From: Candidatus Latescibacterota bacterium | GTDB taxonomy: Bacteria; Latescibacterota; CBDEFO01 | Reading direction: 5' to 3' | Assembly: GCA_965237525.1 (NCBI GenBank) | Contig: CBDEFO010000003.1 | Location: 128,001-192,000 of the forward strand | Length of the DNA: 64,000 bases | Part shown: positions 1-64,000 of the stretch, piece by piece | Numbering within the stretch: the stretch's first letter is position 1 | Layout of the letters: each line of letters starts with the position of its first letter | Notes under the pieces: generated by a model | The model's database searches: none | Told to the model about the DNA's origin: nothing | Seen by the model: only the letters and a program-made list of their open reading frames with translations | Made by a program: the position numbers and the translations under genes

Positions 1-1
1 A

Positions 2-307
2 AACGCGCAACGCAAGTGAATGGAGAGTGGTTACACTTACCCGTGCACCTTTGGGAACACCCTCATTAGAGCAGTATTTTTGAATTCGATCTCGAAGGTG
101 ACGAGCCGAGGCTCGGGTAAACGATACCACGAAAACGGAATCAGCATTGACATCTTTGTCAGCGATAAGACATCGTACTCTTTCTTCAATTGAGTAAGAC
201 TTTCCCGTTCCGGGACCTGCGACAAGTCGCACTTGATTATGCGTGTCATGGGCAGCTGCGTGTTGGAAGGATTGAGCAACTTCAATCTGTTCTGGGGTGA
301 TCGGCAT
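2..307 (-). CDS. UvrD/PcrA/Rep-like superfamily 1 helicase, N-terminal 102 codons (runs off the window edge)
   Basis: Manual translation from ATG 307: MPITPEQIEVAQSFQHAAAHDTHNQVRLVAGPGTGKSYSIEERV...VVSFTRASARHLRDRI...VTTLHSLALRV. Contains Walker A AGPGTGKS, motif Ia SFTRASA and TTLHSL; no stop before position 1. Not in the ORF track. Confidence 0.88.
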   Translation of the reverse strand, partial: MPITPEQIEVAQSFQHAAAHDTHNQVRLVAGPGTGKSYSIEERVRCLIADKDVNADSVFVVSFTRASARHLRDRIQKYCSNEGVPKGARVSVTTLHSLALRV

Positions 308-323
308 ATTTTCGTATAAACAT

Positions 324-412
324 TGGTGCCGAAGCCGGGAGTCGAACCCGGATGGACGTTAAAGCCCGCGGGATTTTGAGCCCCGTGTGTCTACCAGTTT
401 CACCACTTCGGC
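324..412 (-). tRNA. tRNA-Leu (CAA)
   Basis: GCCGAAGTGGTGAAACTGGTAGACAC...CT-CAA-AA...GGTTCGACTCC...CGGCACCA; long variable arm, encoded CCA. Confidence 0.96.
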
Positions 413-488
413 ACCTGTATTCAGATTGTCCAAATATGCGGGTAAGCAGCCAGCGCCAGACTGGAATGTCTGACGCGACACCCTTGAA

Positions 489-980
489 TCAAAAACTATC
501 AGCCCGATCAAATCCAGGGGCGTTTGCCTTGCACGGTCCTATGATCTCTGAGAAGACGACCGCTTGTACGACAGATTTAGAGTTAAATCGAATCGGCAGA
601 CGCACAGGAGCTTTATATTCTGCTTTTTGAGCAACCTTCTTTTCAGGAGACTTGGCAGGTTTTGAAGGTGCAACGTGCACAGCGGGTGGAACGACCACTT
701 CGGATTGTCCACTCGATTCTGGCTGAACATACCTTAAAGCCTCTAACATTTCAGTCCTTTTCCGCGCTAAAGTCTCCCGCTTGTGTATCTGATCTTCAGC
801 TTCAAAATCGTATTCTTCTTCCATTTCATCCGCCGGCATTATATCCCGCAGTGCCCTGGGAATAGGAACAGCAGGCGGCCCAGCTGTGGAATCTTCCTTC
901 GCCTTTCTCTCCGCCTGCCGGATCTTGCTGAATATATAGGATATTACGATGAGAATGATGACAAACCAGAAACTATCCAT
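489..980 (-). CDS. hypothetical membrane-anchored protein (YqfB-like position after floA)
   Basis: 163 aa, N-terminal hydrophobic helix, C-terminal AVVFSEIIGP motif; third gene of the nfeD-floA operon. Confidence 0.7.
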   Translation of the reverse strand: MDSFWFVIILIVISYIFSKIRQAERKAKEDSTAGPPAVPIPRALRDIMPADEMEEEYDFEAEDQIHKRETLARKRTEMLEALRYVQPESSGQSEVVVPPAVHVAPSKPAKSPEKKVAQKAEYKAPVRLPIRFNSKSVVQAVVFSEIIGPCKANAPGFDRADSF

Positions 981-1037
981 TACACGATCTTTCTTTTTTG
1001 AACTGCTTGTTACAGAGTCAACATGTTTTCCCTAAAT

Positions 1038-1064
1038 GTAGGGGCGAGATAATCTCGCCCCTAC
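1038..1064. repeat. GTAG-type REP-like perfect palindrome
   Basis: GTAGGGGCGAGAT-A-ATCTCGCCCCTAC, 13-bp arms. Confidence 0.8.
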
Positions 1065-1094
1065 TTCGATACCCCATATCGCAACTATAGAACT

Positions 1095-2117
1095 CTATGA
1101 GGAACCGTCCTGATCTCCGCCAGGAGGAGTTGAATCAGACGCGCTCTCAGATATAGAGGTCCTCATATCTGAGTCCGACTCGATATTCCTCATACGATAG
1201 TAGTCCATAATTCCCAGGTTGCCGCTCCTGAATGCCTCTGCCATAGCGAGAGGAACCTGGGCTTCGGCCTCCACCACCTTTGCTCTCATTTCCTGGACTC
1301 TCGCCAGCATCTCCTGTTCCTGGGCTACGGCAAGGGCGCGCCTTTCTTCTGCTTTGGCTCTGGCTATTTTAAGGTCCGCCTCCGCCTGATCCGTCTGAAG
1401 TTTGGCGCCGATATTCTCTCCAACATCCACATCCGCGATGTCTATGGAGAGTATATCGTAAGCCGTCCCCGAATCGAGCCCCTTCTCAAGCACTGTCCTG
1501 GAGATGCGATCTGGATTCTCCAGGACTTGCTTGTGGGTCTGAGACGATCCTATAGTCGTGACTATCCCCTCTCCGACTCTGGCTACTATGGTCTCCTCCC
1601 CCGCTCCACCTACCAGCCGGTCTATATTGGCTCTGACAGTTACCTTTGAAGTGGCTACAACCTGGATCCCGTCAACAGCCACCGCGGCCACTCTGGGGGT
1701 AGTTATCACCTTGGGATTCACGCTTACCTTGACAGCCTCAAGCACGTCTCTGCCTGCAAGGTCTATGGCAGCGGCCCTTTCGAAGTTCAAGGCTATATTC
1801 GCTTTGTCAGCGGATATGAGGGCGTTGATTACGGCATGAACGTTACCGCCTGCCAGATAGTGCGCCTCCATCTTGTCTATATCCACACTTAATCCGGCCT
1901 TCGTGGCGCTGATCTTGGGTCTGATGATACCCTGAGGGGGAACCTTGCGCAACCTCATACCAAAAAGATCTCCAAAGATCTTGACCTTCACGCCGGAAAA
2001 ATAGGCTGTGATCCACAATCCTATCGGAACATAATGTAGAAAGATAAGCACAAATGTTATGAGAACCGCTATTACTATCAATATGACTGTCGAACCTAAT
2101 TCTGCCATCAGTTCCAC
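1095..2117 (-). CDS. floA: flotillin-like protein FloA (YqfA/UPF0365)
   Basis: [43 protein letters not shown] motifs; GTG start. Confidence 0.93.
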
Positions 2118-2179
2118 CTCCTGGGGTTTAGTCCTACAGATAATGGCAAGTCCCCCGATTTAAGAAGGAGACCTGCAAT

Positions 2180-3535
2180 TTACGCTTGTCTTACGACTAT
2201 TTTGCTTCCCTCCACAGCTATGATCTTTATCACCTTGTGTTTCTCTATGTAGTCACCCTCGGAAACTACGTCGAGCCGTCTTCCGCTGAAGGTCCCTGTT
2301 CCCGCCGGTCGAAGCATTGTTAAGGCGAGGCCTGTAGCCCCCACCAAATGCTCGTACTCGGACGGAGAGGATCTAAAACCTTCCTCTGTCTTCTCCGCAG
2401 CCTGAAGTATAAGCTTGTTCCAGAAGCTGATTCTGGGAAGAGACCTGAGTACTAAGATAGAAACGAGTATCGAAAGGATAAATGCAAGCCCCATAGAGGT
2501 TACGGCTCTTGACACTTCCTTCATTGTCCAAAAGGTCATGTACTCGACTCCGCCCATTAAACTTGCAAAGAGTCCCGCCATTATAGACACGATTCCTGCA
2601 AGCCCCACCAGTCCAAAGCCCGGAATATACAGAACCTCGATAAGGAGCATTATAGCTCCCGCTGCGAACAGCAAAGGTCCTTCCCACCCTGCCAGATGGA
2701 CGAGATAATGGCTCCAGAAGAAGAGTCCCAAAGAGATGAGACCTACACTCCCGCCGACCCCCCAACCTGGAGTTCTCAACTCGAACAGGAGTCCCAAGAA
2801 ACCCAAACTCATCAGGAGCGAACTGACTATAGGGTGGGTAAAAAAGCGCGCTAAAACTTCCGCCCAGTTTGTTTCGACCCTGATTATCCTTGCCCCCGAC
2901 AGGTCATATAGACCCAGAACCTCCTGGAGTTTTTCGTCCCTGTCCAACTTTTCAACTTTGTGGTCAGCTATTTTATACTGTAGTGCCTCCTCTGTGGTAA
3001 GGGTTAAGAGCTTTCCTTTCGGGGCAAGATCAGGAATATCCACATCTTCGTCCACCATCGCCTCAGCCAGGTCGGTAGGACGGCCGGTCTTTTCGGCCGT
3101 GGCCTTCATCTCACTTCTGAAATAGGAGATGACCTTCTCGCTGGCTTTCTTGCCTTGAAGATCAACAGCAGTCGCCGCCCCTATGGTGCCTCCCTCGGAC
3201 ATAACTATGTGATCTGCAGCTAACGATATTAGAGCGCCGGCGGAGATGGCTCTCGGATTGATGAAGGCGATGGTCTTAGTCTCTGTATATAAAATAGCGT
3301 CCCTAATTATTAAGGCCGCATCTACTCTGCCTCCGGGCGTATCTATTTCGAAAATGATGGCATCAACGCCCAGTTTCTCAGCTTCTTTGATCGCTCTTTC
3401 CACAAAGGCGGCCAAGCCCCTGTCAACTACATCCTTGATGGGAACTACAGAAACGCTCTTCCCCAAGGCATGAACGGGCAGAAGGAGCATAAGACTCAGG
3501 GCCAAAAAGGTGGCATATTTGGCTGCTGCTTTCAT
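2180..3535 (-). CDS. nfeD: NfeD-family membrane-bound ClpP-class serine protease (YqeZ-like)
   Basis: IDTPGG, AISAGALI, TM block, C-terminal OB fold (LRPAG...DVVSEG); directly upstream of floA. Confidence 0.9.
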   Translation of the reverse strand: MKAAAKYATFLALSLMLLLPVHALGKSVSVVPIKDVVDRGLAAFVERAIKEAEKLGVDAIIFEIDTPGGRVDAALIIRDAILYTETKTIAFINPRAISAGALISLAADHIVMSEGGTIGAATAVDLQGKKASEKVISYFRSEMKATAEKTGRPTDLAEAMVDEDVDIPDLAPKGKLLTLTTEEALQYKIADHKVEKLDRDEKLQEVLGLYDLSGARIIRVETNWAEVLARFFTHPIVSSLLMSLGFLGLLFELRTPGWGVGGSVGLISLGLFFWSHYLVHLAGWEGPLLFAAGAIMLLIEVLYIPGFGLVGLAGIVSIMAGLFASLMGGVEYMTFWTMKEVSRAVTSMGLAFILSILVSILVLRSLPRISFWNKLILQAAEKTEEGFRSSPSEYEHLVGATGLALTMLRPAGTGTFSGRRLDVVSEGDYIEKHKVIKIIAVEGSKIVVRQA

Positions 3536-3577
3536 TTGATCTTATCCAGGATTAAGTTATTATTATTCTCCACCGTA

Positions 3578-3606
3578 ATTTTACTACAATCCTTTTCATT
3601 TGTCAA
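3578..3606 (-). promoter_or_regulatory. sigma70-type promoter of the nfeD-floA operon
   Basis: TTGACA-N17-TAAAAT on the minus strand, 42 nt upstream of the nfeD ATG. Confidence 0.7.
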
Positions 3607-3630
3607 CACCTTTTTCAAAAGCAGGAAGCA

Positions 3631-4236
3631 CTACTGATTCCTCCGGATAAAATCTCGGATAGCCACCTTGCCGTCTTCCAGTATGGACGCGCCATCAGCC
3701 GCTAAGACCGACCCATATTCGTACTCTAAAAGCACCTTTATGCCCTCCTTGGTCTTCTCTATGTCCTTATATTTCTCGGGTGGAAGGAGATTAAGTTGAC
3801 CTTGCGGCTTTCCTATCAGAGCATCTCCCAATATCAGGACCGGTTCTTCTCTCTCCAAAAGCAGGGCGGATTCCCCCGGGGATTTGTTGCCCTGAACATG
3901 GATAACCACCAAGCCTCCGGGGAGTTTAGCTTTATCTTTGAAGGTTTTGTCTGCCTCCACTTCCTCCATTAGTGGAGCGTCCAATTCGTTTATGTAGACC
4001 TGGGCGTCGTACTTGAGCTTCAAGTGGGCCGCCTCCCTTTCGTGATCCCTGTTGGTAATGATGATATACTTCGGCGCGCCTATCTTATCTATCTCCTCCT
4101 CATCCGAAGGTGTCATCTCAGTCGGATCTATCATAACGTTTCCGCCCTCAGACTTTATAAGGAAGCCGTTGAAATCCATCCCCTTTTCCTGGGAATACCA
4201 CGACCATGTATATATGTCTTTAAGTATCTCTTTCAT
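3631..4236 (-). CDS. metallo-beta-lactamase fold protein
   Basis: NGFLI..VMIDP, IIITNRDHER (degenerate HxHxDH), ILGDAL motifs. Confidence 0.75.
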   Translation of the reverse strand: MKEILKDIYTWSWYSQEKGMDFNGFLIKSEGGNVMIDPTEMTPSDEEEIDKIGAPKYIIITNRDHEREAAHLKLKYDAQVYINELDAPLMEEVEADKTFKDKAKLPGGLVVIHVQGNKSPGESALLLEREEPVLILGDALIGKPQGQLNLLPPEKYKDIEKTKEGIKVLLEYEYGSVLAADGASILEDGKVAIRDFIRRNQ

Positions 4237-4414
4237 GCTCAGACTCCTCCCGCATCTATATTAATGCATAGTTAAGTAACATTTCCGTGTTTTATGAAGC
4301 TTTTCAGCATATTTTGATCTGAGCTGTATAGTATGGCTCATAGGCTTCAAACTCCCGCTCCGACTGCTGGACTGTCTCCTTTAAATGATGTCCTCACCTA
4401 TCAGTTTGTAGTCA

Positions 4415-5143
4415 TCACCGACCCTTTGAAATGCTCTGTTTCCCCTTTCTCTTCCACTCTTCATATTCCCTTAAGGTCGCCTCATCGGGAGGATATGTCT
4501 CGAAGATCTTCCGATGCCCGTCCTCCTTGAGCTTGGCTTTCAGGAAACTCTCCGTGTGTTCTAACGCAAGGGCCTCTTGGGCCACTTGGGACGACAATTC
4601 TTGAGGAATTACAATCACTCCCTGCGCATCGCCCAACAGCACATCCCCGGGAACTACCGCGACTCCTCCGCAGCTTACGGTCACGTTCATCTCTATCCCC
4701 ACTATTCTTCTGGCGCTTCCAGACGCATGTGCTCCTTTGATGTACAGGGGAAGATCCATTTTGCTGAGCGCAGAAAGATCCCTGATTGCTCCATTCACGA
4801 CTAACCCTCCGCCGCCTCTTACTACAAATCGCGTCATGATTACGTCTCCCACAAATCCAGCCTCCGTGCAGCCATCGGCGTCCACAACTAAAATATCACC
4901 TGGGTTAGCTGCCTCCACAGCCTGTTGATGGACGGGATAGCCTTTTTTCTGCAACTGTTCCTGGATGTCCTTACGCACAGGGACGTATCTGACAGTTGTC
5001 GCCTGTCCGACCATCATCAGCTCGGGACGTATTACTTCAAGCCCAGTCATAAACGTGTCCGGGTAACCCAGACGGTCTAAGATGCTCCATAGAGAGTCCG
5101 TGCTGACTTTCTTCAGATCTTCCAATATCTTTTTGTCTACCAC
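4415..5143 (-). CDS. RraA/HMG-CHA aldolase family protein
   Basis: PGDILVVDA, GLVVNGAIRD, GGVAVVPGDVLLGDAQGVIVIP motifs. Confidence 0.88.
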   Translation of the reverse strand: MVDKKILEDLKKVSTDSLWSILDRLGYPDTFMTGLEVIRPELMMVGQATTVRYVPVRKDIQEQLQKKGYPVHQQAVEAANPGDILVVDADGCTEAGFVGDVIMTRFVVRGGGGLVVNGAIRDLSALSKMDLPLYIKGAHASGSARRIVGIEMNVTVSCGGVAVVPGDVLLGDAQGVIVIPQELSSQVAQEALALEHTESFLKAKLKEDGHRKIFETYPPDEATLREYEEWKRKGKQSISKGR

Positions 5144-6309
5144 GTATCTCCGGCCATAGATATAAGGTTCATCTCTGTTAGATAACTGCCTATAAGCTCC
5201 GCCGCCAGTTTGTGTCCCTCCGGGCTCCAGTGAGTGTCTCGGGGATAGAAGAGATGCTTTCCATCCCTGACTTGTTCTACGAATTCTGGAAGGAGGTCCA
5301 GAATCGGTATACCAGCCTTCTGACAGTAGTCGGAGATCATTCTGTTAGGTCTATATAGATCGTATTGCCCTTCCATTTCCAACTCTCGCTTTCTCTTTTC
5401 CCATTCGTCCGTGTGAACCTGCATTTTAGCCGGGACAGTCACCACAAGCATCTTCCCCCCTCTGCTTTCCACCTCATCGGAGAGCTTACCTATAAGAGCC
5501 TTGGTCAGCATCCAAGTATAATTTAATTTAGGATGATACACATCCGAATACAGACGGACATAGTATCTTACGGACAAATCTCTTATTCTCTGTTCAGTGA
5601 ACTGTGAGCGTACCAGGTTATAAAGATGGGAGCTGTCCCAGAAGATCAGGTCGATTCGTCGCACTATCTCCTGAGGCTTCGGCCGATCTTCATCCCAGAA
5701 GAGGGACCTCGGAACAGGAACACCCTTTAAGACGAGCTTACCATTTCTCAATTGGAAATAAGGCTTGAATCCCTTCTCAGTGCCTATCCCGATCTTTGAA
5801 GCGTTGTTCCCCACGTCATTTAGGTAGAAGAATACGATCACCAGATCGGGCGAATACTTTACGCCCTCTCTTTGAAAGAACAAAAGCTCCTGATCTGTCC
5901 CGTATCCCGCCACACTGCAGTTTACAACTTCGTACTTTTTATCGCCTCCTTGAAGATTTAATATCTCTTCGAGCCTCCTTGTCACAGAATCCTCAAGTTC
6001 CACTCCCCATCCCTCGACAAAGGAATCTCCAAAGGCTAAGATGCGAAATGTATTATCTTTCTTGGCGTAGTCCCTCTCGACGTCCCTTAGTCCCTTGGAG
6101 TTGATCTTGATACTCACATCAAAGTCCCTGTGAAGCCATCTATCTTCGGCTCCCGGAATGTGCTCCCATCCCAGATTCGCCTCGTATCTCCAGACCTTCG
6201 GATTGGGGAATATCTGAGGGGCCACAATCCTCGTTCCGATCTCTAACCCGCCTAAGCCCAATAGAATTCCGACAAGCATAATAACTACTTTTGAAAGAAA
6301 CTTTTTCAT
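5137..6309 (-). CDS. membrane-anchored SGNH/GDSL hydrolase (AlgX/AlgJ-like O-acetyltransferase/esterase)
   Basis: N-terminal TM; INSKGLRD, AFGDSFVEG, GYGTDQE, DTHWSPEGH (DxH). Confidence 0.85.
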   Translation of the reverse strand: MKKFLSKVVIMLVGILLGLGGLEIGTRIVAPQIFPNPKVWRYEANLGWEHIPGAEDRWLHRDFDVSIKINSKGLRDVERDYAKKDNTFRILAFGDSFVEGWGVELEDSVTRRLEEILNLQGGDKKYEVVNCSVAGYGTDQELLFFQREGVKYSPDLVIVFFYLNDVGNNASKIGIGTEKGFKPYFQLRNGKLVLKGVPVPRSLFWDEDRPKPQEIVRRIDLIFWDSSHLYNLVRSQFTEQRIRDLSVRYYVRLYSDVYHPKLNYTWMLTKALIGKLSDEVESRGGKMLVVTVPAKMQVHTDEWEKRKRELEMEGQYDLYRPNRMISDYCQKAGIPILDLLPEFVEQVRDGKHLFYPRDTHWSPEGHKLAAELIGSYLTEMNLISMAGDTW

Positions 6310-7727
6310 CTGTAAGCACTTTTTGAAAGATACACCTTATTAAGATAATGACGCCCTTGTTCGTTTTCTGGATCCCACTCTAGAAGATCTCTCAGAACTC
6401 TTTCAGCGTCGTCCGATCTATTTTCCTCCATATAGGCGTTAGCCAGGAAAAGATACACCTTCTTATCCTGCCTGGGATAGATATTTATCCCCTTAGATAG
6501 GTGTTCAATTGCCTTTTTATAGTCCTCTTTCACGAGAAAATATTTTCCAGAATCTCTATACTGTACACCCTCTAAAGTCTTTAATCTTGAAAAGCTCGAT
6601 ACTCCTATGAGCACAACTAAAACTGCCGTCAGTGCTTTCAGAGACACTCTTTCCCTGTTCCACATCCACAATAAAAGAAATGATAGGAGAATGGAACTTC
6701 CCAGAGCCGGAAGATAGTTGTATCTCGGAACGTTGTAGCCTCTGTTCCAAAGCGCATAGGGAAACACACAGACAAGTATCCACACTATCCAGAACGACAC
6801 TTTGGGTTTTGCCTTCCACAAGAAGAAGATCGAAACCCCTAAAAGAACGTAGCCCAACTTCCACACCCAGTATAAAGAGCTCTTCAATTCGATCAGATTC
6901 CAGTGAGCCTCCGTTAAGAGCCAAAAGAGATAACTTGAGTAGTTTTGGAGGACATGGAGTCCCATTTCGTACGTCTCATTGCTCGAGAAGGGGCTATTGT
7001 ACACAAATCTATCGACCGACCAGAAAACAACTGCTGACAGTATAAAGGGGAGGACGGACTTGAAGAACCTAATCCCCCTCAATTTGCCTATCCAGAAAAG
7101 ATAAGCAAACAGAGGAACTATCGCTATCCCCATAGACTGATGCATGAACATCGAGACCAAAAATGAGATCCCAGAAAGGACAATCCAGCCCGTTTTCTTT
7201 TGATTTACATAATACTGTGCAAATATAAACGATGTGAGGACAAAGGTGGTTCCCAAAAGTATCGACACTGCTGAAATCCAATAGGTCGCCCTGTAGTGAG
7301 AGCAGTTAAGGAGAAAGAGGAATCCCGACAGTAATCCCATCTGGGTGCCGCACGGGTAGGACCTCGCTGGCAGGCCACTACGTGGGTGGTTGAAGAAGAC
7401 ACTCACAAGATATGCAAAAACGAGGGCGTTGACTGTATGCACAAAGACGTTGAAGAGGTGGTACGACTTCGCGTCTTCCTTGAAGGATTTGTAGAGAAAA
7501 TAAAATAGCGTGTGGACTCCGAGCCTGCTCGCCCAGGGTTTGGAGAAAGATGGAGAGAATATATACTTGGGATCGCTCTGGGCCAGCCGGGCATTTTTTA
7601 CGTAGTCTTCATCATCGAATGTAAACGAGTGAAACCCCATATTGTAGAACGTCGCCGACGATACGAAGACCGTAAAAAGGGCATAAATCGCCCATAGTTT
7701 CACATTCGCGGCTGCACTACGGCCCAT
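6306..7727 (-). CDS. multi-pass GT-C-type (TMTC/PMT-like) membrane protein with C-terminal TPR
   Basis: FDDEDY acidic loop motif, YHLFNVFVHTVN, RYNYLP, many TM helices, TPR tail; overlaps the SGNH start by 4 nt. Confidence 0.7.
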   Translation of the reverse strand: MGRSAAANVKLWAIYALFTVFVSSATFYNMGFHSFTFDDEDYVKNARLAQSDPKYIFSPSFSKPWASRLGVHTLFYFLYKSFKEDAKSYHLFNVFVHTVNALVFAYLVSVFFNHPRSGLPARSYPCGTQMGLLSGFLFLLNCSHYRATYWISAVSILLGTTFVLTSFIFAQYYVNQKKTGWIVLSGISFLVSMFMHQSMGIAIVPLFAYLFWIGKLRGIRFFKSVLPFILSAVVFWSVDRFVYNSPFSSNETYEMGLHVLQNYSSYLFWLLTEAHWNLIELKSSLYWVWKLGYVLLGVSIFFLWKAKPKVSFWIVWILVCVFPYALWNRGYNVPRYNYLPALGSSILLSFLLLWMWNRERVSLKALTAVLVVLIGVSSFSRLKTLEGVQYRDSGKYFLVKEDYKKAIEHLSKGINIYPRQDKKVYLFLANAYMEENRSDDAERVLRDLLEWDPENEQGRHYLNKVYLSKSAYR

Positions 7728-7790
7728 ATCGGCGCTGTCTCGGTTAAGTGTGTCATTTGACAGTCCTTGTCTAAAACTCTTCGCTCTGTC

Positions 7791-8732
7791 TCAGGCCTGT
7801 TTTCTCTTTGCTCCTTTCAAATCCTTATCATCAAAAGGAATGGTAAGTTGCTGTTCGTATTCCTTTATTCTCTGCTCTGCCAACTTCACATACTCCTCTT
7901 TGATGTCGTAGCCTATGTAGCGTCTCTTTGCCTTTATCGCAGCAATACAGGAAGACCCGCTCCCGCAGAAAGGATCTAACACAACTTCATCTTTGAAGGT
8001 GTAAAGTTGAATCAGCCGATGTGGAAGCTCAACCGGAAAAGGGGCGGGATGTCCGATCTTTTGCGCAGATTCGGCGGAGAATGTCCACACGCTCTTTGTC
8101 AACTCCAGGAATTCTGCCTTATTGATTGTATCTTCCCTACCTTTCTTCTTTCGGCTGAAGGAATCCTTTGAAAAAACTAGGATATACTCATGAATATCCC
8201 TTAAAGTCGGATTCGCTGCCGATTGCCAGCTTCCCCATGCCGTTGATGGGCTGGAACTTGTCGCCTTGTTCCAGATCATTTCACCCCGCATCAGGAAGCC
8301 AATCTCGTGCATATCCTGAATAATATAACTGTGAAGAGGAATGTAAGGCTTTCGTCCCAGGTTCGCTATGCTCACACATGCCCTGCCTCCAGTGACAAGA
8401 ACGCGATAGGTCTCTCTGAAGACCCGTTTGAGCAGATCCCTGCATTCATCCAGTGACAGATCTTCGTCGTACTCTTTCGTTACGTTATAGGGCGGCGATG
8501 TCACCATAAGGTGTATGCTGTAGTCAGGGATCTCCTCCATCGCCTCACTGCTTTTACAATATACCTTGTCTAGAACAGACGCATCTATGGGGTTTTCAAC
8601 GTATTTTACATCTGTAGGGACTATTTGCCCTTTATATAATCTACTGCTGTAAAACTTAGTGGAGTCATGACCGATTCTACCGGGTGAGCCAAAGGAACTC
8701 GTTGAAGTACTGTTCTTTCTACTATATAGGCT
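7791..8732 (-). CDS. site-specific DNA methyltransferase (N4-C/N6-A, beta class); 5' end uncertain
   Basis: TSPPY, HPAPFP, VLDPFCGSG. The frame stays open upstream of ATG 8540 (SSFGSPGRIGHDSTKFYSSRLY...) to an in-frame TGA at 8733-8735, with no ATG/GTG/TTG in between. Confidence 0.85.
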   Translation of the reverse strand, partial: SLYSRKNSTSTSSFGSPGRIGHDSTKFYSSRLYKGQIVPTDVKYVENPIDASVLDKVYCKSSEAMEEIPDYSIHLMVTSPPYNVTKEYDEDLSLDECRDLLKRVFRETYRVLVTGGRACVSIANLGRKPYIPLHSYIIQDMHEIGFLMRGEMIWNKATSSSPSTAWGSWQSAANPTLRDIHEYILVFSKDSFSRKKKGREDTINKAEFLELTKSVWTFSAESAQKIGHPAPFPVELPHRLIQLYTFKDEVVLDPFCGSGSSCIAAIKAKRRYIGYDIKEEYVKLAEQRIKEYEQQLTIPFDDKDLKGAKRKQA

Positions 8733-8976
8733 TCAAAATTTAATTCCTTTCATATCCATCTCTGGCTCGGTAGACCGGCACGGGAAATCTCTCAACATCA
8801 ATAAAATATGAAAAAGATGGCCTAAAGTAAAGGGATTTTTGCCGATTGCAAGTCGGTCTTTCTGCGCTCCTATCCCTAACCTGTTCGGCTATCCTTCCGG
8901 ATTGACGTCCGCTGTATTTTAGGTCTGTTCCTTGGCTGTAGCCTCATCCTGAAGCTGTACCTACTCCTCAAAAGAA

Positions 8977-9351
8977 CTATTTGAACTTTATAGCTGTTCC
9001 GGTGGCCCTCGATTCGGTGGACCAATTGAAGAAGTTCGGATGATCCAGGGAATATCTGACGGTGATTATCCCGTCTGCTCCAAGCTTGCGCGCCTCGGCG
9101 ATAAGCTGCTTGTTCAGAAGATCGATAAGGAGTTCATCAGAAGCCGGCGAGTTGATATCCACAACCCCGAAAAGATAGAACCCCACCCTGTAAGGGTTGA
9201 TCATCCCGATAGGTTCGTAGGGCAGGTCAATGTCCTCAGACGTCACTAACATATCGTCAGTCTCCGGCAATCTTATCGACTGCACAGAGCCACATCCGAC
9301 CAGAAGAAGCATCGTCAAAATAAGAGTGCTTGCCGGAATGAAACTTCTCAT
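8977..9351 (-). CDS. lipoprotein with YbjQ/heavy-metal-binding-like domain
   Basis: lipobox LVGC; EARKLGADGII and ATGTAIKF motifs. Confidence 0.75.
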   Translation of the reverse strand: MRSFIPASTLILTMLLLVGCGSVQSIRLPETDDMLVTSEDIDLPYEPIGMINPYRVGFYLFGVVDINSPASDELLIDLLNKQLIAEARKLGADGIITVRYSLDHPNFFNWSTESRATGTAIKFK

Positions 9352-9845
9352 TTCTGTTTTCCCTCCTATAGATATGTACTGTCCTCAACGATGTACAAGG
9401 ATCCTTCCCTGACACAAGGCACATTATGCTTGTGGGCTCTTTCGTAGCTCGGGCTCGTTCAGACGTTTGAAACTAACACTAAGATAGACAGGTAAATATA
9501 AGAAACCTGCAAAGCAGGGACAACGAAAAAAATCGTCATATCACAAAAAAGGAATTTACCATTTAAGAGATCGATCCATTCATCTGCGAATTCCTCCTAT
9601 TCTTAACGCAAAAAATACTTATCTGTAAAATTATCCTTTACATTCGAGGATCTTTTTTGTATCTTGTGTTAGCAATAGATATTTACAAGATCAGGCAATG
9701 TAAGAAATTAGGTAGGTGATGTCTATGTACTTCTGATGAGAGGCTCCAGAAACTCTCTTTCAAAAGAGAGACTACAAAGGCGTGGTCACAGCAGCAGCTT
9801 GCATCTGTCAGCAGGACGGTTTTCCTGCATAAGGGGGGATAAGCA

Positions 9846-10337
9846 ATGAAAGGAATGAAAACAGCAATAGTTCTTGTTGGTATTTTGTCCCTGTACGGGT
9901 GCGGGGTAAGTGAAAAAGACGACCTGATCGAGTATATGGATCAGGTGACTAAGTTGGATGAGTACAACGGAAAGCTTCAGCAGTATGCTGAACTCCTTGA
10001 GGCTCAGAAGGATACGATCACTATAGAGAGTTTAGAACCGATATATAAACTGTTCAAGGATTACAAGGAGGCTCTCTTGCAGATAACGGTTCCCAAAACT
10101 ACCAAGATCAGGTCAATTCACAACAGTTATGAGAGGTTCCTATCGGACGCCCAAAAGTCCTTTATGCCATCTCCTGAACCGACCGAGAATAACATCTATA
10201 AAGCGGGAATCGCACTATCGCGAGCCAGAAAGAGCGTAGAAGGTAGGATACATCTTCAGCTTCAAACGCTCTTGGGGGTGCACGGTCTTCAGGATCAGTA
10301 TCCGCTCAAATGGCCGTCCTCACAAATAGAGGGATAA
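9846..10337 (+). CDS. hypothetical lipoprotein (paralog 1)
   Basis: SD AGGGGG, lipobox LYGC, helical 163 aa; similar to the next gene. Confidence 0.8.
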   Translation: MKGMKTAIVLVGILSLYGCGVSEKDDLIEYMDQVTKLDEYNGKLQQYAELLEAQKDTITIESLEPIYKLFKDYKEALLQITVPKTTKIRSIHNSYERFLSDAQKSFMPSPEPTENNIYKAGIALSRARKSVEGRIHLQLQTLLGVHGLQDQYPLKWPSSQIEG

Positions 10338-10387
10338 CTTCAATTTCAAGTTATACCAAAATTGCTAAGTTTTCAGGGGGATCAGAT

Positions 10388-10912
10388 ATGACAGGAAACA
10401 AATTTTTGACGTTCGGTCTGCTCGTTCTGGCCCTGGCAGGAGGCATCATTACAGGCTGTAGCAAGGGTGAGGACATAGACCTTATAGCTTATCTGGAAGA
10501 GCTTTCCAGGATAGAAAAATATCCCAGGCAGTTGGAGGAGTACGATAAGATGTTGAAGGAGATGCCTGACTCTATAGCCACTTTGGAGCCGATGTACAAA
10601 TTTATTGACGAGTACGAAACGGCCGTAAAGAGCATAGTGTCCCCCCAGACCAACAGAGTAAGAGCCATCAACGGCCTATATGAACGGTGCTTTAAAGAGG
10701 CTAAAAGACAGCTTACAAATGCCACAAAGCCGGATCAATACAGCATTTTAAGGACGGGAGACGCCTTCAGTAAAATAAGGGACGTGGTGGTTGAAAAGGT
10801 CTATCCTAATATCAGGGTAATGCTGGAGGAGTTTAATCTTCAGGTTAAGTATTCAGTGGAGTGGCCCAAGATAGAAAAGGAGGTTATAGCCGACATTCAG
10901 GAGGAACTATAA
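10388..10912 (+). CDS. hypothetical lipoprotein (paralog 2)
   Basis: ATG 10388 after SD AGGGGG; lipobox ITGC; shares DLIxY, LEPxYK, YER and YxxxWP with paralog 1. Confidence 0.8.
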   Translation: MTGNKFLTFGLLVLALAGGIITGCSKGEDIDLIAYLEELSRIEKYPRQLEEYDKMLKEMPDSIATLEPMYKFIDEYETAVKSIVSPQTNRVRAINGLYERCFKEAKRQLTNATKPDQYSILRTGDAFSKIRDVVVEKVYPNIRVMLEEFNLQVKYSVEWPKIEKEVIADIQEEL

Positions 10913-11172
10913 TGAGAGTGGATGTAAGGCTTTTCTCTTACTTTAGGGACTATCTTCCACAGGGAAGTAATGGGGGAAAAGCAAGGTTAGATCTGCCCGA
11001 TAACTCAGATGTAAGGGGTATCTTCAAAAAACTGAGCTTGCCCGTTCCACTGATAGATAACGATACGAATCTCCCGTTTATCATACTCATAAACGGCCAG
11101 AAGGCTTCTTTGGATCACACGCTCGAAGAGGGGGACGCGGTGAGTTTGTACCCTCCCATAGCGGGGGGCTAG
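10912..11172 (+). CDS. MoaD/ThiS-family ubiquitin-like sulfur carrier
   Basis: ATG overlaps the upstream TAA (TAATG); ILINGQ...LEEGDAVSLYPPIAGG with C-terminal GG. Confidence 0.88.
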   Translation: MRVDVRLFSYFRDYLPQGSNGGKARLDLPDNSDVRGIFKKLSLPVPLIDNDTNLPFIILINGQKASLDHTLEEGDAVSLYPPIAGG

Positions 11173-11270
11173 AAGTGGCTCTTAGCACTGAATTTCCCTC
11201 TCTTCTGGTCTTGGATTTAGGCTGGAGATCAGGAAAGGGCAAGAATCTCTTGCCGCTAGAGTTGTCTTCT

Positions 11271-11292
11271 AAAAAGGGAGCGGATCAGCTCC
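11271..11292 (-). terminator. probable intrinsic terminator after rlmD
   Basis: minus strand GGAGC-TGATCC-GCTCC followed by CTTTTT. Confidence 0.4.
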
Positions 11293-11389
11293 TATGAATG
11301 GCAACGCGGGTTGCGTCAGGCGAACCGATGGCTCAGGGACCAACCTTAGCCCTTCCCAATTTCCCCACACGCTACAACATGATATCCAT

Positions 11390-12736
11390 CTAAACCCGTA
11401 CAAGTTTCGCTACTACTTCAATGTGCGGTGTGTGGGGAAACATATCCACAGGCTGAAGGACTTCAACTTTATAACCTGAAAAACTGAGTATCCTCAAGTC
11501 GGCAGCTAGGGATTCTGGGTTGCAGGAAACACAGACGATCCTGGCGGGAGACAGTCTCGAAAGTGCCCTGCACGCCTTCTTATGCATCCCTTCTCTGGGA
11601 GGGTCAACTACTGCCACATCGAAGAACTCTCCCGTCTGCAAAAATCGGGGCAGAATCTCCTTAACGTCGCCATATATGAACTCGCAATTAGAGATTTCGT
11701 TCTGCGTTGCATTCTGACTTGCATCCTCAACAGCACTTTCTACAAGTTCCACTCCGACCACACTCTTTGCCTTCCTCGAAAGGAATAGGGAGATAGCCCC
11801 AGTCCCGCAATAAAGGTCCAATACATCCTCGTCCCCCTTCAAATCGGCGAATTCCAGAACGATATCGTATAACTCTTCAGACTGAAACGAGTTGGTCTGG
11901 AAGAAAGAGTTCGCTGAAATCTGGAACGATAGTCCCCCGATATTTTCGACGATATAACCTCGTCCGTCCAAGATCTCCTCCCTTAATCCCACAGCGATCT
12001 GCGACTTCTCAGGATTGACGTTCCAAAGCAGGCTCTTTACGTCGTGTCGCTTTGTAATGTAACGCGCCAAATCTTCCTTATCCTTGAATTCCTCATCAGA
12101 CGTTACGAGATTTACCATCACCTCGCCTGACCCCTTTCCCTCCCTTATAGTCACAAATCTTAGAAGGCCTTCGTGGCTCTTAAGGTCATATATGGAAAGT
12201 TTCTTGCTTTCGACAAAATTTCTTATGTCTTCGACTATAGAGTTCGATTCCTCCGACTGGAGATAGCATTTATCCAGATTAAAGACCAAGTCGTACCTTC
12301 CCTGGACGTGCAGTCCTAAAACAGGTCGGTTCTCCTTGTCTGACCCGAACGAGAATTCCATCTTATTGCGGTAGAAAAATATATTCTTGCTTCCTATAGG
12401 CTCGGCCACATCCAACCCATCGAAACCTGCTCTCTTCAGGGCGTTCTTCACTACCCTGCTTTTGAGCTTTAACTGCTCCTTGTATTCAATATCCTGCCAC
12501 TTACATCCGCCGCATTCATGGAAATGTCCGCATCTGGGCTCTATACGGGGGATGCCCTCCTTCAATATGGTTACAGTCTCAGCCTCTACAAAGCCCTTTC
12601 TTCTCCTTTTGATTTTAGCTCTTACCACGTCCCCCGGCAGAGCCCCTTTCACCCTGAAGATCTGCGAATCTATACTTCCTATTCCATCGCCCTTTGTAGA
12701 AATATCCTCGATTGTAAGTTCTACCAGTCTTTTCAT
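11390..12736 (-). CDS. rlmD: 23S rRNA (uracil-5)-methyltransferase RlmD/TrmA family
   Basis: TRAM domain, CGHFHECGGC Fe-S motif, SFFQTN, DLYCGTG, DPPREG, DMFPHTPHIE. Confidence 0.93.
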   Translation of the reverse strand: MKRLVELTIEDISTKGDGIGSIDSQIFRVKGALPGDVVRAKIKRRRKGFVEAETVTILKEGIPRIEPRCGHFHECGGCKWQDIEYKEQLKLKSRVVKNALKRAGFDGLDVAEPIGSKNIFFYRNKMEFSFGSDKENRPVLGLHVQGRYDLVFNLDKCYLQSEESNSIVEDIRNFVESKKLSIYDLKSHEGLLRFVTIREGKGSGEVMVNLVTSDEEFKDKEDLARYITKRHDVKSLLWNVNPEKSQIAVGLREEILDGRGYIVENIGGLSFQISANSFFQTNSFQSEELYDIVLEFADLKGDEDVLDLYCGTGAISLFLSRKAKSVVGVELVESAVEDASQNATQNEISNCEFIYGDVKEILPRFLQTGEFFDVAVVDPPREGMHKKACRALSRLSPARIVCVSCNPESLAADLRILSFSGYKVEVLQPVDMFPHTPHIEVVAKLVRV

Positions 12737-12842
12737 ATGGCATCAAATGTAGAAGGGCAACTCGAACGATGTCCGCTTTGCCCTTCTTTGCTAACTTTAG
12801 AAATGTTGCGCCCTTAGCATATTTTCTTCTTGAAGAACCGAC

Positions 12843-13529
12843 CTAATCTTTGTCAGAAGTTTTATCGGCATCACCCTTAGTAGTGGACGTTCTACTCCCG
12901 GTAGATTTTCTTCCGCTCGAAATGGATGCTCTATCCTGCTTTTTCTTCGCCTCGGCTTCAACTGGAGCTTTCTTCTTGCTGTCCTCTACTTTCTCTATTT
13001 CATCGGTTTCCTGTTCTTGGGTCTCCTCTTGGACAGCGGCTACTTTACTCTCCTTTTCTTCCCCCTCTACCGTCTCGACATCCCCTTTTTCCGTCTCCTT
13101 TTTAACCTGTTCGACTGTTTCAACTTCCTCCACTGCTTCGGTTTTCTGGACTGCCTCCTCTCCATCTCCCGCCTTGCTCTCTACGAACTCTATTATTGAG
13201 AGCTTTGCCCCATCGCCCTTCCGCTGACCTAATTTAACAATCCTGAGATACCCTCCGTTTCGATCGTCAAATCTTGTGGCTATGTCATCGAACAGTTTTG
13301 CCACCAAAGATTTGTCCTTGATGACCTTTAGAACTTGTCTTCTGGCGTGCAGATCACCTCTTTTTGCCAAGGTTATCAATCGCTCCACAACCCGCCTTAG
13401 TTCCTTTGCTTTGGCGTCCGTAGTCCTTATCGACTCTTTGTTCACCAAAGACGTGGCCGTATTTGATAACATAGCCTTCTTATGACTGGCGGTCCTATTC
13501 AGTCTATTTCCTCTATTACGATGTCTCAT
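12843..13529 (-). CDS. rplQ: 50S ribosomal protein L17 with ~110-aa acidic C-terminal extension
   Basis: MRHR...LITLAK...[12 protein letters not shown]-rich tail. Confidence 0.97.
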
Positions 13530-13557
13530 CTATAGTTTACCAGGTCTGTATATCGTG

Positions 13558-14550
13558 TCAATCTGCCTTGTCTGTTGACTCCAGTTGGTACTTGGACACA
13601 TCCATGCCGAGGCTCAGACTCAACTCGTCCAGAGTGGAGACCAGCTCGTTGAGAGATTTCCTGCCGAAGTTCGTGTATTTGAGCATGTCCTCTTCTGACT
13701 TGTGGACCAGATCCCCTAAAGTCTCTATCCCCGCAGCTCTCAGACAGTTAGCCGACCGAACCGAAAGTTCCAGTTCATCTACAGACATCCGCAAAAGATT
13801 CCGTATCTTTTCTTCCTCTTCGTCTATTTCTTCCTCTTCTATCTCCTCCGGTTCCTCCTCAAAATTGATGAACAGTTCCAGATGATCTTTCAATATCTTG
13901 GCCGCGAACGCTAAAGCGTCGTCCGGCTGCATGGTTCCATTCGTCCAGATCTCCAAGATCAGCTTATCGTAATCTGTCCTTTGGCCTACCCTTGCATTTT
14001 CCACATGGTAGTTGACCTTCTGTATCGGGGAGAAGAGAGAGTCCACGGTTATAGTTCCTACGGGATCATCTTCAATTTTGTTCTCCTCTGCAAAGACGTA
14101 CCCTCTACCGCTTCCTATCACGATCTCCGCCTCGAAGTAAGCGTCCTTCCCCAACGTTGCTATATGAAGGTCGGGATTTAATATCTCTACTTCGGGATCT
14201 ACCTGAAGATCTACGGCTTTAAGGTCGTCCGGACCGCCCTTTTCGACTATTATCGCCTTATCCTCGTCTGAGTGTAGCTTAACGTTTACTTGTTTCAGGT
14301 TCAATATGATCTCAGGTACATCTTCAACGATGTTCTGCATAACGGAGAATTCGTGTTGAACGCTATCTAATCTCACGGACTTGATTGCGGCTCCCTGGAT
14401 CGATGAAAGCAGAGCGCGCCTAAGGGCGTTTCCCAGAGTAATTCCGAATCCTCTTTCGAGCGGCTGAACCACGAACTTGCCGTAATTATTGGAAAAATCG
14501 GACTCATCAAACTCAACTGCCTTGGGCATCTGAATACTTTTCAATTTCAT
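13558..14550 (-). CDS. rpoA: RNA polymerase alpha subunit
   Basis: PLERGFGITLGNALRR, ELSVRSANCL, NFGRKSL. Confidence 0.98.
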   Translation of the reverse strand: MKLKSIQMPKAVEFDESDFSNNYGKFVVQPLERGFGITLGNALRRALLSSIQGAAIKSVRLDSVQHEFSVMQNIVEDVPEIILNLKQVNVKLHSDEDKAIIVEKGGPDDLKAVDLQVDPEVEILNPDLHIATLGKDAYFEAEIVIGSGRGYVFAEENKIEDDPVGTITVDSLFSPIQKVNYHVENARVGQRTDYDKLILEIWTNGTMQPDDALAFAAKILKDHLELFINFEEEPEEIEEEEIDEEEEKIRNLLRMSVDELELSVRSANCLRAAGIETLGDLVHKSEEDMLKYTNFGRKSLNELVSTLDELSLSLGMDVSKYQLESTDKAD

Positions 14551-14728
14551 ACGGATCTATCTCCCGGAAATTCAGTACCTCTATCTAGCATCGATGCTTT
14601 GTGCAAAAACGCTGCATCCACTCAACCTTTGTAGTTTAGTTCTGCAGCTTTTCGCGCCTCTGTGGTCGATGTGGTAAGATTCTGTTACATCTATGATATT
14701 AAAGTCGAGGATTCCCGATCAAAGATCG

Positions 14729-15358
14729 CTACCTTGAGTAGAACTCCACAATCAGCTGTTCTTCGGCCGGAGTTGGGATGTCCTCCCTGGTGGGGATCGC
14801 AAGCAAAGTGCCTGTCAGATTCGCCTTGTCTACAGAAAACCATGAAAGTTCCTGTTCCGGAACCATCCTACTCAAAGAGGCATGGATCATCTCCATCTGT
14901 CTGCTTTTCTGTTGTACCTTGATCGTATCCTCTACACAGACCAGATAAGATGGAATGTCAACCAACTTGTCGTTTACCAGAATATGCCTGTGTCTCACTA
15001 ATTGCCTGGCCGCCTTCCGGGAAGGCGCGAATCCAACTCTATAGACGATGTTATCCAGACGTCTCTCAAGCAGTCTCAACAGATTCTCTCCCGACTCTCC
15101 CTTCTGTCTGGACGCCTTTTGGAAATACTTCTTGAATTGCTTCTCCAATATCCCGTAGGTTCTTTTGACCTTCTGCTTTTCCCTCAGTCTGATTCCGTAT
15201 TCGGAAAGTTTTCTTCCGTGACGTTGACCATGCTGGCCCGGACTGTAGGCTCTCTTTTGGATAGCGCACTTGTCCGAGAAACATCGCTCTCCCTTCAAGA
15301 AGAGCTTGGCTCCCTCACGTCTGCACAACTTGCAGTTGGCATCAGTGTATCTTGCCAT
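14729..15358 (-). CDS. rpsD: 30S ribosomal protein S4
   Basis: [29 protein letters not shown]. Confidence 0.98.
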
Positions 15359-15375
15359 TTAAGATCCCCTAATTA

Positions 15376-15433
15376 AGTAGACAGTAGTCAGTAGACAGCA
15401 TACAGGAACTACCCCTATCTCTGACTGCCTACT
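15376..15433 (+). repeat. heptamer-armed palindromic element (family A)
   Basis: AGTAGAC AGTAGTC AGTAGAC AGCATAC-AGG core-...GACT GCCTACT; a second degenerate copy lies at ~15477-15510. Confidence 0.8.
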
Positions 15434-15519
15434 GGGCTAACACTCCGGTCGCCCCTGCTAAACTTTTCGTGGGTGGGTAGATGGGCCCCGTCAACTGTTT
15501 GCTGTCTCCTTGTTATATG

Positions 15520-15906
15520 TTACACCCTCCGTCTTTTGGGGGGACGACATCCGTTATGAGGAATAGGTGTTACGTCCCTTATTGCTGTGATTTCAAGTCC
15601 GGCGGTCTGAAGCGCTCTAACTGCCGATTCTCTGCCTACACCTGGACCCTTTACCCAGACCTCTACTCTCCTTAAGCCTAAGGCCATAGCTTCCTTAGCA
15701 GAAGCATCCGCTGCCAGTGAAGCTGCGTAAGGTGTGCTCTTCCTTGAGCCCTTAAATCCCACCTTACCGGTGGATGCCCACGCTATCACATGGCCGTCCC
15801 GGTCTGTTAGAGTGACTATGGTATTGTTAAAGGTCGCCTTTATGTGAGCGATCCCATCGGCATCCACCTTCTTGGCTTTCTTTGATCTCCTCTCAGGCGG
15901 TGACAA
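15520..15906 (-). CDS. rpsK: 30S ribosomal protein S11
   Basis: [30 protein letters not shown] start. Confidence 0.98.
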
Positions 15907-15918
15907 ATCTCATTCTCC

Positions 15919-16287
15919 TCATCTTTTTCCCTTTATAATCGGGCGTCTTGGACCCTTGCGCGTCCTGGCATTTGTATGTGTCCTTTGACCTCTGGCCGGC
16001 AATCCCCTGCGGTGCCGCAAACCCCGATAGGTACCGATGTCCATAAGCCTCTTTACATCCATGTCCACATCGGCCCGCAGGCTCCCTTCGACCTTATAAT
16101 TGGACTCAATAGCCGTCCTGAGCTTATTAATCTCCTCCTCCGTAAGGTTTACGATTCGGGTATCTGGATTTAAACCTGCCTGGCCTAAAATCTTATTGGA
16201 ACTGGATCTGCCTATACCGTATATATAGGTCAAAGCTATCTCCACCCTCTTATCCCTGGGCAAATCAACGCCAGCTATCCTTGCCAA
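15919..16287 (-). CDS. rpsM: 30S ribosomal protein S13
   Basis: [23 protein letters not shown] start. Confidence 0.98.
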
Positions 16288-16443
16288 GATGAATCCCCTC
16301 CTTAAAGTTGAAGTTCAACCTGCTTTATAACCCGCTGCAAAGTTGCCAATCGCTCTATAACCTGGCGGGCTATTCAGTTTCCGCAAAAGCGTCTCTACGC
16401 CTACGCTTCGACAGGATCAATGTGGTGTTTAAACGACACTCAC

Positions 16444-16593
16444 TTACTTCTTTCTCTGCGCAGAGCTGAATGACCCTGGGCCCTGTCTCTGCTTATGCCT
16501 TGGATTGGCGCTGCATATAACCCTTAAGACACCTTTCCTTTTTATTATTTTGCAGGAGGTACATCTCCTCCTTATAGACGCCTTAACCTTCAT
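16444..16593 (-). CDS. rpmJ: 50S ribosomal protein L36 (Zn-binding type) with 11-aa C-terminal extension
   Basis: Manual translation [49 protein letters not shown]; below the ORF-track cutoff. Confidence 0.95.
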
Positions 16594-16616
16594 AGATTCT
16601 TATCTTTCCTATAGGA

Positions 16617-16758
16617 CCCCAAAGAGGCGGCATACGCACTGCAGAGGCAGCGTAGGCACTGCGTGAATTCCTCCATTCGTCCTTGCACGGAGCACGAAGT
16701 ACCAGCAACATTGTCAACAGCCCACGAAATGGAGAAGTGGTCGGAGAACTTTTTCGGG
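16617..16758. repeat. MITE-like element (family B), copy 1
   Basis: CCCCAAAGAG...GGCACTGCGTGAATTCCT...CGGAGCACGAAGT...AGAACTTTTTCGGG; matches 21250-21365. Confidence 0.7.
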
Positions 16759-16775
16759 AAAACTTGTCATAGACG

Positions 16776-16994
16776 TCACTTGTAGCGATACACAATCCTG
16801 CCTCTGTCCAGGTCGTAAGGAGACAGTTCTACAGTCACCTTGTCCCCTGGAAGGACACGGATAAACTTTATTTTCATCTTCCCGGATGTGTATGCCAGGA
16901 CGGTGTGTCCGTTTTCTAACTCCACCTTGAACATATCGTTTGGGAGCGCCTCGATAGCTGTTCCTTCAACCTTGATTGCCTCTTCCTTTGGCAT
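16776..16994 (-). CDS. infA: translation initiation factor IF-1
   Basis: [32 protein letters not shown]. Confidence 0.97.
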
Positions 16995-17018
16995 CAAAAA
17001 CGCCTCCGTTATCGAACG

Positions 17019-17660
17019 TTATCGAACAGAAAGACTCTTTAAGATCCTATCGTGAACCTGTTCTATCGTGCCTTCACCATCAATGTCCAGAAGATTCCCC
17101 CTGTCTCTGTAGAACACATTTAAAGGCTCAGTTTTCTCGTGATAGACCTTGAGTCTGGTTACCACCGCTTCTTTTATGTCATCCGTTCTGGACGTCACCT
17201 TTCCCCCGCATAGATCGCATACATCGGTAGATATAGGATCTTTGACGGTGTAATCTTGGCGGCAGACCTCGCACTGCCTGCGACATTCAAGCCTCTCTAC
17301 CAGAATATCCTCAGCGACAGAGATATTGAGAACGAACTCTATTTTCGACCCCAAATCATTTAAGATACGCTCCAGACCCTGGGCTTGATTGATGGTTCTG
17401 GGGAAGCCATCTAACACAAATCCATCCTTACAGCCAGCGTTCAGGAGCCTTTCTCTTACAATATCCAGCATAACATCGTCGGGAACCAGTTCCCCTTTAT
17501 CTGCGTAAAAACGTGCTTTAAGACCCAATTTTGTCCCTATTCTGGCAGCTTCCCTTAGAATATCTCCTGTGGATATCTGGGGTATACCCAGAACCTTGCA
17601 CACTTTCTTAACCTGAGTTCCCTTTCCGGAGCCAGGCGGTCCCAATAGAACAAGAATCAA
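17019..17660 (-). CDS. adk: adenylate kinase (Zn-lid type)
   Basis: GPPGSGKGTQ, LDGFPRT, CxxC...CxxC lid. Confidence 0.97.
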   Translation of the reverse strand: MILVLLGPPGSGKGTQVKKVCKVLGIPQISTGDILREAARIGTKLGLKARFYADKGELVPDDVMLDIVRERLLNAGCKDGFVLDGFPRTINQAQGLERILNDLGSKIEFVLNISVAEDILVERLECRRQCEVCRQDYTVKDPISTDVCDLCGGKVTSRTDDIKEAVVTRLKVYHEKTEPLNVFYRDRGNLLDIDGEGTIEQVHDRILKSLSVR

Positions 17661-17663
17661 ACC

Positions 17664-18971
17664 CTATCTCCTGCCCTTCAGTCTGCCCTTTTTCATAAAG
17701 CCGTCGTAGTGGCGCATAAGCAGATGAGATTCCACCTGCTGAAGGGTGTCCAGCGCCACTCCCACTATGATCAAAAGACCCGTACCGCCGAAAAACTGTG
17801 CAAATTTTTGGGCGACATTCATAGACTTTGTTACAAAGAATGGGAATATGGCTATAGCGGCTAAAAAGAGCGCCCCTGGTAGCGTAATCCTCGTTAAAAT
17901 TTGGTCTATGTACTCGGCTGTCCTCTTGCCGGGTCTTATGCCCGGAATAAAACCGCTCCGGCTTTTCAGGTTGTCCGCCGTATCCACAGGATTAAAGACG
18001 ATAGCGGCGTAAAAATAGGTGAAAAAGACTATCATAAGTCCGTAGAGGAACCAGTAGAAGGGCGAATCAGTCTCAAAAAATTCCATCAGCCAGCTTATAA
18101 ATTCGTTTCCCTGGAAGAAGGTTCCGACAGTAGAAGGTAAGAACATAATAGCCTGGGTAAAGATTATGGGTATAACCCCGGCTACATTTATCTTCATAGG
18201 AAGATGCGTGCTCTGTCCGCCATATATTCTTCTCCCCACGATCTTCTTGGCGAACTGGATCGGGATTCTCCTTTGACCCTGGGTTAGCAGCACCACCATG
18301 CCTACTACGCCTACCAACAAAGCGCAAAGAAGTAGCTCAGGGATAATGCCCTTATCGTTTATTCGGAAATAGTTGAATTCCTCCTTCAGCGCATAGGGAA
18401 AATCTGCCACGATACCTATGAATATGATCAGAGATATGCCGTTTCCTATGCCTCTTTCTGTGATCTGCTCTCCCAACCACATGATAAGTACGGTCCCTGC
18501 CGTGATAGTCAACATCGTCAAAAGCGTAAACACGGGGCCCGAATGCGGTACTACCCGTCCTTCTCCAATATTCTGCCAGTAGACAGCCAGTCCCAGAGAC
18601 TGCGCCGCCGCCAACAGCACTGTGCCGTATCTGCTGTACTGATTTATCTTATTTTGTCCCTCTCTTCCCTCCTTCTGAAGCCTCTGGAAATAGGGCATCA
18701 CGGAACCTAAAAGTTGCAATATAATCTGAGCGCTGATATAGGGCATGATCCCGAGGGCAAATATAGTCGCCTTGGAGAAATTTCCCCCTGCGAACATGTC
18801 GTAAAGCCCGAATATCCCCGACGTTGGCGCAAACTCCAAAAGAGCACCAGAATCGATCCCCGGAATTATCACTAATCCCCCGGACCTATATATTACCAGT
18901 ATAGCTAGGGTAAACAGGATCCTCTTTCTCAACTCTGGGATTTTGAAGCTATTTTGAAAGCTCTTCAGCAA
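17664..18971 (-). CDS. secY: preprotein translocase SecY
   Basis: FALGIMPYISA, GIGNGISL, IPGIRPG, GGTGLLI. Confidence 0.98.
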   Translation of the reverse strand: MLKSFQNSFKIPELRKRILFTLAILVIYRSGGLVIIPGIDSGALLEFAPTSGIFGLYDMFAGGNFSKATIFALGIMPYISAQIILQLLGSVMPYFQRLQKEGREGQNKINQYSRYGTVLLAAAQSLGLAVYWQNIGEGRVVPHSGPVFTLLTMLTITAGTVLIMWLGEQITERGIGNGISLIIFIGIVADFPYALKEEFNYFRINDKGIIPELLLCALLVGVVGMVVLLTQGQRRIPIQFAKKIVGRRIYGGQSTHLPMKINVAGVIPIIFTQAIMFLPSTVGTFFQGNEFISWLMEFFETDSPFYWFLYGLMIVFFTYFYAAIVFNPVDTADNLKSRSGFIPGIRPGKRTAEYIDQILTRITLPGALFLAAIAIFPFFVTKSMNVAQKFAQFFGGTGLLIIVGVALDTLQQVESHLLMRHYDGFMKKGRLKGRR

Positions 18972-19406
18972 CTATATCACCTCAATGCTTCCGCCAGCTT
19001 GGGTTATCTTCTTCTGAGCTGACTCTGAAAAGGCATTGGCTTTGACGTTTAAGGCCTTATCTATCTTTCCGTCTCCCAGTATCTTGACGGGTTTGTTGAG
19101 ACTGCGTATCAGCCCTGCCATCTTCATAGTCTGGGGAGTAACGTCCCCGTCCAGGCGCGACATATCCTGCACGTTGACTATCTGAAAAACCACCTTAAAT
19201 CTGTTGTTAAAGCCCCTCCTGGGCAGTCGCCTTTGCAGTGGCATCTGGCCACCTTCAAACCAATTTCTTGATTTGGCTCCAGACCGGGATTTTTGGCCTT
19301 TTTCACCTCTTCCAGCAGTTTTTCCGTGACCCGACCCTACTCCCCTTCCGACCCTTTTTCTATTCTTGACTGCACCTTTGGGTGGCTTCAGACTGTCCAA
19401 TTTCAT
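18972..19406 (-). CDS. rplO: 50S ribosomal protein L15
   Basis: RVGRG.GSGHGKT, FEGGQMPL.RRLP. Confidence 0.98.
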   Translation of the reverse strand: MKLDSLKPPKGAVKNRKRVGRGVGSGHGKTAGRGEKGQKSRSGAKSRNWFEGGQMPLQRRLPRRGFNNRFKVVFQIVNVQDMSRLDGDVTPQTMKMAGLIRSLNKPVKILGDGKIDKALNVKANAFSESAQKKITQAGGSIEVI

Positions 19407-19414
19407 TTTTGGCT

Positions 19415-19597
19415 TTATCCTTTGACTTCTAGGACTTCGACTAGATGGGACACCTTACTTATCATTCCCCTTATCTGGGGAGTATCTTCTTTGAGTACCG
19501 TTCCCCTCAACCTCTTTATCCCCAGAGCCCGCATCGTTCGCTTTTGGGTCTGATTCCTTCCGATTGTGCTTCTTTCCTGTGTTATTCTTAATTTCAA
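19415..19597 (-). CDS. rpmD: 50S ribosomal protein L30
   Basis: RSTIG...ALG...[12 protein letters not shown]; position in the spc operon. Confidence 0.95.
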
Positions 19598-19609
19598 GGG
19601 CTACGTTCC

Positions 19610-20125
19610 TTATGCTCTATGATGCAATGTCCTCAGGTCAATGTCGCGCTCAAGGGCAACGCTTTCCGGGTCTCTGAGCACCTTCAATGCCTCCATAGTT
19701 GCTTTGGCTGCGTTGTGCGGATTCTTCGACCCCAAAGATTTGCTCAGCACGTTTTGAATCCCTGCAGCTTCCAGGACAGCTCTTATTGATCCTCCTGCTA
19801 TCACACCCGTACCTGGGGAAGCTGGCTTCAAAAACACCTTTCCGGCTCCGAACTTCCCAACGATCCAGTGTGGAATAGTACCGTTCACCAGGGGTATGAT
19901 GTACATATTCTTCTTTGCCGCCTCTGTACCTTTTCTGATCGCCTCTGAAACCTCACCTGCTTTTCCCAATCCCAAGCCTATGTGTCCGTTCTTATCCCCT
20001 ACGACAATTAAAGTGTTGAAGCAGAACCTGCGTCCCCCCTTCCTTACGTGAGCCACCCTATGGATAGGAGGAACTACAGCCTCAACCAATTCTCCCAAAT
20101 CATCTGATTTTACGCGACGCGCCAA
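19610..20125 (-). CDS. rpsE: 30S ribosomal protein S5
   Basis: [23 protein letters not shown]. Confidence 0.97.
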
Positions 20126-20257
20126 AACTATTCTCCTTTAGAAGAAAATGAAGTGTTGGGTCAAGATAGTATGGACAAGATTATACACGGCAGAAAGGGA
20201 GAAGGCGTCCTGCTCACTGTCTGACTAGAAAGAATAACTGTTCTAGCGTCTACCTCT

Positions 20258-20632
20258 TTAGAACTCCAAACCGCCTTCCTTTGCACCTTCTGCCAACTCC
20301 TTGATCCTGCCGTGATACAGATATCCACCCCTGTCAAACACAACTTGGGTGATTTTTTGTTCTTGGGCCTTTTCGGCCAGAAGTCTTCCTACTTCTTTAC
20401 TTATTCCACATTTTCCGTTCTCTATTTTATTCATATTCCTGATCTGGGCACACAGGCTCGACACTCCCAAAATCGATCTTCCTTTTGTATCATCTATTAA
20501 CTGAGCCTGGATATTCTTCAGGCTCCTGCTGACTGAGAGCCTCGGCCTTTCAGTTGTTCCGGAAACCTTCCTTCTGATGCGCTTGTGCCTCTTTAGTCTT
20601 GCGAGCGTCCTTTTGATATTCTTATCCTTCAA
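20258..20632 (-). CDS. rplR: 50S ribosomal protein L18
   Basis: RPRLSV.RS, VFDRGGYLYHGR. Confidence 0.97.
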   Translation of the reverse strand: MKDKNIKRTLARLKRHKRIRRKVSGTTERPRLSVSRSLKNIQAQLIDDTKGRSILGVSSLCAQIRNMNKIENGKCGISKEVGRLLAEKAQEQKITQVVFDRGGYLYHGRIKELAEGAKEGGLEF

Positions 20633-20643
20633 TCCTATCTCCT

Positions 20644-21228
20644 TTATATTGCAGTCTTGCCAGCTTTCCGTCGTACGAACTCACCGTCGTACCTGATTCC
20701 CTTCCCTTTGTATGGCTCAGGTGGTCTCAAGAATCGGATATTCGCTGCCGTTTGACCTACTACCTCTTTGTCTATGCCACGGACGGTGATAATTGTGACT
20801 GTGCCCTCCACCTCACCACCTACTATATTCAGCTGACTGGGACTTGCTGTTTGGACCTCAAATTCGATGTCGTCAGGGGCGAGAACTGTGACCGGGTGGG
20901 AAAACCCTAATAGGAGCCTCAAGTTTTTTCCCTCTACGTCGGCTCTATATCCTATTCCTATCACATGGAGTTTCCTTTCAAATCCCTGAGTGACCCCAAA
21001 GACAGCGTTTGCCACCAAGGAGCGAGTCAGTCCCTGGAGCGCCTTCCCTGCTCTATCGTCAGAACGAGGGTAAACCTCGACTCGACCGTCCTTAAGCTTA
21101 AGCTCCACTTTGCTGTTCAACTTTACGGTCAACTCACCCTTTGGTCCCCTGACCATAGCCCGATCTTTGTCTACGTTTAAACTCACTCCCTGGGGAATAT
21201 CGACAGGTTTTTTGCCTATCCGCGACAC
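20644..21228 (-). CDS. rplF: 50S ribosomal protein L6 (with ~15-aa insertion)
   Basis: GTG start at 21228 (SRIGKKP); RPPEPYKGKGIRY. The ORF-track N-terminal extension comes from a repeat. Confidence 0.96.
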   Translation of the reverse strand: MSRIGKKPVDIPQGVSLNVDKDRAMVRGPKGELTVKLNSKVELKLKDGRVEVYPRSDDRAGKALQGLTRSLVANAVFGVTQGFERKLHVIGIGYRADVEGKNLRLLLGFSHPVTVLAPDDIEFEVQTASPSQLNIVGGEVEGTVTIITVRGIDKEVVGQTAANIRFLRPPEPYKGKGIRYDGEFVRRKAGKTAI

Positions 21229-21249
21229 TGAAATATCCTTTCTCGGGGT

Positions 21250-21365
21250 CCCCAAAAAGTCGGCGTGGGCACTGCGTGCATTTCTACTACCCCTTTCCGT
21301 GTGTAGTGACGAGTACGCGATGACAAAGCGCGGAGCGCACGAAGTGAGCGAAGAACTTTCTGGGG
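21250..21365. repeat. MITE-like element (family B), copy 2
   Basis: terminal inverted repeats CCCCAAAAAGT / ACTTTCTGGGG (10 of 11 match); internal GGCACTGCGTGCATTTCT and CGGAGCGCACGAAGT. Confidence 0.75.
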
Positions 21366-21377
21366 CGAAAAGTAATA

Positions 21378-21776
21378 TCACCAGACAAAGCAGAGGACCT
21401 CCCCCCCCACTTTGGCCAATCTCGCCTCCCTGTCCGTCATCAGACCCTTAGAAGTGGACAGAATAGCTATTCCCAGTCCGTCTAAGACTCTGGGTATCTC
21501 TCTCCTTGTGACGTACTTTCTCAGCCCCGGCTTGCTAATCCTTTCAATTCCTCTTATTATGCTTTCGCCCTCGGAGTTGTACCTAAGATATATCCTCAAA
21601 ACGCCCTGCTTCTTGTCCTCAGCGTAGATGTAATTTTCGATAAACTTATTATCTTTTAGTGTCCTGGCTATCTCTCTTTTCAGCTTGGACGCAGGCATGT
21701 CCACCCTCTTGTATCCAGCTCTCCAAGCGTTCCTTATGCGGGTCAACATATCGGCGATAGGGTCGGTCATAGACAT
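21378..21776 (-). CDS. rpsH: 30S ribosomal protein S8
   Basis: DPIADMLTRIRNA, SKPGLR.Y, ILSTSKG. Confidence 0.98.
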   Translation of the reverse strand: MSMTDPIADMLTRIRNAWRAGYKRVDMPASKLKREIARTLKDNKFIENYIYAEDKKQGVLRIYLRYNSEGESIIRGIERISKPGLRKYVTRREIPRVLDGLGIAILSTSKGLMTDREARLAKVGGEVLCFVW

Positions 21777-21854
21777 AGAGATCGTCCTCTATTTGAGAAG
21801 TTCCGTTTAAGCTTAACTACCATGTTGACTATTTCTGAATCTGTCTACATAAAC

Positions 21855-22040
21855 TTACCAGCTTGCTTTGGTAACTCCAGGGATTTCCCCCTCCAGGGCG
21901 AGTTCCCTGAAGCATATGCGGCATATCCTAAACTTCCTCATATAGCCCCTTGGCCTGCCGCATCTTATGCATCTGTTTCGATGCCGCGTGCTGAACTTGG
22001 GCTTTCTTTTTGCTTTGACCATGAAAGCCTTACTTGCCAT
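21855..22040 (-). CDS. rpsN: 30S ribosomal protein S14 type Z
   Basis: 61 aa, [21 protein letters not shown]. Confidence 0.97.
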
Positions 22041-22055
22041 AAGAAACCCTCTATT

Positions 22056-22598
22056 TTAAGCCCTAAAGGGCATTTTGAATTCTCTTAAGAGCTCGAACGC
22101 TTCCTCATCGATCCGAGCCGTGGTCACAATAGTAATATCCATACCGCGGATCTTATCTATCTTATCGTAGTCTATTTCGGGAAAGATGATCTGCTCTAAT
22201 ATTCCTATGGAGTAGTTTCCTCTTCCGTCTAAAGAGCCAGAAGACACACCTCTAAAGTCCCTTATCCTCGGCATAGTGAAAGTCAAAAGACGGTCCAGGA
22301 ACTCATACATCCTATCTCCCCTTAAAGTCACTTTACATCCTATGTTCATGCCTTTTCTCAGCTTGAAATTGGATACTGACTTTTTGGATTTCCGTAGAAT
22401 AGGCTTCTGACCGCTGATGATCGTCATATCTGCCACTGCTTTTTCTAAGGCTTTTGAATTTCCAATTGCCTCTCCCACGCCCATATTCAAGACAATCTTC
22501 TCTATACGGGGAACTTGCATTCTATTCTTGAAACCGAACCTTTCCATCAGAGCTGGAACTATCTTATTATCATAGAACTCTTTCAATCTTACTGACAC
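22056..22598 (-). CDS. rplE: 50S ribosomal protein L5
   Basis: [25 protein letters not shown]. Confidence 0.98.
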
Positions 22599-22615
22599 AG
22601 TCTATACCCTCTCCT

Positions 22616-22933
22616 TTAGGCTGAACTGATCATCTCATCGCACTTTCTGCATACCCTTGCCCTCTTTCCACTGCTCAAAACCGAAACTCCGGGACTTACC
22701 CTACTGTCACACTTGGGGCACACCAACATCAGATTTGATACCTGCACAGATGCCTCTTTTTCCAATATTCCTCCCTGCTGAGTCCCTCTGGCTTTGGTGT
22801 GCCGCTTTATAAAGTTTACTCCTTCAACTATAGCTCTTCCTTTTTTGGGAAAGACCTTAAGGATAGTTCCTCTTTTACCTATATCTTCCCCTGCTATCAC
22901 TTCGACCCTGTCGTCTTTTCTGATCTTAATCAC
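22616..22933 (-). CDS. rplX: 50S ribosomal protein L24
   Basis: V.VIAG.D.GK.G, VEGVN..KRH. Confidence 0.96.
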   Translation of the reverse strand: MIKIRKDDRVEVIAGEDIGKRGTILKVFPKKGRAIVEGVNFIKRHTKARGTQQGGILEKEASVQVSNLMLVCPKCDSRVSPGVSVLSSGKRARVCRKCDEMISSA

Positions 22934-22954
22934 CTTTGAAGACCTCCAGAATCC

Positions 22955-23323
22955 TTAGATGACCTCCGACGCCAAAGATATGATCCTCATATAGCGCTTC
23001 TCCCTGAGCTCTCTTGCAACAGGTCCAAATATTCTTGTTCCTCTCGGTTCCCCCTGACCGTCTATCAAAACAGCGGCGTTGTCGTCGAACCTTATATACG
23101 ATCCGTCGTTCCTTCTTGTCTCTTTTCGGGTTCTAACCACCACAGCCCTCCCGACTTCTCCACTTTTGACTGTCCCGTCTGGTATGGCGTCCTTGACTAC
23201 CACTACAACGACGTCTCCGACACGCGCATAGCGCTTTTTAGATCCTCCCAATACCCTTATGCACATGGCTGTCCTTGCACCGGTGTTATCCGCAATCCTT
23301 AATCTTGTGTACTCACGTATCAT
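22955..23323 (-). CDS. rplN: 50S ribosomal protein L14
   Basis: ATG 23323; [27 protein letters not shown]. Confidence 0.98.
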
Positions 23324-23350
23324 TCTTTGGGGCCCCGACAAAAAGACGCG

Positions 23351-23605
23351 CTATTTCGACTTTACGACAATATCTAGCAAGCGCCACCTTTTAGTCTTGC
23401 TCAAAGGTCGCGTTTCCATTACGCGTACAGTATCTCCAACTTTCGCTGAGTTTTCCTCATCGTGCACGTTCAGCTTTTTGCGACGCCTTATGACTTTCTC
23501 ATAGACAGGATGCCTTATGGTCCTTTCTACCTCAACCATAATTGTCTTATCGGCTTTGTCGCCCAGTACTTTTCCTACTGCAGTTTTCCTGTGTCCTCGC
23601 TCCAA
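23351..23605 (-). CDS. rpsQ: 30S ribosomal protein S17
   Basis: [21 protein letters not shown]. Confidence 0.97.
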
Positions 23606-23608
23606 ACT

Positions 23609-23857
23609 TTAGCCCTCCTCTCCCACGACAGGTTCAGATTCGGAGGATGAAGATGCAAGTTTCCTTATTCCCAGCTTATGCTCGTGGATAATAGTCGTAA
23701 GCCTTGCCACATCGCGTCTGACCTGTCTAATCCTTAAGGGGTTGTCCAGCTGTTTCGTCACTAACTGAAACTTCAAATTGGTAAGCTCCTCCTGAGAGTC
23801 TTGGAGTTGTCTTTCTGCCTCCTCCAAGGTCATATCTCTGATTTGGGAAGCTTTCAT
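23609..23857 (-). CDS. rpmC: 50S ribosomal protein L29 (C-terminally extended)
   Basis: MKASQIR...LDNP.RIR.VRRDVAR..T plus an S/E-rich tail. Confidence 0.94.
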   Translation of the reverse strand: MKASQIRDMTLEEAERQLQDSQEELTNLKFQLVTKQLDNPLRIRQVRRDVARLTTIIHEHKLGIRKLASSSSESEPVVGEEG

Positions 23858-24273
23858 CAGTCCCATTCACCTCTTTCAACGAACTTAGTCTTAATAGGGA
23901 GCTTGTGGCCGGCAAGTCTTACTGCTTCTTTAGCTAATTCTCTGTCGACTCCTTCGATCTCAAACATAATTCTTCCGGGCTTTACCACGGCCACCCAGTG
24001 ATCAGGCGATCCTTTGCCTTTTCCCATTCTTGTCTCAGCTGGCTTGACCGTCACAGGCTTATCGGGGAATATCCTTCTCCACACCTTGCCGCCCCTGCTC
24101 ATATGCCTTGTTATGGCTACCCTTGCCGCCTCTATCTGGCGGTTGGTGACCCACCCCGGTTCTATGGCCTGGATCCCGTACTCTCCGAAGGAGATATTTA
24201 CACCCCTTGACTCTTTACCCTTCATCCTGCCCCTTTGCTGCTTTCTCCATTTCACTCTTTTAGGCATTAACAT
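23857..24273 (-). CDS. rplP: 50S ribosomal protein L16
   Basis: [24 protein letters not shown]. Confidence 0.98.
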
Positions 24274-24337
24274 ATTTTAGTCCTTAAAGAATCACGAAGT
24301 GCCAAAGATCACTTCCAACAGAACTGATCTTAAAGCA

Positions 24338-25003
24338 TTAAGAATCCCCGCTGCTTTCGGGAACTGGGGAGGGTTTTAAGATCTCACCGTGACATATCCA
24401 TACCTTCACACCGGTGGTTCCCGATTTTGTAAATGCCGTGGATCTGGAGAAATCTATATCTGCCCTCAGCGTGTGGAGAGGGACCCTTCCCTCCAATTCC
24501 TGTTCCCTACGCGCTATCTCTATGTTCCCCAAACGCCCAGCGCATTCGATCCTGATCCCTTCGGCTCCCATACGCATAGCTGATAGAACAGCCCTTTTCA
24601 TAGCCCTTTTCACAGACACCCTCTGTTCGAGCTGACGGGCTATGTTGTCTGCTACCAACTTTGCGTCTAACTCAGGCGACTTTATCTCCTGAATGGCTAT
24701 ATATATATCTTTGTCTGTGATGTGCCTAAGCTCATCCCGCAGCTTGTCCACCTCAGCCCCTTTCCTGCCTATCACGATCCCCGGCCTTGCGGTGTGAATG
24801 TTTATTGTGACTCTTTTAGGTGCCCTTTCGATCTCGATAGTCGAAATCCCCGCCCTTTGAAGTCTGCTCTGTACGTACTTTCTGAGCATTATATCTTCCT
24901 CAAGAAGATCTGCAAAGTTCCCCTCTTCTGACGGAAACCATCTGGACTTCCAGTCCTTAACTATCCCGAGTCTTAATCCTATAGGATTTGTCTTTTGTCC
25001 CAA
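24338..25003 (-). CDS. rpsC: 30S ribosomal protein S3
   Basis: [32 protein letters not shown]. Confidence 0.98.
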
Positions 25004-25024
25004 TGTGCATCTCCTTATAAAGCT

Positions 25025-25243
25025 AGTAGACAGGCCATCTCATCCCCTCCCCTATGCCCGACCCCAATAGATTTAATTGTGGGCTCAATCGGGGATTACT
25101 TCGGTTTTCCCTCCTAGCAATGAAATGACAAAAGGCAAGAGCAGGTCATAACTGAAGGTCTCACCAGTGAGCAGACTGTCAGTTTGAACCAAGGCCCAGA
25201 GTCTTCATCCCAGAGTGCAGCCAAGGGTCTGCGAAGCAATCTC
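25025..25243. repeat. composite repeat cluster (family A, D and C fragments) in the rplV-rpsC spacer
   Basis: AGTAGACAGGCCATCTCATCCCCTCCCC; CCCCAATAGATTTAAT...CAATCGGGG; GATTACTTCG...GCAATGA; GCGAAGCAATCTC. Confidence 0.6.
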
Positions 25244-25322
25244 ACTATAGACTGCATTGGCCTGTATGTTATCTTCTTTTTTGGATTTCTATAATTTTGT
25301 CCAGACGATTTTGATCCGATAC

Positions 25323-25673
25323 TTAATCAGCAACCTTATCTGATATTACCACAGTAATATGACTAGATCTTTTCCTTATTCTTGTTGACATTCCTCTGGC
25401 CCTTGGGCGTATCCTTTTGAGCGTTACGCCTGCGTCCACGTATGCTTCTTTAATTACAAGGTCTTCCAGATTCACGTCAACCTCCCTGTCGCTTTGCATG
25501 GCGTTTCCTATAGCACTCCTTATTACCTTCTCTATTAGTTTTGCTGCGCGTTTAGGTGAAAAGTGAAGGATGTTTAAAGCGTCCTCGACTCTTTCCCCGT
25601 GGACTAAGTCCATCACCTGTCTGACTTTTCTTGGTGATATGCGTATAAATCTTTCCTTGGCCTTTGCCTCCAT
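25323..25673 (-). CDS. rplV: 50S ribosomal protein L22
   Basis: MEAKA..RFIRISPRK, PRARG, SHITV. Confidence 0.97.
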   Translation of the reverse strand: MEAKAKERFIRISPRKVRQVMDLVHGERVEDALNILHFSPKRAAKLIEKVIRSAIGNAMQSDREVDVNLEDLVIKEAYVDAGVTLKRIRPRARGMSTRIRKRSSHITVVISDKVAD

Positions 25674-25776
25674 CTGATATACCCTCACCGCCTAAACTGC
25701 AGTAGAAGGAGGCGTTGCCTCTCGTCCTTGTGTGTCGTCTACTTGCAGTTGCCTTTCGCTTTTGTTGTCCACTTGT

Positions 25777-26064
25777 TTATTTGAGGGACGTGGACCTTTC
25801 GGTTATTCTCCCTGTATGTCCCCGGTAGGTCCTTGTGGGAGCAAATTCCCCCAACTTATATCCAACCATACTCTCGGTTATATAAACAGGCATAAACTTA
25901 TTACCATTGTACACTCCAAGGGTATGTCCCACAAAGTCAGGAGATATAGTGGATCTTCTGGACCACGTTTTGATAACTCTTTTTGCTCCTGTCCTGTTCA
26001 TTTCATCTATCTTCTTTTTCAGGCTGTCATCTATAAAGGGACCCTTTTTAACCGATCTGGGCAT
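25777..26064 (-). CDS. rpsS: 30S ribosomal protein S19
   Basis: [24 protein letters not shown]. Confidence 0.98.
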
Positions 26065-26067
26065 AAT

Positions 26068-26892
26068 CTATTTCCTTCTCCTAACGATAAGATCATCTGA
26101 CTTCTTGTTAGGTTTTCTTGTTTTATAACCCTTGGTAGGTTTACCCCACGGCGTCATCGGAGGACGCCCTCCTTTGCTCTTACCTTCGCCTCCTCCTTGG
26201 GGATGATCTATGGGGTTCATGGCCGCACCCCTGACTTTGGGCCGCTTTCCGAGCCAGCGCGACCTTCCAGCCTTGCCAACGGTAATAATCTCGTGATCTA
26301 GGTTGCCGACCTGTCCCACAGTTGCATAGCACGTTACATCCACCACCCTTATTTCTCCGGAAGGCAGCTTCAGGTGCGCCCATCTTCCCTCTTTAGCCAT
26401 CAATTGAACCTGTGACCCTGCCCCCCTTGCTATCTGTCCTCCTTTGCCCCTTGCTAGTTCAATGTTGTGAAGTGCCATTCCCAGGGGGATGTTCTGTAGA
26501 GGTAGGGCGTTTCCCGGGCTTAGTGGAGCGTCAGGGCCCGACATTATCCTATCTCCTACCTTCAACCCTAAGGGGGCCAGGATATATCTTTTCTCTCCAT
26601 CAGCATACGCTAAGAGGGCTATCCTTGCCGAGCGATTCGGATCGTATTCAATCGCCTGCACACAAGCAGGAACTCCGTCCTTATCCCTTTTGAAATCTAT
26701 AATCCGATAGTGCCTTTTGTGGCCTCCTCCTCTCCTCCTCATAGTTATCTTGCCCCTGTTGTTCCTGCCTGCTGAACTCTTCAAGGGCGAACATAGCCGT
26801 CTTTCTGGATTAGTCTTTGTGATTTCCTCAAAGGAAGATACAGTTGCCCACCTCTGTGTCGGTGTTGTTGGCCTTAAAGTTTTGATTGCCAA
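26068..26892 (-). CDS. rplB: 50S ribosomal protein L2
   Basis: TTG after [30 protein letters not shown]. Confidence 0.98.
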
Positions 26893-26893
26893 T

Positions 26894-27187
26894 TTATACT
26901 CCTCCAAAAATTTCTATAGTATTTCCGCCTTGGAGCGTCACTATGGCCTTTTTCCAATTCGGTCTCCTGCCTTCGGACCTCATCCCTAACCTCTTCAACT
27001 TCCCTCTCATAGACATAGTCCTGACTCTTGTCACTTTCACATCGAATATCTCTTCCACCGCCTGTTTGATCTGTAGCTTATTTGCTTTTTTGTCCACTTC
27101 GAACAGATATTTATTCTCTTCCGTCCTCAGCGCCGTCCCCTTCTCTGTTATCAGAGGGCGACGAATTACCCATCTCAGATCGTTCAT
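26894..27187 (-). CDS. rplW: 50S ribosomal protein L23
   Basis: [26 protein letters not shown]. Confidence 0.96.
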
Positions 27188-27815
27188 CAGATAGGATCTC
27201 CCGTAGCTTTTCAAGTCCCTTTTGTGTAAATACTACTAAATCGGCCTGTAAGACATCCCACGTGCAGAGGCTATCTGCCTGTTTTAGTTTCAAGCCCTGT
27301 ATGTTCCTGCAGGACTTTACCAACTCAGAAGAGGCCATATCCTCCAGGAGGAGCACCTTTTGACGCTCAGAAAGCCCCATAGCATTCAACAACCCTATCA
27401 CTATCTTCGTCTTGGGCCCGGAAAGCACAATATCCTCTATGATCGAGATCTTGTCCTCCTGGACTTTCAGCGACAGGGCTGACTTGAGGGCCAGCCTTCT
27501 GACCTTCTTTGGTACTCTTTGTCTGTATGACCGTGGGCCAGGCCCGAAGATAGTCCCTCCGCCTACACGGATCGGAGACCTTGCGCTGCCTGTCCTTGCC
27601 CTTCCTGTGCCTTTCTGTTTGTAGAGCTTCCTGCCTGAAGCGGTTACTCTTGCCCTGTTCTTCGTGGACGCTGTCCCCTGCCTTTGATTGGCAAGATAGG
27701 CTACCACAGACTGATAGATAGCTGGCTCTGAGGCCTTTATGTTAAAGATGCCATCTGAGACCTCGGCGGTTCCCGAAAGAGTCCCGTCTTTAGTGTAAGT
27801 TTTTATTTCTGCCAT
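27111..27815 (-). CDS. rplD: 50S ribosomal protein L4 (reads 25 codons into rplW)
   Basis: [23 protein letters not shown]; stop lies 77 nt inside rplW. Confidence 0.95.
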
Positions 27816-27834
27816 GTCGGCTCTCGATCTAACT

Positions 27835-28452
27835 CTATTTCCTTATAGAGACGTAACTGTTTCTGGCCCCCGGCACAGCGCCAGAAAGAAAGAGCAGATT
27901 CGTCCCTTCATCCACCCCAATAACCTCTAAATTCTTCACAGTCACCTTTTGGTTTCCCATTCTCCCGGGCATCCTTGTGCCTTTAAAAACTCTCGCCGGG
28001 AAGGAACTTCCGCCTACAGATCCTGGCGCCCTCCATCTGTCCGATTGACCGTGAGTTTTAGGACCTCCTTTGAATCCATGTCTCTTGACAACTCCTGCAA
28101 ATCCCTTGCCCTTGGAAGTCCCTGTCACCTTTACCTTATCTCCAGCCTTGAAGATGTCCACCTTCAGTTCTCCTCCGACATCGTACTTATCCCCGTCCTC
28201 AATCGGGAACTCCTGAAGGACTCTCAAAGGATCAAGACGAGCTGCACGGAAGATGCCGTTCAAAGGCTTATTTACCTTCCTTTCGGGTATCTTCTCAAAA
28301 CCCAGTTGTACAGCATCATATCCATCCCTTTTTGCATTCTTGACCTGAACCACATAGCAGGGACCCGCCCGGATAACGGTTATGGGCACGAGGTTACCCT
28401 TTAAATCGAATATCTGAGTCATCCCGATCTTTTTCCCTATGATGCCGTTCAT
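27835..28452 (-). CDS. rplC: 50S ribosomal protein L3
   Basis: GKKIGMTQ, SKGKGFAG..KRH, GAVPG. Confidence 0.98.
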   Translation of the reverse strand: MNGIIGKKIGMTQIFDLKGNLVPITVIRAGPCYVVQVKNAKRDGYDAVQLGFEKIPERKVNKPLNGIFRAARLDPLRVLQEFPIEDGDKYDVGGELKVDIFKAGDKVKVTGTSKGKGFAGVVKRHGFKGGPKTHGQSDRWRAPGSVGGSSFPARVFKGTRMPGRMGNQKVTVKNLEVIGVDEGTNLLFLSGAVPGARNSYVSIRK

Positions 28453-28467
28453 TCATCCTCCGTAATA

Positions 28468-28782
28468 TCAGTTGATCACCTTAATACCTATGTCCACACC
28501 TGCAGGAAGGTCCAGCTTCATCAAGGCATCCACAGTCTGAGGTGTGGAGTCGTAGATGTCGATCAATCTTTTGTGCACCTTGATCTCAAACTGCTCGCGG
28601 GACTTTTTATCTATATGAGGACTCCTTAGTACGGTGTAAAGGGTCCTCTTTGTGGGAAGCGGAATGGGGCCCGCAAGCGTAGAACCGCTCCTTTTTACCG
28701 TCCTTGCTATCTCATCAGCCGAACGATCCAGGGTCACATGATCGTAAGCCTTAAGCCTTATCCGTATCTTCTGAGTGGGCAC
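28468..28782 (-). CDS. rpsJ: 30S ribosomal protein S10
   Basis: [28 protein letters not shown]. Confidence 0.98.
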
Positions 28783-28792
28783 TCGGATCTCC

Positions 28793-29986
28793 TTACTCTA
28801 AAACCTTTGTTACCACGCCTGCGCCTATGGTTCTCCCGCCCTCGCGGATAGCAAACCTGAGTTCCTGCTCCATAGCGATGGGCTTCTCCTCCAGATCCAC
28901 AGACATCGTGACGTCGTCTCCGGGCATGATCATCTCAACACCCTCAGGGAGCTGGACAACTCCTGTCACATCGGTTGTTCTGAAGTAGAACTGCGGGCGG
29001 TATCCGGAAAAGAAGGGCTTTTCCCTTCCACCTTCTTTTGCGTTCAATATGTACACCGAAGCTTCGAAACTCGTGTGAGGTGTTATGCTTCCCGGATCCG
29101 CGATCACCATACCTCTTTCTAGTTCTTCCTTATCCACGCCCCTTAAAAGGAGACCGACGTTATCTCCGGCGATGCCTTGATCCAGAATCTTTCTGAACAT
29201 CTCTACACCCGTCACTACCGATTTTCTCGTCTCCCTCAGCCCTACAATTTCCACCTCATCTTGAACATTAATCGTGCCTCTTTCTACCCTCCCTGTTCCG
29301 ACAGTTCCCCTACCTGTGATGCTGAAGACATCCTCAACAGGCATCAAGAATGGTAGATCCACGTCCCTTTCTGGAACCGGGATATATTCATCCACAGCAG
29401 CCAACAGCTCGTCTATACACTGTGTATTCTCGTTGTCCTCTTCCGCCTCCACGGCCAAAAGCGCAGAGCCTCTTATCACGGGGATCTCGTCTCCTGGAAA
29501 CTCGTACTCGCTCAAAAGTTCCCTTGTCTCCAGTTCCACCAGCTCTAAAAGGTCAGGATCATCGACCATATCTACCTTATTGAGGAACACTACGATATAC
29601 GGCACGTTCACCTGGCGTGCCAGAAGGATATGCTCCCTTGTCTGAATCATGGGCCCATCTGCTGCTGATACGACCACGACAGCTCCGTCCATTTGAGCGG
29701 CACCCGTGATCATGTTCTTGATATAATCCCTGTGGCCAGGACAGTCAACGTGGGCATAGTGCCTCTTTTCTGTCTGGTACTCCACGTGGGAAATCGCGAT
29801 AGTGATGCCTCTTTCCTTCTCCTCCGGAGCCTTGTCAATCTCTTCGAAGGGGGTGTAATCGGCAAGTCCCTTTCTGGCCAAGACCTTCGTTATAGCAGCC
29901 GTTAAGGTCGTCTTTCCGTGGTCTATGTGGCCGATTGTGCCGATGTTCAGATGGGGCTTTGTCCTTTCAAACGTTTCCTTTGCCAT
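28793..29986 (-). CDS. tuf: elongation factor Tu
   Basis: [30 protein letters not shown]. Confidence 0.99.
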
Positions 29987-30006
29987 CCTTAACCCTCCTT
30001 AAGGAA

Positions 30007-30176
30007 GTAGCCAATAGTCAGCAGACTGGGACACCAGGTCTCCTCCCTGCATGCTGTCTACCTGTCTTTACCTTCGCTTAGCCTGCTTGCTGTCTACTGT
30101 TCTGTTTCCTTGTCCTTTATTGTTTTCAAACTTCTGTTCTAGTCGCCGACAGATTCCACGATTGAATCTATCGGGG
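30007..30176. repeat. family A element plus family D palindrome in the fusA-tuf spacer
   Basis: AGTC AGCAGAC TGGGACACC...CTCCTCCC...GCTGTCTAC...GCTGTCTACT; CCACGATTGAATCTATCGGGG at 30156-30176. Confidence 0.7.
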
Positions 30177-30184
30177 ATCGGGTA

Positions 30185-32272
30185 CTATACTGCTACACCG
30201 TGAATTGTGGCTATGATTTCCTCTGCTATATCTTTGGGAACTTCCTGATACTTTGAAAATTCCATAGAATAGATAGCCCGTCCCTGTGTGAGTGATCTGA
30301 GACTGGTGGTATAGCCAAACATCTCGGATAGCGGAACAACAGCGCTTATGATCTGAGCATCTTGTCTCGGTATTATACCTAGGATGTTGCCTCTCCTTGA
30401 ATTTAAGTCCCCCAGGACCCCACCCAGGTACTGTTCAGGCACTACCACTTCCACATCCATTACGGGCTCTAAAAGATACGGATCTGCCCGTTTGACAGCA
30501 TCTTTAAAAGCCATGCTCGCCGCTATCTTGAACGCCACCTCTGACGAATCCACCTCATGATAGGAGCCATCGTGCAGCGTAACCCTGACATCCTCCACCG
30601 GGTACCCCGCAAGCACACCTCCTGTCATCGCCTCTCTGACGCCCTCTCTAACAGGCGGGATATATTCCTTAGGAATAGTACCCCCTCTGATCTTATTTTC
30701 GAATATCAAACCGCTTCCCGATTCGACCGGACCCACCTCAAGATGTACGTGCCCGTATTGGCCTCTTCCACCCGTCTGACGGACGAACCTGCCCTCGCTT
30801 TTAACAGTTTCTCTTATAGATTCCTTATATGCAACTTGAGGTTTTCCTATGTTGGCTCCCACCTTGAACTCTCTTAGGAGGCGATCTACGATAATTTCTA
30901 ATTGCAGCTCGCCCATCCCTCGGATGATGGTCTGTCCTGTTTCTTCATCTAACTCTACCTTCAGAGCCGGATCTTCAGCCGTAAACTTGGCCAGGGAAAC
31001 CCCCATTTGATCCTGATCCGCCCTGGTCTTCGGTTCTATTGCCACAGACACAAGAGGCTCGGCAAATTGTATGGATTCCAATATGATAGGGTGATCCTCA
31101 GAGCACAGGGTCTCGCCTGTGCTTGTGTTCTTAAGACCTACAGCTGCAACTATGTCCCCCACGTGAATCTCTTCTATGGCCTTTCTCTTATTGGCGTGCA
31201 TCTGAAGCACCCGTCCGATCCTCTCCTTTTTCCCTGTATTGGCATTGAGTACCGAAGATCTTGCCTTCAAGAGGCCAGAGTAGACTCTAAAAAACGTCAA
31301 AGTACCCACATGTGGATCCGTTTGAACCTTGAAAGCCAGAGCAGAGAAAGGTTCTTCTTCAGATGGACCTCTGACCTCCTGCTGACCTGTATAGGGATTA
31401 AGCCCCTTAACAGATGGTATATCCGAAGGCGAGGGAAGGTAGTCCAGCACGGCGTCTAGGAGCCTGTGCATTCCCTTGTTCCTTTTGGCCGAGCCGCATA
31501 AGACGGGAACAACCCGAATCTCTATAGTGGCCCTCCTCAGGGCCTCTCTTATCTCTCTGGGGTTTATTTCGTCTCCATCAAGAAACTTTTCCAGAAGGTG
31601 ATCGTCGCATTCTGCTACTGTCTCCATGAGCCTTGCGCGGTAGAAGAGCGCTTCATCCATAAGATCGGAGGGGATCTCGTTTTCCGTATAGACAGCGTCC
31701 AGGTTCTCTTCATTGTAAGTTATGGCTTTCATCGTCACAAGATCTAAAAGCCCCGTAAACATATCCCCTGCGCCTATCGGGACCTGAACCGGAACGAACT
31801 TTGCTCCCAACCTTTGGCTCATCATATCCGTAACTCTGAAGAAATCAGCTCCTGTCCGATCCATCTTATTCACAAAAGCGATCCTCGGAACGCTGTACTT
31901 ATCTGCCTGGCGCCACACTGTCTCAGACTGCGGCTCAACGCCTCCCACGGCGCAGAATATCGCTATAGCTCCGTCCAGCACCCTAAGAGAACGCTCCACC
32001 TCAGTGGTAAAATCCACATGACCTGGAGTGTCAATAATATTTATCCTGTGTTCTCTCCAAAAACACGTGGTCGCAGCCGAAGTGATGGTTATACCGCGTT
32101 CTCTCTCCTGATCCATCCAATCCGTCACAGTCGTCCCCTCGTCCACCTCACCTATGCGATGCGTCCGGCCCGTATAGAACAAAATCCGTTCGGTAGTCGT
32201 AGTTTTTCCCGCATCTATATGTGCCATTATGCCTATATTACGCGTATTATATAAAAAGCAATCTTTTGACAT
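30185..32272 (-). CDS. fusA: elongation factor G
   Basis: [35 protein letters not shown]. Confidence 0.99.
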
Positions 32273-32322
32273 AGTCTACATCTATCTCAAAGTGTAAAGT
32301 GTTCAAACTTGCTGTATCGGAC

Positions 32323-32793
32323 CTACAATCTATAATGAGCAAATGCCCTGTTGGCTTCTGCCATTCTATGGATTTCTTCTCTCCTTCTCATTGACGCCCC
32401 TTCGCCTTTGGAAGCGGCCATAAGCTCCGCGGCTAACCGTTCTACCATAGTCTTTTCTGGGCGCTCCTTAGCGTAGGTGATCAGCCATCTTATCGAAAGG
32501 GCTGTTTTCCTGTCGGGTGAGAGCTCCATAGGAATCTGATATGTCTGTCCTCCCACCCTTCGGGATCTTACTTCTATTGCAGGCTTGACGTTCTCCACGG
32601 CCTTTTGAAAGACCTCTAATCCATTTTGATCTGTTCCCCGTTCGATAATATCCAAAGCACTGTACAGAATTCTTTCTGCTCGGCTCCTCTTGCCTTTCCG
32701 CAAAATACAATTGACAAAACGCGTCACCAAGACGCTGCCCCACTTGGGGTCAGGTGAGAGTTCTTTTTTTTCAGGTCTTTTCCTTCTCGCCAT
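32323..32793 (-). CDS. rpsG: 30S ribosomal protein S7
   Basis: ATG 32793 (MARRKR); RRVGG.TYQ.P, HRMAEANRAFAH. Confidence 0.97.
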   Translation of the reverse strand: MARRKRPEKKELSPDPKWGSVLVTRFVNCILRKGKRSRAERILYSALDIIERGTDQNGLEVFQKAVENVKPAIEVRSRRVGGQTYQIPMELSPDRKTALSIRWLITYAKERPEKTMVERLAAELMAASKGEGASMRRREEIHRMAEANRAFAHYRL

Positions 32794-32904
32794 CAGATTC
32801 TCCTTGTGAGGTCGCTTGACTTTGCTGGCAATATGGTGTGGCACATTGCGCAACAAAGACAAGCCTCCAATAGACAGGAACGCTCAAAGGCAGCACTCTT
32901 AAGT

Positions 32905-33276
32905 TCAGCTGGGCTTCTTTGTGCCATATTTGGATCTCCCCTGCTTCCTGTCAGTAACGCCCATAGTATCCAGAACCCCACGTACTATGTGATACCTCAC
33001 ACCCGCAAGATCCTTAACGTGTCCGCCTCTTATAAGAACAATAGAGTGTTCCTGAAGATTATGACCTTCGCCTGGTATATAAGCTGTCACCTCGATACCG
33101 TTAGTCAACCGTACCCTTGCTGTCTTCCTCAGTGCAGAGTTCGGTTTTCTAGGAGTTGACACCCTTACCTGAACGCACACACCTCTTTTTTGAGGCGATC
33201 CACCAAGTGCTGGTGTGGACGTCTTGTTGGAGGCCTTCTTGCGCCCCTTTCTGATCAATTGATTTATAGTGGGCAA
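32905..33276 (-). CDS. rpsL: 30S ribosomal protein S12
   Basis: TTG 33276 (PTINQL); [22 protein letters not shown]. Confidence 0.98.
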
Positions 33277-33294
33277 ACCTAACTCCCTTCTTAA

Positions 33295-33446
33295 AGACAG
33301 TAGGTAGTAGACAGGGCACCGCTTCCCCCTCCCCATTTACTGTCTCCTGTCTTTATGCTGCTTGCCGATTACTATCGGGTACGGAGAAAGGGGATTGCCT
33401 GTATGCTGTCTATTGTTTGCTGTCTACTTGTTTATGCTATCCACTT
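33295..33446. repeat. two family A elements in opposite orientation in the rpoC-rpsL spacer
   Basis: AGTAGACAGGGCACCGCTTCCCCCTCCCC...TACTGTCT; then CCTGTATGCTGTCTATTGTTTGCTGTCTACT. Confidence 0.75.
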
Positions 33447-33450
33447 ATTT

Positions 33451-36400
33451 TCAGTCGTTTATCGTCAATAGTTCTGGCTGTTTGTCCTTCCCTTCGTCGC
33501 CAAGAACCTCTGCCTCCGGAACTGTCGTCTCATCTTCTTGGGCAGGTTCGCCGTCAGGCTCTGTCAGGGCCTCTATCTCTATTCCTTCGCCTTCTGCGGC
33601 TCTGTAGTACGCGCTTCGGTAATGTGGGGACCCGGTCCCGGCAGGGATCAGGTGTCCGATGATCACGTTTTCCTTGAGTCCTAAAAGTTTATCCACCTTG
33701 CCCTGGATCGCAGCTTCGGTCAGTACTCTGGTCGTCTCCTGGAACGAGGCAGCCGAAATGAAGCTGTCAGTCCTCAAAGATGCCTTAGTTATCCCGAATA
33801 AAATAGGCTCAAATGTCGCCGGCTCTCCGCCTTCTTCCCCCACCTTGTTATTTTCATCTGCGAATTTGAATCTATCGACCTCATCACCTTCCAAAAATTC
33901 TGTATCGCCGGGATCTATCACCCTGACCTTTTGAAGCATCTGACGCACGATCACTTCTACATGCTTATCGTCTATCTTCACGCCCTGGATCCTATAGACT
34001 GCCTGGATCTCGTTCACCAGATATTCCTGAACCTTATATATGCCTTGAATACTTAAGATATCGTGGGGATTTATTGGGCCTTCGTTGAGTCCTTCTCCTG
34101 CTGTAACCCTGTCTTCTTCTCTCACCTTGAGGTGTTTGCCATAGGGGATCACATATTTTCTGTCTTCGCCGTCATCTCCTACCACGATTAGCTCTCTGGA
34201 GCCCCCTACCATTTCGCCCAACTTTACAATACCATCTATTTCGGTCACGACGGCAGGGTTCTTGGGTTTTCTGGCTTCAAATAGCTCGGCTACCCTTGGG
34301 AGTCCCCCAGTAATATCTCTCGTCTTACTCCTTTCCCTGGGTATTTTGACCAGAAGACTTCCGGCAGAAACCTCCTGTTCATCGTGCACGAACAGATGGG
34401 CGCCCACAGGGATGATGTAGTTTCTGATCCTGTTGCTATTTTCGTCTATTATTTCGATTCTGGGACTCAGGGATCTATCTCTTTGCTCTATGATCACTCT
34501 TTCCTTCAGACCCGACGTCTCATCCAATTCCTCGCGGAAGGTCACGTTCTCCACTATATCGGCGAACATGGCTTTCCCCTTAACGTCTGTCAGGATAATA
34601 TTGTTGTACGGATCCCATTCATACAGGAGCTGATTTTCCTTTACAGAATCCCCGTCCTTCACCTTCAAAAGCGCGCCGTAGGCAATATCATGTCTTTCTC
34701 TCGGTCGCTTATAGTCGTCCAGGATCTCTATCTCTCCTTTGCGACTCAAAACCCTCAGGCCTTCTCCTTCTTCTTGGCTTAAGTACTCTACGCATTCAAT
34801 ATCCTTAAACCCTATAGTCCCTTCCCTTTTTGTCTCTATCTTCGATTGTTCGGCGATCCTGCTGGCCGTTCCGCCGATGTGGAACGTCCTCAGCGTCAAC
34901 TGTGTCCCCGGTTCTCCTATGCTTTGAGCCGCTATTACCCCAACTGCATCGCCTATTTCGACGGGCCTGGCTGTGGCCAGGTTTCTCCCATAGCACTTGA
35001 CACATACACCTCTTCTGGACTCGCATGTAAGGACAGAGCGAATGTGCACCGACTCTATCCCGGCGTCCGAGATGGAAGCTGCGATTTCCTCATCTACAAG
35101 CTCATCGGCAGAGGCGATCAGTTCATCTGTGGATGGGTCATAGACATCGTACAAAAGCGTCCTGCCGACGATGCGGTCTGAAAGAGGTTCTACAACTTCT
35201 TCCCCTTCCTTTAGTTCTACAATTTCGATACCAAGTATAGTATTGCAGCCTTCCGCCGTGACGACAATATCTTGAGCCACATCCACCATCTTTCTGGTCA
35301 GATACCCAGCCTCTGCAGTCTTTAAGGCTGTATCTGCAAGTCCCTTTCTGGCACCGTGAGTGGAGATAAAATACTCCAGCACAGATAGTCCCTCTTTGAA
35401 ATTTGCTATAATAGGGGTCTCGATAATCTCACCAACTGCTCCTGTGACCTTTCTTTGAGGCTTTGTCATTGGACCCCTCATTCCGCCCAACTGATTGATC
35501 TGCTCGCTGCTGCCCCTTGCTCCCGAATCCCACATCATATACACAGGATTGAACCCCTCATCTATCTCTTGAAGAGCCTCAACCATAGCCTGAGATACGT
35601 CGGTGGTAGTGTGCTGCCAGACATCAATTGTCTTATTATATCTCTCACCGTCTGTGATGATGCCTCTTGAATACTGATCCTGTATGGTCTTAACCTCTGA
35701 AAGCGCCGCATCTATGAGCTTATCCTTAACCTCCGGAATCACAACATCGTCTATGCCTATGGTCACCCCTGATTTGGTCACATAGTTAAATCCCAGATCC
35801 TTGAGCCTGTCCGCAAATAGGGCGGTCTGTTGACCTCCATACTTTCGGTAGATCTGGGATGTGACTTCCGTGACCTTGCTGTTATTCACAAGCTCGTTTA
35901 CGAACTGATAACCCTGAGGCAGGATCTCGTTGAAGATAATCCTACCCACAGTGGTCTCCAAAAGCTCTCCATCTATCCTTACTTTGATCTCGCTGTTTAG
36001 AGCGATCTTCCCGTGGCTATGAGCTGCCAGGGCCTCGTCCTTATCTGAGAACACTTTCCCTTCGCCCAGATCCTTAGGCCTAACCTTCGTCAGATAGTAG
36101 CATCCCAAAGCTATATCCTGGGGCTTGTCTATCACAACTGGAGAACCGTCCGAAGGCTTCAACAGGTTATTCGACGAAAGCATCAGAACTTTCGCCTCTG
36201 TCTGTGATTCAAAAGACAGGGGCACGTGCACCGCCATCTGATCTCCGTCGAAGTCAGCGTTAAACGCCGCACATACTAAAGGATGGATTTTGATAGCCTT
36301 CCCTTCAACCAGCACGGGCTGAAACGCCTGAATTCCAAGTCTGTGTAGAGTAGGAGCCCTGTTTAGGAGCACGCAGTGCTCGGCTATGATCTCCTCTAAA

Positions 36401-37614
36401 ATATCCCATACTTCGGACTTTTCCTGCTCGACCATCTTCTTGGCGCTCTTGACTGTCTGGACCAAGCCCTTCTCCTGGAGTCTCTTGATGATAAAGGGCT
36501 TAAAGAGTTCCACCGCCATGCTCTTGGGCAGACCGCATTGATGCAGCTTCATTTCTGGCCCTACTACGATCACAGACCTTCCGGAATAATCAACTCTCTT
36601 TCCCAGAAGGTTCTGTCTGAATCTGCCCTGTTTGCCCTTCAAAAGATCAGAAAGGGATTTTAAGGGTCTGTTGCCATTGCCCCTTACGGCTTTTGATCTT
36701 CTCCCATTGTCAAAGAGGGTATCCACAGCTTCCTGGAGCATCCTCTTTTCGTTTCTCAGGATCACTTCGGGGGCCTTAATCTCTATCAGCTTCTTCAGGC
36801 GGTTGTTTCTATTGATCACACGCTTGTACAGATCGTTTAGATCAGAAGTTGCAAATCTTCCACCATCTAGTGGAACCAGCGGCCTCAAATCCGGCGGAAT
36901 AACCGGTATCGCGTCCATAATCATCCACTCTGGTCTATTATTGGACTGCCTGAATGCCTCTACTACTTTCAGTCTCTTTAGGGCATCCTGCTTCCTCTGC
37001 ACAGAGGTCTCCATTCTGGCCTGAGTCCGCAAGCTGGCCGAAAGTTCCTCTATATCTATTTTTTGGAGGACTTTCTTCACGGCGGGCGCCCCTATACCCA
37101 CCTCGAAGTGACACCTTTGTTCCTCCAGGTCGATCACCTCATCCTCAGAAAGGAGATCCTTTTCATTTATCGGGGCATCTCCTTTGTCGATCACTACGTA
37201 CGACTCGTAGTAAAGGATCCTTTCCAAATTTCGTACTGAAATATCCAGAAGATAGCTCATCCTGGAGGGGAGAGATTTGAAATACCATATATGAGATACA
37301 GGAACAGCCAACTTGACATGCCCGAGCCTTTCTCTTCTGACCTTACTCTGAGTTACTTCCACCCCGCACCTGTCGCATATGACGCCTTTGTACCTTATCC
37401 TCTTGTACTTTCCGCAGTGGCACTCCCAATCTTTTACAGGTCCGAATATCCGCTCGCAAAAGAGTCCATCTCTTTCGGGCTTGAACGAACGGTAGTTGAT
37501 AGTCTCGGGTTTGGCCACCTCTCCATGTGACCACTTCAATATACTCTCAGGAGACGCCAACTGAACCCTAATACAATTAAAATCCCTGGACTTCCTTAGC
37601 ATAGAATCGATCAC
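33451..37614 (-). CDS. rpoC: RNA polymerase beta' subunit
   Basis: Zn ribbon, [10 protein letters not shown] catalytic motif, [17 protein letters not shown]. Confidence 0.99.
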
Positions 37615-37680
37615 TTAAGATACCCCCTAAATAAGTACGTAGTAGACAGCGCACGTCCTCAATTGTTCACTGAGTACTCT

Positions 37681-40600
37681 CTACTCTTGTAAAGCTTCGC
37701 CGTTTTCCAGACGGATATCTAAACCTAAACTCTGAAGTTCCTTTATCAAAACGTTAAACGACTCCGGTATCCCCGGCTCAGGAGAGTTTTCACCCTTGAC
37801 TATGGCCTCGTAGATTTTGGATCTTCCCGCCACATCGTCCGACTTGACTGTCAGCATTTCCTGTAAAAGATGGGCCGCGCCGTAAGCCTCCAGAGCCCAG
37901 ACCTCCATCTCTCCAATGCGCTGACCGCCAAACTGAGCTTTCCCTCCCAGTGGCTGCTGAGTTACGAGTGAATACGGACCGATAGATCGTGCGTGTATCT
38001 TATCTGCCACAAGGTGTGAGAGCTTCATCATATAAAGATAGCCAACTGTAACCTCTTTGTCAAAGGGCTCTCCTGTTCTTCCCTCGAAAAGGACAGTCTT
38101 TCCGCTTTCAGGGAGTCCCGCCTCCTTCAGAGTCGCTTTGACTTCATCCAAAGTTGCCCCGTCGAATACAGGAGTCGCTACATACCTGTTCAGCTCTTTT
38201 GCCGCCCACCCCAAGTGAGTCTCTAATATTTGGCCCAAGTTCATCCTACCTGGAACTCCGAGGGGATTTAGTATAACATCCACTGGCGTTCCATTCGGAA
38301 GATAGGGCATATCCTCCTCGGGCACGATCTTAGACACGACCCCTTTATTCCCGTGTCTTCCTGCCATCTTATCCCCTACCGAGAGTCTCCGCTTCCTTGC
38401 CACGTAAACCTTTATAAGCTGCACAATCCCTGGGGGAAGCTCATCTCCCCTTGTGATCTTATCTATGTTGTGGTCCAAACGTTCCTTCACTGACTCGATC
38501 TCGTCTTGGGCAATCTTTATCAATTGCTCTACGATCCGATTTACTTCATCGTCAGCCGTCCATCCATCCTCTGGCCGAGCTCGGTCAAAATCGATGCTTT
38601 TGAGTAGCTTTTCAGTAAAAACCCGACCTTTATTGACCACCACAGAGTCATCTTCCTTGTTCCAAAGAGTCCTAGATCTTCTGTGTTGCAGGAGTCCTCT
38701 TATCTGTTCATCCCTCAACGATTTGATGTTTTTTATCATACTTTCTGCTTCTACTCTCAGCCCCTCTATCTTTTCTTTATCCACCTTTTTAGTGTTTTCA
38801 TCTCTTTCCTTCCTTGAAAAGACTACTCTTCCCATAACCACGCCGTCCATTCCTGCAGGAGCTCTCAGTGAAGCATCTCTTACGTCCCCCGCCTTCTCAC
38901 CGAAGATAGCCCTTAAGAGTCTTTCCTCGGGTGAAAGCTCAGTTTCACCTTTTGGGGTAACTTTCCCCACCAAGATATCGTTTGGGCCTACTTCTGCCCC
39001 AACACGAATGATCCCGCTTTCATCCAGATTTCTGACGAACTGTTCGTTTACGTTGGGGATCTCTCTTGTTATTTCCTCCACGCCCCTTTTTGTATCCCGC
39101 ACCTGAATCTCGAACTCTTCAATATGTATAGAAGTAAACACATCCTCTTTTAACAGCCTTTCGCTTACCAATATAGCGTCCTCGAAATTACATCCGCTCC
39201 AGGACATAAAAGCCACCAGGACGTTTGCTCCAAGCGCAAGGTCTCCTCTGTCTGTGGATGGACCGTCCGCTAAAACGTCTCCCTTTTGCACCTTATCCTT
39301 TACTCTTACGATGGGCCTTTGATTTACACAGCAGTCGTGATTAGACCTTTTGAACTTAGTCAGGTGGTATCTATCGCAATCGGAGAACCCCAATGAGGAC
39401 GATTCGTCTTTACCTGATTTATCTTTCTTTACCGTGATCCTATCTGCCGTCACCTCTATTACCTGTCCGGAGTTTTTGGCCATAATCATAACTCCGGAGT
39501 CCATCGCAGTCTTGCGCTCGATTCCTGTGCCTACGTATGGAGCATGCGTCTTCAAAAGAGGGACGCCCTGACGCTGCATATTCGACCCCATTAAGGCTCT
39601 ATTTGCATCGTCGTGCTCCAAGAAGGGGATCAGTGCTGCAGCCACGCTTACCAACTGCTTGGGGGACACGTCCATATAGTCTATCTCTTTTGGATACACG
39701 ATGGGGAAATCTCCTCTCTTTCTGGCCTTAACCAAAGAATCAGAAAACCTCCCGTTTTTATCTAATTTCGAATTAGCCTGAGCTATAGTGTACCTATCCT
39801 CGGTATCTGCAGACAGATACTCTATCTTTGAGGTCACTTTTCCGTTTTTCACCACCCTGTAGGGAGTCTCCAAGAACCCGAGCGAGTTTACCCTTGTATA
39901 GGTGCTCAACGAGGCAATAAGACCGATGTTAGGACCCTCTGGCGTCTCTATAGGACATATCCTCCCGTAGTGGGTGTGATGCACGTCCCTGACCTCAAAT
40001 CCTGCTCGATCCTTTGTCAAGCCTCCCGGTCCAAGAGCCGAAAGTCTCCTTTTGTGCGTCAACTCATCCAAAGGATTTATCTGCGCCATAAACTGAGAAA
40101 GCTGGCCGCTTCCGAAGAACGACATTATGCCTGTCGAGACTGTCCTTGCATTCACAAGTGCTTGAGGCGTTAGAGAATCGCTGTCTCTTAAGCTCATTCG
40201 CTCTCTTATAGTCTTTGCCATTCTGGAGAGCCCAGCTGAAAACTGTTTTGATGCGAGTTCTCCGACCGATCTCACCCTCCGATTGCCCAGATGATCTATA
40301 TCGTCTGTGTAGCCGCCGCCCCTGTGAAGCTCCGAGAGATAGCCTATGATGCTGATAAAATCCTTCTTATGAAGAACTGTGCTTTTGAGGGGTATGTCCA
40401 GTTGCAGACGCTGATTTATCCTGTAGCGCCCCACTTCTCCAAGGTTATAGCGCTTAGGGTTAAAAAATAGCTTCTCCAAGTGACTTTTAGCTGTCTCAAC
40501 GTTAGGAGGATCACCCGGCCTCAGAAGGCTATATATCCTAGACAAGGCCTCCTCTTGGCTGTCGCACGTATCCTTATTTAACGTATTCTTTATGACCCCA

Positions 40601-41628
40601 TTTTCTACCTCTTCTGGATCCATACTGACGACTTCTATACGCTTGATACCGGACTTTTGGAGAGACATTACGGAATTCTCTGTTACAACCTCGAATTCTT
40701 GAAGAGTAAGCTCCCCGTTCGACTCGTCCACGATATCCTCAAGGCAGATATGCCCGATTATGTCTTCATCTACAGTCCTTCTTTGGCTGGAGAGCACCTG
40801 AACTTCCTTTACCCCGACGCTTTTGATAATCTCAAGGTGCTCTGTATCCAGCTTTGTGAGCCAGTCTATCAGGACCTCTCCGGAATCCTTGTCTAATATC
40901 TCATCCATCAAGATTTGGTTCGCCAAATTCTTATCTATCTTCTTTGACTTCCTTGATCCATGGAACACAGCAAGGATGTGACCCTCAGTGGGGAATCCTA
41001 AAGCCCTCAGAAGGACTGTTACGGGGATCTTTCTTTTTCGTTCGATCTGGACATACATAAGGTCGTTTATGTCCATGCTGAACTCGAACCATGTGCCTCT
41101 GTCGGGTATAACCCTCGCTGAGTAGAGGTTCTTTCCGTTGGGGTGAGTCGTTTCGTCGAAGAAGCAGCCGGGAGATCGATGAAGCTGACTTACTATCACC
41201 TTTTCGACCCCATTGATTACAAACGTCCCGTTTTGGGTCATTAGTGGAAGCTCACCTAAAAAGACAGATTGTTCTATAATATCCTTTATCTTTTCCTTAT
41301 CCTGACGGTCCCTGGAAATAAGCCTCAAAGTCGCCTTCAGGGGCGCTGCATAGGTCGAATCTCTTTCCTGGCACTCCTTGATGCTGTATTTGGGTTTGCC
41401 CATAGAGTAGTTGACAAACTCCAAAGTATATGCATTGTGAATATCGGAGATCGGGAAAATACCCCTGAATACCGACTGAAGGCCCTTATTTTCTCTCTTT
41501 TCAGGCGGTACATCAGCTTGAAGAAACAAATCATAAGAATTGATCTGGATATCCAAAAGATCGGGTAATTCGATAATCTCAGGCGTCTTGGCGTAGGACT
41601 TACGCGCTATAATTCCTATCTCGTCCAA
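37681..41628 (-). CDS. rpoB: RNA polymerase beta subunit
   Basis: [38 protein letters not shown]. Confidence 0.99.
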
Positions 41629-41763
41629 ATCAGCTCACGCTCCTTAAGTTAGAAAATGACGAACCATAAACGAACGTTAAGGGCTTCAAGGGCCAGCCCT
41701 TTTCACCGTTCACATCTTTAGAGGCAGAAGGCATTTCTAACTGATACTTGACTTTTTAGATTC

Positions 41764-42162
41764 CTACTTTATCTCAACTGTAGCGCCGACCTCTTCGAGT
41801 TTGGCCTTAATATCTTCGACTTCTTCTTTGGATGCGCCTTCCTTAACGGAGTTAGGGGCACCATCCACCAGAGCCTTAGCCTCCTTGAGTCCTAAATCTG
41901 TCAGCGATCTTACCACCTTTATAACCTGAATCTTCTTTTCTCCGACCTCGGTCAGGATCGCATCGAACTCTGTCTGTTCCTCCTCCTGGGGAGCCTCAGC
42001 CTCTGCACTGGGAGCAGCGGCTCCAGACAATACGCCGGGAGCAATCGCAGTTACGCCGAACTCGTCCTCCAAAGACTTCACAAGGTCTGTCAACTCCAAG
42101 ACTGATAACTCCTTGATAGATTTGATAATTTCTTCAACGCCGCTCTTGCTTTTAACAGCCAT
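41764..42162 (-). CDS. rplL: 50S ribosomal protein L7/L12
   Basis: [24 protein letters not shown]. Confidence 0.98.
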
Positions 42163-42208
42163 ATTTACTACCCTCCAATTCTACTGTCGTTAAGCAAATG
42201 TATAATTA

Positions 42209-42742
42209 TCATCCCGATTTATCTTCTTCTTGTCTTTTCTTGGCTACAGCATCCAAGGTGCGCACTAATTTTGAGGAGATCCCAGCCAAAGCCCAGACTA
42301 ATCTGAAGATCGGAGACTGCACCCCTTGGACCACCTTGGCTAAAATCTCATCCTTTGGCAAAACCTTCGACAGAGCATCTATTTGATCCACATTGAAGAA
42401 GCTTCCCTCTACAAGTCCGCTCTTGATAGTTGGCTTTCCGGTGTCCGTGGCAAACTTTTTTAACAGTCTTGCAGGTGCCACAGGGTCACCTTCTGTATAA
42501 GCAATAGCAATAGGGCCTGTTAAGAATTCTTTTAACTGGGGAAGCCCTGCCTTATCTGCCGCAAGCCTCGTCAGAGAATCCTTTACGACCCGATAAGAGA
42601 TTGAGGATTCCTTCAACGTCCTCCTCATGTCCGTCATAGACTGTACATTTATGCCCGTAAAGTCCGTCAGGAATATGCCGCTGGACGAAGAAAGAATATT
42701 CGTCAGCTCTTCCACAATCGCTTCTTTTTCAGGTGCAGGCAT
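42209..42742 (-). CDS. rplJ: 50S ribosomal protein L10
   Basis: DFTGI.V, RVVK, LTGPIAIA; directly upstream of rplL. Confidence 0.95.
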   Translation of the reverse strand: MPAPEKEAIVEELTNILSSSSGIFLTDFTGINVQSMTDMRRTLKESSISYRVVKDSLTRLAADKAGLPQLKEFLTGPIAIAYTEGDPVAPARLLKKFATDTGKPTIKSGLVEGSFFNVDQIDALSKVLPKDEILAKVVQGVQSPIFRLVWALAGISSKLVRTLDAVAKKRQEEDKSG

Positions 42743-42772
42743 GATCTTTTATCCTTGCCACTTATCCGTGAG

Positions 42773-42836
42773 AATAGACAGCATACAGAGAAGGGAGGAG
42801 ATACCCCTGTCTACCCCCGATTGAATCTATCGGGGG
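42773..42836 (-). repeat. family A element carrying a family D palindrome
   Basis: AATAGAC AGCATAC AGAGAAGGGAGGAGATACCCCTGTCTA + CCCCCGATTGAATCTATCGGGGG (42814-42836). Confidence 0.8.
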
Positions 42837-42856
42837 TTACTTATCATCTGTCAAGA

Positions 42857-42894
42857 ATCCCCACGCTCCGTGTGCATCCCCACACTCTGTGTGC
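42857..42894 (+). repeat. 19-nt tandem direct repeat
   Basis: ATCCCCACGCTCCGTGTGC / ATCCCCACACTCTGTGTGC. Confidence 0.7.
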
Positions 42895-43150
42895 GGAATC
42901 TTATCTTTACCGAGTGATCTTTTGATATCATAGCTAATAATTGCGAATTCTCTGCGGGTTGAGATTATCAGGGGATTTACGATAGCTTTCTCTTTTTCTT
43001 AATACAATTTCCCCGCTGAGACCTGCCCGAGCACCTCCCAGGATAAGAGATTCGAACGGTTCTCCCTCATCTTGGAAGTAGCTTCAATCCAAAGCATGAT
43101 CCGTTTACATTGAGGGGTTGCTTATTGTCCGCGAAGATCTCATTTTCTCT

Positions 43151-43592
43151 TTATCTAAGTCCAGATTGCCAGTATTCCGCCTGAAATAACCTGAAATAAT
43201 AAGTAGAACTAAAATGTAATGTATTAATAAAGTAGGGTTTTACCGGTTTGTCTTCCCACAAAACGCTGGCCAGTAGAACTGGGCAGATGAATCCAATCCA
43301 AACCAAAAAACCCGCCTCTACTCCTTGAAGTGAAGAGGTTGCATGCGTATACGCAATAATGTTGGCTAGTACGTAACTCATTAATAATACTCCAATAAAC
43401 GCTGACACATAAGATTTGCCCATTCCCTTTGCTTTTTCTTTTTCCAGCTCCTCTTCACTCATGCCAATAAGTCTTACCCATGCATTTCCGAACAGAATTG
43501 GAGAGTACCATAATGCTCCTATTACGCTTGGTGTACATAGAAATAAGCGATACTATGAAAACTGCTGGAAGGTTAATTTCTGGTAGTGGCAT
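43151..43592 (-). pseudogene. DUF1761-family membrane protein, frameshifted
   Basis: MPLPEINLPAVFIVSLISM (ATG 43592), frameshift, then VIGALWYSPILFGNAW...MGKSY. The 3' end is disrupted, including a 10-nt tandem duplication CCTGAAATAA at 43180-43199. AT-rich. Confidence 0.75.
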
Positions 43593-43659
43593 CTTATTTT
43601 AGTGTGTTGGGTGCTGGACTTTAAGGAGCTTTCGGGATATAGGTCTCTACCCTGAATCT

Positions 43660-44355
43660 TTATTTGTTGGTCAGGACCGACTCACTCAGTTTGATTCCCG
43701 GACTCATTGTAGATGAAAGCGTAATAGACCTTACATACTGTCCTTTTGCCGCAGGAGGTCTTGCTCTCAGAATAGCGGTAAAAAGCGCCTTCGAGTTTTC
43801 CTTCAATTCTTCATCCTCAAACGATATTTTGCCCACAGGGACGTGGACATTCCCTGTGTTGTCCACCCTAAACTCTACTCGACCAGCTTTGGCCTCTTTC
43901 ACGGCCTTTCCTACTTCCTGGGTAACCGTACCGCTCTTAGGGTTCGGCATAAGTCCACGGGGACCCAATATCCTTCCGAGCTTTCCCACCTTACTCATCA
44001 TCGCGGGCACAGCTATAGCTAGATCGAAATCTGTCCATCCGCCTGATATTCTCTGGACTAACTCGTCTGCCCCTACGTAATCTGCTCCAGACTCTTTGGC
44101 TTCCTCAGCCAATTCACCCTCAGCAAATACCAAAACTACTGTCTGTCTTCCCGTACCGTGAGGTAACACCAGCGTTTCCCTTACTATTTGATCGGCATGC
44201 CTTGGATCTACTCCCAGCCGCATAGAAACTTCCACGGTCTCATCAAACTTGCTCTTATGCATTCCCTTTAATAGTTTCAATCCCTCCTCTAGGCCGTAAC
44301 GGTCTTTCCGGTCGAAAGTCGAAACGTTTTCTTTATATTTTTTGCCCCTGAACAT
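43660..44355 (-). CDS. rplA: 50S ribosomal protein L1
   Basis: ATG 44355; [27 protein letters not shown]. Confidence 0.98.
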
Positions 44356-44422
44356 ACGAAGTTCCTCATTTATTGTGAGAGCATAAGCTCTTGCAACCAT
44401 ACCTCAAAGTTTTGCTGCAGCT

Positions 44423-44851
44423 CTATTCTCCCTCAACCGTAATCCCCATATTCTTTGCAGTTCCGATGACTATTTTCATAGCAGCATCAATACTTGTAGC
44501 ATTTAGATCGGGTATCTTGACTTCTGCTATTTCCCTTATTTGATCGATCGTTATAGTTCCCACCTTTTGCCTATTTGGCTCAGGTGATCCTTTTTCGATA
44601 TTCAAAGTCTTTTTCAGAAGGAACGACACAGGAGGTTTCTTAGTTACAAACGAAAAGGATCGGTCGGCATAGATCGTAATCTCCACGGGAATAAGGAGTC
44701 CAGCATCGCTCTGGGTCCTTGCGTTAAACTCCTTGCAAAACTCCATCATATTCACGCCGTGAGGCCCCAAAGCCGGAGCTATAGGAGGTTCTGGCTTTGC
44801 GCTCCCCCCTGAAATTTGAAGTTTGACTGTTGCAATAACTTTCTTAGCCAA
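44423..44851 (-). CDS. rplK: 50S ribosomal protein L11
   Basis: [22 protein letters not shown]. Confidence 0.97.
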
Positions 44852-44869
44852 TTTGAAGGCCCTCTCCGG

Positions 44870-45418
44870 TTACTTTTGCTCTTCTTCTGGCATACTTTCC
44901 ACCTGGAGGATGTCTAACTCTACAGGTGTCTGTCTTCCGAAGATGCTCACCATCACCTTGATCTTGTTCTTTTCAAGATTCATCTCCCGAACAATCCCGA
45001 AAAAGTCATTAAACGGCCCGTCGATCACCTTGACTCTGTCGTCTAACAAATACGGGACGTCAGGACCCTCCTTGGACTTACCTCTATCTATCTGTCCTAG
45101 GATCCTGTCCACCTCACTGCTCCTCAATGGCTCGGGGTTTTTCCCGGAGCCCACAAAGCTTGTGACCCCCGGTACGTTTGTCACCAAGTACCAGGTGTCC
45201 CTATCTATTTCCATTTCCACAAGTACATAACTCGGAAGAAACTTCTTGGTCAAAGTCATTCTCCGTCCATCCTTTATCTCCATCACTTCCTCAGTAGGAA
45301 CTACTACTCTGCCTATCCTCTCTTCAAGCTCTGAAATGGCAATAGCGTTCTCCAGATAGTTTTTCACCTTATTTTCGTGTCCAGAATAAGTATGGATAAC
45401 GTACCACTTTTTTGCCAT
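44870..45418 (-). CDS. nusG: transcription factor NusG
   Basis: WYVIHTYSG.ENKV, GVTSFVG, IFGRQTPVEL. Confidence 0.98.
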   Translation of the reverse strand: MAKKWYVIHTYSGHENKVKNYLENAIAISELEERIGRVVVPTEEVMEIKDGRRMTLTKKFLPSYVLVEMEIDRDTWYLVTNVPGVTSFVGSGKNPEPLRSSEVDRILGQIDRGKSKEGPDVPYLLDDRVKVIDGPFNDFFGIVREMNLEKNKIKVMVSIFGRQTPVELDILQVESMPEEEQK

Positions 45419-45431
45419 TATTAAGGTATCC

Positions 45432-45614
45432 CTACTTGACCAGTTTCATAATAGAGACTAATATGAAATCCACCAGCACAATAAACACTGCAAACGCTAA
45501 GCTTGTAACTATCACGACGCCAGTAGAGCTTGTCAATTCCTCCCTTGTTGGCCAGGTCACCTTGCTCATTTCGCTTTTGACCTCTTTTAGAAACTGTGTG
45601 GCCTTTTTGAACAT
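45432..45614 (-). CDS. secE: preprotein translocase SecE
   Basis: EMSKVTWPT plus one TM; between tRNA-Trp and nusG. Confidence 0.95.
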   Translation of the reverse strand: MFKKATQFLKEVKSEMSKVTWPTREELTSSTGVVIVTSLAFAVFIVLVDFILVSIMKLVK

Positions 45615-45646
45615 CTTTGCCTTTTTCGTTACTACGTATTAGAAAT

Positions 45647-45724
45647 TGGCAGGCCAGGGGGGACTCGAACCCCCAACCATCGGATTTGGAGTCCGGCGCT
45701 CTAGCCAATTAGAGCTACTGGCCT
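45647..45724 (-). tRNA. tRNA-Trp (CCA)
   Basis: AGGCCAGTAGCTC...CT-CCA-AA...GGTTCGAGTCC...GGCCTGCCA. Confidence 0.96.
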
Positions 45725-45731
45725 TCAAAGT

Positions 45732-45884
45732 CTATCTAGTCTCCTTATGGACTGTGTGGGTCCTGCAGAGTGGACAAAACTTCTTATATTCTACCCTGTC
45801 GGGATGAAGTCTTCTGTTTTTGGTCGTCCTGTAGTTTCGCCTGTTGCAGACTCCGCACACTAAAATTATCAAATCTCTTGGCAT
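45732..45884 (-). CDS. rpmG: 50S ribosomal protein L33 (Zn-binding type)
   Basis: Manual translation [50 protein letters not shown]; below the ORF-track cutoff. Confidence 0.96.
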
Positions 45885-46005
45885 ATATAGATTCCGAATA
45901 ACATCTGATTCAAGATAGGCATAGCGTCAAAGGCCGCCTGCGAGGGCACAAAGGGCAGGTTTGTATACTTAAAGGAGACTACTTACGATTCCCAAAGATT
46001 CAAAA

Positions 46006-46081
46006 TGGAGCCGACGACCGGAATCGAACCGGTGACCTCATCTCTACCAAAGATGTGCTCTACCTACTGAGCTACGTCGGC
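46006..46081 (-). tRNA. tRNA-Thr (GGT)
   Basis: GCCGACGTAGCTCAG...CATCT-TTGGTAG-AGATG...GGTTCGATTCC...CGGCTCCA. Confidence 0.95.
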
Positions 46082-46260
46082 CCTATTATCAAAGCAGAGA
46101 TGTTACTGTCACACCCAGATAGAACAAGATGGAGTATCTTTCTATCCGATCTACAACCTTCTTAAAGGAGAATGCCGAGCCTTTGGACCATTCGGCTATA
46201 GAAAAAGGGAAAAACATAACCCGCAACATTTAAAAGCCATCACGGGTTTGTATATTTTAG

Positions 46261-46336
46261 TGGAGCGGGAAACGGGATTCGAACCCGCGACCACCGGCTT
46301 GGAAGGCCGGAGCTCTACCATCTGAGCTATTCCCGC
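46261..46336 (-). tRNA. tRNA-Gly (TCC)
   Basis: GCGGGAATAGCTCAG...CT-TCC-AA...GGTTCGAATCC...CCGCTCCA; first 15 nt duplicated at 46337-46351. Confidence 0.96.
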
Positions 46337-46403
46337 CTGAGCTATTCCCGCGTATCACAGCTACCTCATAGCCTCAACTTACGCAGGCATGTCCAGACTT
46401 AAT

Positions 46404-46432
46404 AATATAAGTGGATTTGAATCCTATGTCAA
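46404..46432 (-). promoter_or_regulatory. sigma70-type promoter upstream of tRNA-Gly
   Basis: TTGACA-N17-TATATT. Confidence 0.7.
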
Positions 46433-46525
46433 GAAATTTTTGTATATTTTTTCTTTTTGAATCCCCGAAAAGATCGACTCCCGATCTGTTGGGAAAATAG
46501 GGAGTCTTTGGTCTATTTAATAGTA

Positions 46526-46610
46526 TGGTGGGGAGGGAAGGATTCGAACCTTCGAAGGCAACGCCGACAGATTTACAGTCTGTTCCCTTTGACCACTTGG
46601 GTACCCCCCC
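46526..46610 (-). tRNA. tRNA-Tyr (GTA)
   Basis: GGGGGGGTACCCAAGTGG...CT-GTA-AA...GGTTCGAATCC...CCCCACCA; long variable arm. Confidence 0.96.
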
Positions 46611-46691
46611 AAAGATAGGTGATAACTATCGAGAATAAGAGTGCTATCCCCTATGGAACGGGCTTGTCCAATTGAGGAAGGCTTGCCTGGA

Positions 46692-46720
46692 AACATAGAA
46701 AATATTTAATGAAAAGTCAA
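46692..46720 (-). promoter_or_regulatory. sigma70-type promoter upstream of tRNA-Tyr
   Basis: TTGACT-N17-TATGTT (coordinates approximate). Confidence 0.55.
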
Positions 46721-46817
46721 GGGAAATCTCGCCGTGGGGTTTACCCTGGACCCCTCAGAAGTGTTTATTATGTTGAGCAAGGCGCTTTGGCTGCCCGGAG
46801 CGTAAAGGGACAGAGTC

Positions 46818-47567
46818 TTAATCCCTAGCCAGAAGTCCCAGAGCCTCCCGTTGTATCTGTGTCAGCTCCTCAATGCCCTTTCTGGCAAGGGCTATCATCT
46901 TGTTCATTTGATCCTCTGAGAACGTCCCACCTTCGGCGGTTCCCTGTACCTCTACAAATTTTCCCGATCCAGTCATGACAACGTTCATGTCAACTTGGGC
47001 CGAAGAATCCTCCTCGTAACAGAGATCTAGAGCCGGAACTCCCCCGACTATTCCCACGCTTACCGCCGCCACCGAGTCAGTTGTAGGATCCTTTTCTATT
47101 ATCTCCTGCTCCAACATTGCCCAGATGGCCTCCTTTAGGGCCACATAAGCTCCCGTTATGGCGGCCGTCCTTGTGCCGCCGTCAGCCTGTATGACGTCGC
47201 AGTCTATATCGATAGTCCTTTCTCCTATCTGATTCAGATCGATAATGGACCTTAGAGATCTTCCGATGAGCCGCTGTATTTCAAAGGTTCTGCCCCTGAC
47301 CCTTCCCGAAATCGATTCCCTGGAGTTTCTGGTTTTGGTAGCACGCGGCAACATGCCGTATTCTGAGGTAAGCCAGCCCTTTCCTGTATTATAAAGGAAC
47401 GGTGGAACGCGGTCTTCCAGGCTGACAGAACAGATAATCTTTGTATTTCCCATCTGTATCAGAACCGATCCCTCTGCATGCATGAGATAGCTTCTTGTAA
47501 TCTGAACAGGCCTCAGCCGGTCGGGTCGTTTTCCAGCCGTCCGTGCAGAGCCTCCATCAAAAGTCAA
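46818..47567 (-). CDS. rph: ribonuclease PH
   Basis: [42 protein letters not shown]. Confidence 0.97.
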
Positions 47568-48379
47568 TTCGTCCCCCCTATCTCAAAAGATCTTTCCAGT
47601 TTGAGGCGATAATCGGGCGATTTTACGTTAACGATGTGACACATCTCCGCAAAGCGGGAATATATTCTGCCTCCCGCCAAAGATTTCACCTCGTCCAGGT
47701 TCAGGTTAGTCGTAACCGCAGTCAACCTCTCCTGCCCGTATCTGGTATCCACAAGGTCGTAAAGCATCTCTTTTTCCCAATCTGTATTGCGTTGGACACC
47801 GAAGTCGTCTATAACAAGGAAGGAAACTTTACTTACGTACTCTACTATTTCGAAAGCGCGTCCGTAATCATCACTCCCACGGTTGAAGGTGTCCCTAAGC
47901 TTTTGGAAATAACTAGAGGATAGGTTAAGATATCTCCCCTGTCTTTGGCAGTGGAGCATAAGCTCATTCAATAAGATGCATCCTGCCATCGTCTTCCCAT
48001 TCCCAGTGTTTCCCCATAAAAAAAGTCCCCTATATGGAGCGCCACTTTCGCACTTTTCGACTATGTTGCTTATAAGACCTTTCAATTGAGGGACTCCCCT
48101 AATTTCAGCACCCGTGGGGTCCTTTTCTTTATAGTCTTTCAGAAACTTGAACTTAAATCTTTCGGGGATTGCCGATTTTGCAAATATTCGCTCCACCTTG
48201 TCTATCTTGTTACGATACTCCCGGCACTGGCAGAATCTACCCTGATCGCCTTCAAAATACTGGTAGGGGCTTTCTCCGCTGCACGTACAGATAACATTGC
48301 TGCAATCGCAGATGTCGAATATCCCACCTTTTTTTCCACTGCGGTAGTAGATTCCAATGCCATCGCATTTTTTACACAT
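47564..48379 (-). CDS. DnaC/DnaI/IstB-like AAA+ ATPase with Cys-rich N-terminus
   Basis: CxxC, CxC x3; [18 protein letters not shown] (Walker A); LVIDDFG (Walker B); VTTNL; RIYSR. Confidence 0.85.
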
Positions 48380-48464
48380 CTTCAGGCTCCAGACAATTCT
48401 TGCGGAGCATCAAAAGCTCACCTTCGACGACGTACAGGTCGCAAGGACTAGAACAAGGCCGGGC

Positions 48465-49979
48465 TTAACCTTCACTCAGTTCAGATTCGTGCTTGATCTT
48501 AAATTTCTTGACTGCCTCATAGATAGCCCTTGCTAGCTTCTGGCGGAACGAGGTCCTTTTTAAGAGCTTTTCCTCTGTGGGATTGGATAAGAACGCTGTC
48601 TCGACCATCACGCTGGGCATATTTGCAAGTGTTCCCTTCATCACATAGAAGCCCGCCTGTTTAACCCCCCTGTTCTTCAGGTTTGGGATTTTACTCATCT
48701 CGTCCTGTATCAAAGCTGCAAGGTCCTGGCTTTCTTTCAGGAAATTGCCGGACGCCATATCTAAAAGGACCTCGTACTGTATATCCCTCAACACGAAGTC
48801 CTGGGGATCTACGGAGGCTATCCCGGGGACTCCCGTGTCAAAAGCTAAAACTGAATTTTCCTTCTGGGCGACCTGTTTTGCATCCTCCGTCTCAGCCTCA
48901 GATAGAAAATACGTCTCCGACCCTTCGACTCTCCTCGACTTATTCGAATTGCAGTGGATACTTATGAAGACCTTGCCTCTGTCCTTTGTGGCTATCCGAG
49001 AGCGCTCCGTAAGGGGGACATAAACATCCGATAACCTGGTCATCACCGTTTTAACGGTGAGACGCTCTTTCAACAACTTACGTAGCCTTTTTGCGACGTC
49101 CAACGTGACGTCCTTCTCCTTAAGTCCTGTCGGCCCTATCGAACCTGCGTCTTTGCCTCCGTGTCCCGGATCTATAATTACGGTATTTATAGACCACGTC
49201 TCCTGGTCAATCTCTATCTCCTGAGCCCTCCTTAATGACAGGACGATCTGTCTGGGACTGTCCCTCGTGGTGATGTCGTAGTTGCTTATGTCTTTATCAA
49301 GGCGAAACGAAATTTGAGCTGAGCCTTTATTTTGTAGAGCCCGTATCTCTCTAACTGCGCCTTTTTTGGGAGTTCTCGCTATCTTGTCAGGGTCAAGGTT
49401 CCCCCCAGAGACCGTTAGGTGCAGCCACTTAAGTTTACTGGTGTAGTCCTCTATCTCTTCTAACTTAAAATCTTTTTCGGTATATATAAAGACAATCGTC
49501 CCGTTGGTTCTTTCCTCTATCCTTAAAGCGGAGATGTTGGCCACAGATGTCTCAACCATAAGGGTTTTGAACTTATCCTGCCATCGGAGCTTCCCGGGAA
49601 CAGTCTTGCTCAGAAAATGAACAAAGGTTTTGGCTGGAACATAAACAGAACCCTGATGGAGAAGGGAGGGAAGAGATAGGTTGAAGCTGTTGTCGTCTAC
49701 GATGATCAGAGGACTGAACGCTGTAAGGGTGATACGGCTATCGCCCATTCTAAGGACCATCTTTTTGGTCAGAGGATTCCAGTAGGGCAACTGCAGACCG
49801 TCGAATTGACGCCCCAGCGATATAGCTGATATGTAGGTCACCTCGTCAATCGTCACGATGTCTAGCTTTCCCTCTTGGCTCCCGTCAGTATAGATGACCT
49901 TAGCTTCTTCAGCTAGCGCATCTGTCCAGAATATCGCAAAAACAAAAATAAGAGCGGCAAACGAAATGATCCTTAGCAT
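48465..49979 (-). CDS. N-acetylmuramoyl-L-alanine amidase (Amidase_3) with N-terminal accessory domains
   Basis: signal peptide; IDPGHGGKD, KEKD, FISIHCN, MPSVMVETAFLSN. Confidence 0.93.
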   Translation of the reverse strand: MLRIISFAALIFVFAIFWTDALAEEAKVIYTDGSQEGKLDIVTIDEVTYISAISLGRQFDGLQLPYWNPLTKKMVLRMGDSRITLTAFSPLIIVDDNSFNLSLPSLLHQGSVYVPAKTFVHFLSKTVPGKLRWQDKFKTLMVETSVANISALRIEERTNGTIVFIYTEKDFKLEEIEDYTSKLKWLHLTVSGGNLDPDKIARTPKKGAVREIRALQNKGSAQISFRLDKDISNYDITTRDSPRQIVLSLRRAQEIEIDQETWSINTVIIDPGHGGKDAGSIGPTGLKEKDVTLDVAKRLRKLLKERLTVKTVMTRLSDVYVPLTERSRIATKDRGKVFISIHCNSNKSRRVEGSETYFLSEAETEDAKQVAQKENSVLAFDTGVPGIASVDPQDFVLRDIQYEVLLDMASGNFLKESQDLAALIQDEMSKIPNLKNRGVKQAGFYVMKGTLANMPSVMVETAFLSNPTEEKLLKRTSFRQKLARAIYEAVKKFKIKHESELSEG

Positions 49980-50004
49980 AACACTCTCAAATCCCCCAAT
50001 GATA

Positions 50005-50192
50005 AGTGGACAGCATACAGGGATGGTAGATAGTCCAAGTGAGATAGCAATGACGGTTTATTTGCTGCTGAGACCTTCTGTCATTGCCAGCGGTGAAACC
50101 CCGACCCCGAAGGAGCCCCCGATAGATTCAATCGGGGGGAAGCGGAACCAATCTCAAGGGAGGGAAGAGCGGTGCCCCTGTCTACTTGCTGT
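50005..50192. repeat. nested repeat cluster (families A, C, D) extending into the smpB 3' end
   Basis: AGTGGAC AGCATAC AGGG; GAGATAGCAATGAC; GTCATTGCCAGCG...[CCCCCGATAGATTCAATCGGGGG 50116-50138]...CCAATCTC; GGGAGGGAAGAGCGGTGCCCCTGTCTACT. Confidence 0.75.
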
Positions 50193-50627
50193 GAGGCCCC
50201 TTTCAATCTCCATCTGCGCTGCTTTTCTAGCCATATCCTCGCGCTTGTCGAACACCCTTTTGCCCTTTGCCAGTGCAAGCTCGACCTTAGCTTTTCCTGA
50301 GCTGTTGAAATATACCTTCAGCGGGACAAGCGTTAGCCCGCGCTCTTGGACCCTTCCGATGAGCTTCTTTATTTCGTATTTGTGCAGCAACAATTTTCTG
50401 ACCCTTTCAGGATCGTGGTTGTGCACTCCGCCCTGTTCGTATGCGCTTATGTGCATATTGTAAAGCTGTGCCTGGCCCTTTTCGACCCTTGCATAGCTGT
50501 CCTTTAAGTTGGCTTTCCCCTGTCTTAAGGATTTTACCTCAGTGCCTTTTAGTTCTATTCCGGCTTCAATTGCGTCGAGTATAAGGTATTCGTGCCGAGC
50601 GCGCCGGTTTTGTGTTATGATCTTCAC
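50154..50627 (-). CDS. smpB: SsrA-binding protein SmpB
   Basis: NRRARHEY, EAGIELKGTEVKSLR, RKLLLHK.EI, KGK..FDKRE. Confidence 0.97.
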   Translation of the reverse strand: MKIITQNRRARHEYLILDAIEAGIELKGTEVKSLRQGKANLKDSYARVEKGQAQLYNMHISAYEQGGVHNHDPERVRKLLLHKYEIKKLIGRVQERGLTLVPLKVYFNSSGKAKVELALAKGKRVFDKREDMARKAAQMEIERGLTASRQGHRSSLP

Positions 50628-50839
50628 CTTCTAAATATATCCTTCACAGCTTCCACCAACGTATCGAGTTCTCTTTCCAGCGTAAAGAACCCCACAGATC
50701 CGTCGTAATTTAAGTCGGATATAGCCGCAAAGACATTCTTGTAGTTTATGTCTCCCGTTCCTGGCTAGTGTCTTCCGGGGACGTCGGCAGCGTGGAAGTG
50801 TCCTATCCTACTGATATTTTCTCGTATCGTGGATATTAG

Positions 50840-52358
50840 AAGCCTTGTGAAATAGTTATGTCCCAGGCAGCGTCTGAAGCGCCGATTATGGGTCAAAGAG
50901 TAGCATATCGTATCGTTTTGCTGTGGAATAAGCAAAATAGTCTTATCAGAGTTCTGGTCAGCAAGGAACAGGAGCTGTTTGAAGAACAGGATGCACTGTC
51001 TTTGACAGACAGGGCACACATAGACGCTTTCCCCCTTCTTATGAAAGATACAAGCCTCTTGAGATTCTGTACTGTTGCAACAAGATTCAACTGTTCATTC
51101 AGTGAGGCTGGTCCTCTGTAACGGGCTCGTCCCATACCGTGTTGTTGCCTGGCTTCAGCAAAGATATGTTCACTGCGTTTACGGAGTCTCCGGGAGAGTT
51201 TGTAGTCAGCTGTTAATGAGATAGACCGTGCATGATTTCTGGCTTTCGCCTCTCGCACTTTTCTATCCCGTTCGGCCTGAATATGTGCTGGATTTGTCTT
51301 GTTTTTCCATGTAGGAATCGGTCCAATCTTCTCATCGGCTCGCAGAGGAATATGGGGTATGATTCCCCGGTCAAGTACATCAGCGATAAAATTACCAGAA
51401 CCGTAACCGGTATCGGCACTAAGTGTCTGAATGTCTTTGGGCATGGTCTATGTTTCAAGGTCATCTACCATCTTAAGGGCACTTTCGGGCTCTGCTGTCC
51501 CTGTCGCCTGCGTGCCCTGAGTCTCAAGGATTACTCTGCTTTTTGTGTCGATCAGATCATGGCCCATAAACGAGAGAAAAGCCCCTTTGCCCTTCGATTT
51601 GCTGTATAAGCGCGCGTCGGGGTCTGTAGTCGAACGGTGTGTTTGGTTCGTCCACTTTTCACCATGAAAGTCTTTATCCTGAGGATGCCCGGACCTACCC
51701 TTTGTCTTATCACCTTCAAAACCGATTCCCTTGAGATAATCATCAAGAGAAACAGGGGGTTCTATCGGCTCAATACTTTTCACTGAAGCATCAGCTTGTA
51801 TCTGAGTGCCGTCGACACTAAGGTGTTTACCGCTCACAACACCGACATCTATGCAACACTGGACTACCTGACGCATTATCCGTTCAAACAACCCACTGGA
51901 TGCCCACTTGTGATTGCGAAGCTTGTTGATCGTGCTCCTATCCGGAACCGCATCATCAAATGTCTGATGACAAAACAACCGATATGCCGCATGCATCCCC
52001 ACTTCCTGACAGAGCCGATTCTCACTCAAATTATACAGATAGCCAATAAGGATCATTCGAACAACTAATTCAGGATCAATACCGGGTCTGCCATTGTCAG
52101 GGCAATAACAATCTGATACAACGTCTCGTACAAATGAAAAATCAACTGCCTCATCAATCTGACGAAGGATATGATCCTCGGGAACTAAATCCTCCATCTG
52201 AAAATAGTGAAACATCGGATTTGTCTGTTCCTGCTTTTGTGGGGTCATTGTTTCCTCCATATATAATATTATCAATAACATAATATAATACATCGGAGCT
52301 GCTTTATCAATGCTTGTTCTATACTACTTTCTGAATCTAAGGGTTTTTCACAAGGCTT
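50840..52358 (-). mobile_element. IS1182-family insertion sequence, 1519 bp
   Basis: 13-bp perfect TIRs AAGCCTTGTGAAA at both ends; 4-bp TSD TTAG at 50836-50839 and 52359-52362; removing it restores the host reading frame locally. Confidence 0.92.
50893..52248 (-). pseudogene. IS1182-family DDE transposase with one in-frame amber stop
   Basis: LVPEDHILR, GRPGIDP, VDGTQI.ADAS, TTDPDAR, ADTGYG, EHIFAEAR. The two track ORFs share a frame, separated by TAG 51448-51450 + ACC. Confidence 0.88.
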
Positions 52359-52924
52359 TTAGATTGCCCTCTGTAATCTGCTGATGGTAGACGTCGTAGA
52401 GCAATATCACATCAGGACTCATTGCGTCGTCTACAATCTCTACACCCTGTTGGGTTGTGGAGAGATAATACCCTTATAGTTGACGAGAATGTTTAAAGGT
52501 TCCACGATCAAAGTTGCTCCCTTATCCTCGGCGTAAGGAACGATTTCTTTTAGAAGATCTACTATGTATTTGTGCTGTCGAGATCTGCTCAGATCAGGGT
52601 TCTCCTGCCCTACTTCGACTATGAGATTTTTGCAATTTAACTCTACGGACGCGTCTATTGAGTCTTGTGTCTCATCAATGAAGTCTTCTCTTTTGGAAGG
52701 ATCGACCAGCGATCCGTCGGAGTTGTCAAAAGCGGCTATCTCCATGCCAGATACTGAAACCGTTGACTTGAGGGCATCCAGATCCTTATCACTCCATCTC
52801 AAAACTCGAATGCCTTAAGACCAGCAGAACCCAGCTTTCTTATCCTCTCCTTGATCGGAAGGTGCTTATAGAAAGACTCTATGCACCCTGAAAGTCTGAT
52901 CATTTGATCTCTCCGTGTGAGACC

Positions 52925-54157
52925 TTATCTTCCAGGATACGCCCTGTTTTCAAGCTCAGCGATGAACTTCTCAGCCTCTATGGCAGCCGCCGCTCCCGTC
53001 CCTGCCGCCGTAATAGCCTGGCGGAAGACGTAATCCTGCACATCCCCGGCGGCAAAGACACCTTCGATATTCGTGTGCTGGACCCTGTCAGTTATGATGT
53101 AACCCATCTCGTCCATTTCGATCTGACCTTTGAAGATCTCCGTGTTGGGATAGTGGCCGACGAAGATGAACACTCCATCAATAGGCCTTATCGCCTCCTC
53201 GTCCGTCTTGACGTTCAAGAGACGGCTGGAAGTAACACCGTTTCCGTCCCCGATAATCTCAGTGACTTTTGTATCCCAGATGAAGTCTATTTTATCATTT
53301 TTCCTGGCTCTGGTCTGAAGGATCTCGCTGGCTCTCAGTCTGTCCCTCCTGTGGATCATGGTCACCCTGGTGGCAAATCTTGTCAGGAACATCCCTTCCT
53401 CCACGGCGGCATCTCCTCCTCCGACCACCACGATCTCCTTGTCCTTGAAGAAAAACCCGTCGCACGTAGCGCAGTAGGACACACCCTTTCCTATGTACTC
53501 CTGCTCTCCGGGAATCTCCAGCATTCTGGGGGATGAGCCTGTGCTTATCACCACAGCTTTTGCGATATACTCAGTGTCATGCGTCCACGCCTTGAAGGGA
53601 TAGCTCAAGAAATCCACCTTGTGCACGTAGTCGTACACTATCTTAGCTCCGAATCGCTCCGCCTGCGCTGTCATCTCCGCAACAAGTTCGGGTCCCTTTA
53701 TTCCGTTTGTAAAACCCGGATAGTTTTCTATGTCCTGCGTAATAGATATCTGTCCTCCATGCTCCTTACCCGTAACCACTACGGTATCGAGTTCCGCCCT
53801 TCCATTGTAGAGCGCAGCGGTCAGTCCGGCAGGTCCTGAGCCTATTATGAGGATGTCTGTCGACTTTGAATTGCCGTTCCCCCGGCTTTCCTCTTTTATT
53901 TGGTCTGATGCCATATCGTCTAATTCCCCTGAGACTGCTAAGTTGTAAAGATCGTCATCGTCTCCTACGTACTTATCGTCTATGAATATCTGAGGGACGT
54001 CTCTGCGGCCCCCTGTTAGCTCCATTATCTTTTCCCTCATTTCCAAATTTCCAAATATATTTATCTCCTGGTAGGCGATTTTCAATCCATCGAGTATGTT
54101 TTTAGCCCTGTCGCAGTAAGAACAGTATTCCGTCGTGTAGATCTTGACCTTCTTCAT
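52925..54157 (-). CDS. trxB: glutaredoxin-thioredoxin reductase fusion protein
   Basis: N-terminal Grx (CSYC, VPQIFI), linker, TrxR (GSGPAG, VSYCATCDG, GGGDAAVEE, FAAGDV). Confidence 0.92.
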   Translation of the reverse strand: MKKVKIYTTEYCSYCDRAKNILDGLKIAYQEINIFGNLEMREKIMELTGGRRDVPQIFIDDKYVGDDDDLYNLAVSGELDDMASDQIKEESRGNGNSKSTDILIIGSGPAGLTAALYNGRAELDTVVVTGKEHGGQISITQDIENYPGFTNGIKGPELVAEMTAQAERFGAKIVYDYVHKVDFLSYPFKAWTHDTEYIAKAVVISTGSSPRMLEIPGEQEYIGKGVSYCATCDGFFFKDKEIVVVGGGDAAVEEGMFLTRFATRVTMIHRRDRLRASEILQTRARKNDKIDFIWDTKVTEIIGDGNGVTSSRLLNVKTDEEAIRPIDGVFIFVGHYPNTEIFKGQIEMDEMGYIITDRVQHTNIEGVFAAGDVQDYVFRQAITAAGTGAAAAIEAEKFIAELENRAYPGR

Positions 54158-54225
54158 TGTCCCCTTATTCCCACGGCTTTTTCGGCTTACTCAGTTAAGT
54201 TTGAGGCGAATAACTACAGTTTTGA

Positions 54226-54254
54226 AGTATAAGATAGACGGCAGGGAAAGTCAA
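54226..54254 (-). promoter_or_regulatory. sigma70-type promoter upstream of grx-trxB
   Basis: TTGACT-N17-TATACT. Confidence 0.65.
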
Positions 54255-54433
54255 GAATGAAAATCGGAAGCCAGACACATGAACTACTAAGCGTAAGGAA
54301 AGTCCCATATCTCGGGGCATAGCTCAAGAACGATTATTCTTCAATCACAAATAGATGCGCCGGTGATCTGCTTCGTTCAACCACACAGCGGAAAATCGGC
54401 AAGTATAAGGTTATCCGACTTTCTTCTGCCTGC

Positions 54434-55159
54434 CTAGCCCATCTTGCTCAAGAAATACACCCAAATCACACCTGACGCTGCATAAGGAACCCACAGTCCA
54501 AATACGATGCTTGTCCCCTTGCTCGTGGACATTCTGGCTACAATCCCTATCCCTATTGCCAGGATACAAAGATACCAGATTGTGAAAATATCGATCTTGT
54601 ATGCGACAGCGTACCAGACGGAGTCCTCCATATCGGGTGGCAACAGGAAAGTCAGACTTGTAAGGACCTCCATTGTCCCCTTGTTCAACATCAAAAGTGT
54701 CTTAACGACTGTCTCCACAGTTACTATCAACCAACTGTAAGACACGACTGAAAACATCTGTGTGTAGTTCGTCTTTCCTCCCAGTACCACATTCACCATA
54801 AACAAAAACACAACCGCCTGCACAAGAATCGTAAAGATAACACCTATGCCTCCTCCGACCGCAGTCATCGCACCCATTTGGCCTTCTGCCTGCCACAACT
54901 GCTCTAACATCTCCTGCTTCTGCTCAGAAGACATACTCTCATTCTTCTCAATTGCAACTCTTTGCTGCTCTACCATAAGCGGTCTTAAAGCATTTCCCGC
55001 AGCGATTACCACAATCACAGCAATAAGAAGCGGAACTGCCCAGTCGATCCAATACATTTCATTTCTTACGGCCTCAAACGTCCTTTTAGGCGAGAAGAAA
55101 ACCCCAACTATCCTTGACATCAGCAGAACGTTGTCCCGCTTTGAAGTCTCATCTGACAT
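54434..55159 (-). CDS. Yip1-domain membrane protein
   Basis: RIVGVFFSPKRTF, ~5 TM helices, IDIFTIW. Confidence 0.8.
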   Translation of the reverse strand: MSDETSKRDNVLLMSRIVGVFFSPKRTFEAVRNEMYWIDWAVPLLIAVIVVIAAGNALRPLMVEQQRVAIEKNESMSSEQKQEMLEQLWQAEGQMGAMTAVGGGIGVIFTILVQAVVFLFMVNVVLGGKTNYTQMFSVVSYSWLIVTVETVVKTLLMLNKGTMEVLTSLTFLLPPDMEDSVWYAVAYKIDIFTIWYLCILAIGIGIVARMSTSKGTSIVFGLWVPYAASGVIWVYFLSKMG

Positions 55160-55264
55160 AAATGAATTACCCCATTTGATTATCTTGGATTCCAAAAACG
55201 ACAGAATTGGGATCGCTTCGCTTTGCTTTTATGACGTTGCTTGCCTTTTGCCTTCCGTGCACTT

Positions 55265-55954
55265 TCACGTACCACCCTCAAACAATATAACGTGAACCTC
55301 CTTGGGACCGTGCACACCTGTAGCTAAAGTAAGCTCAATATCCGCAGTCTTACTTGGCCCCGTAATGAAATTTATGCAGTTCGGTGTATTTTGGACGAGT
55401 CCTTCATCCTTAAAAACGGCAAAAAGATCGAAAAGATCGGGGACCACCTGTTTTGGCTCCACAAACGCAACGTGAATCGGAGGAAGGAGGCTCACAGAAC
55501 GTCCTCTGTGGGAATCTGACACCAACACCAGTGTCCCTGTCTCGCCGACAGCCCAATCTACGTCTGAAATCCCCATGTCCGCGTTGAACATTATCTCATC
55601 TTTGTTATCGTCACCCTTTAGTTGGTCCCACCTCCATATTTTAACGCCATTGGCCTTTAAGGCACCCTCCGTTTCCAACCTATCCCAAAGCGGGAAATCC
55701 CACCTGATAATGGACTCGACTTTACTTTCTTTTATGATTTTCAGCATCACATCCATGGTCTCATCCCTATCCTTCGTTCTATAGACCCTCATCCCCACCT
55801 TTTGTGCCTCAGACGCAAAATGTTCTAAAATGTCGTCTCCCGCTCCCAGGTAGCCCGCGTTTTCATCCACATTGTGATCGTGATCGTAGTCGAATGTCCC
55901 CCTGCTCAAAGCCCTCTTCACTCTGGCTAAAAACATGTCCTTAGACGTGCTCAC
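55265..55954 (-). CDS. lutC: lactate utilization protein C (LUD domain)
   Basis: AVGETGTLV, RSVSLLPPIH, ITGPSKTADIE...GVHGP. Confidence 0.9.
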   Translation of the reverse strand: MSTSKDMFLARVKRALSRGTFDYDHDHNVDENAGYLGAGDDILEHFASEAQKVGMRVYRTKDRDETMDVMLKIIKESKVESIIRWDFPLWDRLETEGALKANGVKIWRWDQLKGDDNKDEIMFNADMGISDVDWAVGETGTLVLVSDSHRGRSVSLLPPIHVAFVEPKQVVPDLFDLFAVFKDEGLVQNTPNCINFITGPSKTADIELTLATGVHGPKEVHVILFEGGT

Positions 55955-55971
55955 CTTTTAATCCTCACCGA

Positions 55972-56745
55972 TTAAAATCGTTCAAAGACGAGTTGCCGCA
56001 ACCCCCATTCAATCTCGCTGGTTTCATTTTCATTCGTTGTCATCTTTTTCAAGTCATCTTCCAACCCAGCAATCATCTCCCTCGCATTACTGTCTCGAAT
56101 GGAAGGCTGATGCTTCCAGGACTGGATATTCATATAGAACATTGTAGCTGCTTGATGTCTCGAAACGGACAAGCGTCTTACCTGACTCGATCGTTTCTTC
56201 AGGAGATCTGTTCTCTCCAGACTGTTTAAGATCGGCCCTATATAAAGCTGATTCGATTGATCCACCAGCATGGCCTCAACTATATCAAGATAGATAGTGA
56301 ATATATCATTCTTGGTATGAATCCACTCTACCTCTTCTATAAGCAAGAGGCCCTTGTGTTGCAACTGAGAAGCCCATTTTTCGATAATGTAGAAAGGATC
56401 CTTTAAATGAGTTAGTAGATAGCGGCAATAGAGAAAATCGCTTGGCCCCACGGGGAATGGCAGGGAGGTGATGTCATGAAGATAGAATGTGACCTTATCT
56501 GTCTTGCCCTGTTCTGCCAAGGAAATGAAATGTGCTGAGTTATCAAGCCCCACAGCCTGTCTACACCCAGTAAGCTTTGCTAAAAAGTGAGTTGTATAAC
56601 CTGGGCCACATCCCAGGTCTAAAGCTAATTGGGGCCGATAGTTGATCACATCAACAATGAAATCTTGTGTCGTTTCGGCATATACTTCAGCGAGATATTT
56701 AAGTCGCTGAGCTGCTAATTCCGTGTCTGTAAATAGGTATTTCAC
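55972..56745 (-). CDS. class I SAM-dependent methyltransferase
   Basis: LDLGCGPG, GLDNS, YCRYLLTHL; more AT-rich than its neighbours. Confidence 0.85.
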   Translation of the reverse strand: MKYLFTDTELAAQRLKYLAEVYAETTQDFIVDVINYRPQLALDLGCGPGYTTHFLAKLTGCRQAVGLDNSAHFISLAEQGKTDKVTFYLHDITSLPFPVGPSDFLYCRYLLTHLKDPFYIIEKWASQLQHKGLLLIEEVEWIHTKNDIFTIYLDIVEAMLVDQSNQLYIGPILNSLERTDLLKKRSSQVRRLSVSRHQAATMFYMNIQSWKHQPSIRDSNAREMIAGLEDDLKKMTTNENETSEIEWGLRQLVFERF

Positions 56746-56799
56746 TAAAAATCATCTGATTATGATGGCGCTTAACCACTGGTATCCGTAATTATCCTT

Positions 56800-57117
56800 C
56801 TATCGCTTGAGTTTCTTTATTTCCATTGCCAAAATCAGCAGACCTAATCCCAGAATGATCGTTCCCACGATGCTATGGAAATAGCTGATCCGGGCGTGGA
56901 AAGCTCCGGCCGACTCACCCCAGGGGACGCTCATTTGGCCGGCAGCTATTTTATAAAACACATTATCTATCCCAGAACCTATCACATCCGTCCACACTAT
57001 ATAGACCACAAAGAGTATAAGTCCCTTGAGACGCAGTGTAGCGTAAGCCCAGATAGCCGTCGCCAGAAGAGCGATCTTCAATATAAGGACCACAATTGCT
57101 ATTACAGAGTCGAACAT
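56800..57117 (-). CDS. small hypothetical membrane protein (3 TM)
   Basis: ATG 57117 after SD AAGGGGG; three hydrophobic segments; the longer ORF-track start lies within repeats. Confidence 0.65.
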   Translation of the reverse strand: MFDSVIAIVVLILKIALLATAIWAYATLRLKGLILFVVYIVWTDVIGSGIDNVFYKIAAGQMSVPWGESAGAFHARISYFHSIVGTIILGLGLLILAMEIKKLKR

Positions 57118-57136
57118 AGCATCTACCCCCTTAATA

Positions 57137-57267
57137 AGTAAACAGTAATCAGTAGACAGGAGCCCATCCTCCCCCCTACGACCGTCATTGCGAGCAAAGC
57201 GAAGCAATCTCGTAGACAGTAGACGGGGAGGAGTAGGCATGCCCTGTCTACTAACTACTGTCTACTA
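57137..57267. repeat. composite of two family A elements around a family C fragment
   Basis: AGTAAAC AGTAATC AGTAGAC AGGAGCCC..CCTCCCCCC; GTCATTGCGAGCAAAGCGAAGCAATCTC; GTAGAC AGTAGAC GGGGAGGAG...CCCT GTCTACT AACTACT GTCTACT. Confidence 0.85.
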
Positions 57268-58659
57268 TTTTATATCTTTCCACATTGCTCGAAACGGCTT
57301 TTTAGCAAATGCCGGAAAATCCCTCTTATCCGTCCAACCTGAAATTGGTAGTGGGAGCCGTTTTATCCATCCGTCCTGCGAAAACAGGTCAAAAAGGAGT
57401 CTGGAAGCCCATGAGCCCAGACGATAAAGGACGCTTGAGGACAGGCCCATCGCCCACAGCTTAAATATGAACCTTTCGCCCCAGGATGCGATCTTCCTCT
57501 TTACAAGCTGATTCCTCCACGTAATAAGCATCCTTGGAATCTGTATTCCCACAGGGCAGACATCCTGACACGCACCGCATAGAGAAGAAGCATGCGGAAG
57601 TTCAAAGAACTCCTCATCTCCTTCGTAAAACGGGGTCAGCACTGAACCTATCGGTCCCGAATAGACGCCTCCATAGGCGTGACCTCCGACTTTTCCGTAC
57701 ACAGGACAGACGTTAAGACACGCCCCGCACCTTATGCAATATAAAGACTCTCTAAAAGGGCTCCCCAAGATCTGCGACCTGCCGTTGTCCATAACGATAA
57801 GATGAAACTCTTTTGCGCCGTCCAACTCATCCGGAGCCTTAGGACCGGTTACAAAAGATACATATATCGACATCTTTTGACCGGTTGCACTCCTGTTTAC
57901 AAGCTTTAAGAACACAGGAACGTCTTCCAACTTCGGTAGAACCTTTTCCATGCCCATAATCGCTACGTGAACGTCAGGCAGAGTCATGGTCATCCTGGCG
58001 TTCCCCTCGTTCGTGATGACCAAAACCGTCCCTGTCTCGGCGATAGCGAAGTTCACTCCCGTGATCCCCATATCGGCGTTTTTGAATTTTTCCCTCAGAA
58101 CTTTCCTCGCTTGGCCTGCGATCGCATCGGCTAAAGGGGGAAATTCTTCTCCAAATTCTTGAGAAAATAGCTCTGCAGTCTGTTCCTTCGTCTTGTGGAT
58201 CATAGGAGCCACAAGATGAGATGGTCGCTCCCCCGCAAGCTGAATGACGAAATCCCCAAGATCTGTCTCTGAAACCTCAACTCCCACACTCTCCAAAGCT
58301 CCGTTGAGTTCGATCTCTTCGGTCGTCATAGACTTCGATTTCACCACAGACTTGATTTTCTTCTCTTTAGCTATCTCAACGACAATCTTCCTCGCCTCAT
58401 CGGCATCTGAGGCCCAGTGGACAACTCCCCCGGCACGAGACACATTTTTTTCAAGCTCATCTAAATATCTATCCAGACCCTCGATAGTCTTCCTCTTAAT
58501 CTCCCTTGCCCTCTTAACCAAGGCCTTCCCGTCGGGAATCTCAGCAAAGGACTTTATCCTCCCATCCACAAACTTATCAGTCGCTCTCTTTACCGCAACC
58601 TGAAGAAGCTCGTCCTTGATAGCTTCTGAGCTTTCCTGTGTAAAGTTATGTCTGTTCAA
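57265..58659 (-). CDS. lutB: lactate utilization Fe-S protein B
   Basis: KSKSMTTEE, ETDLG, NEGN, CIRCGACLNVCP, SLCGAC.DVCP. Confidence 0.93.
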   Translation of the reverse strand: MNRHNFTQESSEAIKDELLQVAVKRATDKFVDGRIKSFAEIPDGKALVKRAREIKRKTIEGLDRYLDELEKNVSRAGGVVHWASDADEARKIVVEIAKEKKIKSVVKSKSMTTEEIELNGALESVGVEVSETDLGDFVIQLAGERPSHLVAPMIHKTKEQTAELFSQEFGEEFPPLADAIAGQARKVLREKFKNADMGITGVNFAIAETGTVLVITNEGNARMTMTLPDVHVAIMGMEKVLPKLEDVPVFLKLVNRSATGQKMSIYVSFVTGPKAPDELDGAKEFHLIVMDNGRSQILGSPFRESLYCIRCGACLNVCPVYGKVGGHAYGGVYSGPIGSVLTPFYEGDEEFFELPHASSLCGACQDVCPVGIQIPRMLITWRNQLVKRKIASWGERFIFKLWAMGLSSSVLYRLGSWASRLLFDLFSQDGWIKRLPLPISGWTDKRDFPAFAKKPFRAMWKDIK

Positions 58660-58670
58660 GTATAGCTCCC

Positions 58671-58720
58671 AGCAAACAAGCAGACAGTAGACGGGGGCAC
58701 CTCACCCCTCCCTGTCTACT
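58671..58720 (+). repeat. family A element overlapping the lutA stop codon
   Basis: AGCAAAC A AGCAGAC AGTAGAC GGGGGCACCTCACCCCTCCCT GTCTACT. Confidence 0.85.
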
Positions 58721-59456
58721 CTTTAGTTGACTCTACACCTCTCCCTTTTACTAAAAGCTCCGCAATATGCATTACCCTTGTCTCGATCCCCCTTCTTTTC
58801 AATCCTCCTGCTAAATTCATCATACAGCCCGCATCGTTTGCAATTACCACTCCTGCCTTACATCCCGCAATCGAGTCAGTCTTATCCTTCAACATAGCAC
58901 CGGAGATCTCGGGGTACCTCACGGAGAACGCCCCACCGAATCCACAGCATCTATCCATTCCCTCCATCTGGATGTACTCTGCGCCTTTCACGCACTCTAT
59001 CAATCTGACCGACTCATCGGTAAGACCTATTGCCCTTTGATGGCAGGAAAAATGATAGGTCACCTTCCCTTCAAAGTGCGCATTCACATCCTCAACACCG
59101 AGGACATTTACCAGAAAATCGGCAAATTCATAGCACTTTTTCCCCAACTCTTCGGCTTCTCTTTTCATCCTGTCGTCGTCCTCAAAGAGCAGAGGATAGT
59201 ACTCCTTCACCATAGCGACGCACGACCCCGAAGGAGCCACGACATACTCACTCTTTTCAAAGACCCTTATCATCCTCTTGGCAAGCCTTCTCGTCTCATC
59301 CCAAAAACCGTTGTTGAAAGCGGGCTGACCGCAGCACGTCTGGCCCTTTGGAAAATCCACGTCCACGCCCAGGCCCTTCAGCACTTTTACAGAGCACACT
59401 CCTGCCTGAGGATAGAACAGATCAGCCAGACAAGTGATAAAAAGCGAGACTTTCAA
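58716..59456 (-). CDS. lutA: lactate utilization protein A (CCG domains)
   Basis: FITCL.D, QTCCGQP, SGSC, CCGFGG.FS, D.GCMM. Confidence 0.93.
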   Translation of the reverse strand: MKVSLFITCLADLFYPQAGVCSVKVLKGLGVDVDFPKGQTCCGQPAFNNGFWDETRRLAKRMIRVFEKSEYVVAPSGSCVAMVKEYYPLLFEDDDRMKREAEELGKKCYEFADFLVNVLGVEDVNAHFEGKVTYHFSCHQRAIGLTDESVRLIECVKGAEYIQMEGMDRCCGFGGAFSVRYPEISGAMLKDKTDSIAGCKAGVVIANDAGCMMNLAGGLKRRGIETRVMHIAELLVKGRGVESTKE

Positions 59457-59515
59457 TCTATCTCCCGTTCAGTTTTAAAGTCTAAGCTACTGCCTCATAA
59501 ACGACCTTAGATACT

Positions 59516-59640
59516 TCACCTCCTGCGGGCCAGCAGCCTTAGCGGGCTCGTTTTTCCCTCTAACGCTATTGACACAAATCCGTTGTAGCACACGTTCCGC
59601 AATAGTGGGAATATCCTGTCATAATCTAAGACCTCATCTT
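59516..59640 (-). pseudogene. C-terminal remnant of a sugar phosphate isomerase/epimerase (TIM barrel) gene
   Basis: LDYDRIFPLLRNVCYNGFVSIALEG resembles the family C-terminal D(Y/W)..I...L...GY.G..SIE.EG; no N-terminus present. Confidence 0.4.
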
Positions 59641-59643
59641 TTC

Positions 59644-60516
59644 TTAAGACCTTATCTTTTCTAAATTTGCGTCCTCCAGTCCCCTTGAAAACATGTACAT
59701 TCCTCCAGAAAAAACAAACGCGGCTGTGCTCACAAGGGAAAGCGGAGTGTGAACGACCTCCTCTGTGCAAGGAATAACATTGTAACCTGGGATAGCGAAC
59801 GAATCCCCAGCATTTAAGAGCACTATCGGAAGGAGATTGAACAGACCGTGAGCCAGAATCGAAGGGAACACCGAATTTGCCTTCAAAGCTATAAATCCCA
59901 GGGTCAACCCCGCCGGAAATGCTCCGAAAGCTTGCCAGGGAATCATGTGAAACACGGCGAAAAATAGGCTCGCATAGAAAACCCCTTTGAGTCTACCCCT
60001 ATTCTTAACCAGTCCGTATTGGAAGAGTCCTCTGAACAACAGTTCCTCTCCCACAGGAGCCACAATGGAAAAGAAAAATACCAGTTCCAGAACCCCTGTC
60101 CAGCTATTTGCTGTCATAAGGTCCATAAACATCTGGGTCACAAAATCGGGCGCAGGGAAAAACTCCTGTATTATATTATCCACTTCGCTTATCAACACCG
60201 ATAAAGACAAGGAGATAAGCACTACGGGCCAAAGTATCCTCAATGGAAATTCTCTTAAGCCCAAAACCTCCCAAACCGTCGCATGACCCCTTTTTCTCAA
60301 GCCCAAACCGATCAAGAAAGCTATAGTCCCCAAGCTGATCAGCAGAAGCTTCAGGTCATCCGTCAGAACAGGAATAGGGAAAAGCATCAACCCCAGTACG
60401 GTAGATGCACCCCAACCTATAAATATGAGAAATATGCAGTTTGATACGTCAGGATAGACTTTATCTCTAACTTCCACCATCGGTCTATCTTCACCAGTAT
60501 CCCTGTCCTCGTCCAA
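59644..60516 (-). CDS. CPBP (Abi/CAAX) intramembrane metalloprotease
   Basis: APVGEELLFRG, FAVFH, ILAHGLFN; SD AGGAGG. Confidence 0.9.
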   Translation of the reverse strand: MDEDRDTGEDRPMVEVRDKVYPDVSNCIFLIFIGWGASTVLGLMLFPIPVLTDDLKLLLISLGTIAFLIGLGLRKRGHATVWEVLGLREFPLRILWPVVLISLSLSVLISEVDNIIQEFFPAPDFVTQMFMDLMTANSWTGVLELVFFFSIVAPVGEELLFRGLFQYGLVKNRGRLKGVFYASLFFAVFHMIPWQAFGAFPAGLTLGFIALKANSVFPSILAHGLFNLLPIVLLNAGDSFAIPGYNVIPCTEEVVHTPLSLVSTAAFVFSGGMYMFSRGLEDANLEKIRS

Positions 60517-60725
60517 GATTTAACCTCCTGTAAGTGCTATTGTTCCGACCTATCATATTTATAAGATCTGGGAGATATTTGGATACTGGAGCCGAACAGA
60601 CTGAGGCTTGTCTAAAGATAGAAAGATGAGAACCTTGCAGATGAACTGCCAGATGAACTGATAAAGGAACAGAGCCATTTCCGTAAGATCTGGCAGGGCA
60701 GATAAAAGAGAAACTACAAAGGCTA

Positions 60726-61448
60726 TCACCTGGTCTGGATCGTCCCCTCGTGGATATCGATCTCGTCCCTGTTCCTTACCCGGTCAATAGCTCCATCTCT
60801 CAGATCAACTACCCTGTCGGAGGCTACTAACATCTTGTGGTCGTGAGTGTTAGTTACAACTGTCGTTCCAATTTCCTTACTCATCTCCTTCAACGATTCG
60901 ATGATCTCGGCGCCCGTTTGGAGATCCAGATTTCCCGTGGGCTCATCCGCCAGGATGATCTTGGGATCGTTAGCCATAGCCCTTGCAATAGCGACGCGCT
61001 GTTGCTGGCCGCCTGATAGCTCAAAGGGTTTATGGTGCAGGCGATCTCCAAGTCCCACTTGTTCAAGCTTCCGAGCTGCTTTCCGGTCATATTCCTCCCT
61101 GCTTAACCCGGCAAAGACCATAGGAAGTGATACATTTTCCAGCGCCGTCATAACGGGAATCAGGTTGAACGTCTGGAAGATATAGCCGATGCTGTGACAG
61201 CGAAGGTATGCAATATGGTATTGATCGAGGCCGCCGATGTCCGCCCCACCGATGAGCACCTTCCCTTTTGACGGTCGGTCCAGCGCACCGATCATGTTGA
61301 ACAGAGTAGTCTTTCCTGAGCCGGAAGGACCCATAATAGAAAGATATTCCCCCTGATACACCGTAAGATCGATACCCTTTAAAGCGTCCAGCTTAACGTC
61401 GCCCATTGTATATGTCTTCCACACATCATAAATTTCTATGATATTCAT
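60726..61448 (-). CDS. ABC transporter ATP-binding protein (LolD/MacB-like); no permease adjacent
   Basis: GPSGSGKTT, LSGGQQQRVAIARA, ILADEPTGNLD. Confidence 0.93.
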   Translation of the reverse strand: MNIIEIYDVWKTYTMGDVKLDALKGIDLTVYQGEYLSIMGPSGSGKTTLFNMIGALDRPSKGKVLIGGADIGGLDQYHIAYLRCHSIGYIFQTFNLIPVMTALENVSLPMVFAGLSREEYDRKAARKLEQVGLGDRLHHKPFELSGGQQQRVAIARAMANDPKIILADEPTGNLDLQTGAEIIESLKEMSKEIGTTVVTNTHDHKMLVASDRVVDLRDGAIDRVRNRDEIDIHEGTIQTR

Positions 61449-61560
61449 GTTCTCCTCCTTGACGTTTTTCAACAGATGAAAATAACGGTAAAAGTTCAGT
61501 AGGGATCTCTAAAGGACATCATTTCAGCGTAGCGCCAAGGTAAGCCTTTTCCCAAAAAGT

Positions 61561-61625
61561 GTGGCGGGACAGACATTCCTGTCTGACATGGATACTTTGA
61601 GGACAGACAAGAATTCCTGTCCTAC
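61561..61625. repeat. REP-doublet-like element
   Basis: GGGACAGACATTCCTGTCTGAC...GGACAGACAAGAATTCCTGTCCTAC. Confidence 0.6.
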
Positions 61626-61650
61626 TTTTGGTATCCCGAGCCCCTAAAGG

Positions 61651-61714
61651 GACGGGAGAGGTGCCCCTGTCTACCCCCATAGATTCAATCAGAGGTCTAC
61701 GCTTTGCTGTCTAC
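61651..61714 (-). repeat. family A element carrying a family D palindrome
   Basis: GGGAGAGGTGCCCCTGTCTA CCCCCATAGATTCAATCAGAGG TCTAC...GCTGTCTAC. Confidence 0.75.
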
Positions 61715-61953
61715 CTGATTTCTCCGTCGTATCCTCTTTTTGCCCTCCTGACGATCACAAAATACAAGATGATGCCCACAAAGAGTCCGAGCACATAGAG
61801 CCCCGTCGCGCCGACGCTTTCGGTAAAATGTTTTACTGCCATTCCGCCGACGAACATCGGAATTACGGTGATCATTATCTTTGCAGTCGAATCGCCAAAT
61901 TTCGGAGCCAGGTATCCGATCAGGCCGAAGGTGATCGAAGCGATTATGATCAT
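61711..61953 (-). CDS. small hypothetical membrane protein (possibly the 3' part of a decayed gene)
   Basis: 80 aa, three hydrophobic segments; in-frame TAA three codons upstream. Confidence 0.5.
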   Translation of the reverse strand: MIIIASITFGLIGYLAPKFGDSTAKIMITVIPMFVGGMAVKHFTESVGATGLYVLGLFVGIILYFVIVRRAKRGYDGEIR

Positions 61954-62172
61954 TTTCTTTTATTCCCAGAAGGGGATCTGGCGGACTGTCTTTTAAGTCT
62001 TTGATTCACAATGTAAGGATGAGGAATATAGCGGCGCAGATATTCGAGCGCCCTCAATAGAGCGCGTTCTTTTCGCTCATTCTGGAGGGACTCTTGCTGT
62101 TCTTCAATACCTTTACCCTTCTTGCCTTTCGAAGATAACATTGCAACGTCCCTTTCGCTGTGAACGTTTTTC

Positions 62173-63087
62173 TCAATTAAAAAGCCTTTCAATAGAGTCC
62201 AGCATTTCGCGCGCGTCTTCGTATCCCATATTCAGCGTTTCGACTATCTTTTTTCGGTCCTTCGTTATTTTACCTGCAGGCGGCTTAGCCTTGGGACGCA
62301 ATACTACGGTACTTTTTTCACCTCCATTCGGCAGTAGAGTCCCAGCCTCTCGTTGAGATATGTAATTAATCGTTTCATTGTACATAATGTGTCTGTTCTG
62401 TATGGCCCTCATAACCCCAACCGATGCGTTCTTGAAGTAATTTCTAAATATCAAGAGTTCTGCATCTGATAGTCTCTTCTTCTTGTACCCCTTCATCTGT
62501 GTCAGTACAATAAGAAGGTGTGTGCATCCCAAGTCCAGGGCCTTCTTGACGGGTATGACGTCGGCTATGCCTCCATCTGTGTAGAAGGCTCCATCTATTT
62601 CAACTTCCGAGGGACAGGCTCCCGGAAGCGAAAGACAGGCGTAGATTACCTTAAGCAGATCCTCACTTCGGTTTGTGAAATATACCGGTTCTCCCGTCCG
62701 TGCATCGGCAACAGTAAAAAAGCATTCGATGTTGGAGCCCTTGACCTCCTCAAGGCGAAGGGGAACCCTCTCGGCAAAGACTTTATAGACCAGGTAATCC
62801 AGGTTCAGCAGGGGATATTCTTTGTATCTTTGCGTAAGACCGCAGATCAGATTGGAATATCTGACGAATCTGTCCCCGTGCAGGTGGTTCTCCCATATTT
62901 CGACCATGTCATCGTACTGCCCGCTGGAAAAGTAGGCCAAAGTAGGGACGCTTGATGACGTCGCAAAGGCATAGTTAAACCCTGTAAGACCATTTTGGGA
63001 AAGGGCCTTCAAGACGCCGACGACGTACGCGCCTCTGAGCCCGCCGCCTTCCAAGACTAAACCGATTCTTTTGGTCGAATCGTTCAT
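62173..63087 (-). CDS. patatin-like phospholipase family protein
   Basis: LVLEGGGLRG, ATSSS in the GxSxG position, DGG. Confidence 0.85.
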   Translation of the reverse strand: MNDSTKRIGLVLEGGGLRGAYVVGVLKALSQNGLTGFNYAFATSSSVPTLAYFSSGQYDDMVEIWENHLHGDRFVRYSNLICGLTQRYKEYPLLNLDYLVYKVFAERVPLRLEEVKGSNIECFFTVADARTGEPVYFTNRSEDLLKVIYACLSLPGACPSEVEIDGAFYTDGGIADVIPVKKALDLGCTHLLIVLTQMKGYKKKRLSDAELLIFRNYFKNASVGVMRAIQNRHIMYNETINYISQREAGTLLPNGGEKSTVVLRPKAKPPAGKITKDRKKIVETLNMGYEDAREMLDSIERLFN

Positions 63088-63093
63088 AGATCT

Positions 63094-64000
63094 CTATTTT
63101 TGATAAAGCTTCACAGCCTGCCCCGTCCGCGCCGATCGATAAGCCGCTTCCACTACTTCCACCACATCCAGGCCATGGGTTGCGGGCGATAAGGGCTCCG
63201 CTTTCCCAAGTATGACATCCAGGAAATTGGCCACCGGCCCCTCCACCTGCCTCATATCCGATTCTTCGAGCGTCACCGGGGACGATCCGGACTTTTGGAA
63301 CGTAACTCTAAAGGGGAGTCCCTCTACCTCAAGGGTGCCTTCAGAACCGAAGTAGCTCTTCTGCACTCTGCGGTCGATTATTTCGCTATCTCCTACTCCC
63401 AGAATAGAACAGATCGAACCGTTCTCCATTTTCATAGATACGGCAGAACGCATATCCATATCCGGATTGTCCATAAAGGCGTAAACTTCCACTGGCCTTA
63501 GGCCGGTCGTCCACAGAACCTCCGAAACAAGGTGCGAAGCGCCGTCTATGAAGTACCCTCCGCCGCTCAAGGAGGAATCGGCTCTGTAGAGCGTAGGAGG
63601 GACGACTCCCGGAAGCGATTCGGGAGCAGGGACCTTTCCGAAGACATGTCCTACGTTGCCCATCCAACTTAACTCTAGAGCCTCTATCTTTCCTAACTCG
63701 CCAGATTCAATAAGCTCCTTAACATACTTTGTATGAGCCCCGTAAGGGGGATTCAGAGCCACTATAAGAACTGATCCCATCCCATCTGAAAGCTCTACGA
63801 GCCTTTTGGCTTCATCAGAGGTTAAGGTCATCGGCTTTTCTAATAAAACGTGCAGGCCTCCTTCCAGGGCTAATACCGTCTGTTCGTAGTGCAGCGATGG
63901 AGGCGTGACGATCACAACAGCGTCCATTTCCACCGACTCGATCATCTCTTTGTAATCGGTGAATGTGCGCTCCACACCGAAGTGATCGGCCATCTTTTTG
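63094..64000 (-). CDS. Gfo/Idh/MocA-family oxidoreductase (5' end outside the window)
   Basis: DAVVIVTP, LHVLLEKPM, GGG.FIDGASH, EAAYRSA. Confidence 0.9.
   Translation of the reverse strand, partial: KKMADHFGVERTFTDYKEMIESVEMDAVVIVTPPSLHYEQTVLALEGGLHVLLEKPMTLTSDEAKRLVELSDGMGSVLIVALNPPYGAHTKYVKELIESGELGKIEALELSWMGNVGHVFGKVPAPESLPGVVPPTLYRADSSLSGGGYFIDGASHLVSEVLWTTGLRPVEVYAFMDNPDMDMRSAVSMKMENGSICSILGVGDSEIIDRRVQKSYFGSEGTLEVEGLPFRVTFQKSGSSPVTLEESDMRQVEGPVANFLDVILGKAEPLSPATHGLDVVEVVEAAYRSARTGQAVKLYQK

Follow-up and report, generated by a model that had tools for sequence, protein, structure and literature searches.

Among the systems closest to the elements analysed here are the STRR of cyanobacteria, a class of heptamer repeat. 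Other intergenic heptamers have been described in Xanthomonas (GGGAATC) and Nostoc (GGGGA(T/C)T) (PMC4692102) and, with the unit TAACTGA, in Beggiatoaceae, Cyanobacteria and Bacteroidetes (PMC4679880); the accessible parts of both papers present heptamer repeats as over-represented between bacterial genes and leave their origin open. Tandem heptamers also occur in the Coxiella 23S rRNA intervening sequence (IVS), where variable arrays of GACAGAT precede a decaying ORF of the S23p four-helix-bundle family; the accessible text of that report calls the element selfish and horizontally acquired (PMC4990558).

We analysed a window of 64 kb (the whole stretch of DNA under study) from the genome of Candidatus Latescibacterota bacterium (G000, 96.6% complete), and compared it with a congeneric sister species (G001, 98% complete, one contig). 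The repeats in its spacers are probably gene-less relics of a heptamer-armed four-helix-bundle (PF05635/TIGR02436) cassette. Their unit shows the traits of the intergenic heptamer class, being tandem, 7 nt long, over-represented and mainly intergenic. As far as the accessible text of the earlier papers goes, it also resembles that class in its period-7 arrays between co-directional genes, its inverted pairs, its indels in steps of 7 and its strand bias (sense after stops, antisense before starts, few copies between divergent genes). Like the repeats upstream of S4, L3 and fusA in the accessible text of PMC4679880, AGTAGAC copies lie within ribosomal-protein operons. In contrast to the intergenic heptamers described in those portions, however, they are not of the G-quadruplex type, have a conserved asymmetric core and leave Shine-Dalgarno sites in place, and AGTAGAC differs from the units given there and in the corresponding part of PMC4990558. 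They are also directly linked to a four-helix-bundle gene, and the terms “four helix” and “intervening” are absent from PMC4679880. With the Coxiella IVS, as described in the accessible text, they share the Pfam family of the ORF, tandem heptamers and ORF decay, whereas they sit in mRNA spacers and nearly all copies lack an ORF; excision by RNase III is demonstrated for the IVS (PMC4990558), whereas the terminal stem of the AGTAGAC elements is a predicted one. Heptamer repeats have already been published both from ribosomal operons and from next to this ORF, and a general link between heptamers and this cassette was not found in the literature. The suggestion that the family might be undescribed holds for the AGTAGAC sequence and the cassette link, but not for heptamer repeats in ribosomal operons, which the accessible part of PMC4679880 reports.

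Architecture and distribution of the AGTAGAC unit

The repeat unit is an (AGTAGAC)n arm followed by a core of about 20 nt, and units frequently form inverted pairs. The core consensus pairs as AGGG...CCCT only, around an asymmetric centre, and carries GTAG at its foot. A core profile identified 157 copies in G000 at E<=0.01 and none in the reversed control, and a looser arm scan returned 252 arms against 14 in the reversed genome. Adjacent arm-unit pairs numbered 16 in the window, where 30 third-order Markov simulations gave 0–4. Genome-wide, 16 arm pairs face inward and none outward. Of 85 sense arms, 69 begin no more than 13 nt from a stop codon and 28 overlap it, and copies are scarce between divergent genes (9/340 vs 162/2228, p 6e-4). 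Start positions in these counts are rough because genes were called by a simple longest-ORF method, which scored 98 of the 252 arms as “in ORF”; the scan dropped arms lying more than 12 nt within ORFs, and arms lie near stops and starts partly because ancestral spacers were short. The family is common to both congeners, and the exact arm dimer was found in 0 of 59 other genomes of the phylum. Viral contigs gave no exact match to a 27-letter core pattern, and an Rfam scan of the window returned only five tRNAs, with no RNA family on the AGTAGAC copies. Other repeat families nest within the arms, where an IS and a 21-bp palindrome have also inserted.

The window holds eight copies (E<=0.01) against 2.2 expected by length, four in the ribosomal cluster and four in its flank. 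Core-profile matches lie at nine positions (25021, 30014, 33299, 42774-42818, 50144-50190, 57144, 57210-57259, 58679 and 61644-61674), that at 57144 being weak (E 0.095), and the arm runs at 15376, about 33400 and 50005 comprise 4, 4 and 2 units. All 12 sites that the original prediction had listed as clear carry the repeat. Among its four degenerate sites, 15477 was supported (77% to family D2, with intact inverted heptamers in G001), 37634 retains one arm unit, 25698 retains one inverted unit with the rest assigned by eye, and 20166 gave no match. The repeat counted as some 15 separate copies is real, but 15376 with 15477, 33295 with 33400, 50005 with 50157 and 57137 with 57212 are halves of composites. 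Copies do populate the ribosomal supercluster, yet they are not special to it in view of the genome-wide total; the picture of a dispersed, non-autonomous family tolerated in ribosomal operons stands.

Table. AGTAGAC-family features in the 64-kb window
Feature	Position	Strand	Basis
rpsK-rpsD spacer arm, four heptamer units	15376..15403	+	arm scan, G001 comparison
Decayed inverted partner arm directly after rpsK stop	15488..15517	-	intact heptamers in G001
Possible copy, very decayed, in the 132-nt rplR-rpsE spacer	20126..20257	.	no profile or arm-scan match
Arm+core unit upstream of rpsC	25021..25061	+	core profile E 2.5e-4
Decayed copy, rpsS-rplV spacer	25698..25747	.	one inverted unit, remainder by eye
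fusA-tuf spacer: arm+core unit and inverted arm units	30006..30098	+	core profile, arm scan
Arm+core unit upstream of rpsL	33299..33351	+	core profile E 1.8e-8
Inverted partner arm, four units, after rpoC stop	33401..33428	-	arm scan
Decayed arm, rpoB-rpoC spacer	37634..37647	+	arm scan; 70% to family D1
Mini element upstream of rplJ, complete with arm, core and inverted arm	42773..42818	-	profile, arm scan
Left-end arm of smpB-amidase composite	50005..50018	+	arm scan
Arm+core unit read in frame as smpB end	50144..50190	-	core profile, arm scan
Best-preserved composite: inverted arm+core units around REP-like hairpin	57137..57266	.	profile, folding, arm scan
Complete mini element between two Lut-type genes	58671..58729	+	core profile; folding z -2.7
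Arm+core unit and outer arm, decayed 21-bp palindrome between	61644..61715	-	profile, arm scan

The rpsK-rpsD arm ends 6 nt ahead of the rpsD Shine-Dalgarno site on the mRNA and is two units shorter in G001. The mini element upstream of rplJ is accompanied by a 21-bp palindrome (42815-42835). The best-preserved composite is predicted to fold as one long stem, and its first arm contains the TAG at which the LutB-type gene upstream ends.

Evolution of the ribosomal spacers

The repeats occupy spacers from the stop codon to the ribosome-binding site. The lengths first reported for these spacers were correct (rpsK-rpsD 161, rplR-rpsE 132, rplV-rpsC 319, fusA-tuf 198 and rpoC-rpsL 174 nt), and for three of them the description as unusually long was confirmed: other families of the phylum have 22–104 nt at rpsK-rpsD (five genomes), and 9–72 nt at rplV-rpsC and 15–95 nt at fusA-tuf (six genomes each). 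Every cluster spacer compared has its copy in both G000 and G001, and contigs of four sequencing runs showed no clean loss of any cluster element.

This fixation could suggest that the copies are domesticated mRNA elements tuning the ribosomal operons as signals for processing, stability or translation. The excess of copies in the window, two barely changed spacers (2/132 and 1/88 differences) and the strong predicted folding of intact composites (z -8.9 for 57137..57266 and -2.7 for the mini element between the Lut-type genes) would agree with such a role, and a comparable one is proposed for TAACTGA repeats in the accessible part of PMC4679880. We nevertheless regard it as highly improbable, as overall divergence is no lower than the synonymous rate: 58 of 1120 element-spacer sites differ between the two species (5.2%) against 147 of 3372 fourfold sites (4.4%), and shared cores differ at 178 of 3197. 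The seven cluster spacers fold no better than their shuffles (z -1.8 to +0.05), which, with the divergence, speaks against the hairpins of the cluster as mRNA sites. A terminator scan revealed none on the coding strand of the element spacers, predicted promoters were at chance level, the two core orientations are equally frequent (68 vs 62), and short spacers serve these operons in other families of the phylum. The proposal that the core provides a Shine-Dalgarno-like site also failed: the rpsC and rpsL starts lie at least 40 nt from the core with the inverted arm in between, and rpsD, rpsC, tuf and rpsL retain their own purine-rich sites. The spacer elements likely drift neutrally between the ribosomal genes and do not regulate them, and their neutral rate calls for caution in reading spacer repeats of ribosomal operons as regulators.

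The elements can nonetheless rewrite protein ends. The smpB gene (50154-50627) ends within an arm+core unit, and an extra heptamer in G001 leads to an earlier TAG stop; arms can supply stop codons. Separately, contigs from RNA libraries span three element spacers; as contigs, they carry no information on transcription or transcript ends.

Mobility and the search for a mobiliser

The comparison of G000 with G001 covered 2.4 of 4.54 Mb and revealed the presence/absence variation that had been anticipated. Clean whole-element differences were limited to 2 of about 85 comparable sites, indicating little recent mobility. One is a 59-bp element present in G001 and absent from G000, with no target duplication; at both clean sites the ambiguity is at most 1-2 nt. 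Many other sites keep their outer arms and differ in their interiors, including a gene in one species against a REP-like doublet in the other, and shared cores frequently have indels of 7 or 14 nt nearby (11 indels).

The original prediction had pointed to RAYT/HUH mobilisation. As described in the accessible text of PMC3733652, GTAG-type REP/REPIN are likewise small, intergenic and high-copy, form inverted doublets, can bracket a gene and are targets of IS. We consider it very unlikely that the AGTAGAC elements are such a family whose mobilising RAYT (Y1/HUH) transposase has since been lost. The GTAG at the core foot, the inverted doublets resembling REP dimers and the clean 59-bp site without target duplication would fit this origin; little can be concluded from a missing mobiliser, as other REP-like hairpins, too, sit in both genomes although neither has a Y1 gene. 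However, PF01797 (Y1/RAYT) has no match in G000 or G001, the core is asymmetric and no 5-13-bp stem-loop follows the GTAG, unlike in the REP/REPIN of that text. The arms are tandem heptamers, and “heptamer” does not occur in the text of PMC3733652. Moreover, the gene found between arms encodes a four-helix bundle and not a transposase.

PF13366 likewise matched neither G000 nor G001. G000 carries a lone GIY-YIG gene, which was rejected as mobiliser, being flanked by a different repeat and not by AGTAGAC arms. Derivation as a MITE of a DDE insertion sequence was dismissed as well, given the missing target-site duplication and the ends of two IS families, which were unlike the arms.

A four-helix-bundle gene between inverted arms

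One alternative lead suggested beforehand was borne out in G001, where the same heptamers flank a four-helix-bundle gene (C1:2579539-2579850; PF05635, E 7e-30) whose frame is broken by one internal stop. An arm+core unit lies to its left and an inverted core+arm to its right, and in the predicted structure the two flanks pair for 40 nt, enclosing the ORF. Based on this bracketing by inverted units, the spacer elements are likely gene-less leftovers. The window copies and this cassette are all located between protein genes, not in an rRNA gene. To our knowledge, the family is common and has no established role, catalytic or other. Its cassette proteins match the Avd profiles NF033474 and PF22296 of diversity-generating retroelements weakly, below cut-off; unlike in Avd systems, there is no reverse transcriptase (PF00078) match in G000, and the two in G001 are each over 1 Mb away from the cassette.

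G000 has no TIGR02436 or PF05635 match, and two four-helix-bundle proteins used as tblastn queries had no hit there below E 0.04. At the site of the G001 gene it keeps the left arm with a different 70-bp filling; at this xerD-side site the gene may have entered a pre-existing arm pair. One MoxR-DUF58 junction (Pfam) occurs in three states, empty in G000, with a 59-bp element in G001 and, in a contig that is unrelated, with the cassette in full. The species pair allows direct comparison of empty site, mini element and full cassette, which ties heptamer repeats to the four-helix-bundle family and supplies three parts open to test, namely the protein, the arm and the core.

We extended the analysis to 80 metagenome loci, 68 of them with both flanks; as they were chosen by likeness to one AGTAGAC-flanked four-helix-bundle protein, the fractions are not unbiased. 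A period-7 array was present on at least one side in 65 of the 68 (3 of 54 distal control windows), inverted AGTAGAC-type arms in 25, and a stricter motif set retained 20 armed loci. The proteins of these 20 are nearer the G001 gene, at a median of 116.5 bits, than those of the remaining 48, at 108.5 (p 0.007, with kin not being independent). The G000 core profile matched 5 of the 80. In two metagenome loci, L294 and L295, an arm is followed by the opening codons of a second copy and these by the inverted arm. At least 12 upstream bases are predicted to pair with the downstream flank in 14 of 19 loci (calculated without a shuffle control).

The cassette would insert at the 3' ends of genes, and the ORF would be deleted when the direct heptamer runs flanking it slip or recombine, leaving arm, core and inverted arm; the forward arm recurs after the ORF in 10 of the 20 armed loci, as such a deletion would need. 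The leftovers would then be altered by unit slippage and gene conversion, gathering other small repeats and an IS. Tolerance in operons may follow from the TAG-bearing 7-base unit, which would end translation in any of the three frames, from an inverted arm free of stops and from a next gene that would retain its own ribosome-binding site.

With no gene in G000 and one broken gene in G001 against more than 100 elements, most copies are not directly tied to a cassette. It also counts against the cassette reading that only 2 of 95 ORFs adjacent to an AGTAGAC dimer in other genomes belong to PF05635, and that by gene presence the family matches 29 other genomes of the phylum, but none of 59 has the exact arm dimer. 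Instead, the arms could form a repeat system in its own right, growing through slippage and gene conversion, with the four-helix-bundle gene as one of several passengers that land between them. We judge this unlikely, even though outer arms persist around differing interiors, indels follow the 7-nt period, the IS and palindrome insert into arms, and the roughly 160-200 copies of G000 exist without the gene. Against it, the gene nearly always lies in period-7 arms across taxa, protein likeness tracks arm type, and slippage alone does not produce a clean 59-bp difference with a conserved non-repetitive core.

A broader reading is conceivable, which we put forward tentatively. The four-helix-bundle (Avd-like) protein might recognise its cognate heptamer arms, forming a widespread transposase-less mobile element that homes to operon stop codons. 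It would be an mRNA intervening sequence closed by a long stem and able to stop any frame, and ORF-deleted copies might be the source of the unexplained heptamer repeats of bacteria.

Anatomy, placement and distribution of the repeat

The AGTAGAC repeat of the original prediction was borne out on reading the window sequence, except for a copy claimed at 20166, which neither the profile nor the arm scan confirmed. A repeat finder recovered the arms as families D1, D2 and D10 plus several inverted pairs, and the window contains 16 neighbouring arm-unit pairs, against 0–4 in each of 30 simulations. A core profile built from 54 seeds taken across the whole genome of the window (G000), with the consensus arm-AGGGCAC-n-CCCnTCCC, matched this genome 121 times at E ≤ 0.001, 157 times at E ≤ 0.01 and 199 times at E ≤ 0.1, nine of the matches falling in the window; the reversed genome, used as a control, gave none at E ≤ 0.01. 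The heptamer-armed family is real and lineage-wide. Each unit is polar, running from tandem AGTAGAC-type heptamers (the arm) through AGGG to a pyrimidine-rich core, and in many cases a second, shorter arm in inverted orientation closes it.

According to rough gene calls, 69 of 85 sense arms begin within 13 nt of the preceding stop codon, with an overlap in 28 of the 85; among 42 antisense arms, 26 finish within 22 nt of the following start; and co-directional spacers contain 16 forward-then-reverse arm pairs and none in the reverse order, so that the units face inward. Core direction relative to the mRNA is balanced (68 versus 62), and copies are scarce between divergent genes. Stop codons are present in each of the three frames of the sense arm and in none of those of the inverted arm. 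In smpB, the arm is translated in frame and SmpB of G000 terminates in ...SRQGHRSSLP, whereas, as translated from the alignment of the two genomes, one extra heptamer in the sister species genome (G001) places the stop after ...SRQ. The C-terminal tail of SmpB comes from the element, and one heptamer makes a seven-residue difference between species.

The arm dimer pattern was matched 147 times in G000 and 136 times in G001, with no match in 59 further genomes of the same phylum. In six genomes of other families, the orthologous ribosomal cluster spacers are mostly short and gave no match to the core profile. Exact matches to the dimer are spread over many other phyla (at least 128 stretches); among the matches listed, 63 of 128 are followed by an inverted arm no more than 200 nt downstream. 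The core profile matches five of these loci, one of them immediately upstream of rpsS in a Nitrospinota genome.

Four-helix-bundle genes between heptamer arms

A search of G000 for four-helix-bundle, Y1, GxxExxY-type and reverse-transcriptase genes yielded no match; G001 has two reverse-transcriptase genes (L234 and L235). The suggested lead of a four-helix-bundle gene flanked by the same heptamers was realised in G001, where one PF05635 gene has inverted arm and core units on both sides, whose predicted stem pairs 40 nt. This gene contains an internal stop, possibly a sequencing error, and lies between genes labelled XerD-like and transporter-like from their translations. At this site, the left arm is common to both genomes, and G000 has a REP-like doublet where G001 has the gene.

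In other genomes, PF05635 accounted for 2 of 95 ORFs adjoining arm dimers (95 examined among 171 listed). Among relatives of one such protein, 80 of 554 were kept, 68 of them with both flanks; period-7 arrays were identified at 65 of these 68 loci (3 of 54 in the control) and inverted AGTAGAC-type arms at 25. All four cassette proteins tested scored above the TIGR02436 cut-off. The main alternative, in which the gene is a passenger between arms, appears unlikely; it is consistent with the other repeats carried in element interiors (21-bp palindrome, REP-like hairpins, 1,302-bp IS) and with the many sites in the G000–G001 comparison where arms are kept and the interior exchanged. Arm type tracks protein likeness to the G001 gene, kin not being independent. 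Forward arms recur past the ORF in 10 of 20 AGTAGAC-armed loci, so deletion of the ORF between direct heptamer runs would leave exactly the gene-less arm-core-inverted arm. At metagenome loci L294 and L295, a second, truncated four-helix-bundle start (~11 codons) lies downstream of the match between forward and inverted arms, and may represent a cassette caught following such a deletion. We consider that the AGTAGAC elements are probably ORF-less relics of the four-helix-bundle cassette.

One junction was observed in three states. G001 has a 59-bp unit between one gene's stop and the next gene's start, without target duplication; in G000 the orthologous stop and start codons are 2 nt apart; and in L308, an unrelated metagenome contig, a complete cassette occupies the matching junction, between MoxR-type AAA and DUF58 genes.

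The repeat class is already known. Published accounts describe other heptamers that occur in inverted pairs and are biased in strand and in position (PMC4692102), features shared by the AGTAGAC family, as well as TAACTGA repeats within ribosomal-protein operons, their mobile origin being left open there (PMC4679880), variable-number tandem heptamers ahead of the S23p ORF in the 23S rRNA intervening sequence (PMC4990558) and the definition of GTAG REPs (PMC3733652). In the literature covered, mostly open-access main texts, nothing was found that connects heptamer arrays in general with the four-helix-bundle gene family. New from the window are the core-bearing family, the three-state (empty/59-bp/cassette) MoxR-DUF58 site and the stop-codon effect.

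Conservation and role in ribosomal operons

Every cluster copy compared also occurs in G001. Over the 2.4 Mb of G001 compared (184 G000 and 117 G001 sites in total, the non-comparable ones lacking unique flanks), 84 G000 sites could be compared, of which 69 have a core at the orthologous position; for G001 the figure is 72 of 85 comparable sites. Two sites are clean whole-element differences. For the operons, rpsD, rpsK, rpsE, rplR, rpsC, rplV, rpsS, rplJ and smpB were named by NCBIfam, and tuf, fusA, rpsL, rpoB, rpoC and rplA by size and order; orthologues were located by tblastn. Between the two species, 58 of 1120 sites differ in cluster element spacers (21 of them in rpsK-rpsD, two element spacers being almost unchanged), compared with 147 of 3372 fourfold sites and 18 of 461 sites in other spacers.

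A role for the hairpins as mRNA sites was not supported: folding z ranged from -1.8 to +0.05 in seven cluster spacers, and divergence is near the fourfold rate. Two intact flank copies gave z of -8.9 and -2.7, and an element-free control -2.5; terminator-like sites on the coding strand were absent from the seven spacers. Contigs from four runs yielded no RNA ends. The proposed Shine-Dalgarno-like core was not supported either: its purine-rich reading lies at least 40 nt away from the start codons of rpsC and rpsL, and both genes retain a Shine-Dalgarno site of their own. The cluster copies look tolerated rather than used.

Other mobile and repeat elements

The 21-bp palindrome family is more mobile than the heptamer element. 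It has 479 matches across G000 (2 mismatches allowed), shares 107 of 160 comparable sites with G001, shows 32 small clean absences in this comparison, and inserts into heptamer arms and into its own copies. The 1,302-bp IS has 47 paired copies in G000, and its target duplication, 6 bp long and centred on TAG/TAC-like sites, is perfect in 28 of them; 12 of the 47 lie at heptamer arms, compared with 3.0% of GTAG/CTAC sites overall and 9.6% of those outside ORFs. The IS1182-like element, split into two ORFs in the window copy, has ~140 copies in G000 and is absent from this site in G001. The single-copy insert in the rplA-rplJ spacer carries a DUF1761 gene in two pieces and is missing from G001 (95-nt spacer) and from one run X4 contig. 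L160 is a stand-alone GIY-YIG gene amid inverted REP-like hairpins of a different family, and is a candidate mobiliser of that family. The MITE-like element has 4–5-bp target duplications and varies in presence between the two genomes. The short tandem repeat is ~180 bp longer in G001, and the match of RplQ to the "sunset domain variant" model scores below that model's cut-off.

Coordinates of the features discussed
Feature	Source	Position	Size
rplQ	window	12843-13529	228 aa
21-bp palindrome	window	30156-30176, 42815-42835, 50117-50137	21 bp
rplA-rplJ insert	window	42813-43654	840 bp
smpB	window	50154-50627	
IS1182-like element	window	50800-52400	
Short tandem repeat	window	~59627-59665	
GIY-YIG gene (L160)	G000	C4:479893-480114	
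IS (example)	G000	C8:509750-511052	1,302 bp
MITE-like element	G000	C8:1067549-1067798, C8:1062053-1062284	230-250 bp
MITE-like element	G001	C1:476958-477186	230-250 bp
MoxR-DUF58 junction unit	G001	C1:2938449	59 bp

What the first reader, a model, noticed from the sequence alone, without database searches (positions are those of the whole stretch)
20024..44797. Substitutions at five antibiotic-binding sites within one core cluster (candidate intrinsically multi-resistant machinery)
Seen: S12 TPRKPNS / GGHVKDLAG; Rpo[40 protein letters not shown] and DFTTE; S5 [11 protein letters not shown]11 [11 protein letters not shown]. Known: these motifs form the streptomycin, rifamycin, fusidic acid, spectinomycin and thiopeptide sites, and are normally TPKKPNS/GGRVKDLPG, MDQxNPL(S/A), GELHL, NRVxKVVKGG and PPVGPALG. 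Inference: either selection for broad target-site insensitivity or co-evolved changes to decoding and translocation. Caveat: other conserved sites (IF-1, EF-Tu GPMIQ/GGREKP, RpoB GVPGRMN) also deviate, so general long-branch divergence is a real alternative.
Basis: partly seen in the sequence, partly recalled or inferred. Interest (0 to 1): 0.75.

Follow-up and report, generated by a model that had tools for sequence, protein, structure and literature searches.

The report
Bacterium with stacked antibiotic-target changes
An uncultured Latescibacterota genus carries, in its core ribosome and RNA-polymerase genes, about five times more rare changes at known antibiotic-resistance positions than its overall divergence predicts, so it is likely insensitive by nature to streptomycin, rifamycins and fusidic-acid-type drugs, though this is untested and two of the five proposed sites are weak.

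Summary
All motifs are real, and a second genome of the genus (G001) shares them. The organism is a deep Latescibacterota genus and is not long-branched. Against published resistance-position lists (S12, RpoB, EF-G, L11; 74 positions) it has 15 rare residues where 3.0-3.6 are expected. Eighteen phylum genomes outside the genus have 2-7.

Genus-specific changes:
- S12 K43R, R86H, P91A, plus 16S helix-18 changes including C526A.
- EF-G H457Q, T436A, V407L, L430F, V90T.
- L11 G25A.
- RpoB S509G and R540K.

Four residues, plus P91A, match reported resistance alleles exactly.

Inherited background: RpoB S522D with a changed 516, the S5 motif, the EF-Tu motifs, 16S A1409-U1491 and the gyrase sites. 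Spectinomycin is unsupported; the EF-Tu drug sites and the peptidyl-transferase centre are canonical.

The S12 triad recurs, always as a set, in a Paenibacillus clade and in one metagenomic protein. The scan earlier noted a rebuilt streptomycin pocket in Poribacteria (unchecked here).

Best reading: selection by natural antibiotics, followed by compensation (0.5). Main rival: retuning of decoding and translocation (0.33). No MIC or biochemistry exists. Verdict: new variant of known intrinsic target-site resistance.

The parts
32905..33276 (-). rpsL, ribosomal protein S12, with K43R (33148-33150), R86H (33019-33021), P91A (33004-33006) and T39V; E. coli numbering counting Met
   Evidence: K43R in 1 of 132 outgroup and 3 of 69 phylum rows; R86H in 0 of 134 and 0 of 69; P91A in 1 of 134 and 0 of 69
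30185..32272 (-). fusA, canonical EF-G, with H457Q (30902-30904), G451-position R, F437L, T436A (30965-30967), L430F, V407L, P404A and V90T; window numbering equals S. aureus numbering
   Evidence: H457Q in 0 of 127 outgroup and 0 of 47 phylum rows; P404A is shared by 38 of 47 phylum rows
37681..41628 (-). rpoB; rifamycin region 40051-40113 with S509G (40105-40107), D516A (40084-40086) and S522D (40066-40068); also R540K, R143K and S1105G
   Evidence: 516A and 522D are in the curated 57-allele panel; 522D in 23 of 25 phylum rows and 0 of 63 outgroup rows
44423..44851 (-). rplK, L11; thiopeptide helix 44762-44794 with V24I, G25A (44777-44779) and Q30P; P22, P23 and P26 kept
   Evidence: G25A in 0 of 35 outgroup and 0 of 25 phylum rows, and in 4 of the 120 nearest homologues (2 are this genus; 3 rows not parsed)
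19610..20125 (-). rpsE, S5; [10 protein letters not shown] at 20033-20062 is a clade-wide motif, not a feature of this genus
   Evidence: K23H in 14 of 18 phylum rows and 0 of 18 outgroup rows
28793..29986 (-). tuf, EF-Tu; GPMIQ and GGREKP are clade-level; A86R (DCPGHRDY, 29723-29740) is shared with G002 and G003; drug-contact positions are canonical
   Evidence: 22 of 22 elfamycin and GE2270A positions examined match the consensus
42209..42742 (-). rplJ, L10, with genus-private L41M, N57D and P130L; part of the factor-binding stalk and relevant to the rival reading
   Evidence: 3 of 11 conserved columns changed
33451..37614 (-). rpoC with L746P (35458-35481 motif) and R799K; a link to drugs is not established
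   Evidence: L746P in 0 of 62 outgroup and 1 of 25 phylum rows

Best explanation
This genus carries rare residues concentrated at known resistance positions of S12, EF-G, RpoB and L11, which likely make its ribosome and RNA polymerase insensitive to streptomycin, rifamycins and fusidane-type drugs and were likely fixed by selection from natural antibiotics followed by compensation. Shown: the residues, their fixation in two genomes, their enrichment, and which are private or inherited. Inferred from mutants in other bacteria: (1) K43R and P91A remove or weaken streptomycin action, and 16S C526A with the G505 partner unchanged alters the helix-18 side of the same pocket; the recurring 43/86/91 set is probably an epistatic unit in which one change offsets another. 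(2) H457Q and T436A break the D434-T436-H457 network that shapes the fusidic-acid face of EF-G domain III, and V90T, V407L, L430F and the 451 change repack the core linked to it. (3) S522D, inherited from an early Latescibacterota ancestor, and D516A lower rifamycin binding. (4) G25A, V24I and Q30P in L11 and a swapped 23S 1072/1092/1099 base set may weaken thiopeptide binding. The selecting compounds and the habitat that supplied them are guesses.
For: Enrichment: 15 of 74 against 2.98 expected; it holds without S12 (12 of 69 against 2.89) and without EF-G (7 of 27 against 1.05), and against a local background (14 of 46 against 3.81; within EF-G domain III 5 of 18 listed against 1 of 40 unlisted positions). 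Lineage-private changes: 8 of 45 against 15 of 633, odds ratio 8.9, p 5e-5; 16 genomes outside the genus 0-2. Background rate 2.75% against 0.75-3.1% in 11 relatives; ordinary root-to-tip depth. Exact published alleles: 43R (bioRxiv 2026.06.09.731231), P90A giving resistance in Thermus (PMC3884664 citing Carr 2005), 516A and 522D (PMC12337354 supplement), H457Q (PMC3993491 Table 2). 522D is carried by the rifamycin producer Amycolatopsis rifamycinica. Q29P is one of three L11 changes in a thiopeptide producer (PMC11731312). Convergence: the S12 triad occurs in 11 of 30 loci of a Paenibacillus-containing family and in P0158, never as single changes among those 30. RpoB is not part of translation, so one translation-based cause does not cover all sites. 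A diderm relative in the FCB group, Rhodothermus, is sensitive to fusidic acid, thiostrepton and rifampicin (PMC8614978), so such drugs can reach such cells.
Against: No phenotype exists, and known alleles can be silent in other backgrounds (PMC12337354). The window was chosen for this pattern from about 250,000, so p near 2e-6 is only marginal after that selection, and neighbouring sites are not independent. The sites are over-determined: K43R alone gives resistance, so three S12 changes plus rRNA changes are more than a drug requires. RpoB alone is weak (p 0.05-0.2) and L11 alone is not significant. Streptomycin, fusidic-acid and thiopeptide sites all lie on the factor-docking surface, where L10, other L11 positions and 23S helices 43-44 also changed. 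Paenibacillus G223 has the S12 triad without C526A. A second EF-G-like gene with a canonical pocket is kept (C8:525821-527989). Many drug sites are untouched (EF-Tu, peptidyl-transferase centre, spectinomycin, L4, L22, L16). R86H and C526A are not in the curated panels.
Confidence: 0.5

Rival explanations
1. The decoding and factor-binding centre was retuned for a reason other than drugs, such as accuracy or speed in a slow-growing cell. S12, helix 18, EF-G domain III, L11, L10 and 23S helices 43-44 co-evolved, and drug insensitivity, if present, is a by-product. The RpoB changes are a separate, older event.
For: Private changes cluster in L11 (5 of 38), L10 (3 of 11), EF-G (7 of 208) and S12 (4 of 64), while L2, S4, S11, S13 and S19 have none. 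The 23S set C1072G, C1092G, G1099C changed together (3 of 43 against 17 of 1202, p 0.03). EF-G domain III contacts S12 (PMC11190147). Resistance screens find exactly those conserved sites where change is viable and tunes function.
Against: Within the same domains the changes fall on listed resistance positions rather than on neighbours. Several are the exact selected alleles. RpoB gained further rifamycin-pocket changes (S509G, 516A, R540K) on the same branch.
Confidence: 0.33
2. Neutral or weakly selected divergence on a long isolated branch, combined with ascertainment: among 250,000 windows one happens to hit many listed positions.
For: The genus has no close kin (next EF-G 70-72% identical). 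43R occurs in 359 of 15,721 species and rifampicin alleles in 8% of species. C526A is common in unrelated divergent 16S genes. Several other drug-site states (GyrA, GyrB K447W, IleRS2, A1409-U1491) are plain phylum background.
Against: Branch depth and background change rate are ordinary. Equally isolated lineages G002, G003, G009 and G014 show 2-3 of 74.
Confidence: 0.14
3. Assembly error, chimera, or a laboratory-type resistant mutant in one sample.
For: The genome is a metagenome assembly with 4% contamination.
Against: G001 is a separate single-contig genome with the same residues. Related strains occur in runs of several studies. The proteins place inside Latescibacterota.
Confidence: 0.03

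Closest known systems
Intrinsic rpsL streptomycin-resistance alleles across bacteria (Ngo, Letten, Engelstadter, bioRxiv 10.64898/2026.06.09.731231)
   Same: K43R is a panel allele; positions 86 and 91 are two of the five panel positions.
   Different: The paper finds almost only single 43R or 88R alleles and scores 86C and 91L, not 86H or 91A. Here three positions change together, with 16S helix-18 changes.
Intrinsic rpoB rifampicin-resistance alleles (Bolourchi et al. 2025, PMC12337354); Amycolatopsis rifamycinica RpoB
   Same: 516A and 522D are panel alleles; 522D is in the rifamycin producer; the pair 516A plus 522D is listed for Ca. Xianfuyuplasma coldseepsis.
   Different: 516A occurs in 4 and 522D in 33 rows of their dataset of 18,127 species. 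Latescibacterota are not named in the main text. Here 522D is nearly phylum-wide.
FusA-type fusidic-acid-resistant EF-G of Staphylococcus aureus (PMC11190147, PMC3993491, PMC12493156)
   Same: H457Q is a listed allele; T436, V90, V407, G451, L430 and P404 are listed positions of the same domain III network.
   Different: Those are costly mutants in a treated pathogen. Here seven or eight positions are fixed in the main EF-G of an environmental genus, mostly with other residues than the clinical ones.
Natural variation of rRNA drug-binding residues (Ekemezie et al., bioRxiv 10.1101/2024.10.31.621234)
   Same: A1409-U1491 and A2057-U2611 are variants of this kind.
   Different: That work covers rRNA only and does not test stacking across protein targets in one lineage (parts 1-2 of 3 read).
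Thiopeptide-insensitive L11 (Bacillus megaterium P22S, P23L, G25V mutants; persiathiacin producer L11)
   Same: G25 is changed and Q30P matches the producer's Q29P.
   Different: The contact prolines are kept, G25A is milder than G25V, and Q30P is common in other phyla (12 of 35 outgroup rows).

Membership tests
Intrinsic target-site streptomycin resistance (rpsL/rrs) | A curated resistance allele in the only rpsL copy | tested here: met
   K43R; single rpsL
Intrinsic target-site streptomycin resistance (rpsL/rrs) | A curated rrs allele (523C, 885A, 912G, 913G) | tested here: not met
   All four canonical; C526A is outside the panel
Intrinsic target-site streptomycin resistance (rpsL/rrs) | Raised MIC or reduced drug binding | not testable with these tools
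   Uncultured organism; no assay
Intrinsic rpoB rifamycin resistance | A panel allele in the only rpoB copy | tested here: met
   516A and 522D
Intrinsic rpoB rifamycin resistance | Rifampicin-insensitive transcription | not testable with these tools
   No assay
FusA-type fusidic acid resistance | A listed allele in the canonical str-operon EF-G | tested here: met
   H457Q in the EF-G between rpsG and tuf
FusA-type fusidic acid resistance | No second, drug-sensitive EF-G that could be locked on the ribosome | tested here: inconclusive
   An EF-G-like paralogue with EDPTF and GELHL is present; its activity is unknown
FusB-type target protection | A FusB/FusC-family protein | tested here: not met
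   PF07299 not found in G000 (96.6% complete)
L11/23S thiopeptide resistance | Loss of contact prolines or change at A1067 or A1095 | tested here: not met
   P22, P23, P26, A1067 and A1095 kept
L11/23S thiopeptide resistance | Change at a reported L11 helix position | tested here: met
   G25A (reported allele G25V) and Q30P
S5/16S spectinomycin resistance | Lineage-specific S5 loop change or 16S 1064/1192 change | tested here: not met
   S5 motif in 14 of 18 relatives; G1064, C1066, C1192 and G1193 canonical. The S5 position list was recalled, not taken from a paper
Producer self-resistance | Biosynthetic genes for the drugs in the same genome | tested here: inconclusive
   A crude motif scan found no ketosynthase, condensation or carrier motifs among 12,615 open frames; terpene and RiPP routes were not tested

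The most novel reading that the evidence does not exclude
A marine, probably host-associated Latescibacterota genus has rebuilt the pockets for four antibiotic classes in its core machinery under long exposure to natural antibiotics, and has reached low-cost, fully compensated forms. These include an S12 K43R/R86x/P91A triad that unrelated bacteria reached independently and a fusidane-insensitive main EF-G, so the genus records both an undescribed chemical pressure and general compensation paths.
Probability: 0.4. Interest if true: 0.8.

Novelty: new variant of a known kind. Interest (0 to 1): 0.62.

Why it matters
Intrinsic target-site resistance has been mapped one drug at a time and mostly in cultured species. 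A lineage where changes stack on several independent targets, beyond its background divergence, makes a standing question testable: are such natural alleles shaped by antibiotics or are they by-products of tuning translation? The recurring S12 triad can be tested directly in cultured Paenibacillus that carry or lack it. The EF-G is a natural probe of how domain III works without the otherwise invariant His457. Practically, streptomycin plus rifampicin might serve as a selective medium for culturing members of this uncultured phylum (inference).

Tried and rejected
Long-branch explanation: tested by private-change rates and a tree, not supported. Spectinomycin site: rejected as a genus feature. 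Extra targets first looked supportive but are phylum background and were not counted: GyrA HPHGE..YPT in 28 of 28 parsed rows and GyrB W447 in 20 of 22 (G000 itself), IleRS with GVHH in 6 of 9 relatives, MurA C115D in 8 of 25 parsed rows including this genus, 16S A1409-U1491 in all 19 other phylum genomes. EF-Tu elfamycin and GE2270A positions, L4, L22, L16 and the peptidyl-transferase centre are canonical (most of these position lists are recalled, the GE2270A list is from PMC8183687). RpoC L746P as a microcin J25 allele is recalled only: no occurrence in the search listing or PMC6347699, and the primary paper was not held. C526A as a companion of the S12 triad: not seen in G223. No TlyA over the cut-off and no FusB in G000; rsmG is present. 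No intermediate relatives were found, so the order of changes could not be reconstructed. PMC5155152 says nothing on rpsL in Paenibacillus. Runs X11 and X15 gave no useful cover. IF-1 was translated but not compared with relatives.
Full report
Setting. The window is G000:C3:128001-192000 and holds the standard rplK-rpoBC-str-S10-spc-alpha cluster on the minus strand. The genome belongs to Latescibacterota: same-phylum genomes G060 and G053 are the records L042 and L050, which carry that name, and a tree of eight proteins places it inside that group. Its only close relative among 168 phylum genomes is G001 (same genus, EF-G 97% identical); the next EF-G is 70-72% identical.

Observation. Every motif is present at the stated place, and G001 shares all panel residues. 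Contigs from other runs cover the region. X6 is a related strain whose listed differences in the rifamycin region miss codons 509, 516 and 522 (table cut, 72 rows not shown). Ten runs from four studies hold at least a quarter of the sampled words, under coded organism labels or 'metagenome'. Near-identical short pieces lie in a sponge-metagenome RNA library (X13) and 93-99% identical pieces in a marine sediment run (X12). A marine, possibly host-associated habitat is therefore an inference.

Reference sets. I aligned 38 proteins of the cluster with E. coli, other Latescibacterota and outgroup genomes. Outgroup depth was about 130 rows for S12 and EF-G, 63 for the RpoB rifamycin region, 35 for L11 and 18 for S5. 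The outgroup is uneven, with many Bacillota, Pseudomonadota and Gemmatimonadota. Resistance positions were taken from papers after I had seen the window's substitutions, and whole published lists were used: five in S12 (bioRxiv 10.64898/2026.06.09.731231; parts 1-4 of 5 read), 19 in RpoB (PMC12337354; parts 1-2, passages and supplement searches), 47 in EF-G (45 from Table 2 of PMC3993491 plus F88 and V407 from PMC11190147; passages) and three in L11 (passage in PMC9769715). Window EF-G numbering matches S. aureus numbering at the anchor residues.

Enrichment. Counting residues seen in at most 2% of outgroup rows, the window has 15 of 74 against 2.98 expected from conservation-matched columns. 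G001 also has 15, and 18 genomes outside the genus have 2-7 against 1.9-3.1 expected. The exact tail is 1.8e-6, or 9e-6 against only neighbouring sequence. The result survives removal of S12 or of EF-G. By protein, S12 (3 of 5) and EF-G (8 of 47) are significant, RpoB (3 of 19) is borderline and L11 (1 of 3) is not. Restricting to columns conserved in both the outgroup and other families gives 8 of 45 against 15 of 633; the 16 genomes outside the genus give 0-2. In a third count of S12, RpoB and EF-G the window and G001 had 10 of 47 and the other 53 genomes 0-4. Over all proteins the window changes 2.75% of conserved columns, within the 0.75-3.1% of 11 relatives. Its depth in the tree is ordinary. 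These p-values ignore that the window was picked for the pattern and that sites in one pocket are not independent.

Streptomycin site. K43R, R86H and P91A hit three of the five panel positions. 43R is a panel allele; P90A gave resistance in Thermus, and K42 changes can suppress P90 dependence alleles (PMC3884664 passages). R86H as an allele is recalled only. The single 16S gene has C526A at C8:1626491 together with C504U/G541A, U508A and A535G; that is 5 of 36 invariant helix-18 positions against 6 of 724 elsewhere, judged on 25 other genomes. In unrelated metagenomic 16S genes with A526, 65 of 72 parsed loci have U505 (80 loci fetched), which fits the recalled 505-526 pseudoknot pair; this genus keeps G505. 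The curated rrs alleles are absent. The S12 triad recurs as K43R, R86K, P91A in outgroup genome G223 and in 11 of the 30 top loci of its family; the other 19 have none of the three. The protein is named Paenibacillus, and 11 of 15 listed cluster members carry the triad. P0158 has K43R, R86Q, P91A. Kin share alleles, so this is about three origins, not thirteen. G223 lacks C526A.

Fusidic acid site. H457Q is a listed allele. It is absent from 127 outgroup and 47 phylum rows, and among the 120 nearest homologues it occurs only in this genus's cluster; it is found in 11 of 146 aligned 50%-cluster representatives, nearly all divergent EF-G-like proteins. T436A removes the other partner of the D434-T436-H457 network, and V90, V407 and G451 are described as linked to it. 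In domain III, 5 of 18 listed against 1 of 40 unlisted conserved positions changed. P404A is clade-level (38 of 47). F88, D434 and R464 are kept. A second EF-G-like gene with a canonical pocket exists, as a second match does in most phylum genomes.

Rifamycin site. 516A and 522D are both panel alleles, found in 4 and 33 rows of the published species table. But 522D is in 23 of 25 other Latescibacterota, with 516Q in 22 and 516A in one (G009). So the pocket changed early in the phylum; this genus added 516A, S509G and R540K. That most of the phylum is predicted rifamycin-insensitive is itself a by-result.

Thiopeptide and spectinomycin sites. L11 has G25A (reported allele G25V), V24I and Q30P (Q29P is in a producer's L11; PMC11731312 passages; noted after the test and not in the panel). 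The contact prolines, A1067 and A1095 are intact, and Q30P is common elsewhere. 23S C1072G, C1092G and G1099C changed together. The S5 motif is shared by 14 of 18 relatives and the 16S spectinomycin bases are canonical.

Against a blanket resistance. EF-Tu drug positions (22 of 22), the peptidyl-transferase centre, A2058/A2059, L4, L22 and L16 are canonical. Gyrase, IleRS2 GVHH (PMC10485003 abstract and passages), MurA C115D and A1409-U1491 are shared with relatives.

Mechanism. The most likely history is an inherited rifamycin-insensitive polymerase, then, on the branch to this genus, selection at the streptomycin and fusidane pockets and perhaps the thiopeptide cleft, with secondary changes restoring function. 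The residues and their distribution are shown; drug insensitivity, compensation and the selecting agent are inferred. The main rival is retuning of the decoding and factor-binding centre, which covers S12, helix 18, EF-G, L11, L10 and helices 43-44 at once but not RpoB, and does not predict exact selected alleles. I put drug selection at 0.5, retuning at 0.33, drift with ascertainment at 0.14 and artefact at 0.03. That the targets are less sensitive to streptomycin and rifampicin, whatever the cause, I put at about 0.75.

Novelty. Natural resistance-type alleles are known for rpoB, rpsL and rRNA. Nine answered paper searches besides the L746P one (listings only unless cited) returned nothing on this lineage, on stacking across targets or on the S12 triad; the library lacks most subscription journals. 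Earlier scan notes describe a rebuilt streptomycin pocket in Poribacteria and an EF-G paralogue with the same Gln; I did not check the first and only partly the second. Verdict: a new variant of a known kind, interest 0.62.

Noticed in passing
L465:1486-1905 (G223) and loci L446-L474; P0158: A Paenibacillus clade carries S12 K43R, R86K and P91A together (11 of 30 loci, none with only one or two of them); cultured strains make the triad directly testable.
   Followed up: partly
rpoB of phylum relatives, e.g. L113-L132, L192-L211: RpoB 516Q (22 of 25) and 522D (23 of 25) are nearly phylum-wide in Latescibacterota, predicting rifamycin insensitivity for most of the phylum.
   Followed up: partly
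L001 (G000:C8:1626491): 16S C526A lies inside the recalled binding site of the common 515F primer, so amplicon surveys may under-count this genus.
   Followed up: no
window 29723-29740: EF-Tu switch II reads DCPGHRDY, with Arg next to the catalytic His, in this genus, G002 and G003; this resembles the archaeal and eukaryotic factor (recalled).
   Followed up: no
L002 (23S rRNA): Genus-private changes at otherwise invariant 23S positions: U2554C in the A-loop, the pair U2593G/A2600C, C2527G/G2536C and A1129G. The gene is 3150 bases, longer than most relatives.
   Followed up: partly
G000:C5:25447-30628 and C1:123055-123564: gyrB is split between two contig ends; GyrA HPHGE..YPT and GyrB W447 are phylum-wide changes at quinolone positions.
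   Followed up: partly
G000:C6:109257-111545; C4:538009-539289: Type 2 IleRS with the GVHH motif (mupirocin hyper-resistance type) and MurA with Asp at 115; both are shared with some relatives. No folA, rlmE or atpE hit with the E. coli queries.
   Followed up: partly
window 42746-43660: An insert between rplA and rplJ with a 103-codon ORF (43151-43462, no NCBIfam hit) is replaced by 91 bases in strain X6.
   Followed up: no
window 50893-52293: An IS1182-family transposase in two pieces.
   Followed up: no
window 52925-54157: A glutaredoxin domain fused to thioredoxin reductase.
   Followed up: no
L475-L554: 16S C526A is frequent in divergent metagenomic 16S genes and mostly pairs with U505; 7 of 72 parsed loci keep G505.
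   Followed up: partly

What the first reader, a model, noticed from the sequence alone, without database searches (positions are those of the whole stretch)
33004..33150. S12 carries three decoding-centre substitutions at once: K42R, R85H, P90A (E. coli numbering)
Seen: AGA (Arg) at 33148-33150, CAC (His) at 33019-33021 and GCG (Ala) at 33004-33006, in an otherwise intact rpsL at the normal str-operon position. Known: K42R is the classic non-restrictive streptomycin-resistance allele. R85 and P90 changes give resistance, dependence or hyper-accuracy in laboratory mutants, and they neighbour the methylthiolated D88. The S4 C-terminus and the S5 G103/R111 equivalents look intact, so no classic ram compensator is visible. 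Inference: a natural triple variant implying altered fidelity or streptomycin insensitivity.
Basis: partly seen in the sequence, partly recalled or inferred. Interest (0 to 1): 0.72.

Follow-up and report, generated by a model that had tools for sequence, protein, structure and literature searches.

The report
Natural streptomycin-pocket rebuild in uncultured bacterium
This uncultured bacterium's only ribosomal protein S12 carries three changes that each give streptomycin resistance in laboratory mutants, and its 16S rRNA is also changed at the drug pocket, so its ribosome is likely drug-insensitive, with changes that probably offset one another.

Summary
Confirmed. The single rpsL encodes K42R, R85H and P90A. 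The triple is also in the sister species and in contigs of two further runs (one 23/801 bases divergent), so it is a fixed genus trait, not an error. Each residue is a described Thermus allele (K42R, P90A resistant; R85H pseudo-dependent). New here: the single 16S rRNA has C526A, which mismatches the G505-C526 pseudoknot pair at the streptomycin site (2 of 168 phylum genomes, both this genus). Five of 18 conserved-site 16S changes fall in helix 18, and rimO is missing (present in 119 of 125 phylum genomes). The triple is rare but not unique: the identical R/H/A recurs in Chloroflexota-type S12, and 14 of 115 metagenomic K42R proteins change all three sites. P90 changes are enriched on K42R and are almost all small residues, as laboratory rules predict. 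C526A and rimO loss did not track the triple elsewhere. Best reading: K42R-permitted, internally compensated drift of the decoding centre, with streptomycin insensitivity as a likely by-product; fidelity untested. Natural rpsL resistance alleles are published (Ngo 2026), and this scan noted similar cases in Poribacteria and Patescibacteria. New variant of a known kind.

The parts
32905..33276 (-). rpsL, ribosomal protein uS12, 123 aa, TTG start; only copy in the genome
33148..33150 (-). K42R (AGA); streptomycin-contact residue, common natural variant
   Evidence: same in G001
33019..33021 (-). R85H (CAC)
   Evidence: H in 1 of 227 other S12
33004..33006 (-). P90A (GCG)
   Evidence: A in 1 of 227 other S12
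33010..33012 (-). D88, conserved; predicted unmodified because rimO was not found in G000 or G001
33160..33162 (-). T38V (GTG), a further change at a near-invariant site flanking the 41-46 loop
   Evidence: T in 227 of 227 others; codon
33121..33123 (-). V51T (ACA), a further rare change on the other side of the loop
   Evidence: V or I in 227 of 227 others; codon
32323..32793 (-). rpsG (uS7), downstream str-operon neighbour, followed by fusA and tuf
19610..20125 (-). rpsE (uS5): no change at the G103/R111 region; one conserved-site change (V45I)
14732..15358 (-). rpsD (uS4): full-length C-terminus; one conserved-site change (R72K)

Best explanation
The genus's only S12 carries K42R, R85H and P90A and its single 16S rRNA carries C526A, and these likely form an internally compensated decoding centre that would translate with near-normal accuracy while being insensitive to streptomycin as a probable by-product. 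Shown: the residues, their fixation in two species, the helix-18 changes (C504U/G541A, C526A, U534C, A535G), the lack of a rimO match, and the enrichment of P90 changes on K42R in other bacteria. From literature: K42R is low-cost; P90A is resistant without dependence; R85H is pseudo-dependent; K42 changes suppress P90 defects. Inferred: K42R came first as a permissive change, its arginine making up for rRNA contacts weakened by R85H and P90A. R85H, P90A, loss of D88 methylthiolation and the G505-A526 mismatch then accumulated in the same pocket by relaxed constraint, not necessarily under antibiotic selection.
For: Each residue is a described T. thermophilus allele: K42R and P90A/C/G SmR, R85C/H SmP, bulky P90 SmD (PMC9456066 passage; PMC3884664). 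K42 changes act as internal suppressors of P90 SmD mutants. K43R has little or no cost and occurs in 359 species (Ngo 2026). In nature P90 changes to small residues: 27 of 28 among 115 K42R proteins are A, G or S. In 401 Chloroflexota genomes 5 of 7 P90-changed S12 carry K42R, against 33 of 401 overall (about 3 of 4 lineages). In a search blind to position 42, K42R was in 5 of 12 proteins with R85 or P90 changed and 0 of 76 canonical ones. K42R alone (G027) and K42R+R85A (G028) occur in the same phylum. Change is focused: helix 18 has 5 of 38 conserved positions changed against 13 of 711 elsewhere (p=0.001; two comparison genomes 0 of 33). S12 has 6 of 61 against 60 of 1479 in 27 other proteins (p=0.04). 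The lineage's branch is not long.
Against: No phenotype was measured. K42R is not required: K/H/A, K/R/A, K/H/P and K/R/S proteins exist (7 of the 12; G237 and G305). The order of events was not tested on a rooted tree. Kin inflate all the p-values, and fast-evolving groups change all sites together. C526A was absent from 7 of 7 P90-changed Chloroflexota genomes, including 4 triple-type ones, so the rRNA change may be independent. G003 shows as much conserved-site 16S change (29 of 760 against 18 of 749), so some divergence reflects sparse sampling. No coordinates were available to measure contacts; the contact argument is recalled.
Confidence: 0.55

Rival explanations
1. Antibiotic-driven target remodelling: repeated exposure to streptomycin or a similar compound from neighbouring producers selected each change (K42R, R85H, P90A, C526A) for stepwise higher resistance.
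For: All four sites are resistance sites: streptomycin contacts C526 and G527, and M. tuberculosis C517U in helix 18 is a resistance allele (PMC10525438 passages; its mapping to E. coli 526 is recalled). The identical triple arose in an unrelated lineage. G000 holds a streptomycin-adenylyltransferase-family gene.
Against: K42R alone already gives resistance at low cost, so further changes add little. rsmG, whose loss adds resistance, is kept. The adenylyltransferase gene is split by one of 134 copies of an insertion sequence and was not found in G001. No APH(6)-family match in either genome. Habitat was not established.
Confidence: 0.2
2. Net change of fidelity: the lineage has a hyper-accurate, slower ribosome because R85H and P90A are restrictive and are only partly offset, comparable to the K60R variant of hyperthermophilic archaea.
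For: R85 changes are pseudo-dependent. No ram-type change in S4 or S5. The homologous K-to-R in archaeal uS12 raises accuracy in eukaryotes (PMC8570412 passages).
Against: No reverse gyrase over cut-off, so no sign of hyperthermophily. The genome has a tRNA-Sec, so UGA recoding is probably working. Bacterial K42R is described as non-restrictive (abstract of PMC2916820).
Confidence: 0.15
3. Loss of RimO came first, and the neighbouring R85 and P90 then changed to fit an unmodified D88.
For: RimO over cut-off in 119 of 125 phylum genomes, not in G000 or G001; their two methylthiotransferases are MtaB and MiaB (G000). 0 of 4 triple-type Chloroflexota genomes have RimO. Methylthio-D88 lies beside m7G527 (PMC7550191 passage).
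Against: 47 of 73 background Chloroflexota genomes also lack a RimO match, and 3 of 3 P90-changed non-triple genomes keep it. G003 lacks RimO and keeps K42, R85 and P90.
Confidence: 0.08
4. Assembly or sequencing artefact, or a silent second copy.
For: Support is from contigs, not raw reads; helix 18 was not covered in the 16S lay.
Against: Same codons in two species and in contigs of separate runs; one rpsL and one 16S per genome; A526 in both assemblies.
Confidence: 0.02

Closest known systems
Natural ('intrinsic') rpsL streptomycin-resistance variants across bacteria (Ngo, Letten, Engelstadter 2026, bioRxiv 10.64898/2026.06.09.731231; 43R in Wolbachia, Ehrlichia and others)
   Same: Fixed K43R (K42R) in the sole rpsL of an untreated lineage.
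   Different: Adds 86H and 91A, which are outside that paper's eight-mutation panel (it names 86C and 91L at these sites), plus 16S C526A, outside its four rrs sites; the paper screened RefSeq reference genomes and reports intrinsic rrs variants in only 8 species.
Thermus thermophilus laboratory S12 alleles K42R (SmR), R85H (SmP), P90A (SmR), and K42 suppressors of P90 SmD mutants
   Same: The identical three residues; small residue at P90 as in the non-dependent class.
   Different: All three in one natural protein, with T38V, V51T, an altered helix 18 and no RimO; no report of this triple was found in searches.
16S helix-18 pseudoknot streptomycin mutants (M. tuberculosis A514C and C517U; T. 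thermophilus C507A and G524U)
   Same: Change in the 505-507/524-526 pseudoknot at the drug site.
   Different: C526A leaves a G-A mismatch with G505 unchanged, is fixed in a single-copy rRNA of two species, and comes with U534C and A535G; no paper holding C526A with 16S and streptomycin appeared in one search.
Archaeal uS12 K60R of thermophiles (Martinez-Miguel et al. 2021, PMC8570412)
   Same: Natural K-to-R in the same loop of uS12.
   Different: There an isolated change tied to high temperature; here one of several changes, with no reverse gyrase.

Membership tests
uS12 (PF00164), functional housekeeping copy | Full-length match with intact PNSA, GEGHN and D88/R93 motifs | tested here: met
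uS12 (PF00164), functional housekeeping copy | Single copy at the head of the str operon (rpsL-rpsG-fusA-tuf) | tested here: met
Intrinsic rpsL streptomycin-resistance variants (Ngo 2026) | At least one panel allele (43R) present | tested here: met
Intrinsic rpsL streptomycin-resistance variants (Ngo 2026) | Fixed in the lineage, no sensitive second copy | tested here: met
   G000 and G001, one match each; runs
Intrinsic rpsL streptomycin-resistance variants (Ngo 2026) | Measured resistance to streptomycin | not testable with these tools
   uncultured organism; needs allele replacement or in vitro translation
Streptomycin-dependent S12 (SmD class) | Bulky residue at P90 | tested here: not met
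   Ala at 90; small residues give SmR
Error-restrictive (hyper-accurate) ribosomes | Lower misreading and readthrough than wild type | not testable with these tools
   no assay; sequence gives opposing signals
Restrictive S12 compensated by ram S4/S5 | S4 C-terminal truncation or S5 G103/R111-region change | tested here: not met
Helix-18 pseudoknot variants | Uncompensated change in a 505-507/524-526 pair | tested here: met
   G505 with A526; 506-525 and 507-524 intact
Obligate S12-16S co-evolved module | C526 change accompanies triple-type S12 in other lineages | tested here: not met
   C526 kept in 7 of 7 P90-changed Chloroflexota genomes; non-C526 16S in 2 of 401, neither with K42R

The most novel reading that the evidence does not exclude
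A free-standing bacterial lineage runs a decoding centre whose 530-loop pseudoknot has lost one of its three G-C pairs (G505-A526), made viable by a matched S12 (K42R, R85H, P90A, T38V, V51T, unmodified D88). The K42R-R85-P90 path is a repeatable evolutionary route, taken independently in several phyla, and gives a natural solution to the resistance-versus-accuracy trade-off.
Probability: 0.25. Interest if true: 0.7.

Novelty: new variant of a known kind. Interest (0 to 1): 0.45.

Why it matters
The S12 loops and the 530 pseudoknot set translational accuracy, and what is known comes from single laboratory mutants. A natural combination of three characterised alleles, a mismatched pseudoknot pair and no D88 modification is a ready-made epistasis test in T. 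thermophilus. The survey also suggests that laboratory rules (small residue at P90 tolerated, K42R suppresses) predict what evolution accepts. It shows that panels built on RefSeq miss multi-site natural variants in uncultured phyla. It has no clinical bearing: an essential chromosomal gene in an environmental bacterium.

Tried and rejected
Raw-read confirmation was not possible: all laid runs are contigs. The 16S lay did not cover helix 18 and X11 laid nothing, so A526 rests on two assemblies. Habitat labels of small-share runs were not verified and are not used. Long-branch explanation: rejected for proteins, since G000's conserved-site change rate (66 of 1540) is within relatives' range (27 of 1513 to 91 of 1575; G009 left out because its EF-Tu row matched EF-G). 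EF-Tu as compensator: its odd motifs are shared with relatives, one private change N355D. S4/S5 ram: not found. rsmG loss: not found; RsmG activity on an A526 loop is unknown. RsuA/RluB-family synthase: one match, not assigned. Thermophily: no reverse gyrase. Insertion-sequence burst as cause of drift: it is specific to G000 (134 copies against 2 near-identical in G001) and so postdates the shared triple. C526A and rimO loss as general partners of the triple: not supported. Viral scan for the Chloroflexota-type triple: nothing. ESM Atlas on S3 did not settle the phylum. One search's alignment had G000 on the wrong strand and was redone. Powers and Noller 1991, Carr 2005, Gregory 2009 and Demirci 2013 (Nat Commun) were not held; their content is cited only through other papers or marked as recalled.

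Full report
Observation. The window holds a complete rpoBC-str-S10-spc-alpha cluster on the minus strand. rpsL is 33276..32905, 123 aa, TTG start. Codons 43, 86 and 91 are AGA, CAC and GCG, which against E. coli K-12 S12 (fetched) are K42R, R85H and P90A. It is the only S12 gene in G000 (96.6% complete).

Not an artefact. G001, a second species of the genus in one contig (97.9% identical over the locus), has the same codons. Contigs of runs X1, X2 and X8 span the gene unchanged at all three codons. X1 may be the source of this DNA; X8 differs at 23 of 801 bases; X4 covers only codon 43. These are contigs, not raw reads.

Rarity. Among 227 other S12 (28 phylum relatives, 80 named genomes, 119 nearest proteins; chosen by likeness to the query) K42R occurred 5 times, R85H once, P90A once and the exact triple never; T38V and V51T never. 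At sites conserved in E. coli and all sampled relatives, G000 changes 6 of 61 in S12 and 60 of 1479 in 27 other proteins of the cluster (p=0.04). S4, S5 and EF-Tu show one such change each. A FastTree tree of S12, S7 and part of EF-G (107 rows) nests the genus among its phylum relatives near Zixibacteria, Glassbacteria and Bacteroidota, without a long branch. Earlier scan notes call the genome Latescibacterota; I checked only the neighbourhood.

The rRNA partner. G000 and G001 each have one 16S gene. Aligned with E. coli rrsA and 33 phylum relatives, both carry C504U/G541A (compensated), C513G, C526A, U534C and A535G in helix 18. The complementary GGC 505-507 and GCC 524-526 of E. coli become two pairs plus G505-A526. 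The pseudoknot is described in PMC9014874 (passages; its legend prints 507-509, while the sequence complementarity gives 505-507). A non-C at 526 in the primer-site pattern was found in 2 of 168 phylum genomes, both this genus; 100 of 151 phylum genomes had a 16S match. Against 11 relatives, 5 of 38 conserved helix-18 positions are changed and 13 of 711 elsewhere (p=0.001; p about 0.003 counting the compensated pair once); G003 and G008 have 0 of 33. Streptomycin contacts C526 and G527, and helix-18 changes give resistance or dependence (PMC10525438 passages). Helix 27 positions 910-915 are unchanged, and the A1409-U1491 pair is shared with the relatives shown. The 16S lay did not cover helix 18, so A526 rests on two assemblies.

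Modifying enzymes. RimO scored over its cut-off in 119 of 125 phylum genomes at least 90% complete. The six misses are G000, G001, G003 and three fragmented genomes. G000's two methylthiotransferases are MtaB and MiaB. D88 is therefore predicted unmodified. rsmG is present.

Elsewhere in bacteria. Of 115, R85 was changed in 30, P90 in 28 (27 to A, G or S) and all three in 14; none was R/H/A. By eye this set includes Patescibacteria-like and organelle-like proteins. A search on residues 58-100, blind to position 42, returned 119 other proteins: 29 lacked position 42 and 2 had false N-termini. Of the 88 left, K42R was in 5 of 12 with R85 or P90 changed and 0 of 76 canonical. Three of the five (P0207, P0208, P0225; one clade) have the identical R/H/A triple and an N-terminal insertion like that of named Chloroflexota, so the triple arose at least twice. 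In 401 Chloroflexota genomes, P90 was changed in 7 and K42R present in 33, with 5 in both. These are about 3 of 4 lineages; G173 lacks the insertion and may be misbinned. No control counted how many of the 401 hold a matching rpsL. R85 was changed in 7 of the 31 K42R proteins translated.

Results against a fixed module. All 7 P90-changed Chloroflexota genomes keep C526. Only 2 of 401 had a real 16S with another base there (U and G), neither in the K42R list. RimO was missing in 4 of 4 triple-type genomes but also in 47 of 73 background genomes, and present in 3 of 3 other P90 variants. R85 and P90 changes do occur on K42 (7 of 12). G003 has 29 of 760 conserved 16S changes, more than G000's 18 of 749.

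Literature. T. thermophilus K42R and P90A/C/G are resistant, R85C/H pseudo-dependent and bulky P90 dependent (PMC9456066, one passage). K42 changes suppress P90 dependence (PMC3884664, part 1 of 6 and passages). Ngo et al. 2026 (parts 1-4 of 5 read; supplement closed and may list combinations) report 43R in 359 of about 15,700 species, Arg at 86 in 99%, only seven species with other or combined panel alleles, and low cost of K43R. Also seen as passages: PMC8570412, PMC7550191, PMC4224418. Searches showed no paper on this triple or on C526A; most subscription papers are not in the library. The lead to Ngo et al. came from an earlier scan note.

Mechanism. Shown: the sequence states and their co-occurrence. 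From literature: the single-allele phenotypes. Inferred: K42R is the cheap, common, permissive change; R85H and P90A, which alone would impair tRNA selection, are tolerated on it; the helix-18 mismatch and the unmodified D88 are further changes in the same pocket in this genus. The ribosome is likely streptomycin-insensitive and likely near-normal in accuracy (0.55). Selection by antibiotic (0.2), net hyper-accuracy (0.15), a rimO-first path (0.08) and artefact (0.02) remain.

Verdict. Real and fixed; a new multi-site variant of a known kind. The interesting additions are the uncompensated C526A, the convergent identical triple and the match between natural and laboratory rules at P90. The scan has noted comparable S12 and 16S rebuilds in Poribacteria and a K42T in Patescibacteria. 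Interest 0.45.

Noticed in passing
window 50845-52362 (minus); genome-wide: One copy of a 1.5-kb insertion sequence (DUF772 + DDE transposase) that has 134 near-identical full copies in G000 (203 kb, about 4% of the genome) but only 2 near-identical copies in G001: a recent burst.
   Followed up: partly
G000:C8:1794917-1797276 (L351): A streptomycin-adenylyltransferase-family gene (PF04439) is split in two by that insertion sequence; no match in G001.
   Followed up: partly
G000:C8:1626480-1626498: C526A puts a mismatch in the middle of the 515F primer site (primer sequence recalled), so amplicon surveys may under-count this genus.
   Followed up: partly
L113 (16S of G000), E. coli positions 961-976: Head-domain changes private to the genus: U961C with A974U, G976A, A968U, U965A; also C564U and a G1414-A1486 apposition in helix 44. 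Unexplained.
   Followed up: no
L116 (G003 16S) and G003 S12: G003 also lacks RimO and carries 16S A915G plus S12 G91S; G91S/A is widespread in families f6, f7 and f13 of this phylum.
   Followed up: partly
window 20656-21228 (rplF): L6 has an insertion of about 16 residues against E. coli; most relatives have an insertion of varying length at the same place, G003 none.
   Followed up: partly
window 28793-29986 (tuf): EF-Tu has Arg after the catalytic His (shared with G003) and Ile for Pro in the MPQTREH motif (shared with five relatives).
   Followed up: partly
   Followed up: no
window 43151-43462: A 103-aa hydrophobic ORF sits between rplA and rplJ, an unusual place for an extra gene; not searched.
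   Followed up: no
L312-L314 (G541, G445, G421): Chloroflexota with K42R/R85Q/P90A also have U1409-A1491 and U531C in the 16S.
   Followed up: no
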